Of a DNA stretch of 64,000 bases, positions 1 to 64,000 are shown piece after piece (position 1 is the stretch's first letter; each line of letters starts with the position of its first letter). A program made the translations under genes and the position numbers. The stretch spans positions 96,001 through 160,000 of the forward strand of contig CAVWIH010000014.1 in assembly GCA_963755025.1 (NCBI GenBank), given 5' to 3'. Below the pieces are notes generated by a model. It saw only the letters and a list, made by a program, of their open reading frames with translations. It was not told the origin of the DNA and did no database searches. This stretch comes from an uncultured Actinomycetes bacterium (lineage in GTDB: Bacteria; Actinomycetota; Thermoleophilia; UBA2241).

Positions 1-485
1 CGGTAGTGGTCGAAGCGCGCCGGAAAGAAGAAGATCGGCTTGTCGCCGGCGGCGTCGACCACGCGGCGCACGTTGGTCGAGATCAGCGTGCGGCGCGTGA
101 GCACGCCCAGGTAGACCGTCTCGAGGTGGGCGAAGAGCGTGTAGTCGCCCTCGATCGTCATGACCGTCTCCCAGGGGGCGACGTCGTCGCCGTCGTAGAG
201 CGCCCGCACCTCGAGGTCGTCCCAGCCGTCGACCCAGGTGCGCTCGGCGCCGCTGCCGGCGTGCCGCCCGGAGCACAGGCGCAGGGCGGCGATCGCCTCG
301 TCCATGCCGCCCAGCACCGCGGACTCGTATTTTTGAAAGACCTGCATGAGCACGCGCGGGTGCTTGTCGCGCGTCTCGAGGACGCGCTTCGAGAAGTTGA
401 AGTAGGCGTCGGTGTAGTAGCCCTCGCGCATGCGCTCGACCGGCAGGGCGAAGACCTCGGGCTCTAGGCGGCGGCGCTCGCTCAT
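1..485 (-). CDS. Nicotinate/quinolinate phosphoribosyltransferase family protein (5' part; runs off the window edge)
   Basis: Not in the ORF track; hand-translated from ATG at 485: MSERRRLEPEVFALPVERMREGYYTDAYF...VLMQVFQK...LGGMDEAIA...VMTIEGDYTLFAHLETVYLG...FFFPARFDHY, the pattern of type II PRTases of the NAPRTase group. Confidence 0.8.
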   Translation of the reverse strand, partial: MSERRRLEPEVFALPVERMREGYYTDAYFNFSKRVLETRDKHPRVLMQVFQKYESAVLGGMDEAIAALRLCSGRHAGSGAERTWVDGWDDLEVRALYDGDDVAPWETVMTIEGDYTLFAHLETVYLGVLTRRTLISTNVRRVVDAAGDKPIFFFPARFDHY

Positions 486-492
486 GCGCGGA

Positions 493-498
493 AGTGTA
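493..498 (-). promoter_or_regulatory. -10 element TACACT, 7 nt before the ATG at 485 (probable leaderless promoter)
   Basis: Minus strand reads TACACT-tccgcgc-ATG with no room for an SD sequence. Confidence 0.5.
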
Positions 499-500
499 CC

Positions 501-1884
501 CTACGAGCCGCCGCGGGCGGCGCGCATGGCGGCGATGAACCGCCCCGCCATGCCCGGCGAGGCCGCGAAGCTGGCGAACAGGGTGGTCGCCAGGCAGCGG
601 CCCACGACGAAGCCCTCGGTGCGGCTGCTGCCGTCGGGCATGGCGATCTGGTAGGCGAAGACATCCTGCTCGAGCACGAGGAACTCGAGGTCGAAGAGCT
701 CGTGCAGCACGACCTGCCCGCTGTCGTAGGGGTTGGCCCGCGTGGCTTCGGCGCGCACGTAGCGCGGCCGGTCGTACCACTCGAGGAGCTCGGCTTCGGC
801 GGGCACGATGCCCAGCAGGTCGTGGCTGCGCCCGCGGCTGTCGGCGAGGCGCTGCAGCATGAGCAGGGCGCCGCCGCCGAGGGCCAGGATCGGCAGGCCT
901 TCCGTGGCGGCGCCGCGCAGGTGCTGGCGCAGCAGGGCGTTGTCGGAGAACGCGGCGATCGACTGTTCGTCGAGCGTGCCGGTGAAGAGCAGGCCGTCGC
1001 AGCGCTGGGGCAGCTCGCGGTCGCGCGCGATGTTGAGCGGCACGAGGTTGACGCCCATCGCCTGGAGCACGTCGACGTTCTCGAGCATGACGGGCTGCAG
1101 CGGCGGCCCCCAGGCCACCGCCACGACCAGGTCGGTGGCCGAGGTCTCGGGCAGCAGCAGGCGGCGCGGCGCCGACGGCAGAAAGCCGCGCCGCGACGCC
1201 ACGGCCACGATCTCGTCGAGCCGCAGGTAGGTGGCCGCCTCGCGGCACAGCTGCACCAGCGTGGCTTCGGGCGCCCGCGAGCCGCCCAGCGTGCGCACCG
1301 AACCGCTGGCAGCCGCGTACTGGCGCAGGAACTGCTCGGTCAGCTGCGGCGGCACCTGGCCGAGCAGCGGCAGGCCCACGTCGCGGCGCAGCGCCTCTTG
1401 CAGCTCGGCGCCGGCCGCCGAGTCGTCGCCCCCCACGAGCACCACGCCGCCGATCTCGAGCTGGCTCGCCAGGGCGCGCGTGCCGTAGACGGCCGCCGCC
1501 GCGCTCGCCCCGCGGCCGCGGGCGTCGAGCACCAGGATGACCGGCGCGTCGAGGCGGCGCGCCAGGTCGGCGGCGCGCGAACCGTTCACGCCCTCCCACT
1601 TGTCGAGCAGCGGGCGCACGGCGATCGACGAGCGCCAGGTCCATGCGCTCGCTCCACTGGTCGAAGAGCTCGTCGGCCACGGGAGCGGGGTGCAGCGCCG
1701 GGTCGAGGGCGCGAGGGGCGCGCGCGGCGACGTCGTAGGCGAGGCGCCAGAGCGGCAGGTCGAAGCCCAGCAAGATGCCGCGGGTGGCGTGCTGTTCGCC
1801 GAACCCGGCGAGCAGCGCGCCCGCTACAAGGTCGAGCGCGGGCCCGGGTTCGACTCCAGCCAAGATGAGACGCGGCACAGACAC
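501..1884 (-). CDS. Cobyrinate a,c-diamide synthase (CbiA/CobB)-like protein with degenerate catalytic motifs; one frameshift near 1625
   Basis: ORF 501..1619 plus an upstream frame from GTG 1884 (VSVPRLILAGVEPGP...RALDP...). Colinear with CbiA (ADLARRLDAPVILVLDA, GATase-like C-terminal half), ~460 aa when joined. Confidence 0.7.
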
Positions 1885-2137
1885 AGGCGCAGATCCGTCC
1901 TCGGTTCTTCCCGGGCGCCCATCCCACGCCTGAGAGGGCGGGAACGCGCCTGGGACTTTAGAGCTTCCGCGCCGGGGTGCGGATTTCCTGCCGCGGCCGC
2001 CAAAGCCGCGCGCCGCCGCCCCGAACTGTCGCAAAGACCCTAATCCATCGGGCGCGCCTGTCGACATAGGTGACTACACCACCAAGCAGCGACGCGGGAG
2101 CACTCAAACGGGATCGGGCAAGCAACTCAGAGAGATC

Positions 2138-3956
2138 ATGACAGCGCGCATCATCTTCGGCGTGGCCCTGTTCATCGCCGGAGTCATCTTCCGCCTCTTG
2201 AACCAGGACTTCGTCTCCCTGTCGCTGCTCGTGGTCGTCGTCGTGTTCGTCGTGGCCAATGTGCCGTTCCTGTACCTCAGCCGGCACGGTCGCGAGCGCC
2301 AGGTGAGCATCGCCATGGTCGTCGTCGACACGCTGCTGGTGACGGCGGCGGTCGTCTTCACCGGCGGGGTGCTCAGCTCGGTGGCGATCCTCTACCTGTG
2401 GCCCATCGTGTCGGCCAGCCTGCTGCTGCCGCCGTGGAGCGCCTACGTCACGGCGGGCGCCTCGAGCGCCCTCTACATCGCTATCTGGGTGCTGCAGACC
2501 GGCGCCGTGGGGCCCTTCCTGAACAGCTCGACGATCACGCCGCCGGTGCTGCCCGACAACTGGTCGGCGCAGACCGTCGGCATACGGGTGACGGCCTTCC
2601 TGCTGATCGCCCTGCTCACCGGCTTTCTCGCGCAGGCGCTCACCAAGAGCAACTCGCAGCTGCGCGACGCCAAGCTGCGCGCCGAAAGCCAGCTCGACCG
2701 CATGAAGGTCGTCAACGAGCAGCTGCGCTCGATCGAAGAGACCAGCCAGGTGTTCATGCGCCACCACGACGTCGAAGGCCTCATGCCCGACGCCCTCGAC
2801 AAGCTCTGCGGGCTCATGCGCATCGAGAGCGGCTTCGCCCTGGTGCACAACGACAGCACCTGCGCACGACCAGCTCGCCGCCTGTCAGGGGCCCGTGACC
2901 ATCGAGCTGATCGAGCGCTTAAAAGAGGTCGGCCTCGTGCGCATCCACCCGGTCGGCCTGCCGCACGTGGCGACCGTCGACGACGGCACGCAGTCGGCGC
3001 ACGTCCTCAAGCTCATCGAAAAAGAGGGCTTTCGCGACCTCGTGCTGGTGCCGCTCACCGCCAAAGACCGCCGCCTCGGCCTGCTGTGCTTCATCACGCG
3101 GCCCGGCGAAGTGGTGCGCGACACCAAGCTCGCCGCGCTCGCCTCGCTCTCGAGCCAGCTGGCCGTCGCTCTGCGCAACATCCAGTACAACGAGGAGCTC
3201 GCCCGCAAGAACGAGGAGCTCACCCACCTCGACCAGTTGAAGAGCGACTTCATGGCCACCATGAGCCACGAGCTGCGCACCCCGCTCACCTCGGTGATCG
3301 GCTACAGCGACATGCTGCTCTCGGGCGTGACCGGCGAGCTGAACGAGCGCCAGAACAACTTCGTGAGCAGCATCCTCACGAACGGCGAGTCGCTGCTGAA
3401 CCTCATCAACGACGTGCTCGACCTCACCAAGATCGAGGCCGGCCGGCTCGAGCTCAACCTCGAAGCCGTCGACCTGCGCTCGGCGCTGCTCGGCGTGCTG
3501 CCGGTCGTCAAGCCGCGCGCCGCCGACAAGCGCATCAAGGTGTCGACCTACCTGCCGACCGACGTGCCGACCATCATCGCCGACCCGGCCAAGTTCAACC
3601 AGGTGCTGCTCAACCTCCTGACGAACGCCATCAAGTACACTCACGAGAACGGCAACGTCAGCGTCGAAGCGCGCGGCCAGGAAGGCTTCGTCGAGATCTG
3701 GGTGACCGACACCGGCATCGGCATCGGCCAGGAAGACATCGACCGCATCTTCCAGCGCTTCACCCAGGTCGACTCGTCGGCCAGCCGCTCCCAGGGCGGC
3801 ACCGGTCTCGGACTGGCCATCACCAAAGAGCTGGTCGAGCTGCACGGCGGCCAGATCCGCGTGCAGAGCAAGCTCGGCAAGGGCTCCAGTTTCATCTTTA
3901 CGGTGCCGATATCACACGAGCCGGCCGACCACCTGGCCGCCGGCAAGATCAGCTAG
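2138..3956 (+). CDS. Membrane sensor histidine kinase (TM bundle + GAF-like + HisKA + HATPase); frameshift near 2860-2895
   Basis: N-terminal hydrophobic helices in frame 2138; H-box SHELRTPL, N-box NLLTNAIKY, G boxes DTGIGI and GGTGLGL in ORF 2895..3956. Confidence 0.9.
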
Positions 3957-3973
3957 GACGGGTGGAAAACGCC

Positions 3974-4336
3974 ATGAGCAAGTCGATCGTCGTCGCCGAT
4001 GACGACCCCGATATCCTGAGCATCGTCGCGATGTCGCTCGAGACCCAGGGCTACGAGGTCTACAAGGCGGCCAACGGCCGCGAGGCCGTCGACCTCGCCC
4101 GCGACCACCATCCCGACCTCATCATCCTCGACATGATGATGCCGGTCATGAGCGGCTACGAAGCCATAGCCGAGCTCAGGGCCGACGACGCCACGCGCGC
4201 CATCCCCATCGTCGGCCTCTCGGCCAAGGCGATGGCGACCGACATGGAACGCGCCACCGACGTCGGCATCGACGGCTACATCACCAAGCCCTTCCGCATC
4301 GCCCAGGTGCTCTCGGTCATCGAGGGCTACCTCTGA
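3974..4336 (+). CDS. Single-domain response regulator (receiver only)
   Basis: MSKSIVVADDD...ILDMMMPVMSG...SAKA...YITKPF; C-terminal part of ORF 2138..4336, own ATG at 3974. Confidence 0.9.
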   Translation: MSKSIVVADDDPDILSIVAMSLETQGYEVYKAANGREAVDLARDHHPDLIILDMMMPVMSGYEAIAELRADDATRAIPIVGLSAKAMATDMERATDVGIDGYITKPFRIAQVLSVIEGYL

Positions 4337-4348
4337 GTCGACCCCCGC

Positions 4349-4373
4349 GCGGGCCGGTCGCGCGACCGCCCGC
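4349..4373 (+). terminator. GC-rich hairpin after the response regulator stop
   Basis: gcggg-c-cggtcg-cg-cgaccg-cccgc inverted repeat; no U-tract. Confidence 0.35.
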
Positions 4374-4518
4374 AGGCCCTGCGTCCATCGACTCATCCTC
4401 GCCCACGAACTGCCGATAACGAAACCGACAAACCGGCGGCGACTCCAGCGAGTGGCCAGAGGCCGCCGGACGCGCGAAGGAGACTCCCACGAGCGACCCG
4501 CACGAGAGCCGGTCCCGC

Positions 4519-5886
4519 GTGAGCATCGAGGTCAAGACCACAGGCATGATCGTCGTGATCTTCCTGGTCGTGGTCGCGGTGTTCGCCCGTCAACTCAGCC
4601 GCGATCTGCTCATGCAGCTCGGCGTCGCGTTGACTGTGGCCCTTGTCCTGGTCGTCGCCGTGCTCGACGTCTGGGTCTACCGCCCCGTCAACTCGCTGAT
4701 CAGACGTTCCCGGCGGCGGCTGGGCAGCCGCTACGAACACGACGACCCGCGCCACCGCGACGAGATCGCCGAGCTCGACTTCCTCATCAACACCATCATC
4801 CGCACGTTCACCGAGGTGCAAAGCCACGAGGTGCGCACCGAGCGCGCCGAAAGCGACCTCATCCGCCTGCAGAACTTCAACCGCCAGCTCGTCGAGGTCG
4901 GCGACATCGGCCAGGAGATCAACGCCGCCCTGCCCTACCGCGAGACGGTCGAACGCACCCTGGCGCGCGCCAAGAACTTCTTGCGGGCCGACTTCGTGGC
5001 GCTCATCTCGCTCGAGCCCAACACGCGGGCCTTCGACGTAGAGGGCGCGCTCGGCGTGCAGGCGCCGTCGATCGACGCCGACTGCTGCCTGTTCACCACC
5101 GACTGCCCGGTGCGCAAGGCGATCGACGACCACACCGTGGTGCGCTCGTCCAACCACACCTGCACGCTGTTCCCCCAGACCATGAAGAGCCAGCTCATCG
5201 TGCCCTTCGAGGTCGACCCCATGGGCGAGATGGCGCTGCTGGCCACCTCGACCACGAGCGAGCACTTCGACGAGATCGCCACCAACGTCCTGTCTACGCT
5301 GCAGGGCCACGTGCACGGCGCGCTGTCGAACGCCCGCAAGTACGACAGCATCCGCCGCCAGGTCGTGACCGACCACCTCACGCGCCTCTACAACCGCCGC
5401 TTCTTCATGAACCGCGCCGAAGAAGAGCTCGCCCGCAGCCTGCGCAACCAGCAGCCGCTGTCGCTCGTCATCCTCGACATCGACCACTTCAAGCACTTCA
5501 ACGATTCGTACGGCCACGCCACCGGCGACCGCGTGCTGCAGGTCGTGGCGGCGGTCATGCAGCAGCACGTGCGCAAGACCGACATCTGCAGCCGCCACGG
5601 CGGCGAGGAGTTCGGCATGTTGCTGCCCAGCACGCCGGGCGACAACGCGAGCTTCATGGCCAACCGGCTGCGCCGCACGCTGGCCGAGACCCGCTACACC
5701 GGCCTGGGGCTGCCGCCCGACGTGAACATCACGATCAGCATGGGCGTGGCCACCTGCCCGCGCGACGCGACCACCGTCGCCGAGCTCTTCGAGCTCGCCG
5801 ACCAGGCGCTCTACCAGGCCAAAGAGGCCGGGCGCGACCGCGTCATCCAGTACGGCGTCGAGGTCCAGCCCGTCTTTTACGATTAG
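4519..5886 (+). CDS. Membrane diguanylate cyclase (2 TM + HAMP-like + GAF + GGDEF)
   Basis: TDHLTRLYNRR, DIDHFKHFNDSYGHATGD, I-site RKTD, active-site GGEEF, ADQALYQAK. Confidence 0.9.
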   Translation: MSIEVKTTGMIVVIFLVVVAVFARQLSRDLLMQLGVALTVALVLVVAVLDVWVYRPVNSLIRRSRRRLGSRYEHDDPRHRDEIAELDFLINTIIRTFTEVQSHEVRTERAESDLIRLQNFNRQLVEVGDIGQEINAALPYRETVERTLARAKNFLRADFVALISLEPNTRAFDVEGALGVQAPSIDADCCLFTTDCPVRKAIDDHTVVRSSNHTCTLFPQTMKSQLIVPFEVDPMGEMALLATSTTSEHFDEIATNVLSTLQGHVHGALSNARKYDSIRRQVVTDHLTRLYNRRFFMNRAEEELARSLRNQQPLSLVILDIDHFKHFNDSYGHATGDRVLQVVAAVMQQHVRKTDICSRHGGEEFGMLLPSTPGDNASFMANRLRRTLAETRYTGLGLPPDVNITISMGVATCPRDATTVAELFELADQALYQAKEAGRDRVIQYGVEVQPVFYD

Positions 5887-5895
5887 GCGCGACCC

Positions 5896-7518
5896 TTACT
5901 CGAGCCCCATTCCCCGGCGGATCAGCGCCGGCGTCGTCGCCCCCCATTCGAGCAGCTCGTCGTGGAACGCCTTGAGCGACGGCGAGCGGCGGCGGGCAAA
6001 GTCGGTCGCGAGCGCCATGATCTCGCGCTTGCCGATCAGGTAGGCCATGGGGTACCCGGGCGCGCCCGAGTACCAGCGCACCTCGAGCTCGGCGGAGGGG
6101 CGCTCTATGTGGGCCTCGCTCGACAGAAAGTCGACGGCCTGGTCGAAGCTCATGAGGCCGAGGTTCAGCTCCATGTCGATCACCACCCGGCAGGCGCGCC
6201 AGAGCTGGTCGTTCAGGCGCATGAGGCGCACCGCGGGGGCGGCCAGAAAGCCCTGGGCCTCCATCATCTCTTCGCAGTAGAACGCCCAGCCCTCGATGAG
6301 CAGCATGCCGCCGTCGGGGATGAAGGCGACGCGCCGGGCCAGGGTCGCGGCGCGGTTGGCGCGCCCGAACTGGGTGTGGTGGCCCGGATAGGCTTCGTGC
6401 ACGCCGACCGTCGGCATCGAGGCGAAGGGGTGCCCGCCGAGGGCCCGCGACAGCTCGTCGCCGCTGAGGTCGTCGGAGGGCACGGTCACCCAGTAGAAGC
6501 CCCGGGGGAGGCGGTCGTACGGCCCGGCCCCCTCGTAGGCGGCGAACGGCAGCGAGCCGCGCAGCGCGGGCGGCGTGGCTTCGACGACGAGCTGCTCGTC
6601 GGGCGCCAGGGTGACGAGGTCGTGCTCGACGACGAAGCGCCGCGCCGCGGCGAGCGCGTCGCGGTAGCTTGCCAGCAACTCGCCGCGCGCGGGCCGGTCG
6701 GCCTGCACCGCGGCGATCGCCGCGGTGGTAGAGGAGTGCCCCATGGCGGCGGCCAGCTCGTCCATGGCGGCGCGCGTGTCGGCCATGGCGGCGCGCCCCA
6801 CGGCGGCGATCTGCTCGGGCGTCTCGTCGAGCAGGTGCTCGTGGGCGAGCAGGTCGACCAGCAGCTCGCGGCCGCCGGCGACCGCCGAGGTGGCGGTGGG
6901 CAGGTAGCGGGCGCGCAGCTCGTCGCCGAAGCGCGTCACGGCGGCGGCGGCCAGGCGCGCCGGGCCGTCGAGGGCGCCGGCGAAGCCGAGCTCGACGGCC
7001 GCTCGCGGCGCGGCTTCGCCGACCAGCTCGGTGACCCCGGGAACGTCGGCCAGGGCGGTGGCGACGAACGGCGACGGCAGCGGCGCGCGCAGGTTGGCGA
7101 GGCCTTCCTCGAGCACGCCGGGCAACGCCCGCAGGCGGCCGGCCATAGCCTCGACGCGTTCGGCGGGCGTGCCGACCTCTTTGATCATGAGCAGCAGCAC
7201 GCCGTAGGCGGCGTCGAGATAGAGCCCGGGCTTGGCCTGCTGCACGCGGCGCGTCTCGAAGCTCCGCAGGACCCGCCGCGCGATCTGGCCGCCGGTGACG
7301 GCGTCGATCGCCGCGGCGCCGGCGGCGCCGGCCGCGGCGTCGTCGAGCAGCCCGAGGAGCCGGCGGGCGTCGGCCACGTAGGCCGCCAGGGCGGGCGCCG
7401 AGAGGTCGGGCAGCTCGCCGGCGTGCTCGACCATGCCGAGCTGCGTGGCGACGATGGGGTCGGCCGCGGCGACGCGGTCGACGAGGCGCTGGACGAGGTC
7501 TGTGACGCTGGACGGCAT
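5896..7518 (-). CDS. DUF885 domain-containing protein
   Basis: HEAYPGHH, EGWAFYCE, LWRACRVVID and PGYPMAYLIG motifs. Confidence 0.9.
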   Translation of the reverse strand: MPSSVTDLVQRLVDRVAAADPIVATQLGMVEHAGELPDLSAPALAAYVADARRLLGLLDDAAAGAAGAAAIDAVTGGQIARRVLRSFETRRVQQAKPGLYLDAAYGVLLLMIKEVGTPAERVEAMAGRLRALPGVLEEGLANLRAPLPSPFVATALADVPGVTELVGEAAPRAAVELGFAGALDGPARLAAAAVTRFGDELRARYLPTATSAVAGGRELLVDLLAHEHLLDETPEQIAAVGRAAMADTRAAMDELAAAMGHSSTTAAIAAVQADRPARGELLASYRDALAAARRFVVEHDLVTLAPDEQLVVEATPPALRGSLPFAAYEGAGPYDRLPRGFYWVTVPSDDLSGDELSRALGGHPFASMPTVGVHEAYPGHHTQFGRANRAATLARRVAFIPDGGMLLIEGWAFYCEEMMEAQGFLAAPAVRLMRLNDQLWRACRVVIDMELNLGLMSFDQAVDFLSSEAHIERPSAELEVRWYSGAPGYPMAYLIGKREIMALATDFARRRSPSLKAFHDELLEWGATTPALIRRGMGLE

Positions 7519-7570
7519 GGCGTGCCTCCCGGTCGTCCGACCCCCCGGCGCCTGCGCCGACGAGCCGGTC

Positions 7571-7930
7571 TTAGGTGCGGTAGGAGTCGAGGTAGGTCTG
7601 CAGGGGCTCGACCTTACCGCCCATGATCTTCTCGACGACGTCGTCGAGGATGCCCTTGGCGACGTCGAGATCGCTCACGATGGCGCGGTAGATGTACCCC
7701 GAAGGCTCCTTGTCCTGTTCGAGGAGGCCCTTCACGTGCAGGTTGCGCAAGACGCTCATCACGGTGGTGTAGGCGATGCGGCGGCGCAGGCGCAGCTCTT
7801 CGTAGACGTCGCGCACCTTGACGTCGCCTTTGTCCCACACGATGCGCAGGATCTCGGCCTCAAGCCATCCGAGACCCGTCAGATCGCGGCTGCGACTCTT
7901 CTTGCGCCATCTCACGTACTCGTCTTTCAT
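7571..7930 (-). CDS. BlaI/MecI/CopY family transcriptional regulator
   Basis: LGWLEAEILRIVW...VRDVYE...IAYTTVMSVLRNLHVKG; ATG 7930 with GGAGG upstream. Confidence 0.9.
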   Translation of the reverse strand: MKDEYVRWRKKSRSRDLTGLGWLEAEILRIVWDKGDVKVRDVYEELRLRRRIAYTTVMSVLRNLHVKGLLEQDKEPSGYIYRAIVSDLDVAKGILDDVVEKIMGGKVEPLQTYLDSYRT

Positions 7931-8062
7931 CGATCCTCCGACGTTCCACTTAGAGCTGCGGACCCCATGCTGAGCAGCGCACAAGTATGGAGTGAGTCGG
8001 ACGTCAAGAGACGGCAAGACCTCCGCCCGGCGCGAGCATGGGGGACGACCCGAGCTTGTACT

Positions 8063-9946
8063 CTACCGACTTTGTTCCGACGCCCGCAACCGAGCGCCGC
8101 CGCCCGGCGCCGTCCTTCGGTCATGCAGCTCGGTGGCGAGATCGTCCCAGAGCGCCCGCGGCGTGACGACCATGCGCAGCTCGAACCGGCCCGCCGAGGA
8201 GGCGTGCAGCAGGATGAAGTCGGGGCGCTCGCGGGTGAGCGTGCCGGCGCCGGCGACCACCTGCCAGTAGGGCGAGTAGCTCACCTTGACGACGTAGGCG
8301 CCCGGCGCCGAGACGCGCATCACGATCGCCTCGCGGTCGAGGGCGAGGACCCGCGCCGCGCCGGCGCCCGGCGCGGGGGCGACGATGGGCAGCGCACCGG
8401 CCAGCTTGAAGATGGTCCAGTCGGCGTCGCGGTAGACGACCGTGAAGCTGGGGTCGGTGGTGAGGATGGCGGTCTCCTGCGGGCCCGACTGGTCGAGGGG
8501 CGCGGCCGGCAGGAAGACGTACCGGACGCCCATCGCGTGCAGCCAGGCGACGTACTGGGCGGCGCTGAAGCGGGGCCGGGTGAGCACCGCGTTGTGGAGG
8601 GCGTCGGACTGCCGGTACCAGCCCCGGGTGATGGCAAAATCGTCGACCGGAAAGTAGTACGCCTCCCAATGGTTGGCGAGGGCGACCACGTGAAAGCGGT
8701 AGTCGGGATCGTGGTGGCCGGCCGCCCAGGCCAGCGCCGAGGCGAAGAAGACGGGCTTGGTCGAGGCTCCCTGCGCGGGACTCACGAAATGGGTGACCGG
8801 CACGATGACCTGGCCGAACGCCGCGCCGGCGAGCACCACGACCAGCGCCAGGCGCGGCAGTCGCACCTTGCGCAGCGTGAGCAGCAGCGGCACGCCGAAG
8901 ACGAAGAAGAAGCGCCCGAAGGTGCCGCCCATGGCGTTGGCCGGCAGCGCTACGGCGGCGATCGCCACCACGCCGAAGGTGGCGAACAGGGTCGCCTTGG
9001 CCGCCCGTCGGGGGTCGCGTGACAGCCGGGCGCCGGCCACGCCGACCGCGGCGAACGACACGTAGGCGACGACCTCGATCGGGTGGTACTGGTAGGTCGC
9101 AGCCTCCCAGAAGAACAGAGCCAGCACGACCCGGGCGACGGCGAAGGGCAGCAGGTAGAGCGCCAGCCGCCGCAGCCCGGCGCGACGCTCGGGCAGCGCG
9201 AGGTACTGCGCCACGAGGAAGATAGCGCCGACCGTGACCGCGACCGGATTGGCGAACCCGGCCACCCCGATGAGCACGGCGGCGACGACGCGCCGGTCGC
9301 AGGCGGCGGCCGCCAGGCCGCCCATGGTGAGCGCCAGGGCGAACAGGAACGGGTCCTGGCCGTTGGCCAGGTACACGGCGAGCACGACGGCGAGGGCGGC
9401 GGCCGGCAGCACGCCGGTCACGCCGTAGATGCGCCGCATGTAGATGTAGAAGAGGATCGGCAGCACCGCGGCCGAGGCGACCACCAGCACGCTGTAGTTG
9501 ATGAACTGGGCGAGCCAGTAGAAGACGAAGCCGTAGCTGACCATCTGGTAGGCGCCGCCGTACCACTCGTTGTCCCAGAGCAGCGCACCGCCCTGGCGCA
9601 GCGTGGCGATCTTGTAGAGGTGGGCCGGCGTGTCCCAGCCGTTGAAGCCGGCCAGGCGCATGATGACAGCCGCGACCGTGATCAGGGCGATCGAGCCCAG
9701 CAAAAGCCAGACGATGCGGCGCGGCACGGCGCGCGGCGCGGGCGGCGGGTCAAAAGCGGGCGCGGCGGACACGGGCGGCTGGTCGGAGGCGGTCGCGGGG
9801 GACACCGGCGGCGGGCCGGAGGCGGTCGCGGGGGACACGAGCGGCGGGCCGGAAGCGGGCACGGTGGACCCGGCGGGCGGGGCGAGCGCGGGCGTCGTGG
9901 CGAGCGCGGGCGTGCCTCGCCGGCGTCGTCCTGCCCCGTCACCCAT
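8063..9946 (-). CDS. Polytopic membrane protein, GT-C glycosyltransferase-like; Pro-rich repeat at the N-terminus
   Basis: GWDTPAH loop after TM1, WDNEWYGG, about 11 TM segments, RGWYRQ in the C-terminal domain; 33-bp repeats at ~9750-9860; TAGAAT at 9971-9976. Confidence 0.55.
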   Translation of the reverse strand: MGDGAGRRRRGTPALATTPALAPPAGSTVPASGPPLVSPATASGPPPVSPATASDQPPVSAAPAFDPPPAPRAVPRRIVWLLLGSIALITVAAVIMRLAGFNGWDTPAHLYKIATLRQGGALLWDNEWYGGAYQMVSYGFVFYWLAQFINYSVLVVASAAVLPILFYIYMRRIYGVTGVLPAAALAVVLAVYLANGQDPFLFALALTMGGLAAAACDRRVVAAVLIGVAGFANPVAVTVGAIFLVAQYLALPERRAGLRRLALYLLPFAVARVVLALFFWEAATYQYHPIEVVAYVSFAAVGVAGARLSRDPRRAAKATLFATFGVVAIAAVALPANAMGGTFGRFFFVFGVPLLLTLRKVRLPRLALVVVLAGAAFGQVIVPVTHFVSPAQGASTKPVFFASALAWAAGHHDPDYRFHVVALANHWEAYYFPVDDFAITRGWYRQSDALHNAVLTRPRFSAAQYVAWLHAMGVRYVFLPAAPLDQSGPQETAILTTDPSFTVVYRDADWTIFKLAGALPIVAPAPGAGAARVLALDREAIVMRVSAPGAYVVKVSYSPYWQVVAGAGTLTRERPDFILLHASSAGRFELRMVVTPRALWDDLATELHDRRTAPGGGARLRASEQSR

Positions 9947-10077
9947 CTCGACACCCCCTTTCGAAGGTCGATTCTACAAGGTATGAACATCGCGCACGTG
10001 CCGCGCGGCCGCGCGCGTCGCGCTCGCGGTGCTCGTAGCCGCGCTCGTCGAGCGACGGCGGGCGCGGCGGGCGCGGG

Positions 10078-10434
10078 TCAGGCATCGTCGGGCGACGGCG
10101 CGCCGCGCTCCCGCTTGCGCCTCGAACGGTGTGCCTTGTCGGTCAGGCGGCGCTCCTTCTCGGCGCGCGACACGCGGCGCGCGCGCCGCGGCGGACGCGC
10201 CGCCTCGTCGTTGGCGCGCGCCACCTTCTCGCGCAGGCGGGCCAGGCAGATGGCCTTGTTGCGGTGCTGGCTGCGCTCTTGCCGGGAGATGACGACGATG
10301 CCGCTGGGCCGGTGCCGCAGGCGCACGGCGCTGTCGGTCGTGTTCTGGTGCTGACCGCCGGGGCCGCCGGCGCGGAACGTGGTGACGTCGCACTCGGCGA
10401 GCAGGTCGTCGTCGTCTGCGGGCAGCTCGATCAT
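10078..10434 (-). CDS. Peptide chain release factor-like protein (ArfB-type GGQ peptidyl-tRNA hydrolase)
   Basis: [22 protein letters not shown]...RSQHRNK and a basic C-terminal tail; start overlaps the upstream stop (ATGA). Confidence 0.85.
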
Positions 10435-11436
10435 CGACCGGCCACGGCGTCGCGACGGCGGCCGTCGCTCGCGGCCGGGGCCGGGGCGGGGGCCAGCATG
10501 GTCAGAGCGCCGGGGACCAGCTCGGCCTTCAGCGGCAACCTGCCGAGCGGCTCGCCGTCGACGTCGAGGGCAAAGCGCGCGGCCGCCGCCTCGTCGAGCA
10601 GCTCGACTTCGACGGCGCGGCAGCGCAGCGCCTCGACCCCCGGCACCCCCAGGTGACGGCCGCCGAAGACCTTGGGCAGGTGACGGGCCACCGTCCACTT
10701 CGAGTCGCAGGCCACCGACACGACGTCGAGCAGCCCGTCGTCGGGCACGGCGTCGGGCGCCAGGCGCATGCCGCCGCCAAAGACGGCGCCGTTGCACAGC
10801 CCCAGCAGGTAGGTCGAGACCTCGCGCTCGACGGGGCCGGTGACTCCCGACAGGCGCAGGCGCAAGCGAGCGCGCGGGCAGGCCACCAGCGCCCAGGCCG
10901 ACGCCACGCCGTACGACACGCGGCCGCCCAGCAGGCTGGGGATCTTCTCGACGTAGCGGTCGACGAGCCCTCCGGGGCCGACCGACAGCACGTTGACCAC
11001 GTAGCGCTCTAGCGGCCGCCCGTCGTGGCCCCGAAAGGCCACGCGCAGCAGATCGACCCGCCGAGTATGACCGCTCGGCGATGGCGTCGAGGTAGTCGTT
11101 GAGGCCGCGGCCTATGCCGAGGCTGTGGCCAAAGTCGCCGCCGGTGCCCAGGCCGATCAGGCCGATGCGCGCGCCGGCGGCCGCGGCGCGCGCCTGCATG
11201 ACGCCGTTGACGACCTCGTTCAGGGTGCCGTCGCCGCCCACGGCGACGATCGTCTCGCGGCCCTCGCCGGCCGCGCGGCGGGCGAGGTCGATGGCGTGGC
11301 CGCGACGCTCGGTGGCGGCGAAGTCGACGTCGCCAAGGGCGCGCTCGACGGCCGCGGTGAAGCGCGCAAGCGAACGTGACCCGCCCATCTTGCCGCTCGA
11401 GGGATTCACGATGAGAAGGGGCCGGCCGGCGCTCAT
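10431..11436 (-). CDS. Diacylglycerol kinase family lipid kinase (YegS/BmrU); frameshift near 11050-11070
   Basis: [25 protein letters not shown] in one frame; [19 protein letters not shown] in ORF 10431..11042. Confidence 0.85.
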
Positions 11437-11443
11437 GCGGGCA

Positions 11444-11449
11444 AGTATA
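11444..11449 (-). promoter_or_regulatory. -10 element TATACT, 7 nt before the ATG at 11436 (probable leaderless promoter)
   Basis: Minus strand TATACT-tgcccgc-ATG. Confidence 0.55.
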
Positions 11450-11552
11450 CGTCGCCGCGAGGCGCCGCCGACGCCGGCACAACGCCGCGGCCAACGGTCG
11501 CCTTCGGAGTCGTTTGGTATCCTTGACGCCCAGCGAGGCAACGAGGGATCAC

Positions 11553-12812
11553 ATGGCGCATCGCACCGCACGAGCAAGCTACGAACAGCTCACGCGCCGG
11601 CTCAACAAATTCCCCGTCGGAGCGCCGCCGACGGAGCTCTTCTACGACATCCTCGCCATGCTCTTCACCGAGCGCGAGGCGCGCCTCGTCGCCCAGCTGC
11701 CCATCGCCCCCTTCAAGGCCGCCGACGCCGCCCGGGCGTGGGGCACCGGCACCGCCGAAGCCGAGCGCGAGCTCGAGCTCCTCGTGAGCCGCTCGCTGCT
11801 CATCGACACCTGCTTCGACGGCGTGCGCCGCTATTTTCTGCCGCCCCCCATGGCGGGCTTCTTCGAGTTCTCGCTCATGCGCAGCGACGGCCGCCTCGAC
11901 AAGCAGGCGCTCGCCGAGCTGTTCCACCGCTACATGAACGCCGAGGACGAGTTCGTGCGCGAGCTCTACGAGGGCGAGACCCAGCTGGGCCGCGCCCTGG
12001 TGCACGAGCCGGCGCTCTCCCTCGACGACGAGCTGCATGTGCTCGACTACGAGCGCGCCAGCGCCATCATCGGCGACGCGCACCACCTCGCCGTCGGCCT
12101 GTGCTACTGCCGCCACAAGATGGAGCACGTCGGCAAGGCCTGCGACGCCCCGCTCGAGCTGTGCCTCTCGCTGAACGACGCGGCCGAGACCCTGATCCGC
12201 CAGGGCATCGTGCGCGCCATCGAACCGGCCGAGGGGCTCGACCTGCTCGCCGAGGCTTACGAGAACGACCTCGTGCAGTTCGCCGAGAACGTGCGCCGCG
12301 GCGTCAACTTCATCTGCAACTGCTGCCGCTGCTGCTGCGAGACCATGATCGCCGCGCGGCGCTTCGCCGTGCTGCGGCCGGTGCACACCACGCGCTTCAT
12401 GCCGGTCGTCTCCGCGCATGCCTGCAACGGCTGCGGCCTGTGCACCGAGCGCTGCCCGGTCGAGGCCATCCGTCAGGAGCTGCCCGGCGCGGCGCCGACG
12501 GTCGACCGCACGGTCTGCATCGGCTGCGGCGTGTGCAGCCGCACCTGCCGACGGCGGGCGATCGTGCTCGCCGTGCGCCCCGAACGCATCATCACGCCGC
12601 TCGATTCGGCGCACCGTACGGTCGTCATGGCCATCGAACGCGGCAAGCTGCAGAACCTGATCTTCTCGGAGCAGGGGCTCGCCAGCCACCGCGCCCTGGC
12701 CGCCGTGCTGGGCGTCGTGCTGCGCCTGCCCCCCGTCAAGCAGGTGATGGCCAGCGAACAGATAAAGTCACGCTATCTCGAGGGACTGCTCGCCCGTCGC
12801 CGCTACTGGTAG
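11553..12812 (+). CDS. Cys-rich 4Fe-4S dicluster domain protein
   Basis: [26 protein letters not shown] and [11 protein letters not shown]; TG-g-TATCCT extended -10 at 11515-11523. Confidence 0.8.
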
Positions 12813-12895
12813 GCGCGGCGGGCGGCGGCCGTTTCGCGGCGCCGTCGCCCGGGCACGAGCCATCGAGCCGACCACGCAAGCAACGAAAGGGCCGC

Positions 12896-13180
12896 ATGCA
12901 AGACCAGAAGGGCCGGCCGCACGAGCCGACGTCGTCCATGACGATGCTGCGCCGCGGCGCCGTGCCGTTCCTCTGCGGCCTGGTCGCCCTGGGACTGCTC
13001 GCTTTCATCGTGCAGAACGGGCAGCGCGCCGACGTCCACTGGCTGGCCTGGACCTTCACCGCCCCGCTGTGGGTCGACCTCATGCTGCCGGCGATCGGCG
13101 CGGTGCTCGTCGCCGGACTCGTCGCCCTGCTCGTCATGCGGCGGCGACGGCGCGCGCCCGGCTCGCGCGCCGCGCGCTGA
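12896..13180 (+). CDS. LapA (DUF1049)-family small membrane protein
   Basis: LLAFIVQNGQRADVHWLAWTFTAPLW pattern, two TM segments, basic tail; start uncertain (12896 or 12938). Confidence 0.6.
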   Translation: MQDQKGRPHEPTSSMTMLRRGAVPFLCGLVALGLLAFIVQNGQRADVHWLAWTFTAPLWVDLMLPAIGAVLVAGLVALLVMRRRRRAPGSRAAR

Positions 13181-13259
13181 CACGCCGCCCCACGGAGGGC
13201 CGGCGGCGCTCGTCGGGTAGAATCGCAGGCGAGTCCATTCGCCCGAAAGGTGACCTGAG

Positions 13260-14246
13260 ATGAAGGTGACGCTGCTCTCCGAAGCCGACTTGCGCGCCTG
13301 CGTCGGGTTCGACCGCGAGGCCCTCGAGGCGGTCGCCCAGGGGTTCTCGCGTCTGGCCGAGGGTCGGGCCGTCGCGCCGCCGGTGATCGCCATCGACATC
13401 CCCGAGCACGCCGGCGAGGTCGACATCAAGACGGCCTACATCGAGGGGCTCGACAGCTTCGCCGTGAAGGTCGCCTCGGGCTTCGCCGGCAACCCGGCGC
13501 GGGGCCTGCCCTACGGCACCGGCATGATGGTCCTGATCAGCGCCGAGACCGGCTTTCTTCAGGCCCTGCTGGTCGACAACGGCTACCTCACCGAGCTGCG
13601 CACCGGCCTCGCCGGAGCGCTCGCCGCCGACCGCCTGGCGCGGCGCCGGGTCGAGACCGTCGGCGTGATCGGCTCGGGTTCGCAGGCGCGCTACCAGGTG
13701 CGCGGCCTGCGCATGGTGCGCGACTTCACGCGCCTGTACGTATACGGCCTGAACGCCGACGAGATCGCGCGCTTCGTCGACGACGTCGAGGCCGAGCTGA
13801 ACGTCGACGTCGTGGTGGCGGCCACTGCCGAAGCGGTCGTGCGCGAGAGCGACATCGTGGTGTGCACCACGCCCGCCCACGAGCCGTACCTGCAGGCCGG
13901 CTGGCTGCACCCCGGCCTGCACATCACCTCGATGGGCTCCGACATGCCGGGCAAGCAGGAGCTCTTCGCCGAGTGTTTCTCGCGAGCCGACCGCGTGGTC
14001 TGCGACCGCGTGTCGCAATGCGTGCTGATCGGCGAGCTGCACCACGTCGTCGACGCCGGCCTGCTCGACGAGAGCCGGGTCGACGAGCTCGGCGACCTCA
14101 CCGCGGGCATGAAGCCCGGACGGCAGACCGACGACGAGATCACGATCTGCGACCTGACCGGCGTCGGCGTGCAGGACACCGCGATCGCCCGCCTCGCCTA
14201 CCGCCGGGCGACCGCCGCCGGCCTGGGCGCCAGCTTCGGCGACTGA
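13260..14246 (+). CDS. Ornithine cyclodeaminase/mu-crystallin family protein (EutC-like)
   Basis: KVASGFAGN, LTELRTGLAG, IGSGSQA, GSDMPGKQEL, DLTGVGVQD; TAGAAT at 13218-13223. Confidence 0.85.
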   Translation: MKVTLLSEADLRACVGFDREALEAVAQGFSRLAEGRAVAPPVIAIDIPEHAGEVDIKTAYIEGLDSFAVKVASGFAGNPARGLPYGTGMMVLISAETGFLQALLVDNGYLTELRTGLAGALAADRLARRRVETVGVIGSGSQARYQVRGLRMVRDFTRLYVYGLNADEIARFVDDVEAELNVDVVVAATAEAVVRESDIVVCTTPAHEPYLQAGWLHPGLHITSMGSDMPGKQELFAECFSRADRVVCDRVSQCVLIGELHHVVDAGLLDESRVDELGDLTAGMKPGRQTDDEITICDLTGVGVQDTAIARLAYRRATAAGLGASFGD

Positions 14247-14301
14247 CGAGGCAGGCGACCACGAGGCGCGCGCTCAAGACCAGTCGAGAAGGAGAGACCG
14301 C

Positions 14302-15444
14302 ATGGCATTGACCCAGCCATTCGTCGAGTTCAAGCTCGAGCGATTGCTGTCGGCCTACGAGCACGACGTCGAGATCAATCTCTCCGAGAGCGGCGTGCAG
14401 CCCCTGACCACCCGCGAGCTGCTCGCCCTGCAGGGCGGCGACGTCGACGCCGCCCTCGCGGCGCTCGCCGACGCCGCTCTCGACTACCCCGAAGCCAACG
14501 GCTCCCTCGAGCTGCGCCGGGCGATCGCGGCCTGGTACCCGGGCGCGACCGCGGCCAATGTGCTCGTCACCGTGGGCGCCATCCAGGCGAACTTCACCAG
14601 CCTGCTCACCGTCACCGATCCCGGCGACCTGATCGCCGTGATGCAGCCCAGCTACCAGCAGATCTGGGGGCTCGCCCAGAACCTCGGGCGCACCATGAAC
14701 ACCTTCTCGCTCAAACAGCACCGCGACTGGGCGCTCGACCTGGACGAGCTGCAGGACGCCGTCGCGCCCCAGACCCGCTTGGTGGCCGTCGTGAACCCCA
14801 ACAACCCCACCGGGCACATCCTGCGCGCCGAGGAGCGCGCGCGCATCGTCGCCGGCGCCGAGCGCACCGGCGCCTGGCTGCTGGCCGACGAGGTCTACGC
14901 CGGCGCCGAGCGCGCCACCGACGAGTTCACGCCGAGCTTCTACGGCGAGTACGACAAGGTGCTCGCCGTGGGCAGCATGTCGAAGGCCTACGGACTGCCA
15001 GGCCTGCGCATAGGCTGGGTCGTCGCCCCCGAAGAGACGATCGCGCGCATGTGGGCCTGGCAGAACTACGTCACAATCTGCGCGAGCCGCCTGGGCGACA
15101 CCCTGGCGGCCGTGGCCCTCTCGCCGGCGGTGCGGCCGCAGATCCTGGCGCGCACCCGGGGCTACGTGCGGCGCGGCTTCGACGTCGTGGCCGACTGGGC
15201 CGCCGGGCGCGACGACGTCGAAGTGCTGCCGCCCGACGCGGCCGCCGTCTGCTTCGTGAAGTACGCCCAGAAGATCGATTCGAGCGCGCTCGTCATGCGC
15301 CTCGTGCAGGAGAAGAGCACCTTCGTGGCGCCGGGCGACCTGTTCGGCCTCGACGGCCACCTGCGGGTGAGCTTCGGCTTGCCCGGCGAGTACGTGGCCG
15401 AGGGACTGGCGCGCATCGGCGCGGTGCTCGACAGTGTCGAGTAG
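14302..15444 (+). CDS. PLP-dependent class I/II aminotransferase-fold enzyme
   Basis: NLSESGV, NPNNPTG, DEVY, SMSKAYGLPGLRIGW. Confidence 0.9.
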   Translation: MALTQPFVEFKLERLLSAYEHDVEINLSESGVQPLTTRELLALQGGDVDAALAALADAALDYPEANGSLELRRAIAAWYPGATAANVLVTVGAIQANFTSLLTVTDPGDLIAVMQPSYQQIWGLAQNLGRTMNTFSLKQHRDWALDLDELQDAVAPQTRLVAVVNPNNPTGHILRAEERARIVAGAERTGAWLLADEVYAGAERATDEFTPSFYGEYDKVLAVGSMSKAYGLPGLRIGWVVAPEETIARMWAWQNYVTICASRLGDTLAAVALSPAVRPQILARTRGYVRRGFDVVADWAAGRDDVEVLPPDAAAVCFVKYAQKIDSSALVMRLVQEKSTFVAPGDLFGLDGHLRVSFGLPGEYVAEGLARIGAVLDSVE

Positions 15445-16595
15445 CGGCAGCATACAGAGCGTGCCGCGACCCGGGGTGATCGAGCTCGGCTTCGGCGAGC
15501 CCGACCCGGCGCTGTTTCCGGCCGCGGGCCTTGTCGCGGCTTGCCGCGACGCGCTCACCGACGGCGGCGCGGTAGCCCTGCCCTACGGCGGCAACTACGG
15601 CCCGACGGCCCTGCGCCGACGCCTCGCCGAGCGCCTCACGGCGCTCGAAGGCGCGGCGACCGCACTCGACGAGACGCTGGTGAGCGGCGGCAACTCGCAG
15701 GCCCTCGACCACCTCGTCACGGTGTTCTGCCGGCCGGGCGACGTCGTGCTCGTCGAACGGCCCACGTACAGCCTCGCGCTGGGCATCTTCCGCGACCACC
15801 CGGTCGCGATCGAGGCCCTGCCCTTCGACGACGAGGGCCTCGACGTCGACGCCCTCGAACGACGCCTGCGCCGCGGCGCGCGCCACAGGCCGACCGGTGC
15901 GCCTGCTCTACACCATCCCCACCTTTCACAACCCGACCGGCATCTCGCTCGCCCCGGCGCGCCGGCGGCGCCTGGTCGAGGTCGCCACGGCCCACGGCCT
16001 GCTCGTCGTCGAAGACGACGTCTACCGCGAGCTCTGGTACGACGCCCCGGCGCCGCCCTCGCTGTGGAGCATCGCGGCGCGCGGCACGGTCGTGCGCCTC
16101 GGTTCCTTCGCCAAGACGCTCGCTCCGGGGCTGCGGGTGGGCTGGGTGAACGCCGCCCCCGAGCAGGCCGCGCGCCTCGCGGCGAGCGGCCTGAGCGAGA
16201 GCGGCGGGTGTCCCAGCCAGTTCGCCGCGGTCGTCGTCGAGCAGTTCCTGGCCGGCGGCCGCTACGACCCGCACGTCGCCGAGCTGCGGGCGGCCTACGC
16301 CGCCCGCCGCGACGTGCTCGCCGACGCGCTCGCCGAGCACCTGCCGCCGGACTGCCGCGTGTCGCGGCCCGACGGCGGGTTCTTCATCTGGGTCGCGCTG
16401 CCCGAGGGGCTGCGGGCCGGCGACCTGCTGCCGGCCGCCGAGGCGGCCGGCGTGTCGTACGTGCCGGCCGCGCGCAGCCACCTCGACGGCTACGACGGCG
16501 GCCTGCGCCTGGCCTTCACGCTGTACGGCATCGAGCCGCTCACCGAGGCGGCCGCACGCCTGGGCGACACCATCGGCGCCGCCCTGCGCGCCTGA
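15434..16595 (+). CDS. PLP-dependent aminotransferase (Aro8/LysN-like); frameshift near 15880-15897
   Basis: GFGEPD, SQALD, ERPTY in frame 15434; TFHNPTG, EDDVY, SFAKTLAPGLRVGW, GGFFIW in ORF 15897..16595. Confidence 0.85.
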
Positions 16596-16684
16596 GTCGC
16601 CACGAGCAGCGCGCCTGAGCAGCGCTGCGTGGCGCCGTGCGGCGCGCCTGAGCACGCGGGCGCCGCACGGCGTGCCGCCGCGCG

Positions 16685-18082
16685 CTACTTCGAGTCGGCC
16701 TGCGGCGAGGCGCCGGCGTCGGCGACCGGCCCGGTGAGCCTGCTCACGAACTCGACGATCGCCAGGTAGACCAGCAACCCGACCACGATCCAGATGACGC
16801 CGGCGATGCCGGGCGTGCCCCAGAAGACCAGCACCGCGGCGGCGACCAGCAGGCCGGCGATCTGCAGGGCGCGATGGTGGCCGGCCACCCACGAACCCAC
16901 CGGCCCGAGGTCGAGCCCCCGCCGCTCGGCGCGCGCGCCGGCGCTCTGGAAGACGCCGGACAGCGCCCCGCGCACCGCGACGGCCCAGCGGGCCGGACCG
17001 GCGATGAGCGCGCCGAGCCAGACCAGGAGACCGACGACGAACACCGTGCGCGCCGCGTCGAGCACGCCGACGGCCAGCGTGTCGAAGATGGCCGCGGCGG
17101 CGGGCCGCGGCAACTGCGAGCTGACGATGGCGTTCAGATAGGCGCCGCGTCCGACGTGGTAGCCGATCAGGGTGAGGACCATGGCGATAGCGAGCAGGAA
17201 ACCGAGCTGCAACACGGTGCGACGGCGCCGCCACGAGACCGCGATCGCGCCGGCCCAGGCGGCGATCAGCAGCAGCGGCAGGGCGATCGTGAGCTTGTGG
17301 AAGAAGCTGACGACCTTCTGCGCTTTGGCCAGGTTCTGGGAGCGGAAGAGCACGAACGTCGCGCTGCCCGGTGTGCCGGCCACCGTGTCGAGCGCGTGGA
17401 TGCCCCTGGCGTCGAGGGTCGCCTTGAGCTTGGCGACCGCGGGCGTGAGATCGATGCTCACCTCGCCGTTGGATGTGCCGATCAGGTGGCCTTTGTTGCC
17501 GAGCAGCGCGGCCGAGACCCTGGCGTGGGCCTGGCGGTTGGCGACCTCCCATACCTTCGCGAACTGGGGCGAGGCCACGACGGCGTGGAGCGCCTGGTAG
17601 GCGTAGGTCTTGAGCTGGTTGGACAGCGGACCCGAGAAGCCCTGAGCCCACGACGGCAGCACGCCGGCGAGCTGCTGCTGGACATTCACCTTGGCCCACA
17701 GCTGGTTGGTCAAGTCGGTGGCGACCGCGTTCTGCACGGCCGGGTTCGAGCTCAGCGGCGCCACTGTCTGGACGTAGTTATTGGTGTTCAGCAGGTCGTG
17801 GTCCATCCACAGCACGAGCAGGGTCAACGGCGCCAGCAGGGTCGCCAGCGCGATCAGCACGATCGCGATGGGGCGGCGCCAGCGCGCGTGGCGGCGCGTC
17901 GCGGCGAGGTCGGCGTTGCCGCCCGCGTCGCCGGCCTCGCCGGTCGCTGACGGGGGAACCGTTTCGTCCCCGACAGCCGGCAGGGGGGCCGTTTCGCCCG
18001 TCGCGGCCGGCAGGGGCGCGGTCTCGCCGCCGGCGGCCGGTAGAGCCGCCGTTGCGTCTTCGGAGGTGTCGTCGTCGGTCAT
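16685..18082 (-). CDS. Integral membrane protein of unknown function
   Basis: TM - large extracytoplasmic domain - about 5 TM; 10-aa repeats (ETAPLPAA) at the N-terminus. Confidence 0.7.
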   Translation of the reverse strand: MTDDDTSEDATAALPAAGGETAPLPAATGETAPLPAVGDETVPPSATGEAGDAGGNADLAATRRHARWRRPIAIVLIALATLLAPLTLLVLWMDHDLLNTNNYVQTVAPLSSNPAVQNAVATDLTNQLWAKVNVQQQLAGVLPSWAQGFSGPLSNQLKTYAYQALHAVVASPQFAKVWEVANRQAHARVSAALLGNKGHLIGTSNGEVSIDLTPAVAKLKATLDARGIHALDTVAGTPGSATFVLFRSQNLAKAQKVVSFFHKLTIALPLLLIAAWAGAIAVSWRRRRTVLQLGFLLAIAMVLTLIGYHVGRGAYLNAIVSSQLPRPAAAAIFDTLAVGVLDAARTVFVVGLLVWLGALIAGPARWAVAVRGALSGVFQSAGARAERRGLDLGPVGSWVAGHHRALQIAGLLVAAAVLVFWGTPGIAGVIWIVVGLLVYLAIVEFVSRLTGPVADAGASPQADSK

Positions 18083-18188
18083 TCAGGCGCCTGCTTCCAC
18101 GTCGGTCAGGACGGGGCGACCGGAGGTCCAGGTCAGAACAGAGACCAACCGGGTCCCGCTTATGCGCTACGTACCCAGCAGCGCTGTC

Positions 18189-18989
18189 TTAGCCACCTTC
18201 TTCGCCGTCGTGCATCGCGTCGCCGGGCTCCGGCGCCTCGGACGAGTACAGCGAGACCAGGCGAGCCACGGCGGTGACGAGGAACACCTGGCCGAGCATC
18301 GCCTCGAAGACGACGAGCACGCGCGGCAACGAGCTTGCCGGCGTGAAATCGCCGAACCCCACGGTCGTCATCGTGATGTAACTGAAATAGAGGTAGATCG
18401 ACGGGTCCTGCTGCGGACCCTGGGCGAAGAAGCTGGGGTGCACACCGTTCACGCCCAGGTACACGAAGGTGAACAGCAGGCCAATCATGAGGTAGACACA
18501 GATGGCCGCGACCAGCAGGCGCAGCGTCACGCGCCGGCTCTGAACGATGCGTCGGGCGATGGCCACCGGCGAGATGAGCAGCAGCGCGAACAGCATGAAG
18601 TAGACGTAGCCGTTCAGGTGCTTCGATCCGGTGAACGCCACGAGCAGCGAAGCCAGCACGGCGATACCGGCCGCCGCCCAGGCGATCTGCATGGTGCGCC
18701 GGCGGGCCTCGGAGGTGCGCAGCGCCAGCAGCAGCGAGGCCGCCGTGATCGGCGTGTAGCTGAAGGTCGCCCAGCGCCCGCCGCCGGCCAAGCCGATCAC
18801 GCAGATGTCGATGAGCAGCAACCCGAGCAGGACGAAGTAGCGTTCGTTGCGGGGCTCGGTTGGCCGCAGGCGGTGCAGCGGACGTCGGCGAGCGCCCGGC
18901 TTGCCGGCGCCGCCGGCCGTCTCGCCGGAACGCACGCTGTCCGCCTCGCCGGAAGGTGCGCCGTCCGCCTGGGGCCGATCGTCGGGCAA
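18189..18989 (-). CDS. Potassium channel family protein
   Basis: YFSYITMTTVGFGD selectivity filter, EAMLGQVFL; start uncertain. Confidence 0.85.
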   Translation of the reverse strand: MPDDRPQADGAPSGEADSVRSGETAGGAGKPGARRRPLHRLRPTEPRNERYFVLLGLLLIDICVIGLAGGGRWATFSYTPITAASLLLALRTSEARRRTMQIAWAAAGIAVLASLLVAFTGSKHLNGYVYFMLFALLLISPVAIARRIVQSRRVTLRLLVAAICVYLMIGLLFTFVYLGVNGVHPSFFAQGPQQDPSIYLYFSYITMTTVGFGDFTPASSLPRVLVVFEAMLGQVFLVTAVARLVSLYSSEAPEPGDAMHDGEEGG

Positions 18990-19188
18990 GAAGCCTGCCC
19001 CCCTTTCCTTTCAGTCTGGCCACGATCGTCGATCGCGCCGCGACCGCTGGTCACACCTGCAGCTTCGACTTCGCGGCGAACGGTCCTGCCGGGCTGCCGC
19101 TGTGATACCTTGTCGGGCTGTCGGCCGCGCCGCCTGGCGACGCGCGCCCGTCGGTCCGGCTCACCTCGAACGACAAGGAGTGTGGCGC

Positions 19189-19479
19189 ATGTGCTGCCTC
19201 GGTTGCCTCGGCATGTTCACGCCGCGCCTCGTGCTGGTCTTCCTGTGGCTCTTCACCAACGCGGTCGACCGCGCCTTCAGCAGCCTCCTGCTGCCGCTCG
19301 TCGGCATCATCTTCCTGCCGTTCACGACCCTGTTCTACGTGCTCGTATACTCGACCGCCCACAACGGCCCGACAGCCGCCGGCTGGATCCTCGTGTTCAT
19401 CGGCTTTCTGCTCGACCTCGGCTCGTACTCGTCGGGCTACCGCGATCGCCGCCGCATGCCGTACTACCCCGGCTCCTGA
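19189..19479 (+). CDS. Small 3-TM membrane protein
   Basis: MCCLGCLGMFTPRL...FLPFTTLFY...DLGSY; AAGGAG RBS at 19175-19180. Confidence 0.7.
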   Translation: MCCLGCLGMFTPRLVLVFLWLFTNAVDRAFSSLLLPLVGIIFLPFTTLFYVLVYSTAHNGPTAAGWILVFIGFLLDLGSYSSGYRDRRRMPYYPGS

Positions 19480-19501
19480 CCGTCCACGCGCTCGACGCCC
19501 T

Positions 19502-19669
19502 TGTCCGCCGCTCGACTTCGTCGGCGCCGCTCAGACTGGCGTGACTTCGTCGCTATGCCTGTCCGCCGCTCGACTTCGTCGGCGCCGCTCAGACTGGCGT
19601 GAACTCGTCACTATGCCTGTCCGCCGCTCGACTTCGTCGGCGCCGCTCAGACTGGCGTGACTTCGTCGC
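19502..19669. repeat. Intergenic tandem repeat, 3 x 58 bp, palindrome-containing (REP-like)
   Basis: Unit tgtccgccgctcgacttcgtcggcgccgctcagactggcgtgacttcgtcgctatgcc starts at 19502, 19560 and 19618, between convergent stops. Confidence 0.9.
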
Positions 19670-19673
19670 GCGC

Positions 19674-21801
19674 CTAGTGCCCGTCCGCGCGCGACCTCGC
19701 CGTGGGCTTCACCTTTGACGGCGGCAGCTGGCCGAGCTGCCGGCGGCCGCGGCCCACGCGGTCCACGTCGACCGTGCCGCGCCCGAAGGCGTCGATGCGG
19801 CCCCAGCGTCCCGGGATGTCGAGCAGCTCGAGGTGGCCGATGCCCTGGGGCAACGCCGGGTCGACCAGCAGGTGCTCGCCGACCGGCTCGAGGCCGAGCA
19901 CCGCGCGCAGCAGCAGCAGCGGCGCCCCAGTCGACCAGGCCTGCGGGCTGCACGCCGTCGGGTACTGCACCGGGAACCTCGTGAGCTCGCGCGGGTAGCC
20001 GCCGAACGCCTCGGGCAGGCGGCCTTCGAAGAACTCGGCCGCGTCGAGGATGCCGGCCGCGATGCGCGCCGCCTCCTCCTTGAAGCCGTAGCGCCGCAGA
20101 CCCCAGGCGATGAACGAGTTGTCGAACGGCCAGATGGTGCCCACGTGGTAGCCGATCGGGTTGTAGCGGCCCTCGCCTTCGGCCAGGGTGCGCACGCCCC
20201 AGCCCGAGTACAGGCGCGTGCCCATGAGGTGCCGCGCGATCCGCTTGGCCTTGTTCTTGTCGACGATGCCGCTCCACAGCAGGTGGCCGACGTTCGAGGC
20301 GAGCGCGTCGACCTGGGCGCCGTCGGCGTCGAGGGCGAGGGCGAAGTACTCGCCGTCTGCGACCCAGAAGTCGCGGTTGAAGCGGCGCTTCAGGTCGGCG
20401 GCCTCCTTTTCGAGGCGCTCGGCGTAGGCCGGGTCCTTCCAGACCTCGCGCGCCAGGCGGGCGCCGCGCACCTTGGCGTCGTAGGCGTAGCCCTGCAGCT
20501 CGCAGGTCGCCCGCGGGAACCCCGGCAGGCGGCCGTCGCGGTAGGAGATCGAGTCCCAGGAGTCCTTCCAGCACTGGTTCTCGAGGCCGGTCTTCTCGTT
20601 GCGCCGCTTGTAGGCGACGTAGCCGTTGCCCTGCAGGTCGGCGTAGTCGTCGATCCAGTAGAGGGCGGCCCGCGCCACGGGCTCGAGGGAGCGCACGAGC
20701 CGCGTGTCGCCGGTCCAGCGCTCGTACTCGTCGAGGAGCACCACGTACAGCGCCGTGGCGTCGGCGGCACCGTAGTAGGGCGAGTGGGGCCGCTCCTCGA
20801 AGGCGGTCAGCTCGCCGAAACGCAACTCGTGCAGGATGCGCCCCGGGTCTTCGTCGCGAAAGTCGTCGACCCGCGCGCCCTGCCAGAGGCCGAGCGCCAT
20901 CAGGGTGCGTGGCCGCGAGCTCGGCGCTGAAGGGCAGCGCCTGCAGGCTGGTGAAGATGCTGTCGCGCCCGAACATCGTCATGAACCAGGGCAGGCCGGC
21001 GGCCGGCAGGTAGTGGCCGGGCAGCGACACCGGCGAGAAGCGCAGCGCCGCCAGGTCGACGAGGCTGCGCCGGTAGGTCGCCGTGAGCGACGCCCAGTCG
21101 CACTCCAGGCGGGGCGCCTCGTCGAGCCACTTGTCGAGGCTGCGCTCCATGTTCGGCTTGGCCCTGCTGGCGCCGCCCCCGTACTTGGGGATGGCGACGC
21201 TCTGACCAGGCGCGTCGACCCCGGTGGCGACATGCAGCTCGGTCTCCCAGCGGCCGTGCGGCTCGATGGTCACCTTGAACCTCAGGCCCTGCTCGTCGAT
21301 CGTCGCCGGCTTCGTCGCCGAGATCCAGGTCTCGCGCTCGAAGGTCTCGCGCCTGTACCCGAGCACGAGCCGGCCGTGGTCGTCGATGCGGCGCAGGTAC
21401 TCGCCCGACTTCTTCAGGGCGTCTTTCACCTCGAACAGGTCGGCGAAGTCGCTGTCGGCGTCGATGCGCACGTCGAGCGAGACCGCCTTGTCGTCGTGGT
21501 TCAAGATGGTGAGCTCCTCGCGAAAGCCTCCGCCCACGGCGCGCTGGCGGATCACCGACAGCTTGGCGTCGACGTAGACCGTGCCCGTGCCGGGCACGAG
21601 AAAGAAGCGCGTCTCGAAGTACTGCAGGTCGTCGACCGAGAGCGGGTTGAGCCGCTGACCGTCGATCGTCAGCACCCACTTCGACAGAAAGCGTGTGTCG
21701 AACGAGAACAGGCCGGTCGGATCGGTGAGCGACGCCTCTATGTCGCCCGCTTCATCGCTGACCACGAAGGTGTTGCCGTCGAGGATCTTGACCTCGTTCA
21801 T
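19674..21801 (-). CDS. Amylo-alpha-1,6-glucosidase / glycogen debranching N-terminal domain protein; frameshift near 20905-20915
   Basis: GLFSFDTRFLS, AAGLPWFMTMFGRDS, PGRILHELR, NQCWKDSWD, YHVGTIWPFDN, ACSPQAWS. Confidence 0.9.
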
Positions 21802-22178
21802 CGCCGTCCTCCCGCGTAGCCGGCCGTCGGCAGCTCGTCGCGCGCGCCCGGCGAGCCGCGGAAGAGCCGCTGAAAGGCGAGCAGCAGGATGAACTTGCCG
21901 CGTACGGTGACGGCGCCGCGCAGCAGGGCCGCCATGGCGTTGGTCTCACCGGACAGCACGTCGTCAAAGGTCGTGCGGTCTGTGCTCAGCACGAGATCGG
22001 CGTCGTGGTCGCTGTGCGAGATCGCCATGTCGCCCCGCTTGACGTCGACGTACCAGTGCTCGGTGCGCTTGCCGCCGCTCAAGTCGAACCGCAGGCTGCC
22101 CGAGAAGCTCGCCAGCATGGGCTCGTGGCCTTTGGCGGCGAGGCCCTCGAAGAACGCCCGCGTCGGATCGGCCATCAC
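21798..22178 (-). CDS. SCP2 sterol-binding domain protein
   Basis: GSLRFDL...NAMAALLRGAVTVRG; coupled to the glucosidase by an ATGA overlap. Confidence 0.75.
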   Translation of the reverse strand: MMADPTRAFFEGLAAKGHEPMLASFSGSLRFDLSGGKRTEHWYVDVKRGDMAISHSDHDADLVLSTDRTTFDDVLSGETNAMAALLRGAVTVRGKFILLLAFQRLFRGSPGARDELPTAGYAGGRR

Positions 22179-22356
22179 TCACCCTCTTCCCTCGCTTGAT
22201 GGGGCGCCGGCGAACAAGGCTGCGCAGCGCGCGGTCGCGCGGGCCCCAACGGTCCAGCGAGTTGTGTACCCGGGAAGCGGGCGCCGCCGCGGTCGTTCGC
22301 CGTTGCCGGCGAAGGACACGGGCCGGTCGGCGGGCATCGGGCCGGCGGAGCGACGG

Positions 22357-23897
22357 TCAGGCGGGCTCGGCGGCGGGCGGCTCGGCGGCGGGCGGCCGCT
22401 GCGCTTCGGCCAGGTCGGCGAGGGCATGCTGCTGCTGCTTCGTCGCCGGATAGAGCTCGCGGTAGATGCGGTACGGCTCGTCGTAGGCCGCCGCGGCGTC
22501 GGGATCGGGCGCCACGACGGCGCGCGGCCCGCTCCAGTCGGTGGCCAGGTCGGCGCGCCCGGCGGCGATCGCCGCGAGCAGGGCGGCTCCCACGGTGGCG
22601 ACCGCGGGCGCCTCGAGGACGTCCTGCTCGAGGCCGGTGACGTCGCTGACGATCTGCGGCCAGAGCACGCCCTTGAGCTCGGCGTCGGAGGCCACCAGGC
22701 GCTGCGGACGGCTGCCGGCCTCGCGCATGACGTCGAGGTTGTGCCGCACGGAGAAGGCGATGCCCTCGAGCGCCGCGCGAAACACGTGCGCGCTCGTGTG
22801 CGCGAGGCTCAAGCCGGCGACCACACCCCGGGCGCGCGGGTCGAAGAGCGGCGTGCGCTCCCCCGCGAAGTAGGGCAGCACGACGACGCCGCCGGCGCCC
22901 GGCGGCACGCGCCGCGCCGCGGCGGTCAGGGCGCCGAAGTCGGGCGCGCCGCACAGGTCGCGCACCCAGCCCGCCAGGGCGCCGGCGGTCGCCGTGCCGG
23001 CCGCCAGGTTGCGCGCGCCGGAGACGAAGCTCGCCGGGCTCCAGAGCCGGGGGTCGGGCGCGGGCGGTGGTCATCACCTCGGCCAGGAACATGGTCGTGC
23101 CGTAGGCCAGCAGCAGCCGGCCGGGGCGCCGCACCCCGGCGCCGAACGCCTCGGCGAGCGAATCGATGGTGCCGGCGGCGACCGGGATGCCGGCGGGCAG
23201 CCCCGTCTGGGCGGCGGCCGCGGCGCTGACGACGCCGGCCGCCTCCTGCGGCCAGCGCAGCGGCGGCAACGGCGGCAGCGACGCACCGGGAGCGAGCCCG
23301 GCCAGCCACTCGTCGATCCAGGCGTTCACGTGCACGTCGTACAGGGGCGCCCACTGGCTGGCCGAGTGGTGGTCGAGCACGTACTCGCCGGTCAGGCGAT
23401 GGGTCAGGAACGAGCTCGCCCCGAACAGCCGCCGCGTGGCGCGCAGCACGTCGGGTTCGTGGCGGGCCACCCAGGCGAGCTTGGGGCCCACGGCCTGCGT
23501 GGTCAGCGGCGAGCCGCAGCGCGCGAGGATGGCGGCCGCGCCCAGCGCGCTCGTCGAGCTCGGCGATCTCGGCCACGGCGCGCGTGTCGATGCCGTAGAG
23601 GATGGCCGGCCGCAGCGGCCGGCCGGCGGCGTCGGCGAGCACGAGACAGGGGCCCAGGGCAGCCGCGGCGGCGGCCACGACGTGGCCGCCGCCGCGCGGC
23701 GGCAGCAGGCGCCGGCAGAGGGTGACGACGTCGGCCCACCAGACCGCGTCGGGGTCTTGCTCGGCCCAGCCGGGCCGCGGCCGCGAGATCTGATGGGCGA
23801 CCTCTTCGAGGGCCACGACGCGCCCGTCGAGCGAGACGAGGGCCGCCTTGCTCGTCGTCGAGCCGATGTCGATGCCCAGGACGAGCTCGGCGCCCAT
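22357..23897 (-). CDS. FGGY-family carbohydrate kinase (xylulokinase-like); several frameshifts
   Basis: GIDIGSTTSKA, WAEQD, AILYGIDTRA, AGTIDS, LPYFAGERTPLFDP, ALEGIAF spread over ORFs 22926, 22175 and 22357. Confidence 0.85.
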
Positions 23898-23907
23898 CGC
23901 TCTCGCG

Positions 23908-25218
23908 TCAGCCGGTCGCGCCGGTCGCCGGCGGCGAGTCCTTGGCGCCGTAGCGGCGCCGGTAGAGCACGTAGGCGACGCCGCCGGCGGGGATCGGCAT
24001 CCAGAACGAGACGAGGCGGTAGGCGAGCGTGCGCCAGCGTCGCGTCGGCGGCGCCGACGCCGGCCAGGCCGAGGGTCGCGACCAGGCCGACCTCGACGAA
24101 GCCCGAGCCCGCCGGGGGTGATCGGCACCATGCCGAGCAGGGCCGCCACGACGTAGGCGATCAGCACGAGCGAGGCGCGCGGCCGCGCGCCCGGTGGCGG
24201 CCAGGGCGGCGAGCAGGGCGCTGTAGTCGAGCAGCCAGTTGCCGGCCGCGTAAGGCAGCGCCTCCCACCAGCGCCGGCCGAGCATGCGACTTGATGAGGT
24301 CGCGCTCGTCGACCAGCCGGTCGGGCAGGCCGCTGGCGGGCTCGCGATGGCGCAGCAGGCGGTTGCGCGCCCGCTGCACGAGGGTGCCGACCGCGCGCAG
24401 CGGCCGGTCGGAGAACAGGGCGACGGCGCCCGCCGCCAGGATCAGGGCGAAGACGACTCATGCCGTAGGTGAGGGCGCGCAGCAGGGTGCCGGCCACGGT
24501 CACGCCGCCGAACAGGATGGCCGGCAGCGACAGGACGGGCAGCGAGAACAGCACGGCCGTCGACAGCAGCGTGGTCGCCGTGAGCCCCGAGATGACGCGT
24601 TCGGGCGGCGCCCCGCTCGCGGTGAACATCCCGTAGCTCGCCGTGCCGCCCGAGGCGGCGCCGCCCGGGATCACGCGGCTCACGGCGTTGCTCGTGAGCT
24701 GCGCCGTGGCGATCAGAAACCAGCTCTTCTCGTTCAGGGTCAGGCGCATGAGGCCCCAGGCGCACGAGAAGCTGCGCCACCTCGAGCACGCCCATGAGGA
24801 CGAACCACAGCCACAGGATGCCGCGCAGCTGGGGAAGGTGCGAGAACAGATCGACGAGCTGCGGCCAGACGAAGTACAGGCCTATGCCGGCGACGGCGAA
24901 GACGAGGATCTGGCGCAGCGGCAGGCGCTTGAGGAAGGCGACGACGCCCGAGGCGGGCGGGCGGGCGCCGGGCGCGCCGTCGCGCGGAGCGCCGGGCTCG
25001 CCGTCGCGCGGCGCCGCGGCGCGCGGGGCGTCGTGGCTCGGGGGCCGCGCGGCGGCGGGCCGCGGGGCGTCGTGACTCGGGGGCGTATCGCCGCCGGAAC
25101 CGCGCGCGGGCGGGGCGACGGCGCCCTGCTCAAGCGGCGGCTCGCGATCGGCCGCTCGTGTGCGACGCCGCTGTGGTCCGCCGGGTGCGGTGTGGTTGCC
25201 GGACATTTCGCGACCCAT
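23908..25218 (-). CDS. Lysylphosphatidylglycerol synthase TM-region / YbhN-like flippase; several frameshifts
   Basis: SRVIPGGAASG, VPITPGGLG and LAYRLVSFW motifs; start uncertain. Confidence 0.75.
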
Positions 25219-25312
25219 GCTATCGCTTCCCCACATCCGCGCGGAAACACCCGCCCTCGTCGCGCGGCCGCGCGACACGGTAAGCTTCGTCCACGCCGAC
25301 CACGGGGGCACG

Positions 25313-26341
25313 ATGCCGACGACGACCCAGACGTTTCCCAAGATCGAGCTGCACGTCCACCTCGAGGGCACGGTACGGCCGGCGACGTTGCTCGCCATCG
25401 CGCGGCGCAACGGTTACCGGCTGCCCGCCGACACCGTCGAAGGCCTGGCCGAGCTGTGCACGTTTCGCGACTTCCCCCACTTTCTGTCGGTCTGGATGGC
25501 GACGACCCCCGCCCTGCAGACCGCCGACGACTTTCGCCGCGTCGTCGTCGACTACGCGACCGAGGCCGCCGGCCACGGCGCCGTCTACCTCGAGGCGATC
25601 TTCTCGCCGGCCGAGCCCGCCGCCCGCGGCATCGCCTGGCAGGAGGTCTTCGAGGGCTACTGCGACGGCGCCCGCGAGGCGCGGGAGCAGCTGGGCGTCG
25701 AGATACGGCTGACGCCCGACATCACCCGCGCCTTCAGCCCGGAGGTCGCCGCAGAGACGGTCGCCTGGTGCGGCCGCTACCGCGAGCGCGGTGTGGTCGC
25801 CGTGGGGCTCGGCGGTCCCGAGAACGCCCCGGAGCCCTTCGCCCCCGCCTTCGCCCTCGCCCGTTCGCTGGGCCTGGGCGCCGTGCCGCACGCCGGCGAG
25901 GCCGCCGGCCCCGCCTCGGTGCGCGGCGCGCTCGATGCGCTCGGCGCCGATCGCATCCGCCACGGCATCCGCTCGGTCGAAGACCCGGCCCTCGTCGCCG
26001 AGCTCGGCGCGCGAGGCACGGTGCTCGACGTGACGCCGGTCTCCAACCTGCGCACGCGGGTCGTCGACGCGCTCGACGACCACCCCCTGCGCGCCCTGCG
26101 CGCCGCCGGCGTGCGCTGCTCCATCTCGACCGACGACCCGGCCCTGTTCGGCACCGACCTGCCGCTCGACTACGCCATGGCCGCCCACCTGGGCGCCGCG
26201 CCGCGCTGGGCCTTCGACAACGGCGTGGCCGGCGCGCTGTGCGACGAGGGCACGCGGGCGCGTCTGCGGCGCATCGGCGACCAGTTCGACTGGGCGGCCG
26301 TCGAGCCACCGGCGGCGGCGCTCATAGACACGCTGCGCTGA
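25313..26341 (+). CDS. add: Adenosine deaminase
   Basis: PKIELHVHLEG, HAGE, RIRHG, PVSN, STDDP. Confidence 0.85.
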   Translation: MPTTTQTFPKIELHVHLEGTVRPATLLAIARRNGYRLPADTVEGLAELCTFRDFPHFLSVWMATTPALQTADDFRRVVVDYATEAAGHGAVYLEAIFSPAEPAARGIAWQEVFEGYCDGAREAREQLGVEIRLTPDITRAFSPEVAAETVAWCGRYRERGVVAVGLGGPENAPEPFAPAFALARSLGLGAVPHAGEAAGPASVRGALDALGADRIRHGIRSVEDPALVAELGARGTVLDVTPVSNLRTRVVDALDDHPLRALRAAGVRCSISTDDPALFGTDLPLDYAMAAHLGAAPRWAFDNGVAGALCDEGTRARLRRIGDQFDWAAVEPPAAALIDTLR

Positions 26342-26422
26342 CGCCAGCGCGCGGCCGGCGCGCTTGCGGCCCCGAAGGCGACCGCGCGGGCCGGCGTGCG
26401 GCACCGCCCGCCGGCCGCCGTC

Positions 26423-28019
26423 TCAGGCCACCTCGCCCTCGCCGCGAGCCGGCACGATGGGCTGCGCCTCGGTGGCCAGCGAGGTCGCCACCGTCTCTTC
26501 TTTGGCGACCGTCCCGCGGCCCACGAACACCGCCGACAGCACGGCGCCGCACAGCAGGGCCACCGCCGACACGCCCAGCGCCACGTGGATGCCGTAGACG
26601 AACGAGTTGTCGATGGTGCGATGCAGCAGCGCCGGGTCGACGCTCGCCGGCACGCTGCCGGTCGTGGTGCCGCCGCCGTGGCTGGCGAGCGCCACGATCT
26701 GCGCCTTGGCGGTGGCGGGCAGCGGGAAGTGCGCGAGCGAGCCGGAAAGGTCGCTCGAGAACCAGTGCGTGACGATCGCCCCGAGCAGGGCGATGCCGAA
26801 CACCCCGCCCACCTCGCGCGTAGCGTTGGTGGTGCCCGACGCCATGCCGGCTCGCGCCCGCGGCACGGTCGAGGTCACGGCGGCCGTCATGGGCGCCATC
26901 ACCATGCCCATGCCGACGCCCAGCATCAGCATGTTCCACCATAGCGCCCCGTACGCCGTGGTCGGCGTGATGCGTTCGAGCAGCAAAATGCCGACGCCGG
27001 CGATCGTCATGCCGGCCGTCATGGGCCAGCGCGAACCGATGCGGCCCGCGATCTGCCCGGCGAGCGGCGCGGTGAAGATGATCGCCCCGGTGAGCGGCAG
27101 CACGCGCAGCCCCATCTGCAGGGCCGAGTAGCCCTGGATGTTCTGCCAGTACAGCGTCAAGAAGAAGAAGATGCCGAACATGCCGAAGCTGATCAACCCG
27201 GCGACCGTCGACCCGGCGGCGAAGGTCGGATTGCGAAAGAAGCGCAGCGGCAGCATGGGGCTGCGGGTGTGGGCCTCGACCCAGAGGAAGGCAGCCTGGG
27301 TGACGACGCCCACGGCAAAGAGGGTGAGGATAAGCGGCGAGGTCCAGCCGTAGTTGTTGGCCTCGATCAGGCCGTAGACCAGCGCGCCCAGCGAGACGAT
27401 CGCCAGGACCTGGCCGCGCACGTCGAGCGAGCGGCCCTCGGGGTTGGACGACTCCCGCACGGTGCGCAGGGCCACGAAGAACGCCACGATGCCGATCGGC
27501 ACGTTGACGAAGAACACGCTCTGCCAGCCCAGCGAGTCGACCAGCACGCCGCCGATGCACGGGGCCGGCCGCGAGGGCAAGACCCGACACGCCGGCCCAC
27601 AAGCCGATCGCCTGGGCGCGCTCGCGGGGGTCGGGGAACGTGGTGATGAGGATCGACAGGGTGCCCGGCAGCAGGGCGGCCGCGCCGATGCCCTGGATGG
27701 CGCGACCCACGACCAGCCAGTGCAGCGACGGCGCCAGTCCGCAAAGCAGCGAGCCGCTGGTGAAGACCACGAGGCCGGTCAGGAACCAGCGCTTGCGGCC
27801 GTAGAGGTCGCCGAGCGTGCCGCCGGTCAGCATGAGGCTGGCGAAGAACAGCGTGTAGGCCGTGATGATCCACTGCAGGCCCGACACTCCCGAGCCGAGG
27901 TCGCGCTGGATGGTCGGCAGGGCCACGTTCACGACCGTGTTGTCGAGCATGGCCATGAACAGGGCGAAACACATGGTGAACAGGGTCGTGAGCTTGACCC
28001 GGCGATCGACGGCGAACAT
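26423..28019 (-). CDS. DHA2 (EmrB/QacA) MFS efflux transporter; frameshift near 27555
   Basis: LDNTVVNVALP, GDLYGRKR, GRAIQGIG, FFVNVPIG; 14-TM pattern. Confidence 0.9.
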
Positions 28020-28381
28020 GAGGACTCCGCTTTCTGGGTGCTGGATGGTCGGACAGTGCCGAAGGGGGATGGCCCCGCGCGCGGCCCGGGCGGCCACGCC
28101 ACCTCGAGCCTTCGTGGCTCTTTCCCGCTCGCGCGAGTTCATAACGCCGCGCCGCGGTCGTGGCCGTCACCGCCCAGCGGGGCGATGGCCGGCGGTCCGC
28201 GCGGGCCCGCGAGCCGGCCGGCGAGGGCGTCGCAGGCTCCCCAACACTGGACGAACACCCCTGCGAGCCTGTTGTCTACTACCTACCGATTCACTGGCCC
28301 GCTTGCAGGAGCCTGCCTGAACGGGTGTCCGCAGGGGCTAACGAGGGTAGCCAGAGCCGAGTCTGGCACAGGGGGTCGAGC

Positions 28382-28798
28382 GTGGGGTCGAGTGTCGAGG
28401 CCATCAGCGGAGCCGGATGGCCGTTTCTCGTGTACGGCGTACTCGTCGTCATCATCGCGGCGAGCATCGTCGGCATCGCGGCCGTCCTTGGTCAGAGGCA
28501 TCGTGACCTGACGACCGGTGAGCGCTACGAATCCGGCCTTCCCCAAGCCGGCCCGCTGCCCCGGCGCTTCTCCATCGAGTTCTACCAGATCGCCGTCTTC
28601 TTCGTGGTGTTCGACCTCGAAGCGGTGTTCATCTTCGCCTGGGCGGTAGCCCTGCGCGACGTGGGCTGGCGCGGCTACGCCGAAGCGCTGACCTTCATCG
28701 TGCTGCTGCTCGCCGGCCTGGTCTACCTGTGGCGCCTGGGGGCGCTCGACTGGGGCACGGGCGCGCGACTGCGCGGCAAGCGCCGCCGGGCGCGGTGA
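28382..28798 (+). CDS. nuoA: NADH-quinone oxidoreductase subunit A
   Basis: YESG, FSIEFYQIAVFFVVFDLEAVF, GALDW; start approximate. Confidence 0.92.
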   Translation: MGSSVEAISGAGWPFLVYGVLVVIIAASIVGIAAVLGQRHRDLTTGERYESGLPQAGPLPRRFSIEFYQIAVFFVVFDLEAVFIFAWAVALRDVGWRGYAEALTFIVLLLAGLVYLWRLGALDWGTGARLRGKRRRAR

Positions 28799-30724
28799 TG
28801 GCGCGCCTCCCCCGCTTCGCGCGCCTCGCCGCGCTGCCCGTCGTGGCCGCGGTCGCCTTGGCGATCGTGCTGCCCGGCGTGGTCAAGGCGGCCGACCTCG
28901 AGCCCCACCCCGACGAGCGCGGCCAGCCCTGCGGGCCTGGCGGCCTCGCCCGGTACGGCGGCGACCCCGGCCCATCTCGGCGAGCCCCGCGCCGGCCGCT
29001 TCGTCGACGCCTTTGCCGGGCTCGGGCGCGGCCATCTTCGCCGCCAACTGCTCGGGCTGCCACGGCGACCACGGCCAGGGGCTGCATCGGCCCCAGCCAG
29101 CAGGCCGACGCGTTCCCCAGCCTCGTCGCCGGCATGGTCCGGCGCGGCGGCATCTCGATGCCGGCCTTCCGCCAGTTCTCGCCGGCGCAGGTCGCCGCGG
29201 TCTCGAGCTTCGTCGCCACGCAGATCGCCGACTCCCGCCGCCCGCACCGCGACCATCGCCGAGGGCGGTGCAGCTCTTCCGCCTGTACTGCTCGGGCTGC
29301 CACAGCTCGACCGGGCGCGGCGGCGCCCTGAGCCAGGGCCGCAACGCGCCGTCGCTGGCCGATTCCCCGCCGCCGAGGCGCTCGCCGCCATGATCCTGGG
29401 CCGCGGCAACATGCCGAACTTCGCCGGGACGACCTTCAACGTGCGTCAGCAGGCCTCTGTGGCGCTCTACGTCGAGACACTCCAGAAGCCGCCCTCGCCG
29501 GGCGGCTGGGGGCTGGGCTACATCGGGCCGGTCACCGAAGGCCTCGCCTGCTTCGCCGCGCTCGGCCTGATCGTGCTGCTCACCGTGTGGCTCGCCTGGG
29601 GCAAGGGCCAGGTCAAACCGGCCGCGCCCGGCACGGCTGCGGTGCTCCTCGCCGGCGCCGGCGACGCGCCCGGCACCGAAGCTCCGCTCGTCGCCGCCTC
29701 TGGCCCCGCGGCGGCCCCCGAAGCTCCGCCTGGCGCCGCCACCGGACCCGCGGCCGCAGTCGATCCGGCGCCCAGCGCCGGCCGCCCCGCGCTCGCACCG
29801 CCCGGCTGGCCGGCCGCGATCGGCCTCCTCGTCGCCATCGCCGGCGCCGTCGGCTTCGTCACCTTCTTCATCCTCGGCAACAGCGCGCAGAGGCTCGGCG
29901 GCACCATGGCGCTCTCGTTCCTGGGCCTCGGCTTCGCCCTGGCCTACTGGGGGCGCGACCTGACCAGCGACGAGGTCGAAGTGGGCCACTACCCGCTGCC
30001 GCCCGAGCCGGCCTCCGCGCCGGTCGCGACGCTCGTACCGGCGCCGGCGCCGGCCGCCGCGGCGCCTGCCGGCGAGACCGTCGCCGCCACGACCGGTCTG
30101 GCGCCCGCCCCGGCCGACACCGTGTCGGCCGAGCTGGGCGACGAGCTGGCGCGCAGCACGAACGTGCTCACCAGGCGGCGCTTCCTGACGGTGCTGCTGG
30201 TCGGCGCCGCCACCGTGGTCGGGCTCAGCCAGCTCGCCCTGGCCGCCTCGCTGGGGCCCAAGTCGCGCGGCCTGCGCTCGACGGCCTGGCGGCCCGGCGT
30301 GCGCCTGGTCACGACCGACGGTGTGCCCATCTCCCACACCGCGCTGCAGGGCGGCGGCGTGATCGTGGCCTTCCCCGAAGGCCACCTCGAAGCCGCCGAC
30401 TCGCAGGTCGCCCTGCTGCACCTGACCGACATCGCGCCCCTGGCCGGCCGCGAGTCGTGGAGCCCGGAGAGCTTCTTCGCCTACTCACGCGTGTGCACCC
30501 ACGCGGGCTGCGCCGTCGCCCAGTACGAGGACGAGTCCCAGGTGCTGCTCTGCCCCTGCCACCAGTCGACCTTCGACCTGCGCCAGGGCGCCCGGCCGAT
30601 CAGCGGCCCCGCCGCGCGCCCGCTGCCGCAGCTGCCGCTGGCCATCGACGCCGAGGGCTACCTGATCGCCCAGAGCGACTTCGACACACCAATCGGCCCC
30701 GGATTCTGGAACCTCTATGCCTGA
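28798..30724 (+). CDS. qcrC-qcrA: Diheme cytochrome c (QcrC), frameshifted several times, running in frame into the Rieske subunit (QcrA) of a cytochrome bcc complex
   Basis: CSGCH at 29049 and 29289, FRLYCSGCHSSTGRGGALSQGRNAPSL, NMPNF, PGGWGLGYIGPVTEG+TM; then TM helices, RRRFL, CTHAGC and CPCHQSTF in ORF 29390..30724. Confidence 0.85.
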
Positions 30725-32084
30725 CCGCAAGCTCCAGCGCTCGCTCACCCACGGCTTCCGCCTGCCGCGCGACCGCTACCGCCGGGTGGCGGGCTGGCTC
30801 GACAACACCACAGGCGGCGGCGGCCTCATCCGTCGCGAGCTGCGCCACATCTTCCCCGACGACTGGTCGTTCTTCTTTGGCGAGATCGCCCTGTACTGCT
30901 TCGTCGTCCTGATCGCCACGGGCGTCTACCTGTGCCTGTTCTTCAAGGCCTCCGCGGCGCCCACCGTCTACCTGGGCAGCTACCGGCCGCTGCACGGGGT
31001 CGGCGTGTCCGAGGCCTACAACTCGGTGCTGCGCCTGAGCTTCGATACGCGCGCCGGCCTCGTCATACGCCAGGTGCACCACTGGGCCGCCCTGATCTTC
31101 GCCGCCGCGCTCGCCCTGCACCTCTTCCGCATGTTCTTCACCGGCGCCTACCGCCGGCCGCGGCGCCTCAACTGGGTGATCGGGCTGAGCCTGCTGAGCC
31201 TGGTCTTCGTCAACGGCGTGTTCGGCTACTCGCTGCCCGACGACCTGCTGTCGGGCACCGGCCTGCGGATCGCCTACTCGATCACGCAGTCGATGCCGCT
31301 CATTGGCCCGAACCTCGCCTCGCTGCTGTTCGGCGGCGACTTTCCCTCTACCGGGCTGATCCCGCGCATCTACGCGGCGCACATCCTGCTGGTGCCGGGA
31401 GCCATCGCCGGACTGCTCGGCGCGCACATGGCCATGCTCTGGATCCAGCGCCACACGCAGTACCGCGGCGCCGGCCGCAGCGACCGGGTCATCGTCGGCA
31501 CGCCCATGGTGCCGGCCTACGCGCTGCGCACCACCGGCTTTCTGCTGCTGCTCACCGGCATGCTCACGGCGCTGGGCGGTTTCTTCCAGATCAACCCGGT
31601 CTGGCTCTACGGCCCCTACCACCCGTGGGACTCGACGAGCTTCGCGCAGCCCGACTGGTACACGGGCTGGCTCGAGGGCGCGGTGCGCATGACCCCGGCC
31701 TGGGACATCCACATCGGCGGCTTCCTGCTGCCCGGGCTGTTCTGGCCGGCGGCCCTGCTGCCCGGCGTCATCGCCGGCTTCCTCTTCATGTGGCCGTGGC
31801 TCGACGCCGTGGTGCTGCGCGACAACGACATCCACAACGTGCTGCAGACGCCGCGCGACCGTCCCGGGCGCACGGCCATCGGCGCCGGCATCCTGACCTT
31901 CCTCATCATGCTGCTGGTGGCGGGCGGCGACGACGTGTTCGCGGCCACCTTCCACTGGCACCTGCCGACGCTCCTCGCCGTCATGCAGGGGCTCACGCTC
32001 GGCCTGCCCTTCGTGATCGGCGGCCTCGCCTACGCCGTCTTCCGCCACCGTCATGCGGCCGTCGCCGACGAGGTCACTCCGTGA
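30717..32084 (+). CDS. qcrB: Cytochrome bcc complex cytochrome b subunit
   Basis: FPDDWSFFFGEIALY, RQVHHWAA, HLFRMFFTGAYRRPR, GYSLPDDLLSG, heme His in AAHI and GAHM, Qo motif QPDWY. Confidence 0.93.
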   Translation: MPDRKLQRSLTHGFRLPRDRYRRVAGWLDNTTGGGGLIRRELRHIFPDDWSFFFGEIALYCFVVLIATGVYLCLFFKASAAPTVYLGSYRPLHGVGVSEAYNSVLRLSFDTRAGLVIRQVHHWAALIFAAALALHLFRMFFTGAYRRPRRLNWVIGLSLLSLVFVNGVFGYSLPDDLLSGTGLRIAYSITQSMPLIGPNLASLLFGGDFPSTGLIPRIYAAHILLVPGAIAGLLGAHMAMLWIQRHTQYRGAGRSDRVIVGTPMVPAYALRTTGFLLLLTGMLTALGGFFQINPVWLYGPYHPWDSTSFAQPDWYTGWLEGAVRMTPAWDIHIGGFLLPGLFWPAALLPGVIAGFLFMWPWLDAVVLRDNDIHNVLQTPRDRPGRTAIGAGILTFLIMLLVAGGDDVFAATFHWHLPTLLAVMQGLTLGLPFVIGGLAYAVFRHRHAAVADEVTP

Positions 32085-32989
32085 GCTGGGTGGCCACAGC
32101 AGGCCTCGGTCGCCGGCCGGTCACGGTGGGCGCCGCGCGCGGCGCCCTGGTGCTGCGCGTCGCCAAACCGCGCATCGTGGCGCTGTTCGCCCTGACCGTG
32201 CTGGTGGCGACCCTGCTCGCCGGCCCTGTGGGGGTGCTCCTCACCGCCGCCATCGTGGCGTCGTCGGCCCTCACGGTCGCCGGCGCCGCCGCGCTCAACA
32301 ACTACCTTGAACGCGACCTCGACGCCCGCATGGCGCGTACGCTCCGCCGGCCCACGGCGAGCGGCGCGCTCGCGCCGCGCGCCGCGCTCACGGCCGGGTT
32401 GCTCGCCACCGGCGGCGGCGTGGCCGCGGTCTGGGCCTGCGGCGGCCCGGCGGCGGCGGCCTTCGCGGCAGGCGGCGCCTTCTACTACGTGGTCGTCTAC
32501 ACGCTGCTCATCAAGCCGCGCACCGTGTTCAGCTCGCTGCCGGGCGGTCTCACCGGCGTGTTCCCCGCCCTGATCGGCTGGACGGCGGCCGGCGGCGGCC
32601 TGTCGGGACGCATCGTCTTCGCGTGCGCGCTGATCGCGGTCTGGTCGCCGCCCCACTTCTGGGCGCTGTCGTACGCCCTCTCCGACGAGTACGTGGCCTC
32701 GGGCATCCCCACGCCCGCCGTAGCCCTCGGTGAGCGCGCGGCGACGCGCCTGATCTTCGCGGCCGGCGCCGTCCTGGTCGCCCTCTCGCTGGCGCCGAGC
32801 GTCGCCGGTCTCTACCCGCCCACCTTCCTGGTGACGGCGGTGCCCGCGGGTGTCGCCCTGCTGGCCGTGGCCGGCACGCTCGCGCTGCGGCGCGACAGGG
32901 CGACGGCCCTGCTGCTGCACAAGCTCTCGGGGCCCTACCTCGCCGCCCTGCTCGTCGCGATGGTGATCGAAAGGCTGGCGCGACCATGA
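32081..32989 (+). CDS. ctaB: Protoheme IX farnesyltransferase (heme O synthase)
   Basis: KPRIV, NNYLERDLDARMARTLRRP, YTLLIKPRT, WSPPHFWAL, DEY. Confidence 0.9.
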   Translation: MSWVATAGLGRRPVTVGAARGALVLRVAKPRIVALFALTVLVATLLAGPVGVLLTAAIVASSALTVAGAAALNNYLERDLDARMARTLRRPTASGALAPRAALTAGLLATGGGVAAVWACGGPAAAAFAAGGAFYYVVVYTLLIKPRTVFSSLPGGLTGVFPALIGWTAAGGGLSGRIVFACALIAVWSPPHFWALSYALSDEYVASGIPTPAVALGERAATRLIFAAGAVLVALSLAPSVAGLYPPTFLVTAVPAGVALLAVAGTLALRRDRATALLLHKLSGPYLAALLVAMVIERLARP

Positions 32990-33011
32990 CCGGCGGGAGG
33001 GAGGAGCACTC

Positions 33012-34034
33012 ATGACCGAGGACAAGCGGACCAACCGGCACACAGGGCGCACCATCGTGCTGCGCGCGCTGTTCCTCGTCGCCGTCGCCGGCGGCCTCGC
33101 GGGCTGCTCCAGCCACTCGCCGAGCATGTTCCAGACACGCAGCGCCGGCGCCCACGACATCGCCGTACTCACCTATACGATGTTTGCCATCCTGAGCCTG
33201 GTGCTGATCACGGTCTGGTCACTTCTTGCCTACATCATCGTTCGGTTTCGCAAGCGACCCGAGTCCGAGGCCAGTCGCACGAGGGGGAACATGACCATCG
33301 AGGTGCTCTGGACGGCGATTCCAGCAATCATCGTCGCCGTCCTGTTCGCCCTCACCATGCAGACTACAGGCAAGCTCATCGGGGGACCGGACGCCGTCGA
33401 CCTCACGGTCACCGGCCACCAGTGGTGGTGGCAGGTCAAGTATGCCGGCGCAGACTTCGAGACCGCCAACGAGATCCACCTGCCGTCCGGTACCGCGATC
33501 ACGGCGGACCTGCTGTCCGCCGACGTCATTCACCAGTTCTCGTGTCCGCAGGTCACCGGCAAGGTGCAGATGATCCCCGGCACGGTGAACCACGTGAGTT
33601 TCTTGCCGATCCGCGCCGGCACGTACCTCGGTGTGTGTGCGCAGTTCTGCGGCGTCCAGCACGCCCACATGCACTTTCTGTTGATCGTGCAGCCGCAGGC
33701 GGAGTTCACGACGTGGTTCGACAATCAGATGAAGCCGGCGGTCAAACCGACGGGGCCGCCGGCCATCGCCGGCGCCACCGCCATGACCGGCCTGCCGTGC
33801 TCGAGCTGCCATACCATCCGCGGGACCAGCCTGACTGGCACCTATGGTCCCGACCTGACTCACCTGGCAAGCCGCACCTCGATCGCCGCCGTGACCCTGT
33901 CGAACACGCCCGCGAACCTGCGGCGCTGGATCGCCGACCCGAACGACGTCAAGCCAGGCGTGCTCATGCCGACCGTGCCGGTCACACCGCAGACGCTCGA
34001 TGAAATAGTCGCCTACCTGGAAGAGCTGAAATGA
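33012..34034 (+). CDS. ctaC: Cytochrome c oxidase subunit II (lipoprotein, CuA) with a C-terminal cytochrome c domain
   Basis: Lipobox LAGC, EVLWTAIP, GHQWWW, DVIH, CAQFCGVQHAHM, CSSCH...GPDLTH...KPGVLMP. Confidence 0.92.
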   Translation: MTEDKRTNRHTGRTIVLRALFLVAVAGGLAGCSSHSPSMFQTRSAGAHDIAVLTYTMFAILSLVLITVWSLLAYIIVRFRKRPESEASRTRGNMTIEVLWTAIPAIIVAVLFALTMQTTGKLIGGPDAVDLTVTGHQWWWQVKYAGADFETANEIHLPSGTAITADLLSADVIHQFSCPQVTGKVQMIPGTVNHVSFLPIRAGTYLGVCAQFCGVQHAHMHFLLIVQPQAEFTTWFDNQMKPAVKPTGPPAIAGATAMTGLPCSSCHTIRGTSLTGTYGPDLTHLASRTSIAAVTLSNTPANLRRWIADPNDVKPGVLMPTVPVTPQTLDEIVAYLEELK

Positions 34035-36499
34035 CCGACGTCACCCTCCCCCGCGACTTCGCGTACGCCCGCAGCGAGCCGCACGGCCTCGCCGCTTGGC
34101 TCATGGGCACCGACCACAAGCACGTCGGCCTCCAATATATGGCGACCTCGCTCGTGTTCTTCTGTATCGGGGCGGCCATCGCCATCACGATGCGCACCCA
34201 GACTATCGTGCCCGGCATGAAGTTGCTCTCCCCAGAAGCCTACAACCGGGCCTTCTCGGTCCACGGCACGACCATGATCTTCCTGTTTGCCATGCCCGTC
34301 CTGATCGGTTTTGCCAACTACATCGTGCCACTTCAAATCGGTGCCCGCGACATGGCCTTCCCGCGTCTGAACGCGCTCAGCTATTGGCTGTTCTTGTTCG
34401 GCGGCCTCCTCTTGTACTCGGGCTTTCTTTACGGCGGCGTGCTCGACACCGGCTGGTTCAGCTACGCCCCGCTCACTGAACGAGCCTTTTCGCCCCACGA
34501 CGGGGTCAGCGTCTGGATCGTAGCGCTCACCATGCTCGGCATCTCTTCGGTGGCCGGCGCCATTAACTTCATCATGACGATGATACGGCTGCGTGCTCCC
34601 GGCATGAGCTGGCTGCGCATGCCGCTCTTCTGCCAAGCGACGTTCGTCAACTCATTCCTCATCCTGTTCGCCTTTCCCAGCCTCACGGCGGCGGTGGGCT
34701 TGCTCTATCTTGACCGCTTCTACCACACGGGCTGGTACAACCCCGCGCGCGGCGGCGACCCGATCATCTGGGAACACCTGTTCTGGTTCTTCGGCCACCC
34801 CGAGGTCTACATCCTCATTCTGCCGGCCTTCGGCATGATGAGTGAGATTGTGCCGATTTTCTCGCGCAAGCCGCTGTTCGGCCGAACGGCCATGATCATC
34901 AGCATCCTGGTCATCGGCTTTCTGAGCTTTCTCGTGTGGGCCCATCACATGTTCACGGCCGGCCTGCCGACCTACTTCAACACCTTCATGGCGGCCACCA
35001 GCATGCTGATCGCCATCCCGACCGGCGTGAAGATCTTCAACTGGCTGGCGACCATGTGGGGCGGCTCTCTGCGCTTTAAGACGCCCTTCCTATTTGCGTG
35101 CGGCATGATCGCCTTTTTTACGATCGGCGGCATCAGCGGCGTGCTGCAAGCCTCAGTTCCCTTCGACTGGCAGGTCAACCAGACGATGTTCATCGTTGCT
35201 CACCTGCACAACGTGCTGTTCGGGGGCACTGCCTTCATCGCCTTCGCCGCCGTCTACTACTGGTTCCCGAAGATGACCGGCCGCATGCTGTCAGACCGCC
35301 TGGGCAAATGGCACTTCTGGGTCATCTCGGTGGGCTTTCTGATGACCTTCATGCCGATGTACGGCCTCGGTCTTCTCGGCATGCCCCGCCACCAGTACAC
35401 CTACGCGGGCGATCTTGGCTGGAGCACGCTCGAGCTGATTTCCGGTGTCGGCGCCTACATCATCGGCGCCGGGATCGTCATCTTCATCGTCAACATCGTG
35501 CGCTCGCTGCTGGCCGGCGAGCCGGCCGGCGGCGACCCCTGGGATGCATGGACCCTCGAGTGGGCGACGAGCTCACCGCCGCCGCACGGCAATTTCGCCA
35601 CGTTGCCGGCCGTGGAGAGCGATCTGCCGCTCTGGGACATCAAGCACCCCGGCGAGCCGCTGGCACATATCGCCAGCGACAGGGGATCCGTCAATGAGGT
35701 GCCCGCCGAGGTGGCGGCGGTCCACGCCGAGCCTGCGCACGCCGACCACTGGACCAAGCTGCCTCTCCTGACCGCGATCGCCGTCCTTGTCGTGGGGATC
35801 GGCCTGCTTACCAGCTTGCTCGTATCGGTGCTCGGCATCGCGCTGCTCTTGATCCTTGCCGGCCTATGGATGTCGGCGCGCTGGACCGTGCCCGAACCGC
35901 CGGTCATGCCCCGGCAGCGGTTCACGGCGCTCGGCTCCGGCATCCTGCTGTTGGTCGGCTCGGAAACGGTCCTGTTCGGTGCGCTCGTCGGCGCCGACCT
36001 GCATCTGCGGGTCCACGGCAGCCTGACCCTGGGCATCCACGGCCGGCTGCCGACCACGCTGCCGATCGTCAACACTGTCATCCTCATGACCAGCGGGGTC
36101 GCCGCCCACTACGCTCTGACGAGCTACCGCAAGGGCCGGTTGGCCTGGTTCCGCGCCTACATTACGGCGACTGTCATCCTTGGCATCGCGTTTCTGAGCG
36201 GACAAGCCTGGGAGTACACGCATGCCGGATTCGGACTGTCGAGCGGGCTGACCGGAGAATCATTCTTCACGCTGACTGGTCTCCACGGCGCTCACGTCAT
36301 CGTCGGCATCCTGCTGCTCGTCTACCTGATGGTCCGTGCAGCCCACGACGGCCGGCGGCGACCGACCGAAGCAACCGGCGCCGCCGGCGCGATCGCCCGC
36401 GGCACCGGCACCGCCGGCATGGTCGAAGCGGCCGTCTACTACTGGCACTTCGTCGACGCCGTCTGGGTGGTCATCTTCGTCGTGGTCTACCTGCTATGA
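34031..36499 (+). CDS. ctaD: Heme-copper oxidase subunit I fused to a subunit III domain (A1 type)
   Basis: [44 protein letters not shown]; C-terminal [39 protein letters not shown]. Confidence 0.92.
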
Positions 36500-37158
36500 A
36501 GCGCCCCGACGACAACCACGGCCGACGCCTCGGCGGCCCGTCGCAGACGGCGCTCGCCCTGAGCGGCCTGGCCCAGGCGCCGACCGACCTGATCGCCGAC
36601 CGTCCGCCCACGGCTTTCGGCAGCCTGCAGTCGCTGGTCGCCTGGGGCCGCAAGAACTCCATGTGGCCCTTCAACTTCGGCCTCTCGTGCTGCTTCGTCG
36701 AGCTCGCCACGACCGTCACGCCGCGTTACGACATAGCCCGCTTCGGCGCCGAGATCCTGCGCATCTCGCCGCGCGAGGCCGACGTCATGGTCGTCGCCGG
36801 CACCGTCTTTCTGAAGATGGCGCCCATCGTGCAGCGCCTCTACGAGCAGATGATGGAGCCGCGCTGGGTGATCTCGATGGGCTCCTGCGCCAACTCGGGC
36901 GGCATGTACGACGTCTACAGCGTGGTGCAGGGCGTCGATTCGTTCCTGCCGGTCGACGTGTACGTGCCGGGCTGCCCGCCCTCGCCGACCACCTTCATGG
37001 AGGGCCTCCTGCTGCTGCAGGCCGCGGTGGCCACCGAGGAGCGCCCCCTGTCGTGGGTCGTGGGACCGCAGGGCGTACAGCGCGTGCCGAGGGTGTCGAT
37101 GCGCGACCTCAAGCGGCCGAGCCGCGCCCTGGCCACGGAACTGTCGCTCTCAGGGTGA
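36496..37158 (+). CDS. nuoB: NADH-quinone oxidoreductase subunit B
   Basis: [37 protein letters not shown]. Confidence 0.95.
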
Positions 37159-37170
37159 GGTGTAGGCGCC

Positions 37171-38931
37171 GTGAGCGTGGCACACGAGACGGTCGGCGTG
37201 GTCGGTGAGCTCGAGGCCCGGTTCCCGGACCTCGAGCTCACCGTGCAGCCAACCGCCGACGAGATCCCCACCGTCTGGGTGCCGCGCGACCGCGCGCGTG
37301 ACGTCGTGGCCCACTTGAAGAGCGAGGCCGCGACGACCTACCCCATGCTCTACGACCTGACCGCCATCGACGAGCGCGTGCGCGTGCACCGCGAGGGCCA
37401 GCCGGCCAGCGACTTCACGCTCGTCTACCACCTGCTCTCGCTCGAGCACAACCGCGACGTGCGGCTCAAGGTCGCCCTGCAGGGCGAGGCGCCCTCGCTG
37501 CCCACGGTCACCGGCGTGTTCCCGGCCGCCGCCTGGTACGAGCGCGAGGTCTGGGACATGTTCGGCGTGGGCTTCGACGGCCTGCCCGAGCGGCCGCGGA
37601 TCCTCATGCCCCCCTGGTGGCAAGGCCACCCGCTGCGTAAGGAATCGGCCGCGCGCGCCACCGAGATCGGCCGCCTGGTCATGCCGCCCGAGCGCGCCGC
37701 CGAGTGGCAGGACATGCTCGCCTTCCGCCCCGAGGAGTGGGGCCTCGAGGAGCTCGCCGACGACCCCGAGATCATGTTCCTGAACGTCGGCCCGCACCAC
37801 GGCGGCACGCACGGCGTCGTGCACATCGTGGTCGGCCTGCGCGACGAAGAGATCGTCTCGTGCCTCGTCGACATCGGCTACCACCACCGCGGCGCCGAGA
37901 AGATCGGCGAGCGCCAGACCTGGCACACCTTCATCCCCTACACCGACCGCGTCGACTACACCGGCGGCGTCGTCAACAACCTCGCCTATCTCATGTCGGC
38001 CGAACGGCTCGCCGGGCTCGAGGTGCCGGAGCGCGCCCAGGTCATCCGCGTCATGCTCGCCGAGCTCTACCGCGTGAACAGCCACCTGCTGTTCTACGGC
38101 ACCTTCGCGCAGGACATCGGCGCCCTCTCGCCCGTCTTCTACATGTTCAGCGACCGCGAGCGCATCCACGACATCACCGGCGCCATCACGGGCGGCCGCA
38201 TGCACCCCGGCTGGTTCCGCCTGGGCGGCGTGGCCGAAGACCTGCCCGCCGGCTGGGAGCAGCTCGTCGCCGACTTCCTCGACTACCTGCCGCCGCGCCT
38301 GGCCGAGTACGACGCCCTGGTGCTGGGCAGCCGCATCACCAAGGCGCGGGCCAAGGGCGTCGGCCCGCTCAGCGAGCGCGACGCCATCGAGTGGGGCATC
38401 ACCGGCCCCAACCTGCGCGCCGCCGGTCTGTCGTGGGACGTGCGCAAAAAGCGCCCCTACTCGGGCTACGAGCGCTTCGAGTTCGACGTGCCGACCGCCG
38501 ACCACGGCGACTGCTACGACCGCGTCTGGGTGCGCAGCCAGGAGATCCGCCAGAGCCTGCGCATCATCAGGCAGTGCCTCGAGCAGATGCCGGGCGGCCC
38601 CTACAAGTCGCACCAGCCGCTCGCCACGCCGCCGGTCAAAGAGCCCGGCACCATGCACCACATCGAGACGCTCATCGACCACTTCCTGGGAGTGAGCTGG
38701 GGTCCCGCGCTGCCGCCGGGCGAAGCCTGTCTCGGGATCGAGGCGACCAAGGGCAACAACGGCTACTACCTGGTGAGCGACGGCGCCGAGTGCGCCTACC
38801 GCAACCGCATCCGCACGCCGTCGTTCCCGCTCCTCCAGGCGCTGCCGCTCATGACCGAGCACTTCGAGATCCCCGACCTCATCACGGTCCTGGGCAGCAT
38901 CGACTTCGTGATGGCCGACGTGGACAGGTGA
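37171..38931 (+). CDS. nuoCD: NADH-quinone oxidoreductase fused subunit C/D
   Basis: [60 protein letters not shown]. Confidence 0.95.
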
Positions 38932-38938
38932 CGCCCGC

Positions 38939-39403
38939 ATGCTGACCGACGACGAACGCACAGAGATCGAGGCGACCCTGCACCACTACCCGCACCGCCA
39001 CTCGGCGGCGGCGGGGGCCATGCGCACCGTGCAGCGCCACCGCGGCTGGCTGTCCGACGAGGCCCTGGCCGACATCGGCGAGTTCCTGGGCGTCTCGGTC
39101 GAAGAGCTCGACTCGCGCGCGACCTTCTCGAACATGATCTTCCGGCACCCCGTCGGGCGCCACATCATCCTCATCTGCGACAGCGACTGCTGCTACGTGA
39201 TGGCCTACGAGCAGATGCGCGAGCACATCTCGGCGCGCCTCGGCATCGGGCTCGGTGAGACCACAGCCGACGGGCGCTTCACGTTCCTGCCCATCGTCTG
39301 CCTCGCGCAGTGCGATCACGCCCCGGCCATGCAGATCGACGACGTCTTCTACGGCGATCTCACGCCCGAGCGCATCGACGAGATCCTGGAGCGCTATGAC
39401 TGA
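38939..39403 (+). CDS. nuoE: NADH-quinone oxidoreductase subunit E
   Basis: PVGRH, CDSDCC, CLAQCDHAP (N1a ligands). Confidence 0.93.
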   Translation: MLTDDERTEIEATLHHYPHRHSAAAGAMRTVQRHRGWLSDEALADIGEFLGVSVEELDSRATFSNMIFRHPVGRHIILICDSDCCYVMAYEQMREHISARLGIGLGETTADGRFTFLPIVCLAQCDHAPAMQIDDVFYGDLTPERIDEILERYD

Positions 39404-40727
39404 CCCGACCACGACCGCCTTCACACCCGACGAGCGCCCCCTGACGGCCGCCTTCCGCGCCGACGGGCGCGCTCTCGACCTGGCCGAGTACGAAGCCGCC
39501 GGCGGCTACCAGGCGCTGCGCAAGGCGCTGCGCGAGCTCGCGCCGACCGACGTCACCAAGCTGGTCAGCGACGCCGGGCTGCGCGGCCGCGGCGGCGCCG
39601 GCTACGCCACCGGACGCAAGTGGAGCTTCGTGCCCATGGGCGACGACGCGCCGCCCGTGAAGTACGTGGTCTGCAACGGCGACGAGATGGAGCCCGGCAG
39701 CTTCAAGGACCGGTTCCTGATCGAGGGCAGCCCCCATCTGCTGGTCGAGGGCATGGCCCTGGCCTGCTACGCCATCGGGGCCAGGACGGGCTACATCTTC
39801 GTGCGCGACCAGTACGACAAGCCGCTCGCCCTGCTCACGCGCGCGCTCGCCGAGGCCCGGGCCAAGGGCTACCTGGGCGAGCGCATCCTGGGCAGCGACT
39901 TCAGCCTCGAGATCAACCTGCACGTGAGCATCGGCCGCTACATGTGCGGCGAGGCGTCGGGCATGCTGAACGCCCTGCAGAGCGACCGCGCCAACCCGCG
40001 CTGGCGTCCGCCCCACATGGCCAGCGCCGGCCTGTGGAGCCGCCCGACGGTCATCAACAACGTCGAGTCGCTCTCCTGCCTGCCCGGCATCGTGCGCCTG
40101 GGCCCCGAGCGCTGGCGCGCCCTCGGCCTCACCGACGAGGGCGGCACCCGCATCTGCGGCGTCTCGGGACGCGCCCGGCGCACGGGGGCCTGGGAGTTTC
40201 CGGTCGGCACGCCCATGCGCGAAATGATCGAGCAGTACGCGGGCGGCATGCGCGACGGCTACACGCTGCGCGCCGTGCTGCCGGGCGGCGCGTCGACGCC
40301 CCTCCTCGCGGCCGCCGACATCGACGTCCTCATGGACTTCGACCACATGAAGCGGGCCGGCACCGGCCTGGGTACGGGCACGGCGCTGCTGATCGACGAC
40401 TCGGTCTGCCCGGTCGGGCTGTGCCTCAACCTGCTGCGCTTCTTCGCCCAGGAGTCCTGCGGCTGGTGCACGCCGTGCTGGGCCGGCCTGCCCTGGACCG
40501 TCGACGTCCTGAACGACATCGAACAGGGGCGCGGGCGTCCCGAGCAGCTCGACCTGCTCGTCGAGCAGATGTGGTTCATGGGCGAGCAGATGTGCTTCTG
40601 CGACCTCGCGCCGAGCGCCACCAAGGCGCTGGGCACGGCGCTCAAGCTGTTCCGCGACGACTTCGAGCGCCACATCGACGAGCACCGCTGCAGCTACCGC
40701 ACGGCCGACACGACGGCGAGGCGCTGA
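39396..40727 (+). CDS. nuoF: NADH-quinone oxidoreductase subunit F
   Basis: GLRGRGGAG, NGDEMEPGSFKDR, GRYMCGEA, NNVE, ESCGWCTPC...FC (N3). Confidence 0.93.
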   Translation: MTDPTTTAFTPDERPLTAAFRADGRALDLAEYEAAGGYQALRKALRELAPTDVTKLVSDAGLRGRGGAGYATGRKWSFVPMGDDAPPVKYVVCNGDEMEPGSFKDRFLIEGSPHLLVEGMALACYAIGARTGYIFVRDQYDKPLALLTRALAEARAKGYLGERILGSDFSLEINLHVSIGRYMCGEASGMLNALQSDRANPRWRPPHMASAGLWSRPTVINNVESLSCLPGIVRLGPERWRALGLTDEGGTRICGVSGRARRTGAWEFPVGTPMREMIEQYAGGMRDGYTLRAVLPGGASTPLLAAADIDVLMDFDHMKRAGTGLGTGTALLIDDSVCPVGLCLNLLRFFAQESCGWCTPCWAGLPWTVDVLNDIEQGRGRPEQLDLLVEQMWFMGEQMCFCDLAPSATKALGTALKLFRDDFERHIDEHRCSYRTADTTARR

Positions 40728-40729
40728 CC

Positions 40730-43526
40730 GTGGCCACCGTCGCCATCACCATCGAGGGCACACCCTACGAGGTCGACGACACCCGCAACCTCCTCGACAT
40801 CTGCCTCTCGCTGGGCTACGACGTGCCCTACTTCTGCTGGCACCCCGCCATGGGTTCGATCGGCGCCTGCCGGCAGTGCGCGGTCAAGCTCTACTGGGAC
40901 GACGACGACGACAAGGGCGAGGTCGTGATGTCCTGCCTCACCCGCCCCCGCGCCGGCAACCGCGTGGCGATCTCAGACGACGAGGTCGTGCGCTTCCGCG
41001 CCCGCGTCATCGAGCTGCTCATGACGAGCCACCCCCACGACTGCCCGGTCTGCGACGAGGGCGGCGAGTGCCACCTGCAGGACATGACGGTGATGACCGG
41101 CCACGTGTACCGCCGCTACACCTACGCCAAGCGCACGTTCGAAAACCACGACCTGGGCCCGTTCGTGACCCACGAGATGAACCGCTGCATCCAGTGCTAT
41201 CGCTGCCTGCGGTTCTACGTCGACTACGCCGGGGGACACGACTTCGCCGCCTTCGGCCTGCGCAACGAGGTCTACTTCGGACGGCTGCGCGACGGCGCCC
41301 TCGACAGCGAGTTCAGCGGCAACCTGGTCGAGGTCTGCCCGGTCGGGGTCTTCGACGACAAGACCTTCGCCGCCCATTACACGCGCAAGTGGGACCTGCA
41401 GACCGCGCCCGCCGTCTGCCCCTACTGCGCGCGCGGCTGCAACATCATCGCCGGCGAGCGCTACGGCGAGCTGCGCCGCGTGCTCAACCGCTACAACGGC
41501 GAGGTCAACGGCTACTTCCTCTGCGATCGCGGACGCTACGGCTACGGCTCGGCCAACGTCGCCGAGCGCGTGCGGCAGCCGCTCGTCGGCCTCGCCGGCC
41601 TGTCGGCCAGCGAGCTCGTGCGCGGCCTCGGCGCGCGCCTCGAGTCGGCCCTCGGCGAGCGCCGCGTGGCCGTCGGGGCGCGGCCCCGCGTAGCGCGGCC
41701 GCGCCCGGTCGGCATAGGCTCGCCGCGCGCCTCGCTCGAGGCCAATTTCGCCCTCAAGCGCATGGTCGGCGACGACCGCTTCTTCCTGGGCATGGCCGAA
41801 GGCGAGCACACCCTGGTCGCACGCGCAGTCGAGCTGCTGCGCGCCGGCCCGTCGGCCACTCCCACGCTGCGCGACATCGAGGCCGCCGACCTCGTCATCG
41901 TGCTCGGCGAGGACCTCACCAACACCGCGCCCATGCTCGACTTCGCGGTGCGCCGCTGGGCGCGGCTGCGGCCGACCGGCGACGAAGAGCGCCTCGGCAT
42001 CGCGCGCTGGAACGACGCCGGCGTCGGCATGGTCAAAAAGGAGGAGCCCAAGGCCCTGTGGATCGCCGCCACGCACGCCGGCAAGCTCGACGAGATCGCC
42101 GCCGAGGCCTGGCACGCGACGCCCGACGACCTCGCCCGCTTCACGCTGGCGCTGGCCGCGGCGCTCGCCCCGCAGCGCCGCCGGCGAGCGGCCAAGGCGC
42201 CGCTCTCAGACCAGGCCGCCCGCATCGAACGCTACGCGGCGGCCCTGCGCACGGCCGAGCGCCCCGTGGTGATCTCGGGCGTGAGCTGCGGCAGCGAGGC
42301 GCTGCTCGAGGCCGCGGCCGCCCTGGCGCGGGCTCTGCCGGGCCCGGCCGCCGCCGCGCCGCTCGCCCTGGTCGTGCCCGAGGTCAACACGCTCGGCCTC
42401 ATGCTGCTCGGCGGTCGGCGCCTGTCCGAGGCCTTCGACCTGGCCGCCGCGGGCGACGTCGAGGTCGCCCTCGTCATCGAGAACGACCTGTACCGGCGGG
42501 CACCGGCGGCCCCGGTCGACGCCTTCCTCAAAGCTTGCGGCACGGTGATCGTCGTCGACCACGTGAAGACCGCGACAGGGGCGGCGGCCGCCGCCGTGCT
42601 GCCGGCGGCCTCGTGGGCCGAGGGCACCGGCACGTTCGTCAGCCTCGAAGGACGCGCCCAGCGCTCGCTGCAGGTCATGCCGGCGCCGCGCCCGGTGCAG
42701 CCCACCTGGCGCTGGCTCTCGGCCTTGGCGGCGGCCGCGCGGCTGCCCGTGGGCCAGGACTGGATCACGCTCGACCACCTGCTCGACGAGCTTGCCCGCG
42801 AGCGGCCCGACCTGGCGCCGGCCACCCGCGCCGCGCCGCCGGCCGACGCCCGCTTCGTCGACATGAAGATCCCGCGCGAGGCGAGCCGCGCGAGCGGGCG
42901 CACCGCCATGCACGCCGACGTCTCGGTGTTCGACGCGCCGCCCCCCGCCGACCGCGACGCGCCCATGAGCTTCTCGATGGAGGGCTTCCCCGGCCGGCCG
43001 CCGGCGCCGCTGATCGCCCGCTACCACGCCCCGCACTGGAACTCGGTGCAGGCGCTCAACAAGTTCCAGGAAGAGATCGCCGGCCCGCTGCGCGGCGGCG
43101 ACCCCGGCGTACGGCTCATCGAGCCGCCGGTCGCCGACGCCGACGACGCCGGCGCGACCGGCGCGCGCCCTCTTGGCCGGCGCGGCGCCGGGCATGACCC
43201 CGGCGCCCGGCAGGCTGCTGGCCGTGGCCCGCCACCACATCTACGGCTCCGAAGAGCTCAGCATGCTGTCGCCGCCGGTCGCCGGACGCGCCCCCCGGCC
43301 CTATCTCGCCCTGGGACCGCTCGACGCGGCGCGGCTCGGCGCGCGCGAGGGCCGGCCGCTGGCCGTGGCGCTGCACGGCGCCGGCGAGCCGCGCCTCAGC
43401 CTGCCGGTGCGCATCGACGATTCGCTGCCCGAGGGCCTCGCCGGCCTGCCGGTGGGCCTGCCGGGCCTGCCCTTCCTCGACCTGCCGGCCGAGCTCGAGA
43501 TCGACGAGGGGGGCGGCCGTGCCTGA
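40730..43526 (+). CDS. nuoG: NADH-quinone oxidoreductase subunit G; frameshift near 43170
   Basis: FCWHP...GACRQC (N1b), HPHDCPVCDEGGEC (N5), CIQCYRC (N4), CPYCARGC...CDRGR (N7); C-terminus HIYGSEELS in ORF 43173..43526. Confidence 0.93.
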
Positions 43527-44538
43527 GGCCCTGCGCTCCACGCTCGACCTTGGCGGCGCGGCGCCGCTCGTGGCGGTCTCCGGGCTCACGGTGCTCTACG
43601 ACCTCGTGATCGTGCTGGTCGTGCTGGCCGGCGCGCTCTCCATAGCCGCCGGCCTGACCTGGTTCGAGCGCCGCCTGCTGAGCTTCTTCCAGGACCGCCT
43701 GGGGCCCAACCGCGTGGGTCCCGCCGGCCTGCTGCAGCCGCTTGCCGACACCGTCAAGATGTTCACCAAAGAGGACTGGATACCGCCCTTCGCCGACCCC
43801 TGGCTGTTCGTGCTGGCCCCGACGATCATCATCGTCTCGGTGCTGCTGGCGTTCGTCATAGTGCCGGTGAGCGGCTCGTTCGTGGTGGCCGACACCAACA
43901 TCGGCCTGCTGTTCTTTCTGGGCATGTCGTCGCTCGGGGTGTACAGCGTGGCGCTCGCCGGCTGGTCGTCGGCCAGCAAGTACTCGATCATCGGCGGGCT
44001 GCGCGCCGCCGCCCAGATGATGAGCTACGAGGTCTTCATGGGCGTCGCGCTGACCGGCGCGGTGCTGATGGCCGGCTCGTTCGACTTGAACAAGATCGTC
44101 GAAGGCCAGCGCGGCCTGTGGTACGTCATTCCGCAGTTCCCGGGCTTTCTCGTCTTTCTGCTGGCCGGCTTCGCCGAGATGCGGCGCATACCGTTCGACC
44201 TGGTCGAAGCCGAGAGCGAGCTCGTGGCCGGCTACCGCACCGAGTACTCCGGCATGAAGTCCGGCATGTTCCTGGTGGGCGAGTACCTCGGCATGACGCT
44301 GATCGCCGCCCTGATCGTCACCATCTACTTCGGCGGCTGGCTGGGGCCGGGACTGCCCAACTTCGTGTGGTTCCTGCTCAAGGTGTTCGTCTTCATCGTC
44401 TTCTTCATCCTGGTGCGCGGCACGCTGCCGCGGCCACGCTACGACCAGCTCATGGACCTCGGCTGGAAGATCCTGCTGCCGCTCTCGCTGGTCAACCTGG
44501 CCGTCACCGGGGCCATCATCCTGGCGGTGCAGAAATGA
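43519..44538 (+). CDS. nuoH: NADH-quinone oxidoreductase subunit H
   Basis: ERR...[46 protein letters not shown]. Confidence 0.95.
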
Positions 44539-45047
44539 GCTACCTGCGCGGCCTGTGGATCGTCTTTCTGCACCTCTTCAAGCGCACCGACACGATCGAG
44601 TACCCCAAGGAGATGCTCTACCTGCCGCCGCGCTACCGCGGCCGCATCGTGCTCACGCGCGACCCCGACGGCGGCGAGCGCTGCGTGGCCTGCTACCTGT
44701 GCTCCGTGGCTTGCCCGGTCGACTGCATCGCCCTGCAGGCCACCGAGGACGAGAGCGGGCGCCGCTACCCGGCCTGGTTTCGCATCAACTTCTCGCGCTG
44801 CATCTACTGCGGCTTCTGCGAGGAGGCCTGCCCCACCTACGCCATCCAGCTCACGCCCGACGCCGAGATGAGCGAGTACCTGCGCCCCAGCATGGTCTAC
44901 GAAAAGGAAGACCTGCAGATCGCGGGCACCGGCAAGTACCACGACTACAACTTCTACCGGGTCGCCGGCCTCGCCATAGCCGGCAAGGGCAAGGGCGAGG
45001 CCGAGCACGAGGCCCCGCCGGCCGACCCGCGCCAGCTGCTGCCATGA
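44535..45047 (+). CDS. nuoI: NADH-quinone oxidoreductase subunit I
   Basis: [12 protein letters not shown] and [12 protein letters not shown]. Confidence 0.95.
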
Positions 45048-45063
45048 GAAACCGTCGCACGCC

Positions 45064-45804
45064 ATGACCGTGGTCTTCTACATAGCCGGCGCGATCGCCC
45101 TGCTCTCGACGCTGCTCGTCGTGACGTGCCGCAACACGATCCACGCCCTGCTCTACCTCGTGCTCTCGCTGCTCGCCGTCGCCATCGTCTTCTACACGCT
45201 GGGGGCGCCCTTCGTGGCCGCCCTCGAGGTGATCGTCTACGCCGGCGCCATCATCGTGCTGTTCCTCTTCACGGTGATGCTGCTGAACGTGGGCCGCGAG
45301 GCCGAAGGCGACGAGGCGCACCGCCTGCGCGCGATCAGCTTCCTGTGGCCCGGCCTGCTGGCCGCGGCGCTGCTGGTCGAGCTCGGCGTGGCCATCGCGA
45401 GCGGCCCTTCGGCCCAGGTCGGCGCTCGCGCCGTGGCGCCGCGCGCCGTCGGTATAGCCCTCTACGGGCCCTACGCCATCGGCGTCGAGCTGGCCTCGAC
45501 GCTGCTGCTCGCCGCCCTGATCGGCGCCCGCCACCTGGGTCAGCGCCAGGCCGAACAGAGCTTTGCCGACCTGGCGCTGGCGGCCGACACGGTCGCGTCG
45601 CCCCCCGGCGGCGACGACCGGCAGCTCGTGGCGGTCGGCGCGCCGGCGGCCGAGGCGGCGGCGCCCGGCGGCGAGCCCGGCGAGGCATCCGCCGACGACA
45701 GGTCGGGCGGCGCGGTGGGCACGGCCGGCGAAGCCCCGCCGCAGGCGCCCGACGACGCGCCCGCGCCGGGCGGCACCAGGTTCTGGCGAAAGGGAGACGA
45801 CTGA
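45064..45804 (+). CDS. nuoJ: NADH-quinone oxidoreductase subunit J with a long low-complexity C-terminal tail
   Basis: [35 protein letters not shown]. Confidence 0.92.
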
Positions 45805-46112
45805 TGGCCCACGTGCCTTTCGAGTACGGGCTCTACCTGGCGGCCGCGCTGTTCCTGGTCGGCCTGGTCGGCGTGCTGGTGCGCCGCAACCTGATCTTCG
45901 TGCTGGCCTCGATCGAGATCATGCTCAATGCCTCCGGCCTCGCCTTTGTGGTGGCCGGCTCGCGCTGGGGACAACCCGACGGCCAGGTGATGTTCGTCTT
46001 CATCCTCGCCATGGCGGCCGCCGAAGTGGCCGTGGGCCTGGCGCTGGCGCTGCTGTTCCGCCGCGCCTTCGGCTCGCTCGACATCGACAAAGCCGACCAG
46101 ATGCGAGGCTGA
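45804..46112 (+). CDS. nuoK: NADH-quinone oxidoreductase subunit K
   Basis: [26 protein letters not shown]. Confidence 0.95.
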
Positions 46113-46113
46113 C

Positions 46114-48000
46114 GTGCTGCACCTGCTCTTCCTCGTGCCCCTGCTGCCCTTCGCCGGCTTCGTCATTCTGGCACTGGGCGGGCGGCGCCTGTCGCACGGC
46201 GGCGTCGCCGCCGTGGGCGCCGGCTCGGTCGGCCTGGCCGCCCTCGTGGCCCTCGCCGTCTCGATCGACTTCATGGCGAGCCCGCCGGCCGGCCACGCCT
46301 TCGACCAGGTCCTGTGGACCTGGTTCAGCGTGGCCGGCCTCAAGGTGCAGGTCGCCCTCTACCTCGACCCGCTGGCGGTCTGCTTCATCCTGATCGTGGC
46401 CTGCGTGGGGTTCCTCATCCACCTCTACTCGGTCGAGCACATGGCGCACGACGACGGCTTCGCCCGCTTCTTCGCCTACATGAACCTCTTCGTGGGCTTC
46501 ATGCTCGTGCTCGTGCTGGCCGACAACCTGCTGCTGCTCTACCTGGGCTGGGAGGGCGTCGGCCTGTGCAGCTACCTGCTCATCGGCTTCTGGTACAAGC
46601 ACTGGTACAACGGCTACGCCGCCCGCAAGGCGTTCGTCGTCACGCGCATCGGCGACACCGCCATGATCGTCGGTCTGTTCTTGCTGTTCACGCAGCTCGG
46701 CACGCTGCAGATCCAGCCGCTCATGGCGCGCGCCGCGGCGGCCTGGCCGCAGGGCTCCGCCCTGCCGGTGGCCGCCGCCCTGCTGCTGCTCGGCGGCGCC
46801 GTGGGCAAGTCGGCCCAGCTGCCGCTGCAGACCTGGCTGCCCGACGCCATGGCCGGCCCCTCGCCGGTCAGCGCCCTCATCCACGCGGCCACCATGGTCA
46901 CCGCCGGCGTCTACCTGATCGCCCGCACCAACGTGCTCTTCGACCTGGCGCCGGCGGCGCGCACCACCGTGGCCGTGGTGGGCGCGGCGACGCTCCTCTA
47001 CGCCGGGGTCAGCGCCCTGTTCCAGGTCGACCTCAAGCGCATCCTCGCCTACTCGACGATCAGCCAGGTCGGCTACATGTTCCTCGCCCTCGGCGTGGGC
47101 GCCTGGTCGGCCGGCATCTTCATGTTCATCACCCACGCCTTCTTCAAGGCCCTGCTGTTCCTCTCGGCCGGGGTGGTGATCGAGGCCATGGACGACGAGC
47201 ACGACATCTTCAAGATGGGCGGCCTGCGCACGCGCCTGCCGGTCGCCTTCTGGACGTTCCTCATAGGCGCCGCGGCCCTCGCCGCCCTGCCCATCGTGAC
47301 GGCCGGCTTCTACAGCAAGGACCTCATCATCGACCGCGCCCTGCAGTCGACCGAAGGCGGTTTCTGGCTGTGGATCGCGGGCATCGTGGGCTCGCTGCTC
47401 ACCGGCCTCTACGCCTTCCGCGCGGTGTTCGTGGTGTTCTTCGGCCCGGTGCGCACCGAGCCTCGGCCCGGTTTTCGTACCGGCCTTGCGGTGCGCCTGC
47501 CGCTCTTCGTGCTGGCCTTCCTGGCCGTCGCCGGCGGCCTCATCGACATTCCGCGCGGCTGGGCCCACCTGCAGAAGCTCGACGACTTCCTGGCGCCCGT
47601 GCTGCCCGCCACGCCGCTGCGCCACGGCGGCCTGGCGGGCGACCTGTGGACGACCTTCGTGCCGGGCGTCGTCGCCCTGGCCGGCATAGGCCTCGCCTGG
47701 CTGCTCTACGAGCGCCGCCGGCAGCTGGCCGCCGAAGCCGACACCTCGGTGGCCGCGCGCTACTTCCTGGGCGGCTGGGGCTTCGACTGGCTCTACCGCT
47801 ACGCCTTCGAGGTGCCGTTCCTGTGGTTCGCCCACGTGAGCCGCAACGACCTGTTCGAGCCGCCCGTCGACGCCATCGCCCACCTGGCGCGCGCCGGCTG
47901 GCGCGGCCTGTCGGCCACCCAGAACGGCCTCGTGCGCTCGTACGTCTTCGTGATCGGCTTCGGCGTACTGGTCGGCGTGTTGCTGGTGGTGCTGCGATGA
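46114..48000 (+). CDS. nuoL: NADH-quinone oxidoreductase subunit L
   Basis: GWEGVGLCSYLLIGFW, KSAQLPLQTWLPDAMAGPSPVSALIHAATMV, HAFFKALLF. Confidence 0.95.
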   Translation: MLHLLFLVPLLPFAGFVILALGGRRLSHGGVAAVGAGSVGLAALVALAVSIDFMASPPAGHAFDQVLWTWFSVAGLKVQVALYLDPLAVCFILIVACVGFLIHLYSVEHMAHDDGFARFFAYMNLFVGFMLVLVLADNLLLLYLGWEGVGLCSYLLIGFWYKHWYNGYAARKAFVVTRIGDTAMIVGLFLLFTQLGTLQIQPLMARAAAAWPQGSALPVAAALLLLGGAVGKSAQLPLQTWLPDAMAGPSPVSALIHAATMVTAGVYLIARTNVLFDLAPAARTTVAVVGAATLLYAGVSALFQVDLKRILAYSTISQVGYMFLALGVGAWSAGIFMFITHAFFKALLFLSAGVVIEAMDDEHDIFKMGGLRTRLPVAFWTFLIGAAALAALPIVTAGFYSKDLIIDRALQSTEGGFWLWIAGIVGSLLTGLYAFRAVFVVFFGPVRTEPRPGFRTGLAVRLPLFVLAFLAVAGGLIDIPRGWAHLQKLDDFLAPVLPATPLRHGGLAGDLWTTFVPGVVALAGIGLAWLLYERRRQLAAEADTSVAARYFLGGWGFDWLYRYAFEVPFLWFAHVSRNDLFEPPVDAIAHLARAGWRGLSATQNGLVRSYVFVIGFGVLVGVLLVVLR

Positions 48001-49610
48001 TCCTTGTCGCGCTGCTCGCCTGGCCCTTCGTCGCCGGCATCGCCGCCTGGATCGCCGGCCGCCGCCGCCCCGACCTCGCCCGCTGGGTGTCGGTCCTGGC
48101 CATGGCCGCCGGCCTCGTCGCGGTGGTCGTCGAGTGGATCGCCAAGGCGCCCGACTTCTCGCTGTCCGGTCACGGCCCCTTCGTGGCGAGCGTGCACGTC
48201 GCCTGGGTGCCGCAGCTGGGCATCAGCTTCTTCGTGGCCGCCGACGGCTTCAGCCTGCTCATGGTCGCGCTGTGCTACGCCCTCGGCCTGCTCGCCGTGC
48301 TGTCGTCGTGGCACGACATCACCGAACGGGTCGGCTTCTTCCACTTCATGCTGCTCTGGACGATCGCGGCGCTGGTCGGGGTGTTCACTGCCCTCGACCT
48401 GTTCCTCTTCTACTTCCTGTTCGAGATGATGCTCGTCCCCATGTTCTTCCTGATCGCGCTGTGGGGCCACGAGCGGCGCGTCTACGCCGCCATCAAGTTC
48501 TTCCTGTTCACGCAGATCGGCGGCCTGCTCATGCTGGTCTCGATCCTCGCCCTGTACGTCATCCACGGCCGCCAGACCGGCGTGTACACCTTCGACTACC
48601 TGCGCTTGCTCGGCACGCACCTCTCGATGGCCACGGCGACCTGGCTCATGCTCGGCTTCTTCGCCGCCTTCGCCGTGAAGCTGCCCGCCGTGCCGCTGCA
48701 CACCTGGCTGCCCGACGCCCACACCCAGGCGCCGACCGCCGGCAGCCTCGTGCTCGCCGGCCTGCTCATCAAGATCGGCGCCTACGGGATGATCCGCTTC
48801 ATGGTGCCGCTGTTCCCCCAGGCCACGTTCCGCGCGGCGCCGGTGTTCATGGGCCTCGCCGTGCTCGGTATCCTCTACGGCGCGGCGCTGGCCTTCGCCC
48901 AGAAGGACCTCAAGCGCATGGTGGCCTACACCAGCGTGAGCCACATGGGCTTCGTGCTGCTGGCCATCATGGCGTGGAACACGCTCGCCCTGCAGGGCGC
49001 GGTGCTCGAGATCGTCTGCCACGCCTTCTCGACCGGCGCCCTGTTCGCCATCGTCGGCCTCATGCAGGAGCGTCTGCACACCCGCGACATCGACAGGATG
49101 GGCGGTTTGTGGCTCACGGCGCCGCGCCTGGGCGCGGTGACGCTCGTCTTCGCCCTGGCCAGCCTGGGACTGCCCACCCTGGGCAACTTCGTCGCCGAGT
49201 TCCTCATACTCATCGGCTCGTGGCGCGTGAGCGAACCGGCTACGGTGCTGGGCGCGGTGGGTCTGGTGGCCGCCACGATCTACTCGCTGTGGCTCGTGCA
49301 GCGCGTCTTCCAGGGGCGTGAGGCGCCGACCGTGACCATGCCCGACCTCACGGTGCGCGAGGGAGCGATGCTGGCCTTCATGGCGGCCCCGCTGCTCTGG
49401 CTCGGCGTCTACCCGCAGCCCATCTTCAACACCGTGCGACCGGGCCTCGCCGCCCTGCAGCAGCGCGCCGTGCGTGCGCCGGCGACGACGCCGTCCGCCT
49501 CTATCAGGCCGCCCACCGTGGCGGCCGCGGCCGCGCTGCGCGACCAGACCGCGCCCAAAGCGCCGGCGCCCGCCAGGGCGTCCGCGCCCACCGCCCGAGG
49601 CCTGCAGTGA
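47997..49610 (+). CDS. nuoM: NADH-quinone oxidoreductase subunit M
   Basis: FEMMLVPM, KLPAVPLHTWLPDAH, AYTSVSHMG, GLPTLGNFVAEF. Confidence 0.95.
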   Translation: MILVALLAWPFVAGIAAWIAGRRRPDLARWVSVLAMAAGLVAVVVEWIAKAPDFSLSGHGPFVASVHVAWVPQLGISFFVAADGFSLLMVALCYALGLLAVLSSWHDITERVGFFHFMLLWTIAALVGVFTALDLFLFYFLFEMMLVPMFFLIALWGHERRVYAAIKFFLFTQIGGLLMLVSILALYVIHGRQTGVYTFDYLRLLGTHLSMATATWLMLGFFAAFAVKLPAVPLHTWLPDAHTQAPTAGSLVLAGLLIKIGAYGMIRFMVPLFPQATFRAAPVFMGLAVLGILYGAALAFAQKDLKRMVAYTSVSHMGFVLLAIMAWNTLALQGAVLEIVCHAFSTGALFAIVGLMQERLHTRDIDRMGGLWLTAPRLGAVTLVFALASLGLPTLGNFVAEFLILIGSWRVSEPATVLGAVGLVAATIYSLWLVQRVFQGREAPTVTMPDLTVREGAMLAFMAAPLLWLGVYPQPIFNTVRPGLAALQQRAVRAPATTPSASIRPPTVAAAAALRDQTAPKAPAPARASAPTARGLQ

Positions 49611-51074
49611 ACGCCCGCGACACGATCACCCTGCTGCCCTTCATCGCGCTGACCCTGTCGGCGGTGATCGTCATGCTGGCCGGCACGTTCCACAGCAGCC
49701 ACCGGCTCACCGTGGGCCTCACGCTCGCCGGGCTCGTCTGGACCGGGGCCATGCTGCCCATCACCGCCGCGCGCGGCGGCCGCCAGGTCACCGCCCTGTT
49801 CCTGCTCGACGACTACACCCTGTTCTTCATGGGCCTGCTCGTGCTCACCACGGCCGGCGTCGTGCTCATCTCCTACGGCTATCTCGAGCGTCGCGAAGAG
49901 CACCCCCACGACTACTACACGCTGCTCCTGCTGGCCACGCTGGGTGGCGCCGCTCTCGTGGCCTCGACCCACTTCGCCTCGTTCTTCCTGGGCCTCGAAG
50001 TGCTCAGCGTGTCGCTGTACACGCTGATCGCCTACCCGCGCGCTGCGCGCCGGCTTCATAGAGGCCGGCGTGAAATACCTCGTGCTGGCGGCGGCCACGG
50101 CCGCGTTCCTGCTCTTCGGCATGGCGCTCGTCTACGCCGAGCTCGGCACCATGAGCCTGAACGCGTTCGCCCACCTGCACGTTACCGGCGGCGGGGCGGC
50201 CGAGACCTCGCTGCTCATCGGCGGCTTCGCCCTGATCATCGTGGGCATCGGCTTCAAGCTCGGCGTCGTGCCGTTCCACATGTGGACGCCCGACGTCTAC
50301 CAGGGCGCGCCCGCGCCGGTCACCGCGTTCGTGGCCACCGTGTCGAAGGGCGCCATGGTCGCCCTGCTGCTGCGCTACTTCCGTCAGGTGAGCCTGTCGC
50401 CCCACGACACGGTGTGGATCGTCTTCGCCATCATCGCCGCCGCCTCGATGATCGCCGGCAACCTCCTCGCCTTGCTGCAGGCCAACGTCAAACGGCTGCT
50501 GGCCTATTCGTCGATCGCCCATCTCGGCTACATCCTGGTCGCCTTCCTCGCCGTGGGCCGCACGGCGGCGGTCGCCGTGCTCTTTTATCTGGTGGCCTAC
50601 TTCGTCACCACGCTCGGCGCGTTCGGCATCGTCTCCGAGCTCTCCGGGGCCGAGGGCCGCGACGCCGACCGGATCGACGACTACCGCGGCCTCGGCGCCC
50701 GGCGTCCGCTGCTCGCCGCGACCTTCGCCGTGTCGCTGTTCTCGCTGGCCGGCATTCCGCTGACGGCCGGCTTTCTCGGCAAGTTCTACGTGGTGAACGC
50801 CGGCGCCGGCTCGCGACTGTGGTGGCTGCTCATCGTGCTCGTCGCCTCCAGCACGATCGGTCTCTACTACTACACGCGCATCGTCGTCGCCATGTACGTG
50901 CAGCAGCCCGCCGACGACCTTGTGGTGGACAGCTCGCCGGGCTCGCTCACGCTGGCCGGCAGCCGTGCCGGCGACGCCGTGCTGGTCGTCGTCACGGGCC
51001 TCGTCCTGTTCCTGGGTATCTATCCGTCACCACTCATCAGGCTGCTCGAGCACGTCGTGGCAGGACTGCCGTGA
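49607..51074 (+). CDS. nuoN: NADH-quinone oxidoreductase subunit N; frameshift near 50040
   Basis: FLGLEVLS in frame 49607; FKLGVVPFHMWTPDVYQGAP, LAYSSIAH, AGIPLTAGF in ORF 50070..51074. Confidence 0.93.
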
Positions 51075-51114
51075 CGCCCGTGACCGCCCGCCCAACAAGG
51101 AGCCGACCAGCGCG

Positions 51115-52663
51115 ATGACCGGATTCGAGGAGACCTACACGATCGTCGGCGACCTGCCGCCGGGCGACGCCTTTCGCGCCCAGCGCGCGGTCACGGCCGA
51201 CGGCGCCGAGGTGGTCGTCAAGACCGTCCGCCCGGTGGCCCCCGACATGTTCGAGCGCGCCATCGCCCGCGTGGCCACGGTCACGGGGCCGCACAACGAG
51301 CACGTGCTCGGCTGGGAGCGCCGCGACCAGGCCGTGGCGCTGGCGGCCGCGCCCGTGCGCGGCGTCGACCTGGGGCATGAGCTGGCTCAGGCCGGCGCCC
51401 TGCCGCCGCAATCGGTGCGCGGGCTGGGCGCGCAGGCGGCGCTCGGCCTGGCGGCCCTGCACGCCAGAGGCATCGTGCACGGCGCGGTCAAGCCGGCCTC
51501 GCTCGTCCAGGCGGGTGACGGCGCCGTCGTCGTGGTCGACGCCGGCCTCCTGCAGGCCCAGGGCGGCGCCGACCTGAGCGACACGGCGCCGCCGCGCAAC
51601 GGCGCCTACGTGAGCCCCGAAGAGGTCATGGGCCGGCCGCTGCTGCCGGCTTCCGACGTCTACAGCCTCGGCGTCGTGCTCTACCAGCTCGTCACCGGCC
51701 GGTTGCCGTTCGACGGCCAGAACGCCTTCGCCGTGGCGCAGGACCACGTGGGCGCGCCGGCCCGTGCCGCCGCAGCGCTGGAACGCGGCGGTGCCCGACA
51801 CGCTCGAGGCCGTGATCATGCGGGCTCTCGCCAAGGCGCCCGAAGACCGCTACCCCTCTGGTCGCGAGCTCTTTGCGGCCCTCGACTCCGACCTCGAGCC
51901 GACGCGCGTCATCGCGCCGGCGGCCGCGCCGCGCCGCGCCATCTGGCCCTGGGTCGTGGCCGGCCTCGCCGCGCTGGCCGTCATCGTCGGCGTGCTCTGG
52001 GCGACGGGCGTGTTCACCCAGAAGGCCATGGTCCCCAACGTGGTCGGCGCGACCCTCGCCAACGCGCAGACCACCCTCTCGCAGGCCGGCTTCAAGGTCG
52101 GCAGCGTGGGCTACCAGCAGGGCGTCGGCAAGACGCAGGGCACCGTGCTCTCGCAAGACCCGCGGGCGGGGGCGCAGGCCGGCAAGGGCTCGAGCGTAAA
52201 CCTGATCGCCGTGGGGGCGACAGCGCAGACCGTGCCCAACGTCATCGGCATGACGCAGGCGGCGGCGACCGCCGCCATCACCGCCGCCGGCCTGGCGCTC
52301 GGGCACGTGACGCAGCTCTACAGCTCGGAGCCGGCCGGTTCGGTCACAGACCAGGCCCCCAACTCGGGCGTCAACGCGCCGGCGGGCTCGCAGGTCGCCA
52401 TCACCATCTCGCGCGGACCCACGCCCTCGGCGAGCCCGGCGGCCGCGGCGGTGCCCACTGTGACCGGCCAGAGCCAAGCGCAGGCCACGACCACCCTGCA
52501 GTCGGCCGGCTTCGTGGTGGTCGCCGACCGGGTGGCCAGCAGCTCGGTGCCCGACGGCGTGGTCTCCGACCAGACGCCGGCCGGCGGCGTGCTGGCGCAG
52601 CCGGGCACGACCGTGACGATCGTCGTCTCGAGCGGCTCGCCGTCGGCCTCGCCGTCGCCCTGA
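51115..52663 (+). CDS. PknB-like kinase-fold + TM + 3 PASTA protein with a degenerate catalytic loop; frameshift near 51760
   Basis: VVVK, IVHGAVKPASL, DAG, YVSPE, SDVYSLGVVLY, ALAKAPEDRY; PASTA repeats VPNVVG, VPNVIG, VPTVTG. Confidence 0.85.
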
Positions 52664-52700
52664 CCGGGGCGCGGACCCACCTTCGAAGGGAGAACAGACG

Positions 52701-53256
52701 ATGGAGAGCGACGGACTCGTCCTCTACCTTGGCATCTACGACACGCCGGCCCGGGCCGAACAGGACTTCTCGGAGATCGCCGCGCTGCACCGCTCCGGGC
52801 GGGTCGGCACCTACGACGCGGCCATCGTCGAGAAGGCCGGTGACGGCGCGCGTGACCATGCGCAAGCACGAGAAGCCCACGCAGCACGGGGCCTGGACCG
52901 GGATCGGCGTGGGCGCCGTGCTCGGCCTGCTCTTTCCGCCCTCGATCATCGTCGGCGGCGTCGTCGGGGGCGTCGCCGGAGGGCTCACCGGGCACCTCTG
53001 GCGGGGGCTCTCGCGAGCCGACGTCAAGGAGCTCGGCGAGACCCTCGACAGGGGCGACGCCGCCCTGCTCGTGGTCGGCTCGCCGGCGCTGCGCGAACAG
53101 ACCGAGCGCCTTCTGTCGGGCGCGCAGCAGCGCGTCGTCAAACAGCTCGACCTCGCTCATCACGAGTTCGCCCGAGCGCTCGCCCAGGCCGAGGCCGAGG
53201 CGGCCAAGGGCGGCGCCGCCACGTCGGCGGGCGCGCAGGGCGGCGCGACGGCGTAA
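52701..53256 (+). CDS. DUF1269 domain protein; frameshift near 52845
   Basis: YDAAIVEK, HGAWTGIGVGAVLGLLFPP glycine zipper, LSRADVKELGETLDRGDAAL. Confidence 0.7.
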
Positions 53257-53385
53257 GGCGGCGCGACGGCGCGCAAGAGGCGTGAGCGCGACGGCGTGAG
53301 GCCGACGGCGCGAAAGTGGCGCGTCCCGCGAATGCGGCGTGAGCGCGACGGCGTAAACGCGGCGCGCCCCGGACATCATGTTCTC

Positions 53386-54852
53386 GTGAGCAGGCAAGCC
53401 ACAGCAGAGTCGCTGTCGAGCTGGCTGGCGACCGAAGAGGAGCTCGCGGCGCGCGGCAGAGGCGCGCACCTCAGTCTGGTGACCGAGGGCTGGCGCCCGG
53501 CGCGTGAGCACCGCGCGCTCGGCAAGGCCGCTCGCAAGACGGCGCCACGGCGCGGCCATGCGAATTGGGAGCCCGCCCCGGGGCGCCCCGACCCCATCGC
53601 CGCGCTGCGCGGTCAGGACGCCGATCGCGTACCCGAGCTCGTGCCCATCCGCTGGGGCCGCATGTCGATCTCGCCGTTCACCTTCTACCGCGGCGCGGCG
53701 CTGGTCATGGCGTCAGACCTCGCCACGACGCCCGTCTCGGGCCTGCGTGCGCAGCTCTGCGGCGACGCCCACGTCATGAACTTCGGCGTCTTCGCCGCGC
53801 CCGATCGGCGCCTGATCTTCGACATCAACGACTTCGACGAGACACTGCCGGGGCCTTGGGAGTGGGACGTCAAGCGTCTCGCGACGAGCGTCGTGATCGC
53901 GGCGCGCAACCGCGGGTTCACGGCGGACCAGGGCCGCGACGCGGCGCTGTCCGCGGTCTGCTCGTACCGTTCCTGGATGGCACGCTACGCCACCATGACC
54001 AACCGCGACGTGTGGTTCTCGCGAGTCACCGCCGACGACGCGCTGACCCTGGTCAGAGACATCGCGGGAGCCCGGACCAAGACCACCGCTGCGATGCTGG
54101 CCAAGGCCCGCGCCCACGACAGCGCGCACGCCTTCCACAAGCTCACCACGGTCGTCGACGGCCGGCCGCGCTTCATCGACAAACCGCCGCTGATCGCCCA
54201 CCTCACCGCCGAGCAGGCCGACCTGGCGACCGCCGGCCGCCAAGCCTTTGCTCACTACCGGCGCACGCTGTCGGTCGAGTGGCGCGCGATGCTCGACCGC
54301 TACGCCTTCGTCGACCTCGCCTTCAAGGTCGTCGGCGTGGGCAGCGTGGGCACCCGCGACCTCGTCGTGCTGCTCATGGGCCGCGACGACGGCGACCCCC
54401 TCATCCTGCAGCTGAAAGAGGCCGGACCCTCGGTGCTCGAGGCCTACGCCGGGCGCAGCCACTACCACAACCACGGCCACCGCGTGGTCGCCGGCCAGCG
54501 CCTCATGCAGGCGGCCGGCGACATGTTCCTGGGCTGGATCCGGGGCACGGGCCACGAGCACCTCGACCTCTACTGGCGCCAACTGCACGACCTCAAGGGC
54601 TCGATCCCCATAGACCGCGTGCGGCCCGCCGGCCTGTGCCTGTATGCCGGCCTGTGCGGCTGGACGCTGGCGCGCGCCCATGCCCGCTCCGGCGATCGCC
54701 TGGCGATCGCCGCGTACCTGGGCGCGAGTGACCGCTTCGATCAGGCCGTCGCCGACTTCGCCGCCGCCTACGCCGATCAGGCCGAGCGCGACTACGAGCT
54801 CATGATCAAGGCGATCAAGCGCGGCGAGATTCACGCCGAGACCGGCGTCTGA
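53386..54852 (+). CDS. DUF2252 domain protein
   Basis: RMSISPFTFYRGAA, CGDAHVMNFG, DINDFDET, KVVGVGSVGTR, LQLKEA, LARAHARSGD; start approximate. Confidence 0.9.
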   Translation: MSRQATAESLSSWLATEEELAARGRGAHLSLVTEGWRPAREHRALGKAARKTAPRRGHANWEPAPGRPDPIAALRGQDADRVPELVPIRWGRMSISPFTFYRGAALVMASDLATTPVSGLRAQLCGDAHVMNFGVFAAPDRRLIFDINDFDETLPGPWEWDVKRLATSVVIAARNRGFTADQGRDAALSAVCSYRSWMARYATMTNRDVWFSRVTADDALTLVRDIAGARTKTTAAMLAKARAHDSAHAFHKLTTVVDGRPRFIDKPPLIAHLTAEQADLATAGRQAFAHYRRTLSVEWRAMLDRYAFVDLAFKVVGVGSVGTRDLVVLLMGRDDGDPLILQLKEAGPSVLEAYAGRSHYHNHGHRVVAGQRLMQAAGDMFLGWIRGTGHEHLDLYWRQLHDLKGSIPIDRVRPAGLCLYAGLCGWTLARAHARSGDRLAIAAYLGASDRFDQAVADFAAAYADQAERDYELMIKAIKRGEIHAETGV

Positions 54853-55021
54853 CCCCCGCTTCTGACCCCCGCTCCTGGCCCGCCTGCCGCAGGCCGCGGT
54901 AGCCGACCACGGTCGCGGACGGCGCGCGGCGCACGCTCACGCGCTTCGCCGCGGCGACGCGTTGCCCCTCAGGTAGAATACGGCGTTCCTTTTGCAAGCG
55001 CCGACGAACCGAGGCCTGTCC

Positions 55022-56507
55022 ATGCTCACCGTGCTCCTGGCCGACCTGCACCTGGGCCTGTTCGGCAGGCTGTCGTGGTGGGTGCTGGTACCCCTGATCG
55101 TGTACTGGGCGATCGTCGTGGTGCTGCTCATCTACGACAACCGCGAGCCCAGCAGCACGCTGATCTGGCTGTTCGTGCTGGTCTTCCTGCCCGTCGTCGG
55201 CCTCGTCTTCTTCCTGTTCTTCGGCCGCGACTGGAAGGTGATCACGGCGCGCCGGCACTGGGCCGAAGGCTACGTCGCGGCCGTCAAGGCCAAGATGCGC
55301 CCGATCTACGAGCGCAACGCCGCCACCCAGGCACGGTTCGACGAGCTCTACGCCGACACTCCGGCGGCCGACATCTCGACCACCATCCGCGTCGACAGCG
55401 ACTCGTGGCCGCTGCCCGCCGACAGCGTCGAGATCTTCGCCACCGGCGCCGAGAAGTTCACCCGCCTCGAGCGCGACCTGGCCGCCGCCGACGCGCGTTC
55501 ATCCACATGGAGTACTTCATCTGGGAGCAGGACGAGCTCACGGCGCGCATCACCCAGATCCTGCTCGAGCGCCTCACGGCCGGCGTCGAGGTGCGCATAC
55601 TCTACGACTACATCGGCAGCATCAGCTTCAAGAAGGACGAGCTCAAGGAGCTGGCGGCGGCCGGCGCCCAGGTGAGCGCCGACGTGAAGTACCTCTTCAA
55701 GCTGAACTACCGCAACCACCGCAAGATCGTCGTGATCGACGGCGTCATCGGCTACACCGGCGGCATGAACCTGGGCCAGGAGTACATCGACGGCGGCAAG
55801 CGCTTCGCGAGCTGGCGCGACACCCACCTGCGCATCACCGGGCAAGCCGTCGCCGAGCTGCAGAAGCTGTTCGCCCTGCGCTGGTTCGAAGACGAGCACG
55901 AAGACCTGCTCGACGACCGCTACCTGCCCCCGGCCGAGAGCGGCGACCGCGACGGGTCAGGTCCTGACGCAGCTCGTCGCGCACACGATCGAAGACCCCT
56001 GGGAGGCCGGCCGCCGCGCCCACATGATCGCCATCTCGCAGGCCGACCGCACGGTGAAGATCCAGTCGCCGTACTTCGTGCCCGACCAGGGCATGTACGA
56101 CGCCATGATCAACGCCGCCCTTTCGGGCGTCGACCTGCGCTTCATGATGACCGGCATGATCGACAAGAAGCTGCCCTTCTGGGCGGCCCAGACCTACTAC
56201 GAGCCGCTGCTGCGCGCCGGCGCCCACGTCTACCTCTACGAGGCCGGCTTCTTCCACGCCAAGACGATCGCCGTCGACTCGCAGATCTGCGCGGTCGGCA
56301 CCATGAACATGGACATCCGCAGCCTGCGCCTGCACAAGGAGCTCATGCTCTGGATGTTCGACCAGGACCTCACCCGCCAGCTCGAGGTCGATCTTCGAGC
56401 GCGACCTGCTGCACTGCCGCGAGATGACCCTGGCCGACGTGCGCTCGGTGAGCCACTGGCAGCGCTTTCGCAACTCCTTCGCCCGGCTGTTCTCGTCCGA
56501 GATCTGA
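55022..56507 (+). CDS. cls: Cardiolipin synthase; frameshifts near 55495, 55960 and 56388
   Basis: N-terminal PLDc_N TMs; two HKD motifs (RNHRKIVVIDG, FHAKTIAVD); SPYFVPD; TAGAAT at 54974-54979. Confidence 0.88.
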
Positions 56508-56810
56508 AAGCCACGCGCGCCACGGCGCGGCCGCGGGCCGGCGGGCGGCGCGCCGCGTGGCGCGGGCTCAAGGGCCGCGCGAGGGGCCCGCGCCGGGCCG
56601 AGCTCGCGGGCCGGGCGCGCGAGCGGCCCGACGCGCGCCCGCGCGATCCGTGGCGCCCAAGCGCCCCCAAACGGGACAGGTTTTCGCCCACCGCTGGTAT
56701 CTAGTACGGAGCAACCAGCCCTGCGGGCGGCCGAGCGCAGCGCGCCGATGACCGGCGGCTTTCAGAGAGTGACGGCGGCGCTCGCAGGGCGTGACGAAGG
56801 GGTCGCGACC

Positions 56811-57660
56811 ATGACCGAGACACAGCAGCCCGGGGCGGCGGCGCCCCGCCCACAGACGAGGAGCTCGCGGCGCACCGCCGCTCGGTGCTGGCGGTCGCCG
56901 AGGCGACCCACACGACGCGCCAGCTGCACTCGATGCGTCGAGTTCCGCGACGACCACTACGAGTGGCGCCGCCTGTTCTCGGAGCTGCTCGGCACCTTCA
57001 TGCTGGTCTTCGTGGCCGCCGGCGGCGGCATCGTCAACGCCAAGTTCGGCGGCAGCAACATCCCGCAGTTCATCCTGGTGACCGCGCCCGGCATGATGGT
57101 GCTCAGCATCATCCTCTTCATGGGCGCCGTCTCGGGCGCGCACCTGAACCCCGGGGTCAGCCTGGCCTTCGCCCTGCGCGGCGACTTTCCCTGGCGGCGC
57201 GTGCCGGGCTACATCGTGGTCCAGTTCGTCGGCGCCATCCTGGCCACGCTGCTGCTGGTCGCCCTGCTGGGCAAGCAGGGCAACGCCGGCCTCACCCTGC
57301 CCGGCCCCGGCATCAGCGCCACCACCGCCCTGCTCTGGGAGATCGTGCTCACCGACCGGCCTGGTGAGCGTCATCCTGGGCGTCTCGTCGGGCGCCCAGG
57401 CGGTGGGCTGGGGCGCCGCCCTCGGCGTCGGCAGCTTCATCGCCCTGGCCGGCATGATCGGCGCCTCGGTGAGCGGCGCCTCGATGAACACGGCGCGCTC
57501 GCTGGGACCGGCCATCGCCCTGTGGCGCTTCACCGACTGGTGGGTCTACCTGATCGGCCCGCCGGTCGGCGCCGTGATCGCCGTGGGCATCGCCTACGTG
57601 CTGCGCGGGCCGGGCGGCGACGCCACGGCGCGGCGGGCTGGCTCGGGGGCGCTGGGGTAG
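56811..57660 (+). CDS. Aquaporin/MIP family channel; frameshifts near the 5' end and near 57355
   Basis: SELLGTFML, SGAHLNPGVS, SGASMNTARSLGP, WVYLIGP. Confidence 0.85.
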
Positions 57661-57691
57661 GCGGGGGCGACGGCCCGGAGCGGCCGGGCCT

Positions 57692-58528
57692 TCAGCCCTT
57701 GGACCGCGCCTTGGCCTCGGCGGCCTCGCGGCGTTCGAGCGGCACGAAGGTGACCGCCAGGCCGGCCGGCCGCACCTCGACGATGGCCACCGTGGGACCG
57801 TCGTCTTCTTCGTGGGGCGCGCTCGCGCTGCCCGGGTCGAGGTAGAGCGTGCCGTCGACCCAGGCCGCCGCCGGCACGTGGTCGTGACCGTAGATCACGA
57901 GGTCGGGAGCCGCCGACTTGGGCAGGCCTTCGATGGTGCCCGCGGCGAGGTCCTTGAGCAGGCGCTTGCGCTTGTGGCCCACCACGAAGCGCACGCCGGC
58001 CACCTCGCCGACCACGTGCCGCGGCAGCGCGGCCGTAGGCCCGCCCGAGTCCATGTTGCCGACCACCGCCGTGACCGGCGCCACCGTGGCGAGCCGTTCC
58101 AGGATCTCAGGGTCGACGATGTCGCCGGCGTGGATGATGTGGCTCACGCCGCTGAAGACGTCGAGGACCGCCGGGTCGAGGTAGCCGTGGTTGTCGGAGA
58201 TGACGCCGATGCGCGCGGGCGACCCCACGGCAGCGTCGCTCGCCGCCTCGGCGGCGCCGGGCGCGGGCCCGCCGGCGGGCGCGGCGAACGAGCCCTCAGC
58301 CGCCTCGCGGCGGCTCGACTCGCCGGCCTGGCCGTGCCGCCCGCCGGCCGCCGCCCGGAGAGCGCCAGGCCCCAAGCGGCCGGTGGCGATCTGCCTGTCG
58401 CCGCGCGCTGCGGCCCACGCCGAGCCCAGGTCGTCGGGCGGCAGCCTGTTGAGGCTCTGTTCGAGGGCAGCCGGTAACCCCCGCCCGCTCATCATCGAGG
58501 CGAAACTCCCGTTCGTCTGCTCTGACAT
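57692..58528 (-). CDS. YfcE-like metallophosphoesterase with an N-terminal extension
   Basis: ISDNHG, HAGD, GNMD, GHDH, DPGS motifs. Confidence 0.8.
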   Translation of the reverse strand: MSEQTNGSFASMMSGRGLPAALEQSLNRLPPDDLGSAWAAARGDRQIATGRLGPGALRAAAGGRHGQAGESSRREAAEGSFAAPAGGPAPGAAEAASDAAVGSPARIGVISDNHGYLDPAVLDVFSGVSHIIHAGDIVDPEILERLATVAPVTAVVGNMDSGGPTAALPRHVVGEVAGVRFVVGHKRKRLLKDLAAGTIEGLPKSAAPDLVIYGHDHVPAAAWVDGTLYLDPGSASAPHEEDDGPTVAIVEVRPAGLAVTFVPLERREAAEAKARSKG

Positions 58529-58789
58529 GGACTCCTCCGTGGCGCCCGCTTGCGCTCAGCCGCCGGCCGAGCGCGGCCGGCTACTCAACACACGAGCGCC
58601 ACCGGCACGCGTCGGATCTGCACCCGGATGATGCACCCGAACGGCGCAGTAGAAACGTCGGTCGCCGTCAACGGGTTAAGCGGTGTGTGTTGCGGCGAGT
58701 GTACTAAGCGATGGATCCATCCACTGGGGATCGCGCTTCGGCCGCGAACGGGCGCGGGCGAGCCCCGCAGCAACGAGGAGAGTCACCTT

Positions 58790-59236
58790 ATGGACAACGA
58801 GATGCGACGCGGTTTCGGCTGGCTGGCTTTCGCCGGTTACGTCCTGATCATCGCCGGTGTCTTCAGCATGATCGACGGCATCGTGGCGCTGGCGAACGCC
58901 AGCTTCTTCACGGCAAACGCCCACTATGTCTTCAGTGACCTGCGCACCTGGGGCTGGATCACGCTGATCGTGGGCATCGTCGAGACCCTGGCCGGGTTCG
59001 GCGTCTTCACCGGCAGCCAGGTGGCGCGCTGGTTCGGCATCGTCATCGCCGGCCTGAGCGCCATCGGGCAGCTCATGTTCGCCCAGGCCTACCCCTTGTG
59101 GAGCCTGATCATCATCGCCGTCGACATGCTGGTCATCTACGGCCTGGCCGTGTACGGCGGCAGGGTCGCCAGCGAGGCGGCGCGGCTGCAGGACGTCTCG
59201 GGCTCAGAGACCGACCGCGAGCGCCGCGCGGCGTAG
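58790..59236 (+). CDS. 4-TM membrane protein (DUF7144-like)
   Basis: GWLAFAG...GIVAL...WGWITL...ARWFGI...YPLWS; GAGGAG RBS. Confidence 0.7.
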   Translation: MDNEMRRGFGWLAFAGYVLIIAGVFSMIDGIVALANASFFTANAHYVFSDLRTWGWITLIVGIVETLAGFGVFTGSQVARWFGIVIAGLSAIGQLMFAQAYPLWSLIIIAVDMLVIYGLAVYGGRVASEAARLQDVSGSETDRERRAA

Positions 59237-59262
59237 CCGCTCGGTCCGGGACCGACGCAGGC

Positions 59263-59306
59263 GCGGGCGGGCGGGCCGGCCTTGGGCCGGCCCGCCCGCC
59301 CGCTTT
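59263..59306. terminator. Probable bidirectional terminator hairpin between convergent genes
   Basis: 19-bp perfect stem gcgggcgggcgggccggcc-ttg-ggccggcccgcccgcccgc followed by ttt. Confidence 0.7.
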
Positions 59307-60244
59307 CAGTGCCCGTCGGCGGACGCGGGCGCGGCGGCAGAGCCGCCGTCTTCTGCTTCGAGCTCGGCCTTGGCCTGAGCCAGCTCGCTGAGCGCGGCCG
59401 GGTCGAGCTTGGGGTAGCGCGGGTCTATGTCTTTGAGGGCTTCGATGATCACGGCCGCGGCCGCGGCGCGCGCGAACCACTTGTGATCGGCCGGAATGAC
59501 GTGCCACGGCGCCCACGGCGTGCTGGTCGCCGACAGCATCTCGGAGAAGGCCCTCTGATAGTCGTCCCAGTAGCCCCGCTCGTGCACGTCGTGGGCCGAG
59601 AACTTCCAGTTCTTCTCGGGCATGTCGATGCGCTCCAGAAAGCGCTTGCGCTGCTCGTCTTTGGAGACGTTCAGCAGCAGCTTCACGACGCGGATGCCGT
59701 TGTCTGAGAGCATGTGCTCCCAGTCGTTGATCTCGCGGTAGCGGCGCTTCCACACGTCGCGCCGCGTGGCGGCCTTGGGCAGGCGCTGGGCCGCCAGCAG
59801 CTCGGGGTGGACGCGCACAACGAGGACCTCTTCGTAGTGCGAGCGGTTGAAGATGCCGATCTCGCCGCGCCCCGGCAGGCGCCGCGCATAGCGCCACAGG
59901 AAGTCGTGATCGAGCTCCTCGGGCGAGGGCACCTTGAAGCTCGAGACCGTGACACCCTGGGGGTTGACGCCGCTCATGACGTGGCGGATGGTGCCGTCCT
60001 TGCCGGCGGCGTCGAGGGCCTGCAGGACGACGAGCACGCCCCAGGTGTCCTGCGCGGCGAGGCGCGCCTGGTAGTCGGTGAGCTGCGTCACGCCGTGTTG
60101 CAGGAGCTCCTCGCCGTCGCGCTTCTTCAGGTAGTGGCCCTTGAAGGCCGGGTCGAAGTCGCGCGCGAGGCGCACCCGGCGCCCGGGCTCGACACGGAAG
60201 GGCGCGATGAACCCGCCGAGGTCGCGGAGGGTGGTGTCGGCCAC
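59306..60244 (-). CDS. ppk2: Polyphosphate kinase 2 family protein
   Basis: QALDAAGKDG, FKVPSPEELDHDFLWR, FNRSHYEEVL, KNWKFS, PADHKW. Confidence 0.92.
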   Translation of the reverse strand: MADTTLRDLGGFIAPFRVEPGRRVRLARDFDPAFKGHYLKKRDGEELLQHGVTQLTDYQARLAAQDTWGVLVVLQALDAAGKDGTIRHVMSGVNPQGVTVSSFKVPSPEELDHDFLWRYARRLPGRGEIGIFNRSHYEEVLVVRVHPELLAAQRLPKAATRRDVWKRRYREINDWEHMLSDNGIRVVKLLLNVSKDEQRKRFLERIDMPEKNWKFSAHDVHERGYWDDYQRAFSEMLSATSTPWAPWHVIPADHKWFARAAAAAVIIEALKDIDPRYPKLDPAALSELAQAKAELEAEDGGSAAAPASADGH

Positions 60245-60443
60245 GTCGCGGCTCCTTTCGCTCGTCCTGGTGAGCGGCGCACGGAAGTGCCCGGCGCCGA
60301 TCCTACGATCATGTCAGCAGGAGGCGGGCGGGGCAATGCCCCGCCCGCCCCGCCCCCGCTTGCCTCCTGGAGGATGCGTGCGCCTGTGTGACGCCGCGCT
60401 CGGCGTGCGGAGAGCGTCGCCGCCTGCGAAAACCGCGGCGCGC

Positions 60444-61379
60444 CTAGGCCCAGACGGTCTTCCAGTCGTCCTTCATGCTGACCACGACCCAGCCTCGCTG
60501 CGCGGCCAGCTGCAAGGCCTTTCCGGCGCCCTCGTCGTAGGCGTACTCGCGCTCGGCGTCGTCGTGGTGCACCAGCAGGCAAAGGCTCGGGCCGGAGTGT
60601 CCGGCGGCGTACTTGAGCATGTGGATGTCGCCGTCGGAGTTGCCGCCGGCAACGATCGGCCGGCGCCCGGTGGCGCGGTGGATGTGCAGCGGCTTGCCGG
60701 GGCCGTCGTCGATGGGCTGCTCGATCTCCTTGGTGCGCACGACCTGCGCCACCCCGTGCGCGTCTTCGGCGTAGCTGAACGTGACGCTGCTGCCGATGGC
60801 TCGCGCCCGCGGCACGCCGTAGACCTCCTCGCAGACGGCGCGCATGAAGTCGCGCCCGCCCCCCGAAGTGAGGAAGACCTGAAAGCCGTTGTCGCGCAGG
60901 TAGTGGAGCAGCTCGACCATGGGCCGGTAGACCAGCTGCCTGTACGGCTTGTCGAAGCGCGCGTCGCGCGCGGTGCTCAGGAACTCGAGCGCGTCGGCTT
61001 CGAACTCCTCGACCGTCAGGCCCTCGAAGGCCTCGGTCATGCCCGAGGCGAGCATGATGACGCCGCTCGGGTCGCCCGCGGCGTAGTCGGCCTGGACCTT
61101 GGCGAACCAGGCCATGTCGTGCTCGACGACCGCCTTGAACGGCTGGCGCTCGCGCAGCTCCGGGTGCGCGGCGGCGAGCTTGCCGATGGCGCCCAGGCCG
61201 TGCTGCAGCTGGATGTACATCGGTTTCTCGAGCCACAGCGTGCCGTCGTTGTCGAAGGTGGCGATCCGCGCCGCGGGCGGCACGAAGTCCTCTTCGCCCG
61301 CGGTCGTCACGCGCCTGACGAAGTCGCAGATCGCGCTCCTGGCGGCGCCGTCGCGCCACGAGGCAAGCGTGCCGGTCAT
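60444..61379 (-). CDS. HAD family hydrolase (acid phosphatase-like)
   Basis: FDNDGTLW, SGGGRDFMR, GK, GNSDGD, HDDAEREY. Confidence 0.88.
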   Translation of the reverse strand: MTGTLASWRDGAARSAICDFVRRVTTAGEEDFVPPAARIATFDNDGTLWLEKPMYIQLQHGLGAIGKLAAAHPELRERQPFKAVVEHDMAWFAKVQADYAAGDPSGVIMLASGMTEAFEGLTVEEFEADALEFLSTARDARFDKPYRQLVYRPMVELLHYLRDNGFQVFLTSGGGRDFMRAVCEEVYGVPRARAIGSSVTFSYAEDAHGVAQVVRTKEIEQPIDDGPGKPLHIHRATGRRPIVAGGNSDGDIHMLKYAAGHSGPSLCLLVHHDDAEREYAYDEGAGKALQLAAQRGWVVVSMKDDWKTVWA

Positions 61380-61446
61380 CGTGCTCCTCTCAACGCCAGA
61401 GCTTCTGTCATCGCGCCCCTCTCCCGATCGGTTGCTCGGCGACCGA

Positions 61447-61486
61447 GCGGGGGCGCGGGCGGCTTTTCAGCCGCCCGCGCCCCCGC
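61447..61486 (-). terminator. Strong hairpin downstream of the sulfatase
   Basis: gcgggggcgcgggcggct-tttc-agccgcccgcgcccccgc inverted repeat. Confidence 0.55.
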
Positions 61487-61526
61487 CTTCGTCAGTCTGG
61501 CCGGCCGTCCGTCAGCATCCGGCGCA

Positions 61527-63899
61527 TCACTCGCGCATCAACATCAGTTGGGCTTCGCGCTCCAGGTCGACGTAGGGCTCGCCGCTCACGTCGACGGCGA
61601 CCCGGTCGATCGTGCCGCCGGTGAAGGTCCAGGGCGACTCGCCGGGGTAGTCGTCGGTGATCGGCTCGGCGCTGTCGCGACCGACGCACAGGCCCTCGCC
61701 GGCGAGCGAGAACATGCCGGGCTGGGTCTTGATACGGCCCTCGCCGACCTTCTTGTCGCCGTGGTAGAGCGAGAGGATGCCGGTCGCCACGTGCGGCGGA
61801 TCCTCGCCGTCCTTCTCAAAGGCGGCCGACAGGATCAGCTTCTTGCCGGTCGGCACGTCTTCGGTGGCGTCGATCTTCTGCTCGAACATGCCGACGAAGT
61901 TGTTCACGTAGTGCAGCCGGTTGTCCTTGACGTACAGGGCATGGCCGCCGAAGCGCGAGCCGTGCGCGAACAGCACGCCCTGCGCCCCGGGCGCGGGGAT
62001 GTCGACCAGCGCCCCGATCGTGAAGGAGCGGTTGCGGATGTTCACGGCCTGCGCCTCGGGCACCTCGGCGGTGTCGGGGAAGTAGACGTAGCGGTCGCGC
62101 GGCGAGGCCAGCTGCGGGCCGCGGCGTCGGTGATGATCTCCAGCGGCCGACCGGTCATCGAGCGGGAAGGCGTCGTTCGCGCCGGCCTCGGCGAACCACA
62201 GGTTGACCAGCTCCCGCAGCTTGTCCGGGTGCTCGGCGGCCAGGTCGTGCAGCTCGGCGCGGTCGACGTCGGTGTGGTACAGCTCCCAGGTGTCGTCGTT
62301 GAAGTCGCTCCAGCCGCTGAGCGTCGGATGGGTGGTGACGGCCTTCCAGCCGTCGTGCCAGATCGCCGCGCGAGCCGAGCATGGAGTAGAACTGCGTCTT
62401 GCGCGCGCCGTCGGCGCCGTGGCGTCGTCGAAGCTGTAGCGCATGCTCACGCCGTCGAAGGCGCTCTGCACGTGGCCCTTGATGGTCGCGGGGGCCTCGA
62501 CGCCGAGCACGTCGAGGACCGTCGGCACGAGGTCGATCGCGTGGTGGTACTGATGCCGCATCTCGCCCCTTGGCCTTCATGCCGGCCGGCCACGAGATGA
62601 TGCACGGGTCGGCGCGTGCCGCCGTTGAACTCGTAGCGCTTCCACATCTTGAACGGCGTGTTGAAGGCCATCGCCCAGCCGTTCGGGTAGTGGTTGTAGG
62701 TCCTGGTCCCGCCGAGCTCGTCGAGCATGGCGAGGTTCGGCTCGATGTCGTCGGGCATGCCGTTGGCGAACACGTTCTCGTTGACCGAGCCGTTCGGGAC
62801 CGCCCTCGCCGCTGGCGCCGTTGTCGGACACCAGGATGACCAGCGTGTTCTCGCGCTGCCCGGTCTCCTCGAGGTAGTCGAGCAGGCGGCCGATGTGGTG
62901 GTCGGCGTGGGCCAGGAAGCCGGCGTAGACCTCGGCCATGCGGCTGAACAGCGCGCTTCTCGTCGTCGGTCAGCGAGTCCCACGGCCGGGTGACGTCGAG
63001 CGCCGGGAACGGCTGGCCCTCGGGGCCCTTTCGGGTCTCGGGCGTGCCGATCGGGTTGATCGGCGGCAGCTCGGTGTCGGCCGGCACGATGCCCAGCTTC
63101 TTCTGGCGGGCCAGGGTCTGCTCGCGCATCGCCTCGTAGCCCATGTCGAAGCGGCCCTTGTACTTGTCGGCCCACTCCTTGGACACGTGGTGCGGCGCAT
63201 GGCAGGCGCCCGGCGCGTAGTAGAGGAAGAAGGGCTTGTCGGGCGCGACCGCCTTGGCGTCCTTGATGAACTCGATGCGCCTTGTCGGTGATGTCGTCGG
63301 TCAGGTGGTAGCCCTCGGCCGGCGACTTCGGCTGGTCGACCGGGTGGTTGTCGTAGACCAGGTCCGGATACCACTGGTTGGTCTCGGCGCCCAGGAAGCC
63401 GTACCAGCGCTCGAAGCCGCGGCCGGTCGGCCAGTTGCGCCGCGGTCGAGGCGAGGTTCATCTCGTCGGTCGGGCACAGGTGCCACTTGCCCACCATGTA
63501 GGTGTTCCAGCCGCGCTCGCCGAGGATCTCGGAGAGCATGCCGTTCTCGGGCGGGATGGTGCCGCTGGCGTTCGGGAAAGCCGATCGGCCGCCTCGGTGA
63601 TGCAGGCCATGCAGTTGCGCGTGTGGTTGCGGCCGGTGAGCAGGCAGGAGCGCGTCGGCGAGCACAGCGCCGTCGTGTGCCACTGCGTGTAGCGCAGGCC
63701 GTCGGCGGCGATCCGGTCGATGTTCGGCGTCTCGATCGGGCCCGCCGTAGCAGCCCATCGCGCTGAAGCCGACGTCGTCGAGCACGATGTAGACGACGTT
63801 GGGCGCGCCCTCGGGCGCCTTCGGCGGCTCGAACGGCGCCCAGTCGGGCGTGGAGTCGCGGATGTCGACGTTGACGACGCCCTTGAACGGCTTGCTCAT
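61527..63899 (-). CDS. Cys-type arylsulfatase (AtsA-like); many frameshifts
   Basis: [12 protein letters not shown]; hand-translated [16 protein letters not shown] (~63625-63670); [28 protein letters not shown]. Confidence 0.88.
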
Positions 63900-64000
63900 G
63901 GCGGTCCCCCTGGGTGGCTCCTGTGGGCGCGCCCTCCGGTGACTTCGGGCGGGCGGTGCATGTTCTGGTCGTAGCAGCCTACCCCAGCGCCCGCTTCACT

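Follow-up and report, generated by a model that had tools for sequence, protein, structure and literature searches.

Complex III and IV genes between nuoA and nuoB: a conserved NADH-to-oxygen gene string in a Thermoleophilia family

In a group of uncultured, soil-type actinobacteria of the class Thermoleophilia, respiratory complexes III and IV have their genes between the first and the second genes of a complex I operon, and the entire path from NADH to oxygen is thereby encoded in one string. The window (the whole 64,000-nt stretch of DNA that was analysed) carries this string at 28382-51074 on the plus strand. It spans 22.7 kb and consists of 18 co-oriented genes in the order nuoA, qcrC-qcrA (fused), qcrB, ctaB, ctaC, ctaD-ctaE (fused), nuoB, nuoCD (fused) and nuoE to nuoN, as confirmed by Pfam and NCBIfam domain calls (Table 1). 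The enzymes are all of known kinds; it is the wiring that is unusual, and we found no description in the literature of nuoA and nuoB parted by complexes III and IV. We think it probable that the string, which is conserved in its lineage, forms a single operon, or a small number of overlapping transcription units, and makes up one NADH-to-O2 module.

Table 1. Features of the respiratory gene string and its leader (positions in the window).
Feature	Position	Strand	Evidence
Conserved leader upstream of nuoA	28243-28367	+	alignment of 9 upstream regions, motif scans
nuoA, E. coli-type complex I subunit A	28382-28798	+	Pfam PF00507, 1.1e-27
qcrC-qcrA fusion, dihaem cytochrome c + Rieske	28798-30724	+	Rieske domain; two CSGCH in shifted frames
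qcrB, cytochrome b, actinobacterial type	30717-32084	+	Pfam; NCBIfam bc1_QcrB_actin
ctaB, haem O synthase	32081-32989	+	Pfam UbiA; TIGR01473 208.6 bits, slightly below cut-off 210.3
ctaC, oxidase subunit II + C-terminal cytochrome c domain	33012-34034	+	Pfam COX2_TM, COX2, Cytochrom_C
ctaD-ctaE fusion, oxidase subunits I + III	34031-36499	+	Pfam COX1, COX3; TIGR02891 674 vs cut-off 671
nuoB	36496-37158	+	Pfam; start overlaps ctaD/E stop; junction kept in genus
nuoCD fusion	37171-38931	+	Pfam; NF008728; E. coli NuoCD full-length match
nuoE	38939-39403	+	Pfam, NCBIfam
nuoF	39396-40727	+	Pfam, NCBIfam
nuoG	40730-43526	+	Pfam; tblastn with G010 NuoG: two frames
nuoH	43519-44538	+	Pfam, junction sequences
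nuoI	44535-45047	+	Pfam, junction sequences
nuoJ	45064-45804	+	Pfam, junction sequences
nuoK	45804-46112	+	Pfam, junction sequences
nuoL	46114-48000	+	Pfam; E. coli NuoL match
nuoM	47997-49610	+	Pfam
nuoN	49607-51074	+	Pfam on 3' part; tblastn with G010 NuoN: two frames

The genes nuoA to nuoN do not run contiguously here, nuoA and nuoB being 7.7 kb apart with six bcc/oxidase genes between them. The packing is otherwise tight. With start codons assigned from the open reading frames and by alignment to the orthologues of a close relative (G010), 11 of the 17 junctions overlap by 1, 4 or 8 nt and the remaining six are gaps of 1-22 nt. The two junctions that join complex I to the other complexes are both overlaps: TGATG (28796-28800) for the nuoA stop and qcrC start, and ATGA (36496-36499) for the ctaD/E stop and nuoB start. 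A terminator scan returned 5 + 9 terminator-like sites, where shuffled sequences would give 3.3 + 3.3; 13 of the 14 are inside coding sequence, one is on the minus strand just past the nuoN stop (51122-51103), and none is at a junction between cluster genes. A preliminary description, made from the letters of the window, had given the same gene order and the same two overlaps and had seen no terminator; on all three points it agrees with these results, on the last as far as the junctions go.

Upstream of nuoA is a leader with a box, AACACTGGACGAA (28243-28255), and a hairpin, GCCAGA-N6-TCTGGC (28350-28367), immediately 5' of a G-rich ribosome-binding site. In the alignment of nine upstream regions and in motif scans, both elements occur only 5' of nuoA in the genus of the window's genome (g1). 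The leader has no Rfam match, and covariation gives the hairpin no support because it is invariant. A sigma-70 promoter scan gave no hits, which is uninformative for an actinobacterium of 72% G+C. From the layout, a single transcript of all 18 genes is likely; it would be fed from a promoter upstream of nuoA, and the string would be co-transcribed and translationally coupled, yielding every enzyme for electron passage from NADH to O2 in fixed proportion. The coding sequence of the string may also contain promoters.

Against an intact operon, the window's own qcrC, nuoG and nuoN are not intact frames. In qcrC (about 28894-29365) the coding sequence passes through three frames, with about seven indels of 1-2 nt relative to a 97%-identical relative in which the gene is intact. 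The frame changes once in nuoG, between 43116 and 43249, and once in nuoN, at about 50042-50045, where tblastn places residues 1-145 of the G010 NuoN in one frame and residues 147-487 in another. These breaks could be real mutations in a decaying pseudo-operon (about seven in qcrC and one each in nuoG and nuoN), as they stand in the deposited sequence and affect three genes of one pathway. We hold this to be improbable. Consensus error is the probable cause, since breaks also affect unrelated genes: 1-nt indels of this kind, at about 23050 and 23545, distribute over three frames an upstream 539-aa ORF that G004 has intact. Frame breaks are also present in nuoD, nuoH and nuoM of the genome's other nuo operon. 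The indels are concentrated where G+C content is highest, no uncompensated coding indel occurs over 11.4 kb of the operon (29799-41199), and GC3 is 0.86-0.97 in all genes. The orthologues are intact in G010, nuoG and nuoN included.

A chimera of separate nuo and qcr/cta loci is next to impossible, even in a metagenome-type assembly of 39 contigs that is 84% complete with 5% contamination: both junctions, with their overlap motifs, recur in separately assembled genomes of 6 to 520 contigs at 60-97% protein identity. A chimeric assembly was rejected for this recurrence in independently assembled relatives.

The preliminary description had suggested searching genomes for nuoA followed by qcr/cta and then nuoB. 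The order was found in 11 genomes from three genera (g1, g3 and g11) of one Thermoleophilia family. In all eight other g1 genomes that carry the E. coli-type (E-type) nuoB, ctaD/E is followed directly by nuoB-nuoCD, and the full order nuoA-qcrC/A-qcrB-ctaB-ctaC-ctaD/E-nuoB is present in G003, G004, G006, G007, G010 and G011. Two more genomes, G013 and G021, are also interleaved, with an extra copC-copD gene 5' of nuoB; in G013, the ctaB gene, placed between qcrB and ctaC, runs on the opposite strand. There, nuoA-qcrC-qcrA-qcrB and ctaC to nuoN must therefore be separate units. It follows that the interleaved order predates a single operon and does not require one. The co-regulated NADH-to-O2 module proposed at the outset is plausible, but one mRNA is not inherent to the interleaved order.

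Elsewhere in the family the same gene sets are found in two other layouts. A head-to-head layout is present in at least 22 genomes and a tandem one in three, against 11 interleaved. Coordinates put nuoB and ctaD/E on opposite strands, 5.6-6.2 kb from each other, in 22 genomes of genus g10; for G080, G061, G067, G087 and L055, gene maps bear out the head-to-head operons. The tandem order is qcr-cta-nuoA-nuoB (G022, G064 and G095). In two other families of the class, all 10 loci examined have E-type nuoA next to nuoB, and the roughly 11.5 kb upstream contains no qcr/cta. The bcc/oxidase cluster already adjoins the nuo operon in this family, and the initial picture of genes inserted between nuoA and nuoB has to be revised. 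Since the gene sets were already neighbours, the interleaved order is best described as a local rearrangement, shifting nuoA or the bcc/oxidase cluster by 8 kb, rather than an insertion from afar.

In a tree of QcrB+CtaC+CtaD/E, a branch with SH-aLRT 99 has all 11 interleaved genomes on the same side. The NuoA+B+CD tree makes g1 and G021 sister to the tandem group (SH-aLRT 93); in this tree, which comes from a quick search only, G013 falls apart from the rest of the interleaved genomes, at an open fork with weak support (SH-aLRT 85), so that the starred branches do not contradict a single origin. The interleaved order may accordingly have arisen once, in an ancestor of the three genera, from a layout with the bcc/oxidase cluster directly beside nuoA. 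It would be enough for [qcr-cta-nuoA] to be duplicated in tandem and for each part then to lose one of its two copies. Later steps would have been the flip of ctaB to the operon strand and the fusion of qcrC to qcrA in g1.

Could the order be a neutral by-product of that local rearrangement, served by several promoters and meaningless beyond the older neighbourhood of the clusters? The coexistence of three layouts in one family and the need for at least two units in G013 would fit such an account. So would the finding, reportedly that of Oppermann et al. in 2022 to judge by the title, that E. coli complex I does not need its nuo gene order for assembly. We nevertheless find it doubtful. The nuoA-stop/qcrC-start overlap is kept in all nine genomes that have this junction on a contig, and an (A/G)TGA overlap of ctaD/E and nuoB is kept across g1, with CtaD/E identity as low as 72%. 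In g1, moreover, ctaB is now on the operon strand and the gaps are no larger than 22 nt, which resembles consolidation and not drift.

The interleaved enzyme departs from the ordinary actinobacterial complex I: it is the genome's second complex I and is of the E. coli type. Each of the core subunits A, B, C, D, E, F, G, H, I, J, K, L, M and N has its Pfam family; NuoC and NuoD are fused in one 586-aa ORF (PF00329 + PF00346) that scores 898 bits with NF008728, above the cut-off of 840. In a comparison of NuoCD, NuoG and NuoL with the E. coli, Thermus, mycobacterial and mitochondrial enzymes, E. coli was closest for all three. Its subunits were by a wide margin the best solved matches, with 730 bits over the full length vs 348 for Thermus (NuoCD), 774 vs 206 (NuoG) and 547 vs 368 (NuoL). 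The window's nuoA is 55-59% identical to the nuoA that adjoins E-type nuoB in G014 and G039, vs 38% to that of the same genome's other nuo operon. Among homologues at 64-66% identity are names from four other phyla. The 'clade E' of complex I includes the E. coli-type nuo, according to an extract from Spero et al. (PMC4859585).

The bcc complex is of actinobacterial kinship. QcrB passes the actinobacterial profile NF050120 (bc1_QcrB_actin; 522 bits, cut-off 500), and the PDB matches of QcrC-QcrA are actinobacterial QcrC and QcrA chains, the closest being those of the Corynebacterium/Mycobacterium bcc-aa3 supercomplexes. The two haem-binding CSGCH motifs of QcrC are at residues 84 and 163 in the G010 orthologue; in the window both CxxCH motifs are present in the DNA with frames shifted, and NF050122 scores 119, below its cut-off of 200. 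The Rieske boxes of QcrA, CTHAGC and CPCH, are present (NF050121 214, cut-off 275). The gene set differs from the separate qcrC, qcrA and qcrB of actinobacterial QcrCAB: qcrC-qcrA is a single intact ORF in G010 and G004, a true gene fusion in these relatives. The two are in one open frame in six of the eight other g1 genomes and are separate outside g1.

The oxidase, called caa3-like in the preliminary description, has the architecture of Thermus caa3 and is not the aa3 of the obligate actinobacterial bcc-aa3 pair. It falls below the actinobacterial aa3 cut-offs for both CtaC (NF050117, 128 vs 250) and CtaD (NF050116, 611 vs 880). CtaC has a cytochrome c domain (PF00034, residues 253-339; CSSCH at residue 263), and its best PDB match, 2yev_B, aligns through residue 340 with that domain included; it scores 197 bits with the Thermus subunit II vs about 54 with the mycobacterial one. 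CtaD-CtaE, a single 822-aa ORF (PF00115 + PF00510), has 2yev_A as its top match over the full length (residues 24-821). The name caa3 is valid for the architecture only, because a search of 12 genomes from the genus, of which four are 90% complete or more, found no haem A synthase (CtaA/COX15, PF02628); the controls of that search matched 7 of 14 named genomes. The haems are thus probably B/O rather than A, as far as gene content can tell.

In sum, the string encodes a 13-gene E. coli-type complex I, a bcc complex with a QcrC-Rieske fusion, haem O synthase and an A-family oxidase of caa3 architecture. Electrons would pass from NADH through complex I to the host quinone, presumably menaquinone, to bcc and the QcrC haems, and onward to the CtaC cytochrome c domain, CuA and the binuclear centre.

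A further step would be a physical I-III-IV respirasome, with interleaving on one mRNA serving co-translational assembly and fixed stoichiometry. All three complexes are in one tightly packed, overlap-coupled string, and both gene sets stay linked in all three of the family's layouts. The fusions QcrC-QcrA, CtaC-cytochrome c and CtaD-CtaE show a trend to hard-wire the electron path, and, going by PDB titles, actinobacterial bcc-aa3 supercomplexes are solved structures. A I-III-IV supercomplex has been reported for Paracoccus denitrificans (Stroh et al., 2004, as cited in an excerpt of PMC8361435). The fusions, however, concern the III-to-IV path only, the G013 string is broken by the opposite-strand ctaB, and the reported dispensability of nuo gene order in E. 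coli weighs on the same side. We know of no complex I/III contact at NuoA (ND3) in mitochondrial respirasome structures. We regard a respirasome as unlikely. A stronger form, in which the operon is the footprint of an obligate NADH oxidase supercomplex, translated side by side into a fixed I-III-IV respirasome, we consider less likely still. If true, hard-wiring would have proceeded step by step through the move of nuoA, the fusion of QcrC to QcrA and the flip of ctaB, and this would be the first respirasome with its stoichiometry set by gene order.

The co-regulated module that we prefer also draws on gene content. In a survey of 89 family genomes, with counts read by eye, 30 of the 31 without a COX1 match also lack E-type NuoB, and 49 of the 58 with COX1 have it. 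No COX1 other than that of the interleaved oxidase was found in the window's genome. This co-presence and co-absence lends some support to the earlier idea of a portable cassette: the module appears to behave as an optional aerobic-respiration island in the family. Such patterns are weak evidence for function, because linked genes are lost together and related genomes are not independent.

A complex I operon split after its first gene by complex III and IV genes, in an order stable over a clade and with head-to-head and tandem sister lineages as likely intermediate layouts, offers a rare natural series for studying how gene order affects the assembly and dosage of large membrane complexes. The 22.7-kb string is a compact candidate NADH-to-oxygen module for heterologous expression, and it marks those members of an abundant, uncultured Thermoleophilia family that are able to respire O2 through a haem-copper oxidase. 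The chain is a mosaic in which E. coli-type complex I joins an actinobacterial bcc and an oxidase of Thermus style that apparently lacks haem A; parts of different ancestry can be combined in a respiratory chain and then consolidated.

Among known systems, Gaiella occulta, a cultured member of the same class, likewise has complex I, bc1 and cytochrome c oxidase, but there, in the portion of PMC6741124 that covers them, nuo is a run of 14 consecutive tags with bc1 and cox elsewhere, and is not interleaved. The E. coli nuo operon shares the NuoCD fusion and the count of 13 nuo genes; here six bcc/oxidase genes part nuoA from nuoB-N, the likeness to clade E comes from subunit matches, and the genes belong to a high-G+C actinobacterium. 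In Rhodobacter sphaeroides, too, such an enzyme is a second complex I alongside a different one. The Corynebacterium/Mycobacterium bcc-aa3 (III2IV2) is alike in its actinobacterial QcrB, dihaem QcrC and multi-helix Rieske QcrA. It differs in that genus g1 has QcrC and QcrA joined in a single polypeptide, that the genes here are inside a nuo operon, and that the oxidase here has its own cytochrome c domain and is not of the actinobacterial aa3 type. With the Thermus thermophilus caa3 (PDB 2YEV) the oxidase shares the fusion of subunits I and III and that of subunit II to cytochrome c. Subunit I here, in contrast, has the motif GHPEVY, which we take to be the A1-type D-channel glutamate. The Paracoccus denitrificans supercomplex, also bacterial, likewise forms an NADH oxidase chain from complexes of these three types. 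Thermus caa3 is of the A2 type, and the Paracoccus genes for complexes I, III and IV are at separate loci. In Paracoccus the association is biochemical, whereas here the link is genetic.

The string comprises 18 co-oriented genes, identified by Pfam and NCBIfam, in the order nuoA, qcrC-qcrA (dihaem cytochrome c / Rieske), qcrB, ctaB (haem O synthase), ctaC, a ctaD-ctaE fusion, nuoB, a nuoCD fusion and nuoE to nuoN. The ctaC product ends in a C-terminal cytochrome c domain. The preliminary description had placed stop-start overlaps at both edges of the qcr/cta block, and these proved exact to the nucleotide (see the table). With start codons taken from ORFs and from alignment to intact orthologues, 11 of the 17 junctions overlap, by 1, 4 or 8 nt; the remaining six are gaps of 1, 2, 7, 12, 16 and 22 nt. 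A terminator scan gave 14 terminator-like matches in the string region, 13 within coding sequence and one on the minus strand just beyond the nuoN stop, and none at junctions inside the cluster. The scan for sigma-70-like promoter sites, which is uninformative at this G+C content, gave 0 in both halves scanned.

Coordinates of the features discussed (window positions unless another locus is named)
Feature	Position	Strand	Remarks
tRNA-like gene	15965-16058		94 nt; anticodon undetermined (ARAGORN)
Indel-rich stretch	22000-25200		75-77% G+C; many single-base insertions vs near-identical G004
Nine single-base insertions	23060-24775		outside pathway
MFS transporter gene	26322-28142	-	Pfam match spans only first 139 of 347 profile positions
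Leader box	28243-28255		AACACTGGACGAA
Leader hairpin	28350-28367		GCCAGA-N6-TCTGGC
Gene string	28382-51074	+	nuoA to nuoN
nuoA stop/qcrC start	28796-28800	+	shared TGATG
qcrC differences from G004	28894-29365		about seven 1-2 nt indels and a 43-nt difference
Clean stretch	29799-41199		no uncompensated coding indel
Oxidase stop/nuoB start	36496-36499	+	shared ATGA
nuoG frame change	between 43116 and 43249	
nuoN frame change	about 50042-50045	
Ser/Thr protein kinase gene	51115-53256		C-terminal DUF1269 domain; preceded by AAGGAG site
Other complex I operon	G000:C14 about 55000-70050	-	locus L052, upstream of window
copC-copD gene of G013	L042:922-2325		CopC-CopD fusion (Pfam)
Extra gene of G021	L044 about 857-2282		frame-broken

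The 240-nt region that separates nuoA from a divergent MFS transporter gene holds a leader, made up of a box and a hairpin, that is conserved only in g1, the genus of the window's genome. The hairpin is invariant and adjoins the ribosome-binding site; it shows no covariation, and no Rfam family matched the leader at E <= 1. The leader may serve to regulate the string as a whole. A promoter in this region would drive all the genes, and translation would be coupled from gene to gene by the stop-start overlaps. The MFS gene is absent from the matching place in G004, a close relative of the same genus (~150 nt there), and may also be frame-broken. At the other end, a kinase gene starts 40 nt past nuoN. 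With a GC3 as low as 0.78 it may contain frame errors, and its orthology with the gene that follows nuoN in G010, another g1 genome, is not clear.

The complex I of the string differs from the usual actinobacterial enzyme and is of the E. coli type (E-type), as judged by the best matches among solved structures: E. coli for NuoCD (730 bits, full length; next 348 for Thermus Nqo4 and 268 for M. smegmatis NuoD), NuoG (774 bits; next best 206) and NuoL (547 bits; next best 368). NuoCD also passes the NCBI C/D equivalog model. Among homologues at 64-66% identity, the source names are those of Gammaproteobacteria, Anaerolineales, Terriglobia and Nitrospirota. These matches agree with 'clade E', the laterally spread complex I type of Spero and co-workers (PMC4859585). 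The bcc part is actinobacterial: QcrB passes the bc1_QcrB_actin model (NCBIfam), and the G010 fusion protein, which is intact, can be aligned to both QcrC (residues 47-264) and QcrA (467-561) from the solved Corynebacterium/Mycobacterium supercomplexes. The oxidase is built like Thermus caa3; over the full length it is matched best by 2yev_A (I+III fusion) and 2yev_B (II-c), and its scores fall under the cut-offs of the actinobacterial aa3 models (NCBIfam). The module is therefore a mosaic of an E-type complex I, an actinobacterial bcc and a Thermus-style oxidase. G+C content dips to 0.63 at 34-36 kb, from which a recent horizontal arrival of the oxidase genes had been suspected. This was rejected on codon-position data: the dip is confined to codon positions 1 and 2, and GC3 is 0.86-0.97 across every string gene. 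The sole tRNA-like call of the window lies far from the string.

The QcrC-QcrA fusion is a novelty of g1. Both haem motifs and the Rieske box lie in one open frame in six of the eight other g1 genomes, and no CxxCH was found in the Rieske frame outside the genus. None of the 12 g1 genomes gave a match to haem A synthase (CtaA/COX15, PF02628), in a search that did pick it up in seven controls, Thermus and Corynebacterium among them; the g1 string nevertheless carries a haem O synthase gene and an A-family oxidase. The oxidase may thus use haem B/O in place of haem A, and we use 'caa3' as a name for its architecture only. The window's genome has two nuoA/nuoB sets. At its other complex I operon the apparent gene order is unusual (nuoA, B, C, D, H, I, E, F, then L, M, N), and the E-type NuoG query found no match there. 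Elsewhere, the genome encodes another cytochrome b as well as a cytochrome bd oxidase.

The window's copy of the string is not free of frame breaks. No single frame reads through its qcrC part: the DNA does encode both CSGCH haem motifs, but outside the frame starting at 28798, whereas the G004 orthologue (97% protein identity) is one intact ORF. Together with the frame changes in nuoG and nuoN, this might be taken to mean that the copy is truly decaying, which we consider improbable. Because unrelated genes are broken too, the indels are concentrated in the most G+C-rich stretches and a long part of the string is clean, the breaks are more probably consensus errors. Among the unrelated genes, one upstream ORF, 539 aa long and uninterrupted in G004, is spread over three frames in the window, and the other nuo operon is also frame-broken, in nuoD, nuoH and nuoM. 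The assembly comprises 39 contigs (84% complete, 5% contamination).

The order itself recurs in relatives. Close NuoB orthologues were found in 8 of the 11 other g1 genomes, and in all eight ctaD/E lies immediately 5′ of nuoB, with nuoCD 3′. The full order from nuoA through qcrC/A, qcrB, ctaB, ctaC and ctaD/E to nuoB is present in G003, G004, G006, G007, G010 and G011. Only the downstream junction is visible in G001 and G008, whose contigs start inside qcrC. Interleaving is also found in two further genera, in G013 (g3), where ctaB is on the opposite strand, and in G021 (g11), where all genes are co-oriented. With its reversed ctaB, G013 demonstrates that interleaving is possible with two or more transcription units. 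Wherever the nuoA/qcrC junction is on a contig (9/9 genomes), stop and start overlap; the shared bases are TGATG in the seven g1 cases and ATGA in the other two, G013 and G021. An assembly chimera, which would make the junctions artefacts of joining, is rejected as vanishingly unlikely, since both recur across assemblies of 6 to 520 contigs and at 60 to 97% protein identity. The reality of the gene arrangement is thus borne out. Between ctaD/E and nuoB, G013 and G021 carry an extra gene, which is absent at this position in g1; the G021 copy is likened to the copC-copD gene of G013 by similar sequence and position alone. We suspect a copper-handling protein that supplies copper to the oxidase.

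The wider family, one of the Thermoleophilia, bears on how the two clusters came to be interleaved. Among 89 family genomes searched, the string's NuoB type occurs in 50 and its CtaD/E in 49. For 22 genomes of genus g10, coordinates place the NuoB and CtaD/E matches 5.6-6.2 kb from each other and on opposite strands. Gene maps of G080, G061, G067, G087 and locus L055 show the nuoA-N operon head-to-head with qcrC-qcrA-qcrB-(ctaB reversed)-ctaC-ctaD/E, the two sharing an intergenic region of 300-500 nt. A tandem order, qcr-cta-nuoA-nuoB, is found in G022, G095 and G064. The clusters are divergent and 6.7 kb apart in G014, and ctaC-ctaD/E is displaced by several kb in G077; G078 has two copies of the head-to-head module, on contigs C1 and C2. 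In two other families of the class with an E-type operon, nuoA adjoins nuoB in 10/10 loci examined, with no qcr or cta genes within about 11.5 kb upstream. A QcrB-alignment survey of species-representative genomes kept 80 loci among the 600 pattern matches listed, mostly from Actinomycetota. Among these, 76 lacked any nuo gene within 10 kb, two were interleaved, one was head-to-head and one had weak nuoL/M-like matches only. An E-type nuo operon lay beside qcrB in only three of these 80 loci, all from the window's family; the survey loci probably overlap the family genomes and are not counted as extra. Linkage of E-type complex I with bcc/oxidase is a family trait. The genes had been described as inserted between nuoA and nuoB, and this wording does not hold: since the clusters are already neighbours across the family, interleaving arose secondarily by local rearrangement and not by insertion from elsewhere.

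In a QcrB+CtaC+CtaD/E tree (20 genomes, 1621 columns, quick search, LG+G4), all 11 interleaved genomes fall on one side of a branch with SH-aLRT 99. In a NuoA+NuoB+NuoCD tree (quick search, rooted on G039), g1 and G021 are sister to the tandem group (SH-aLRT 93), and G013 is weakly placed with the divergent group (85, an open fork). As the position of G013 is only weakly supported, the well-supported branches are compatible with a single origin. The simplest path would start from a tandem [qcr-cta-nuoA]-nuoB layout, of which the bracketed segment was duplicated. Loss of the first qcr-cta copy and of the second nuoA copy would then leave nuoA-qcr-cta-nuoB, to be followed by a flip of ctaB to the operon strand in g1 and g11, and by loss of copCD and fusion of qcrC with qcrA in g1. 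G064 (contig C20, locus L137) is assigned to g10 and has a tandem module that groups with g6 tandem genomes in both trees. Either the module was transferred or the contig was mis-binned (the genome is 68% complete).

The module is also not universal within the family. At a threshold of E <= 1e-20, 31 of the 89 genomes gave no COX1 match, among them G020, G024, G051, G062, G065, G070 and G016, all 97-100% complete. E-type NuoB is missing from 30 of these 31 and present in 49 of the 58 with COX1, counts to be read knowing that linked genes are lost together anyway and that related genomes are not independent samples. Because of this co-occurrence, and because the string holds the only COX1 found in the window's genome, the module behaves as an optional unit for haem-copper-oxidase respiration. 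Electrons would pass from NADH through complex I to menaquinol, bcc and the two QcrC haems, and on through the CtaC cytochrome c domain and CuA to the binuclear centre, with CtaB as the supplier of haem O.

In sum, the gene arrangement of the preliminary description is confirmed, and its interpretation is supported in part only. Co-regulation, dosage and a physical respirasome are candidates for the functional meaning of the architecture. The string probably constitutes one co-regulated module. There is little likelihood that it encodes a physical I-III-IV respirasome. Every component is from a known family, and the enzymes are ordinary. The order of the nuo genes is reportedly, by the title of one paper, not essential for assembly of E. 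coli complex I. The string is noteworthy for being conserved, for the intermediate layouts and for its mosaic origin. No report of the nuoA-qcr-cta-nuoB order or of the QcrC-QcrA fusion was found in the full-text literature, whose coverage stops short of subscription journals and supplements, and a prokaryote-wide survey of complex I, checked by keyword, makes no mention of the interleaved order (PMC12361115). The operon architecture is well supported, apparently undescribed and part of an evolutionary series that can be traced. Its nearest known counterparts are the E. coli nuo operon, the actinobacterial qcrCAB genes and bcc-aa3 supercomplex, Thermus caa3 and the Paracoccus I-III-IV supercomplex, the last a biochemical association (PMC8361435). 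Unlike the string, the cultured Gaiella occulta has the three complexes under separate locus-tag ranges (PMC6741124).
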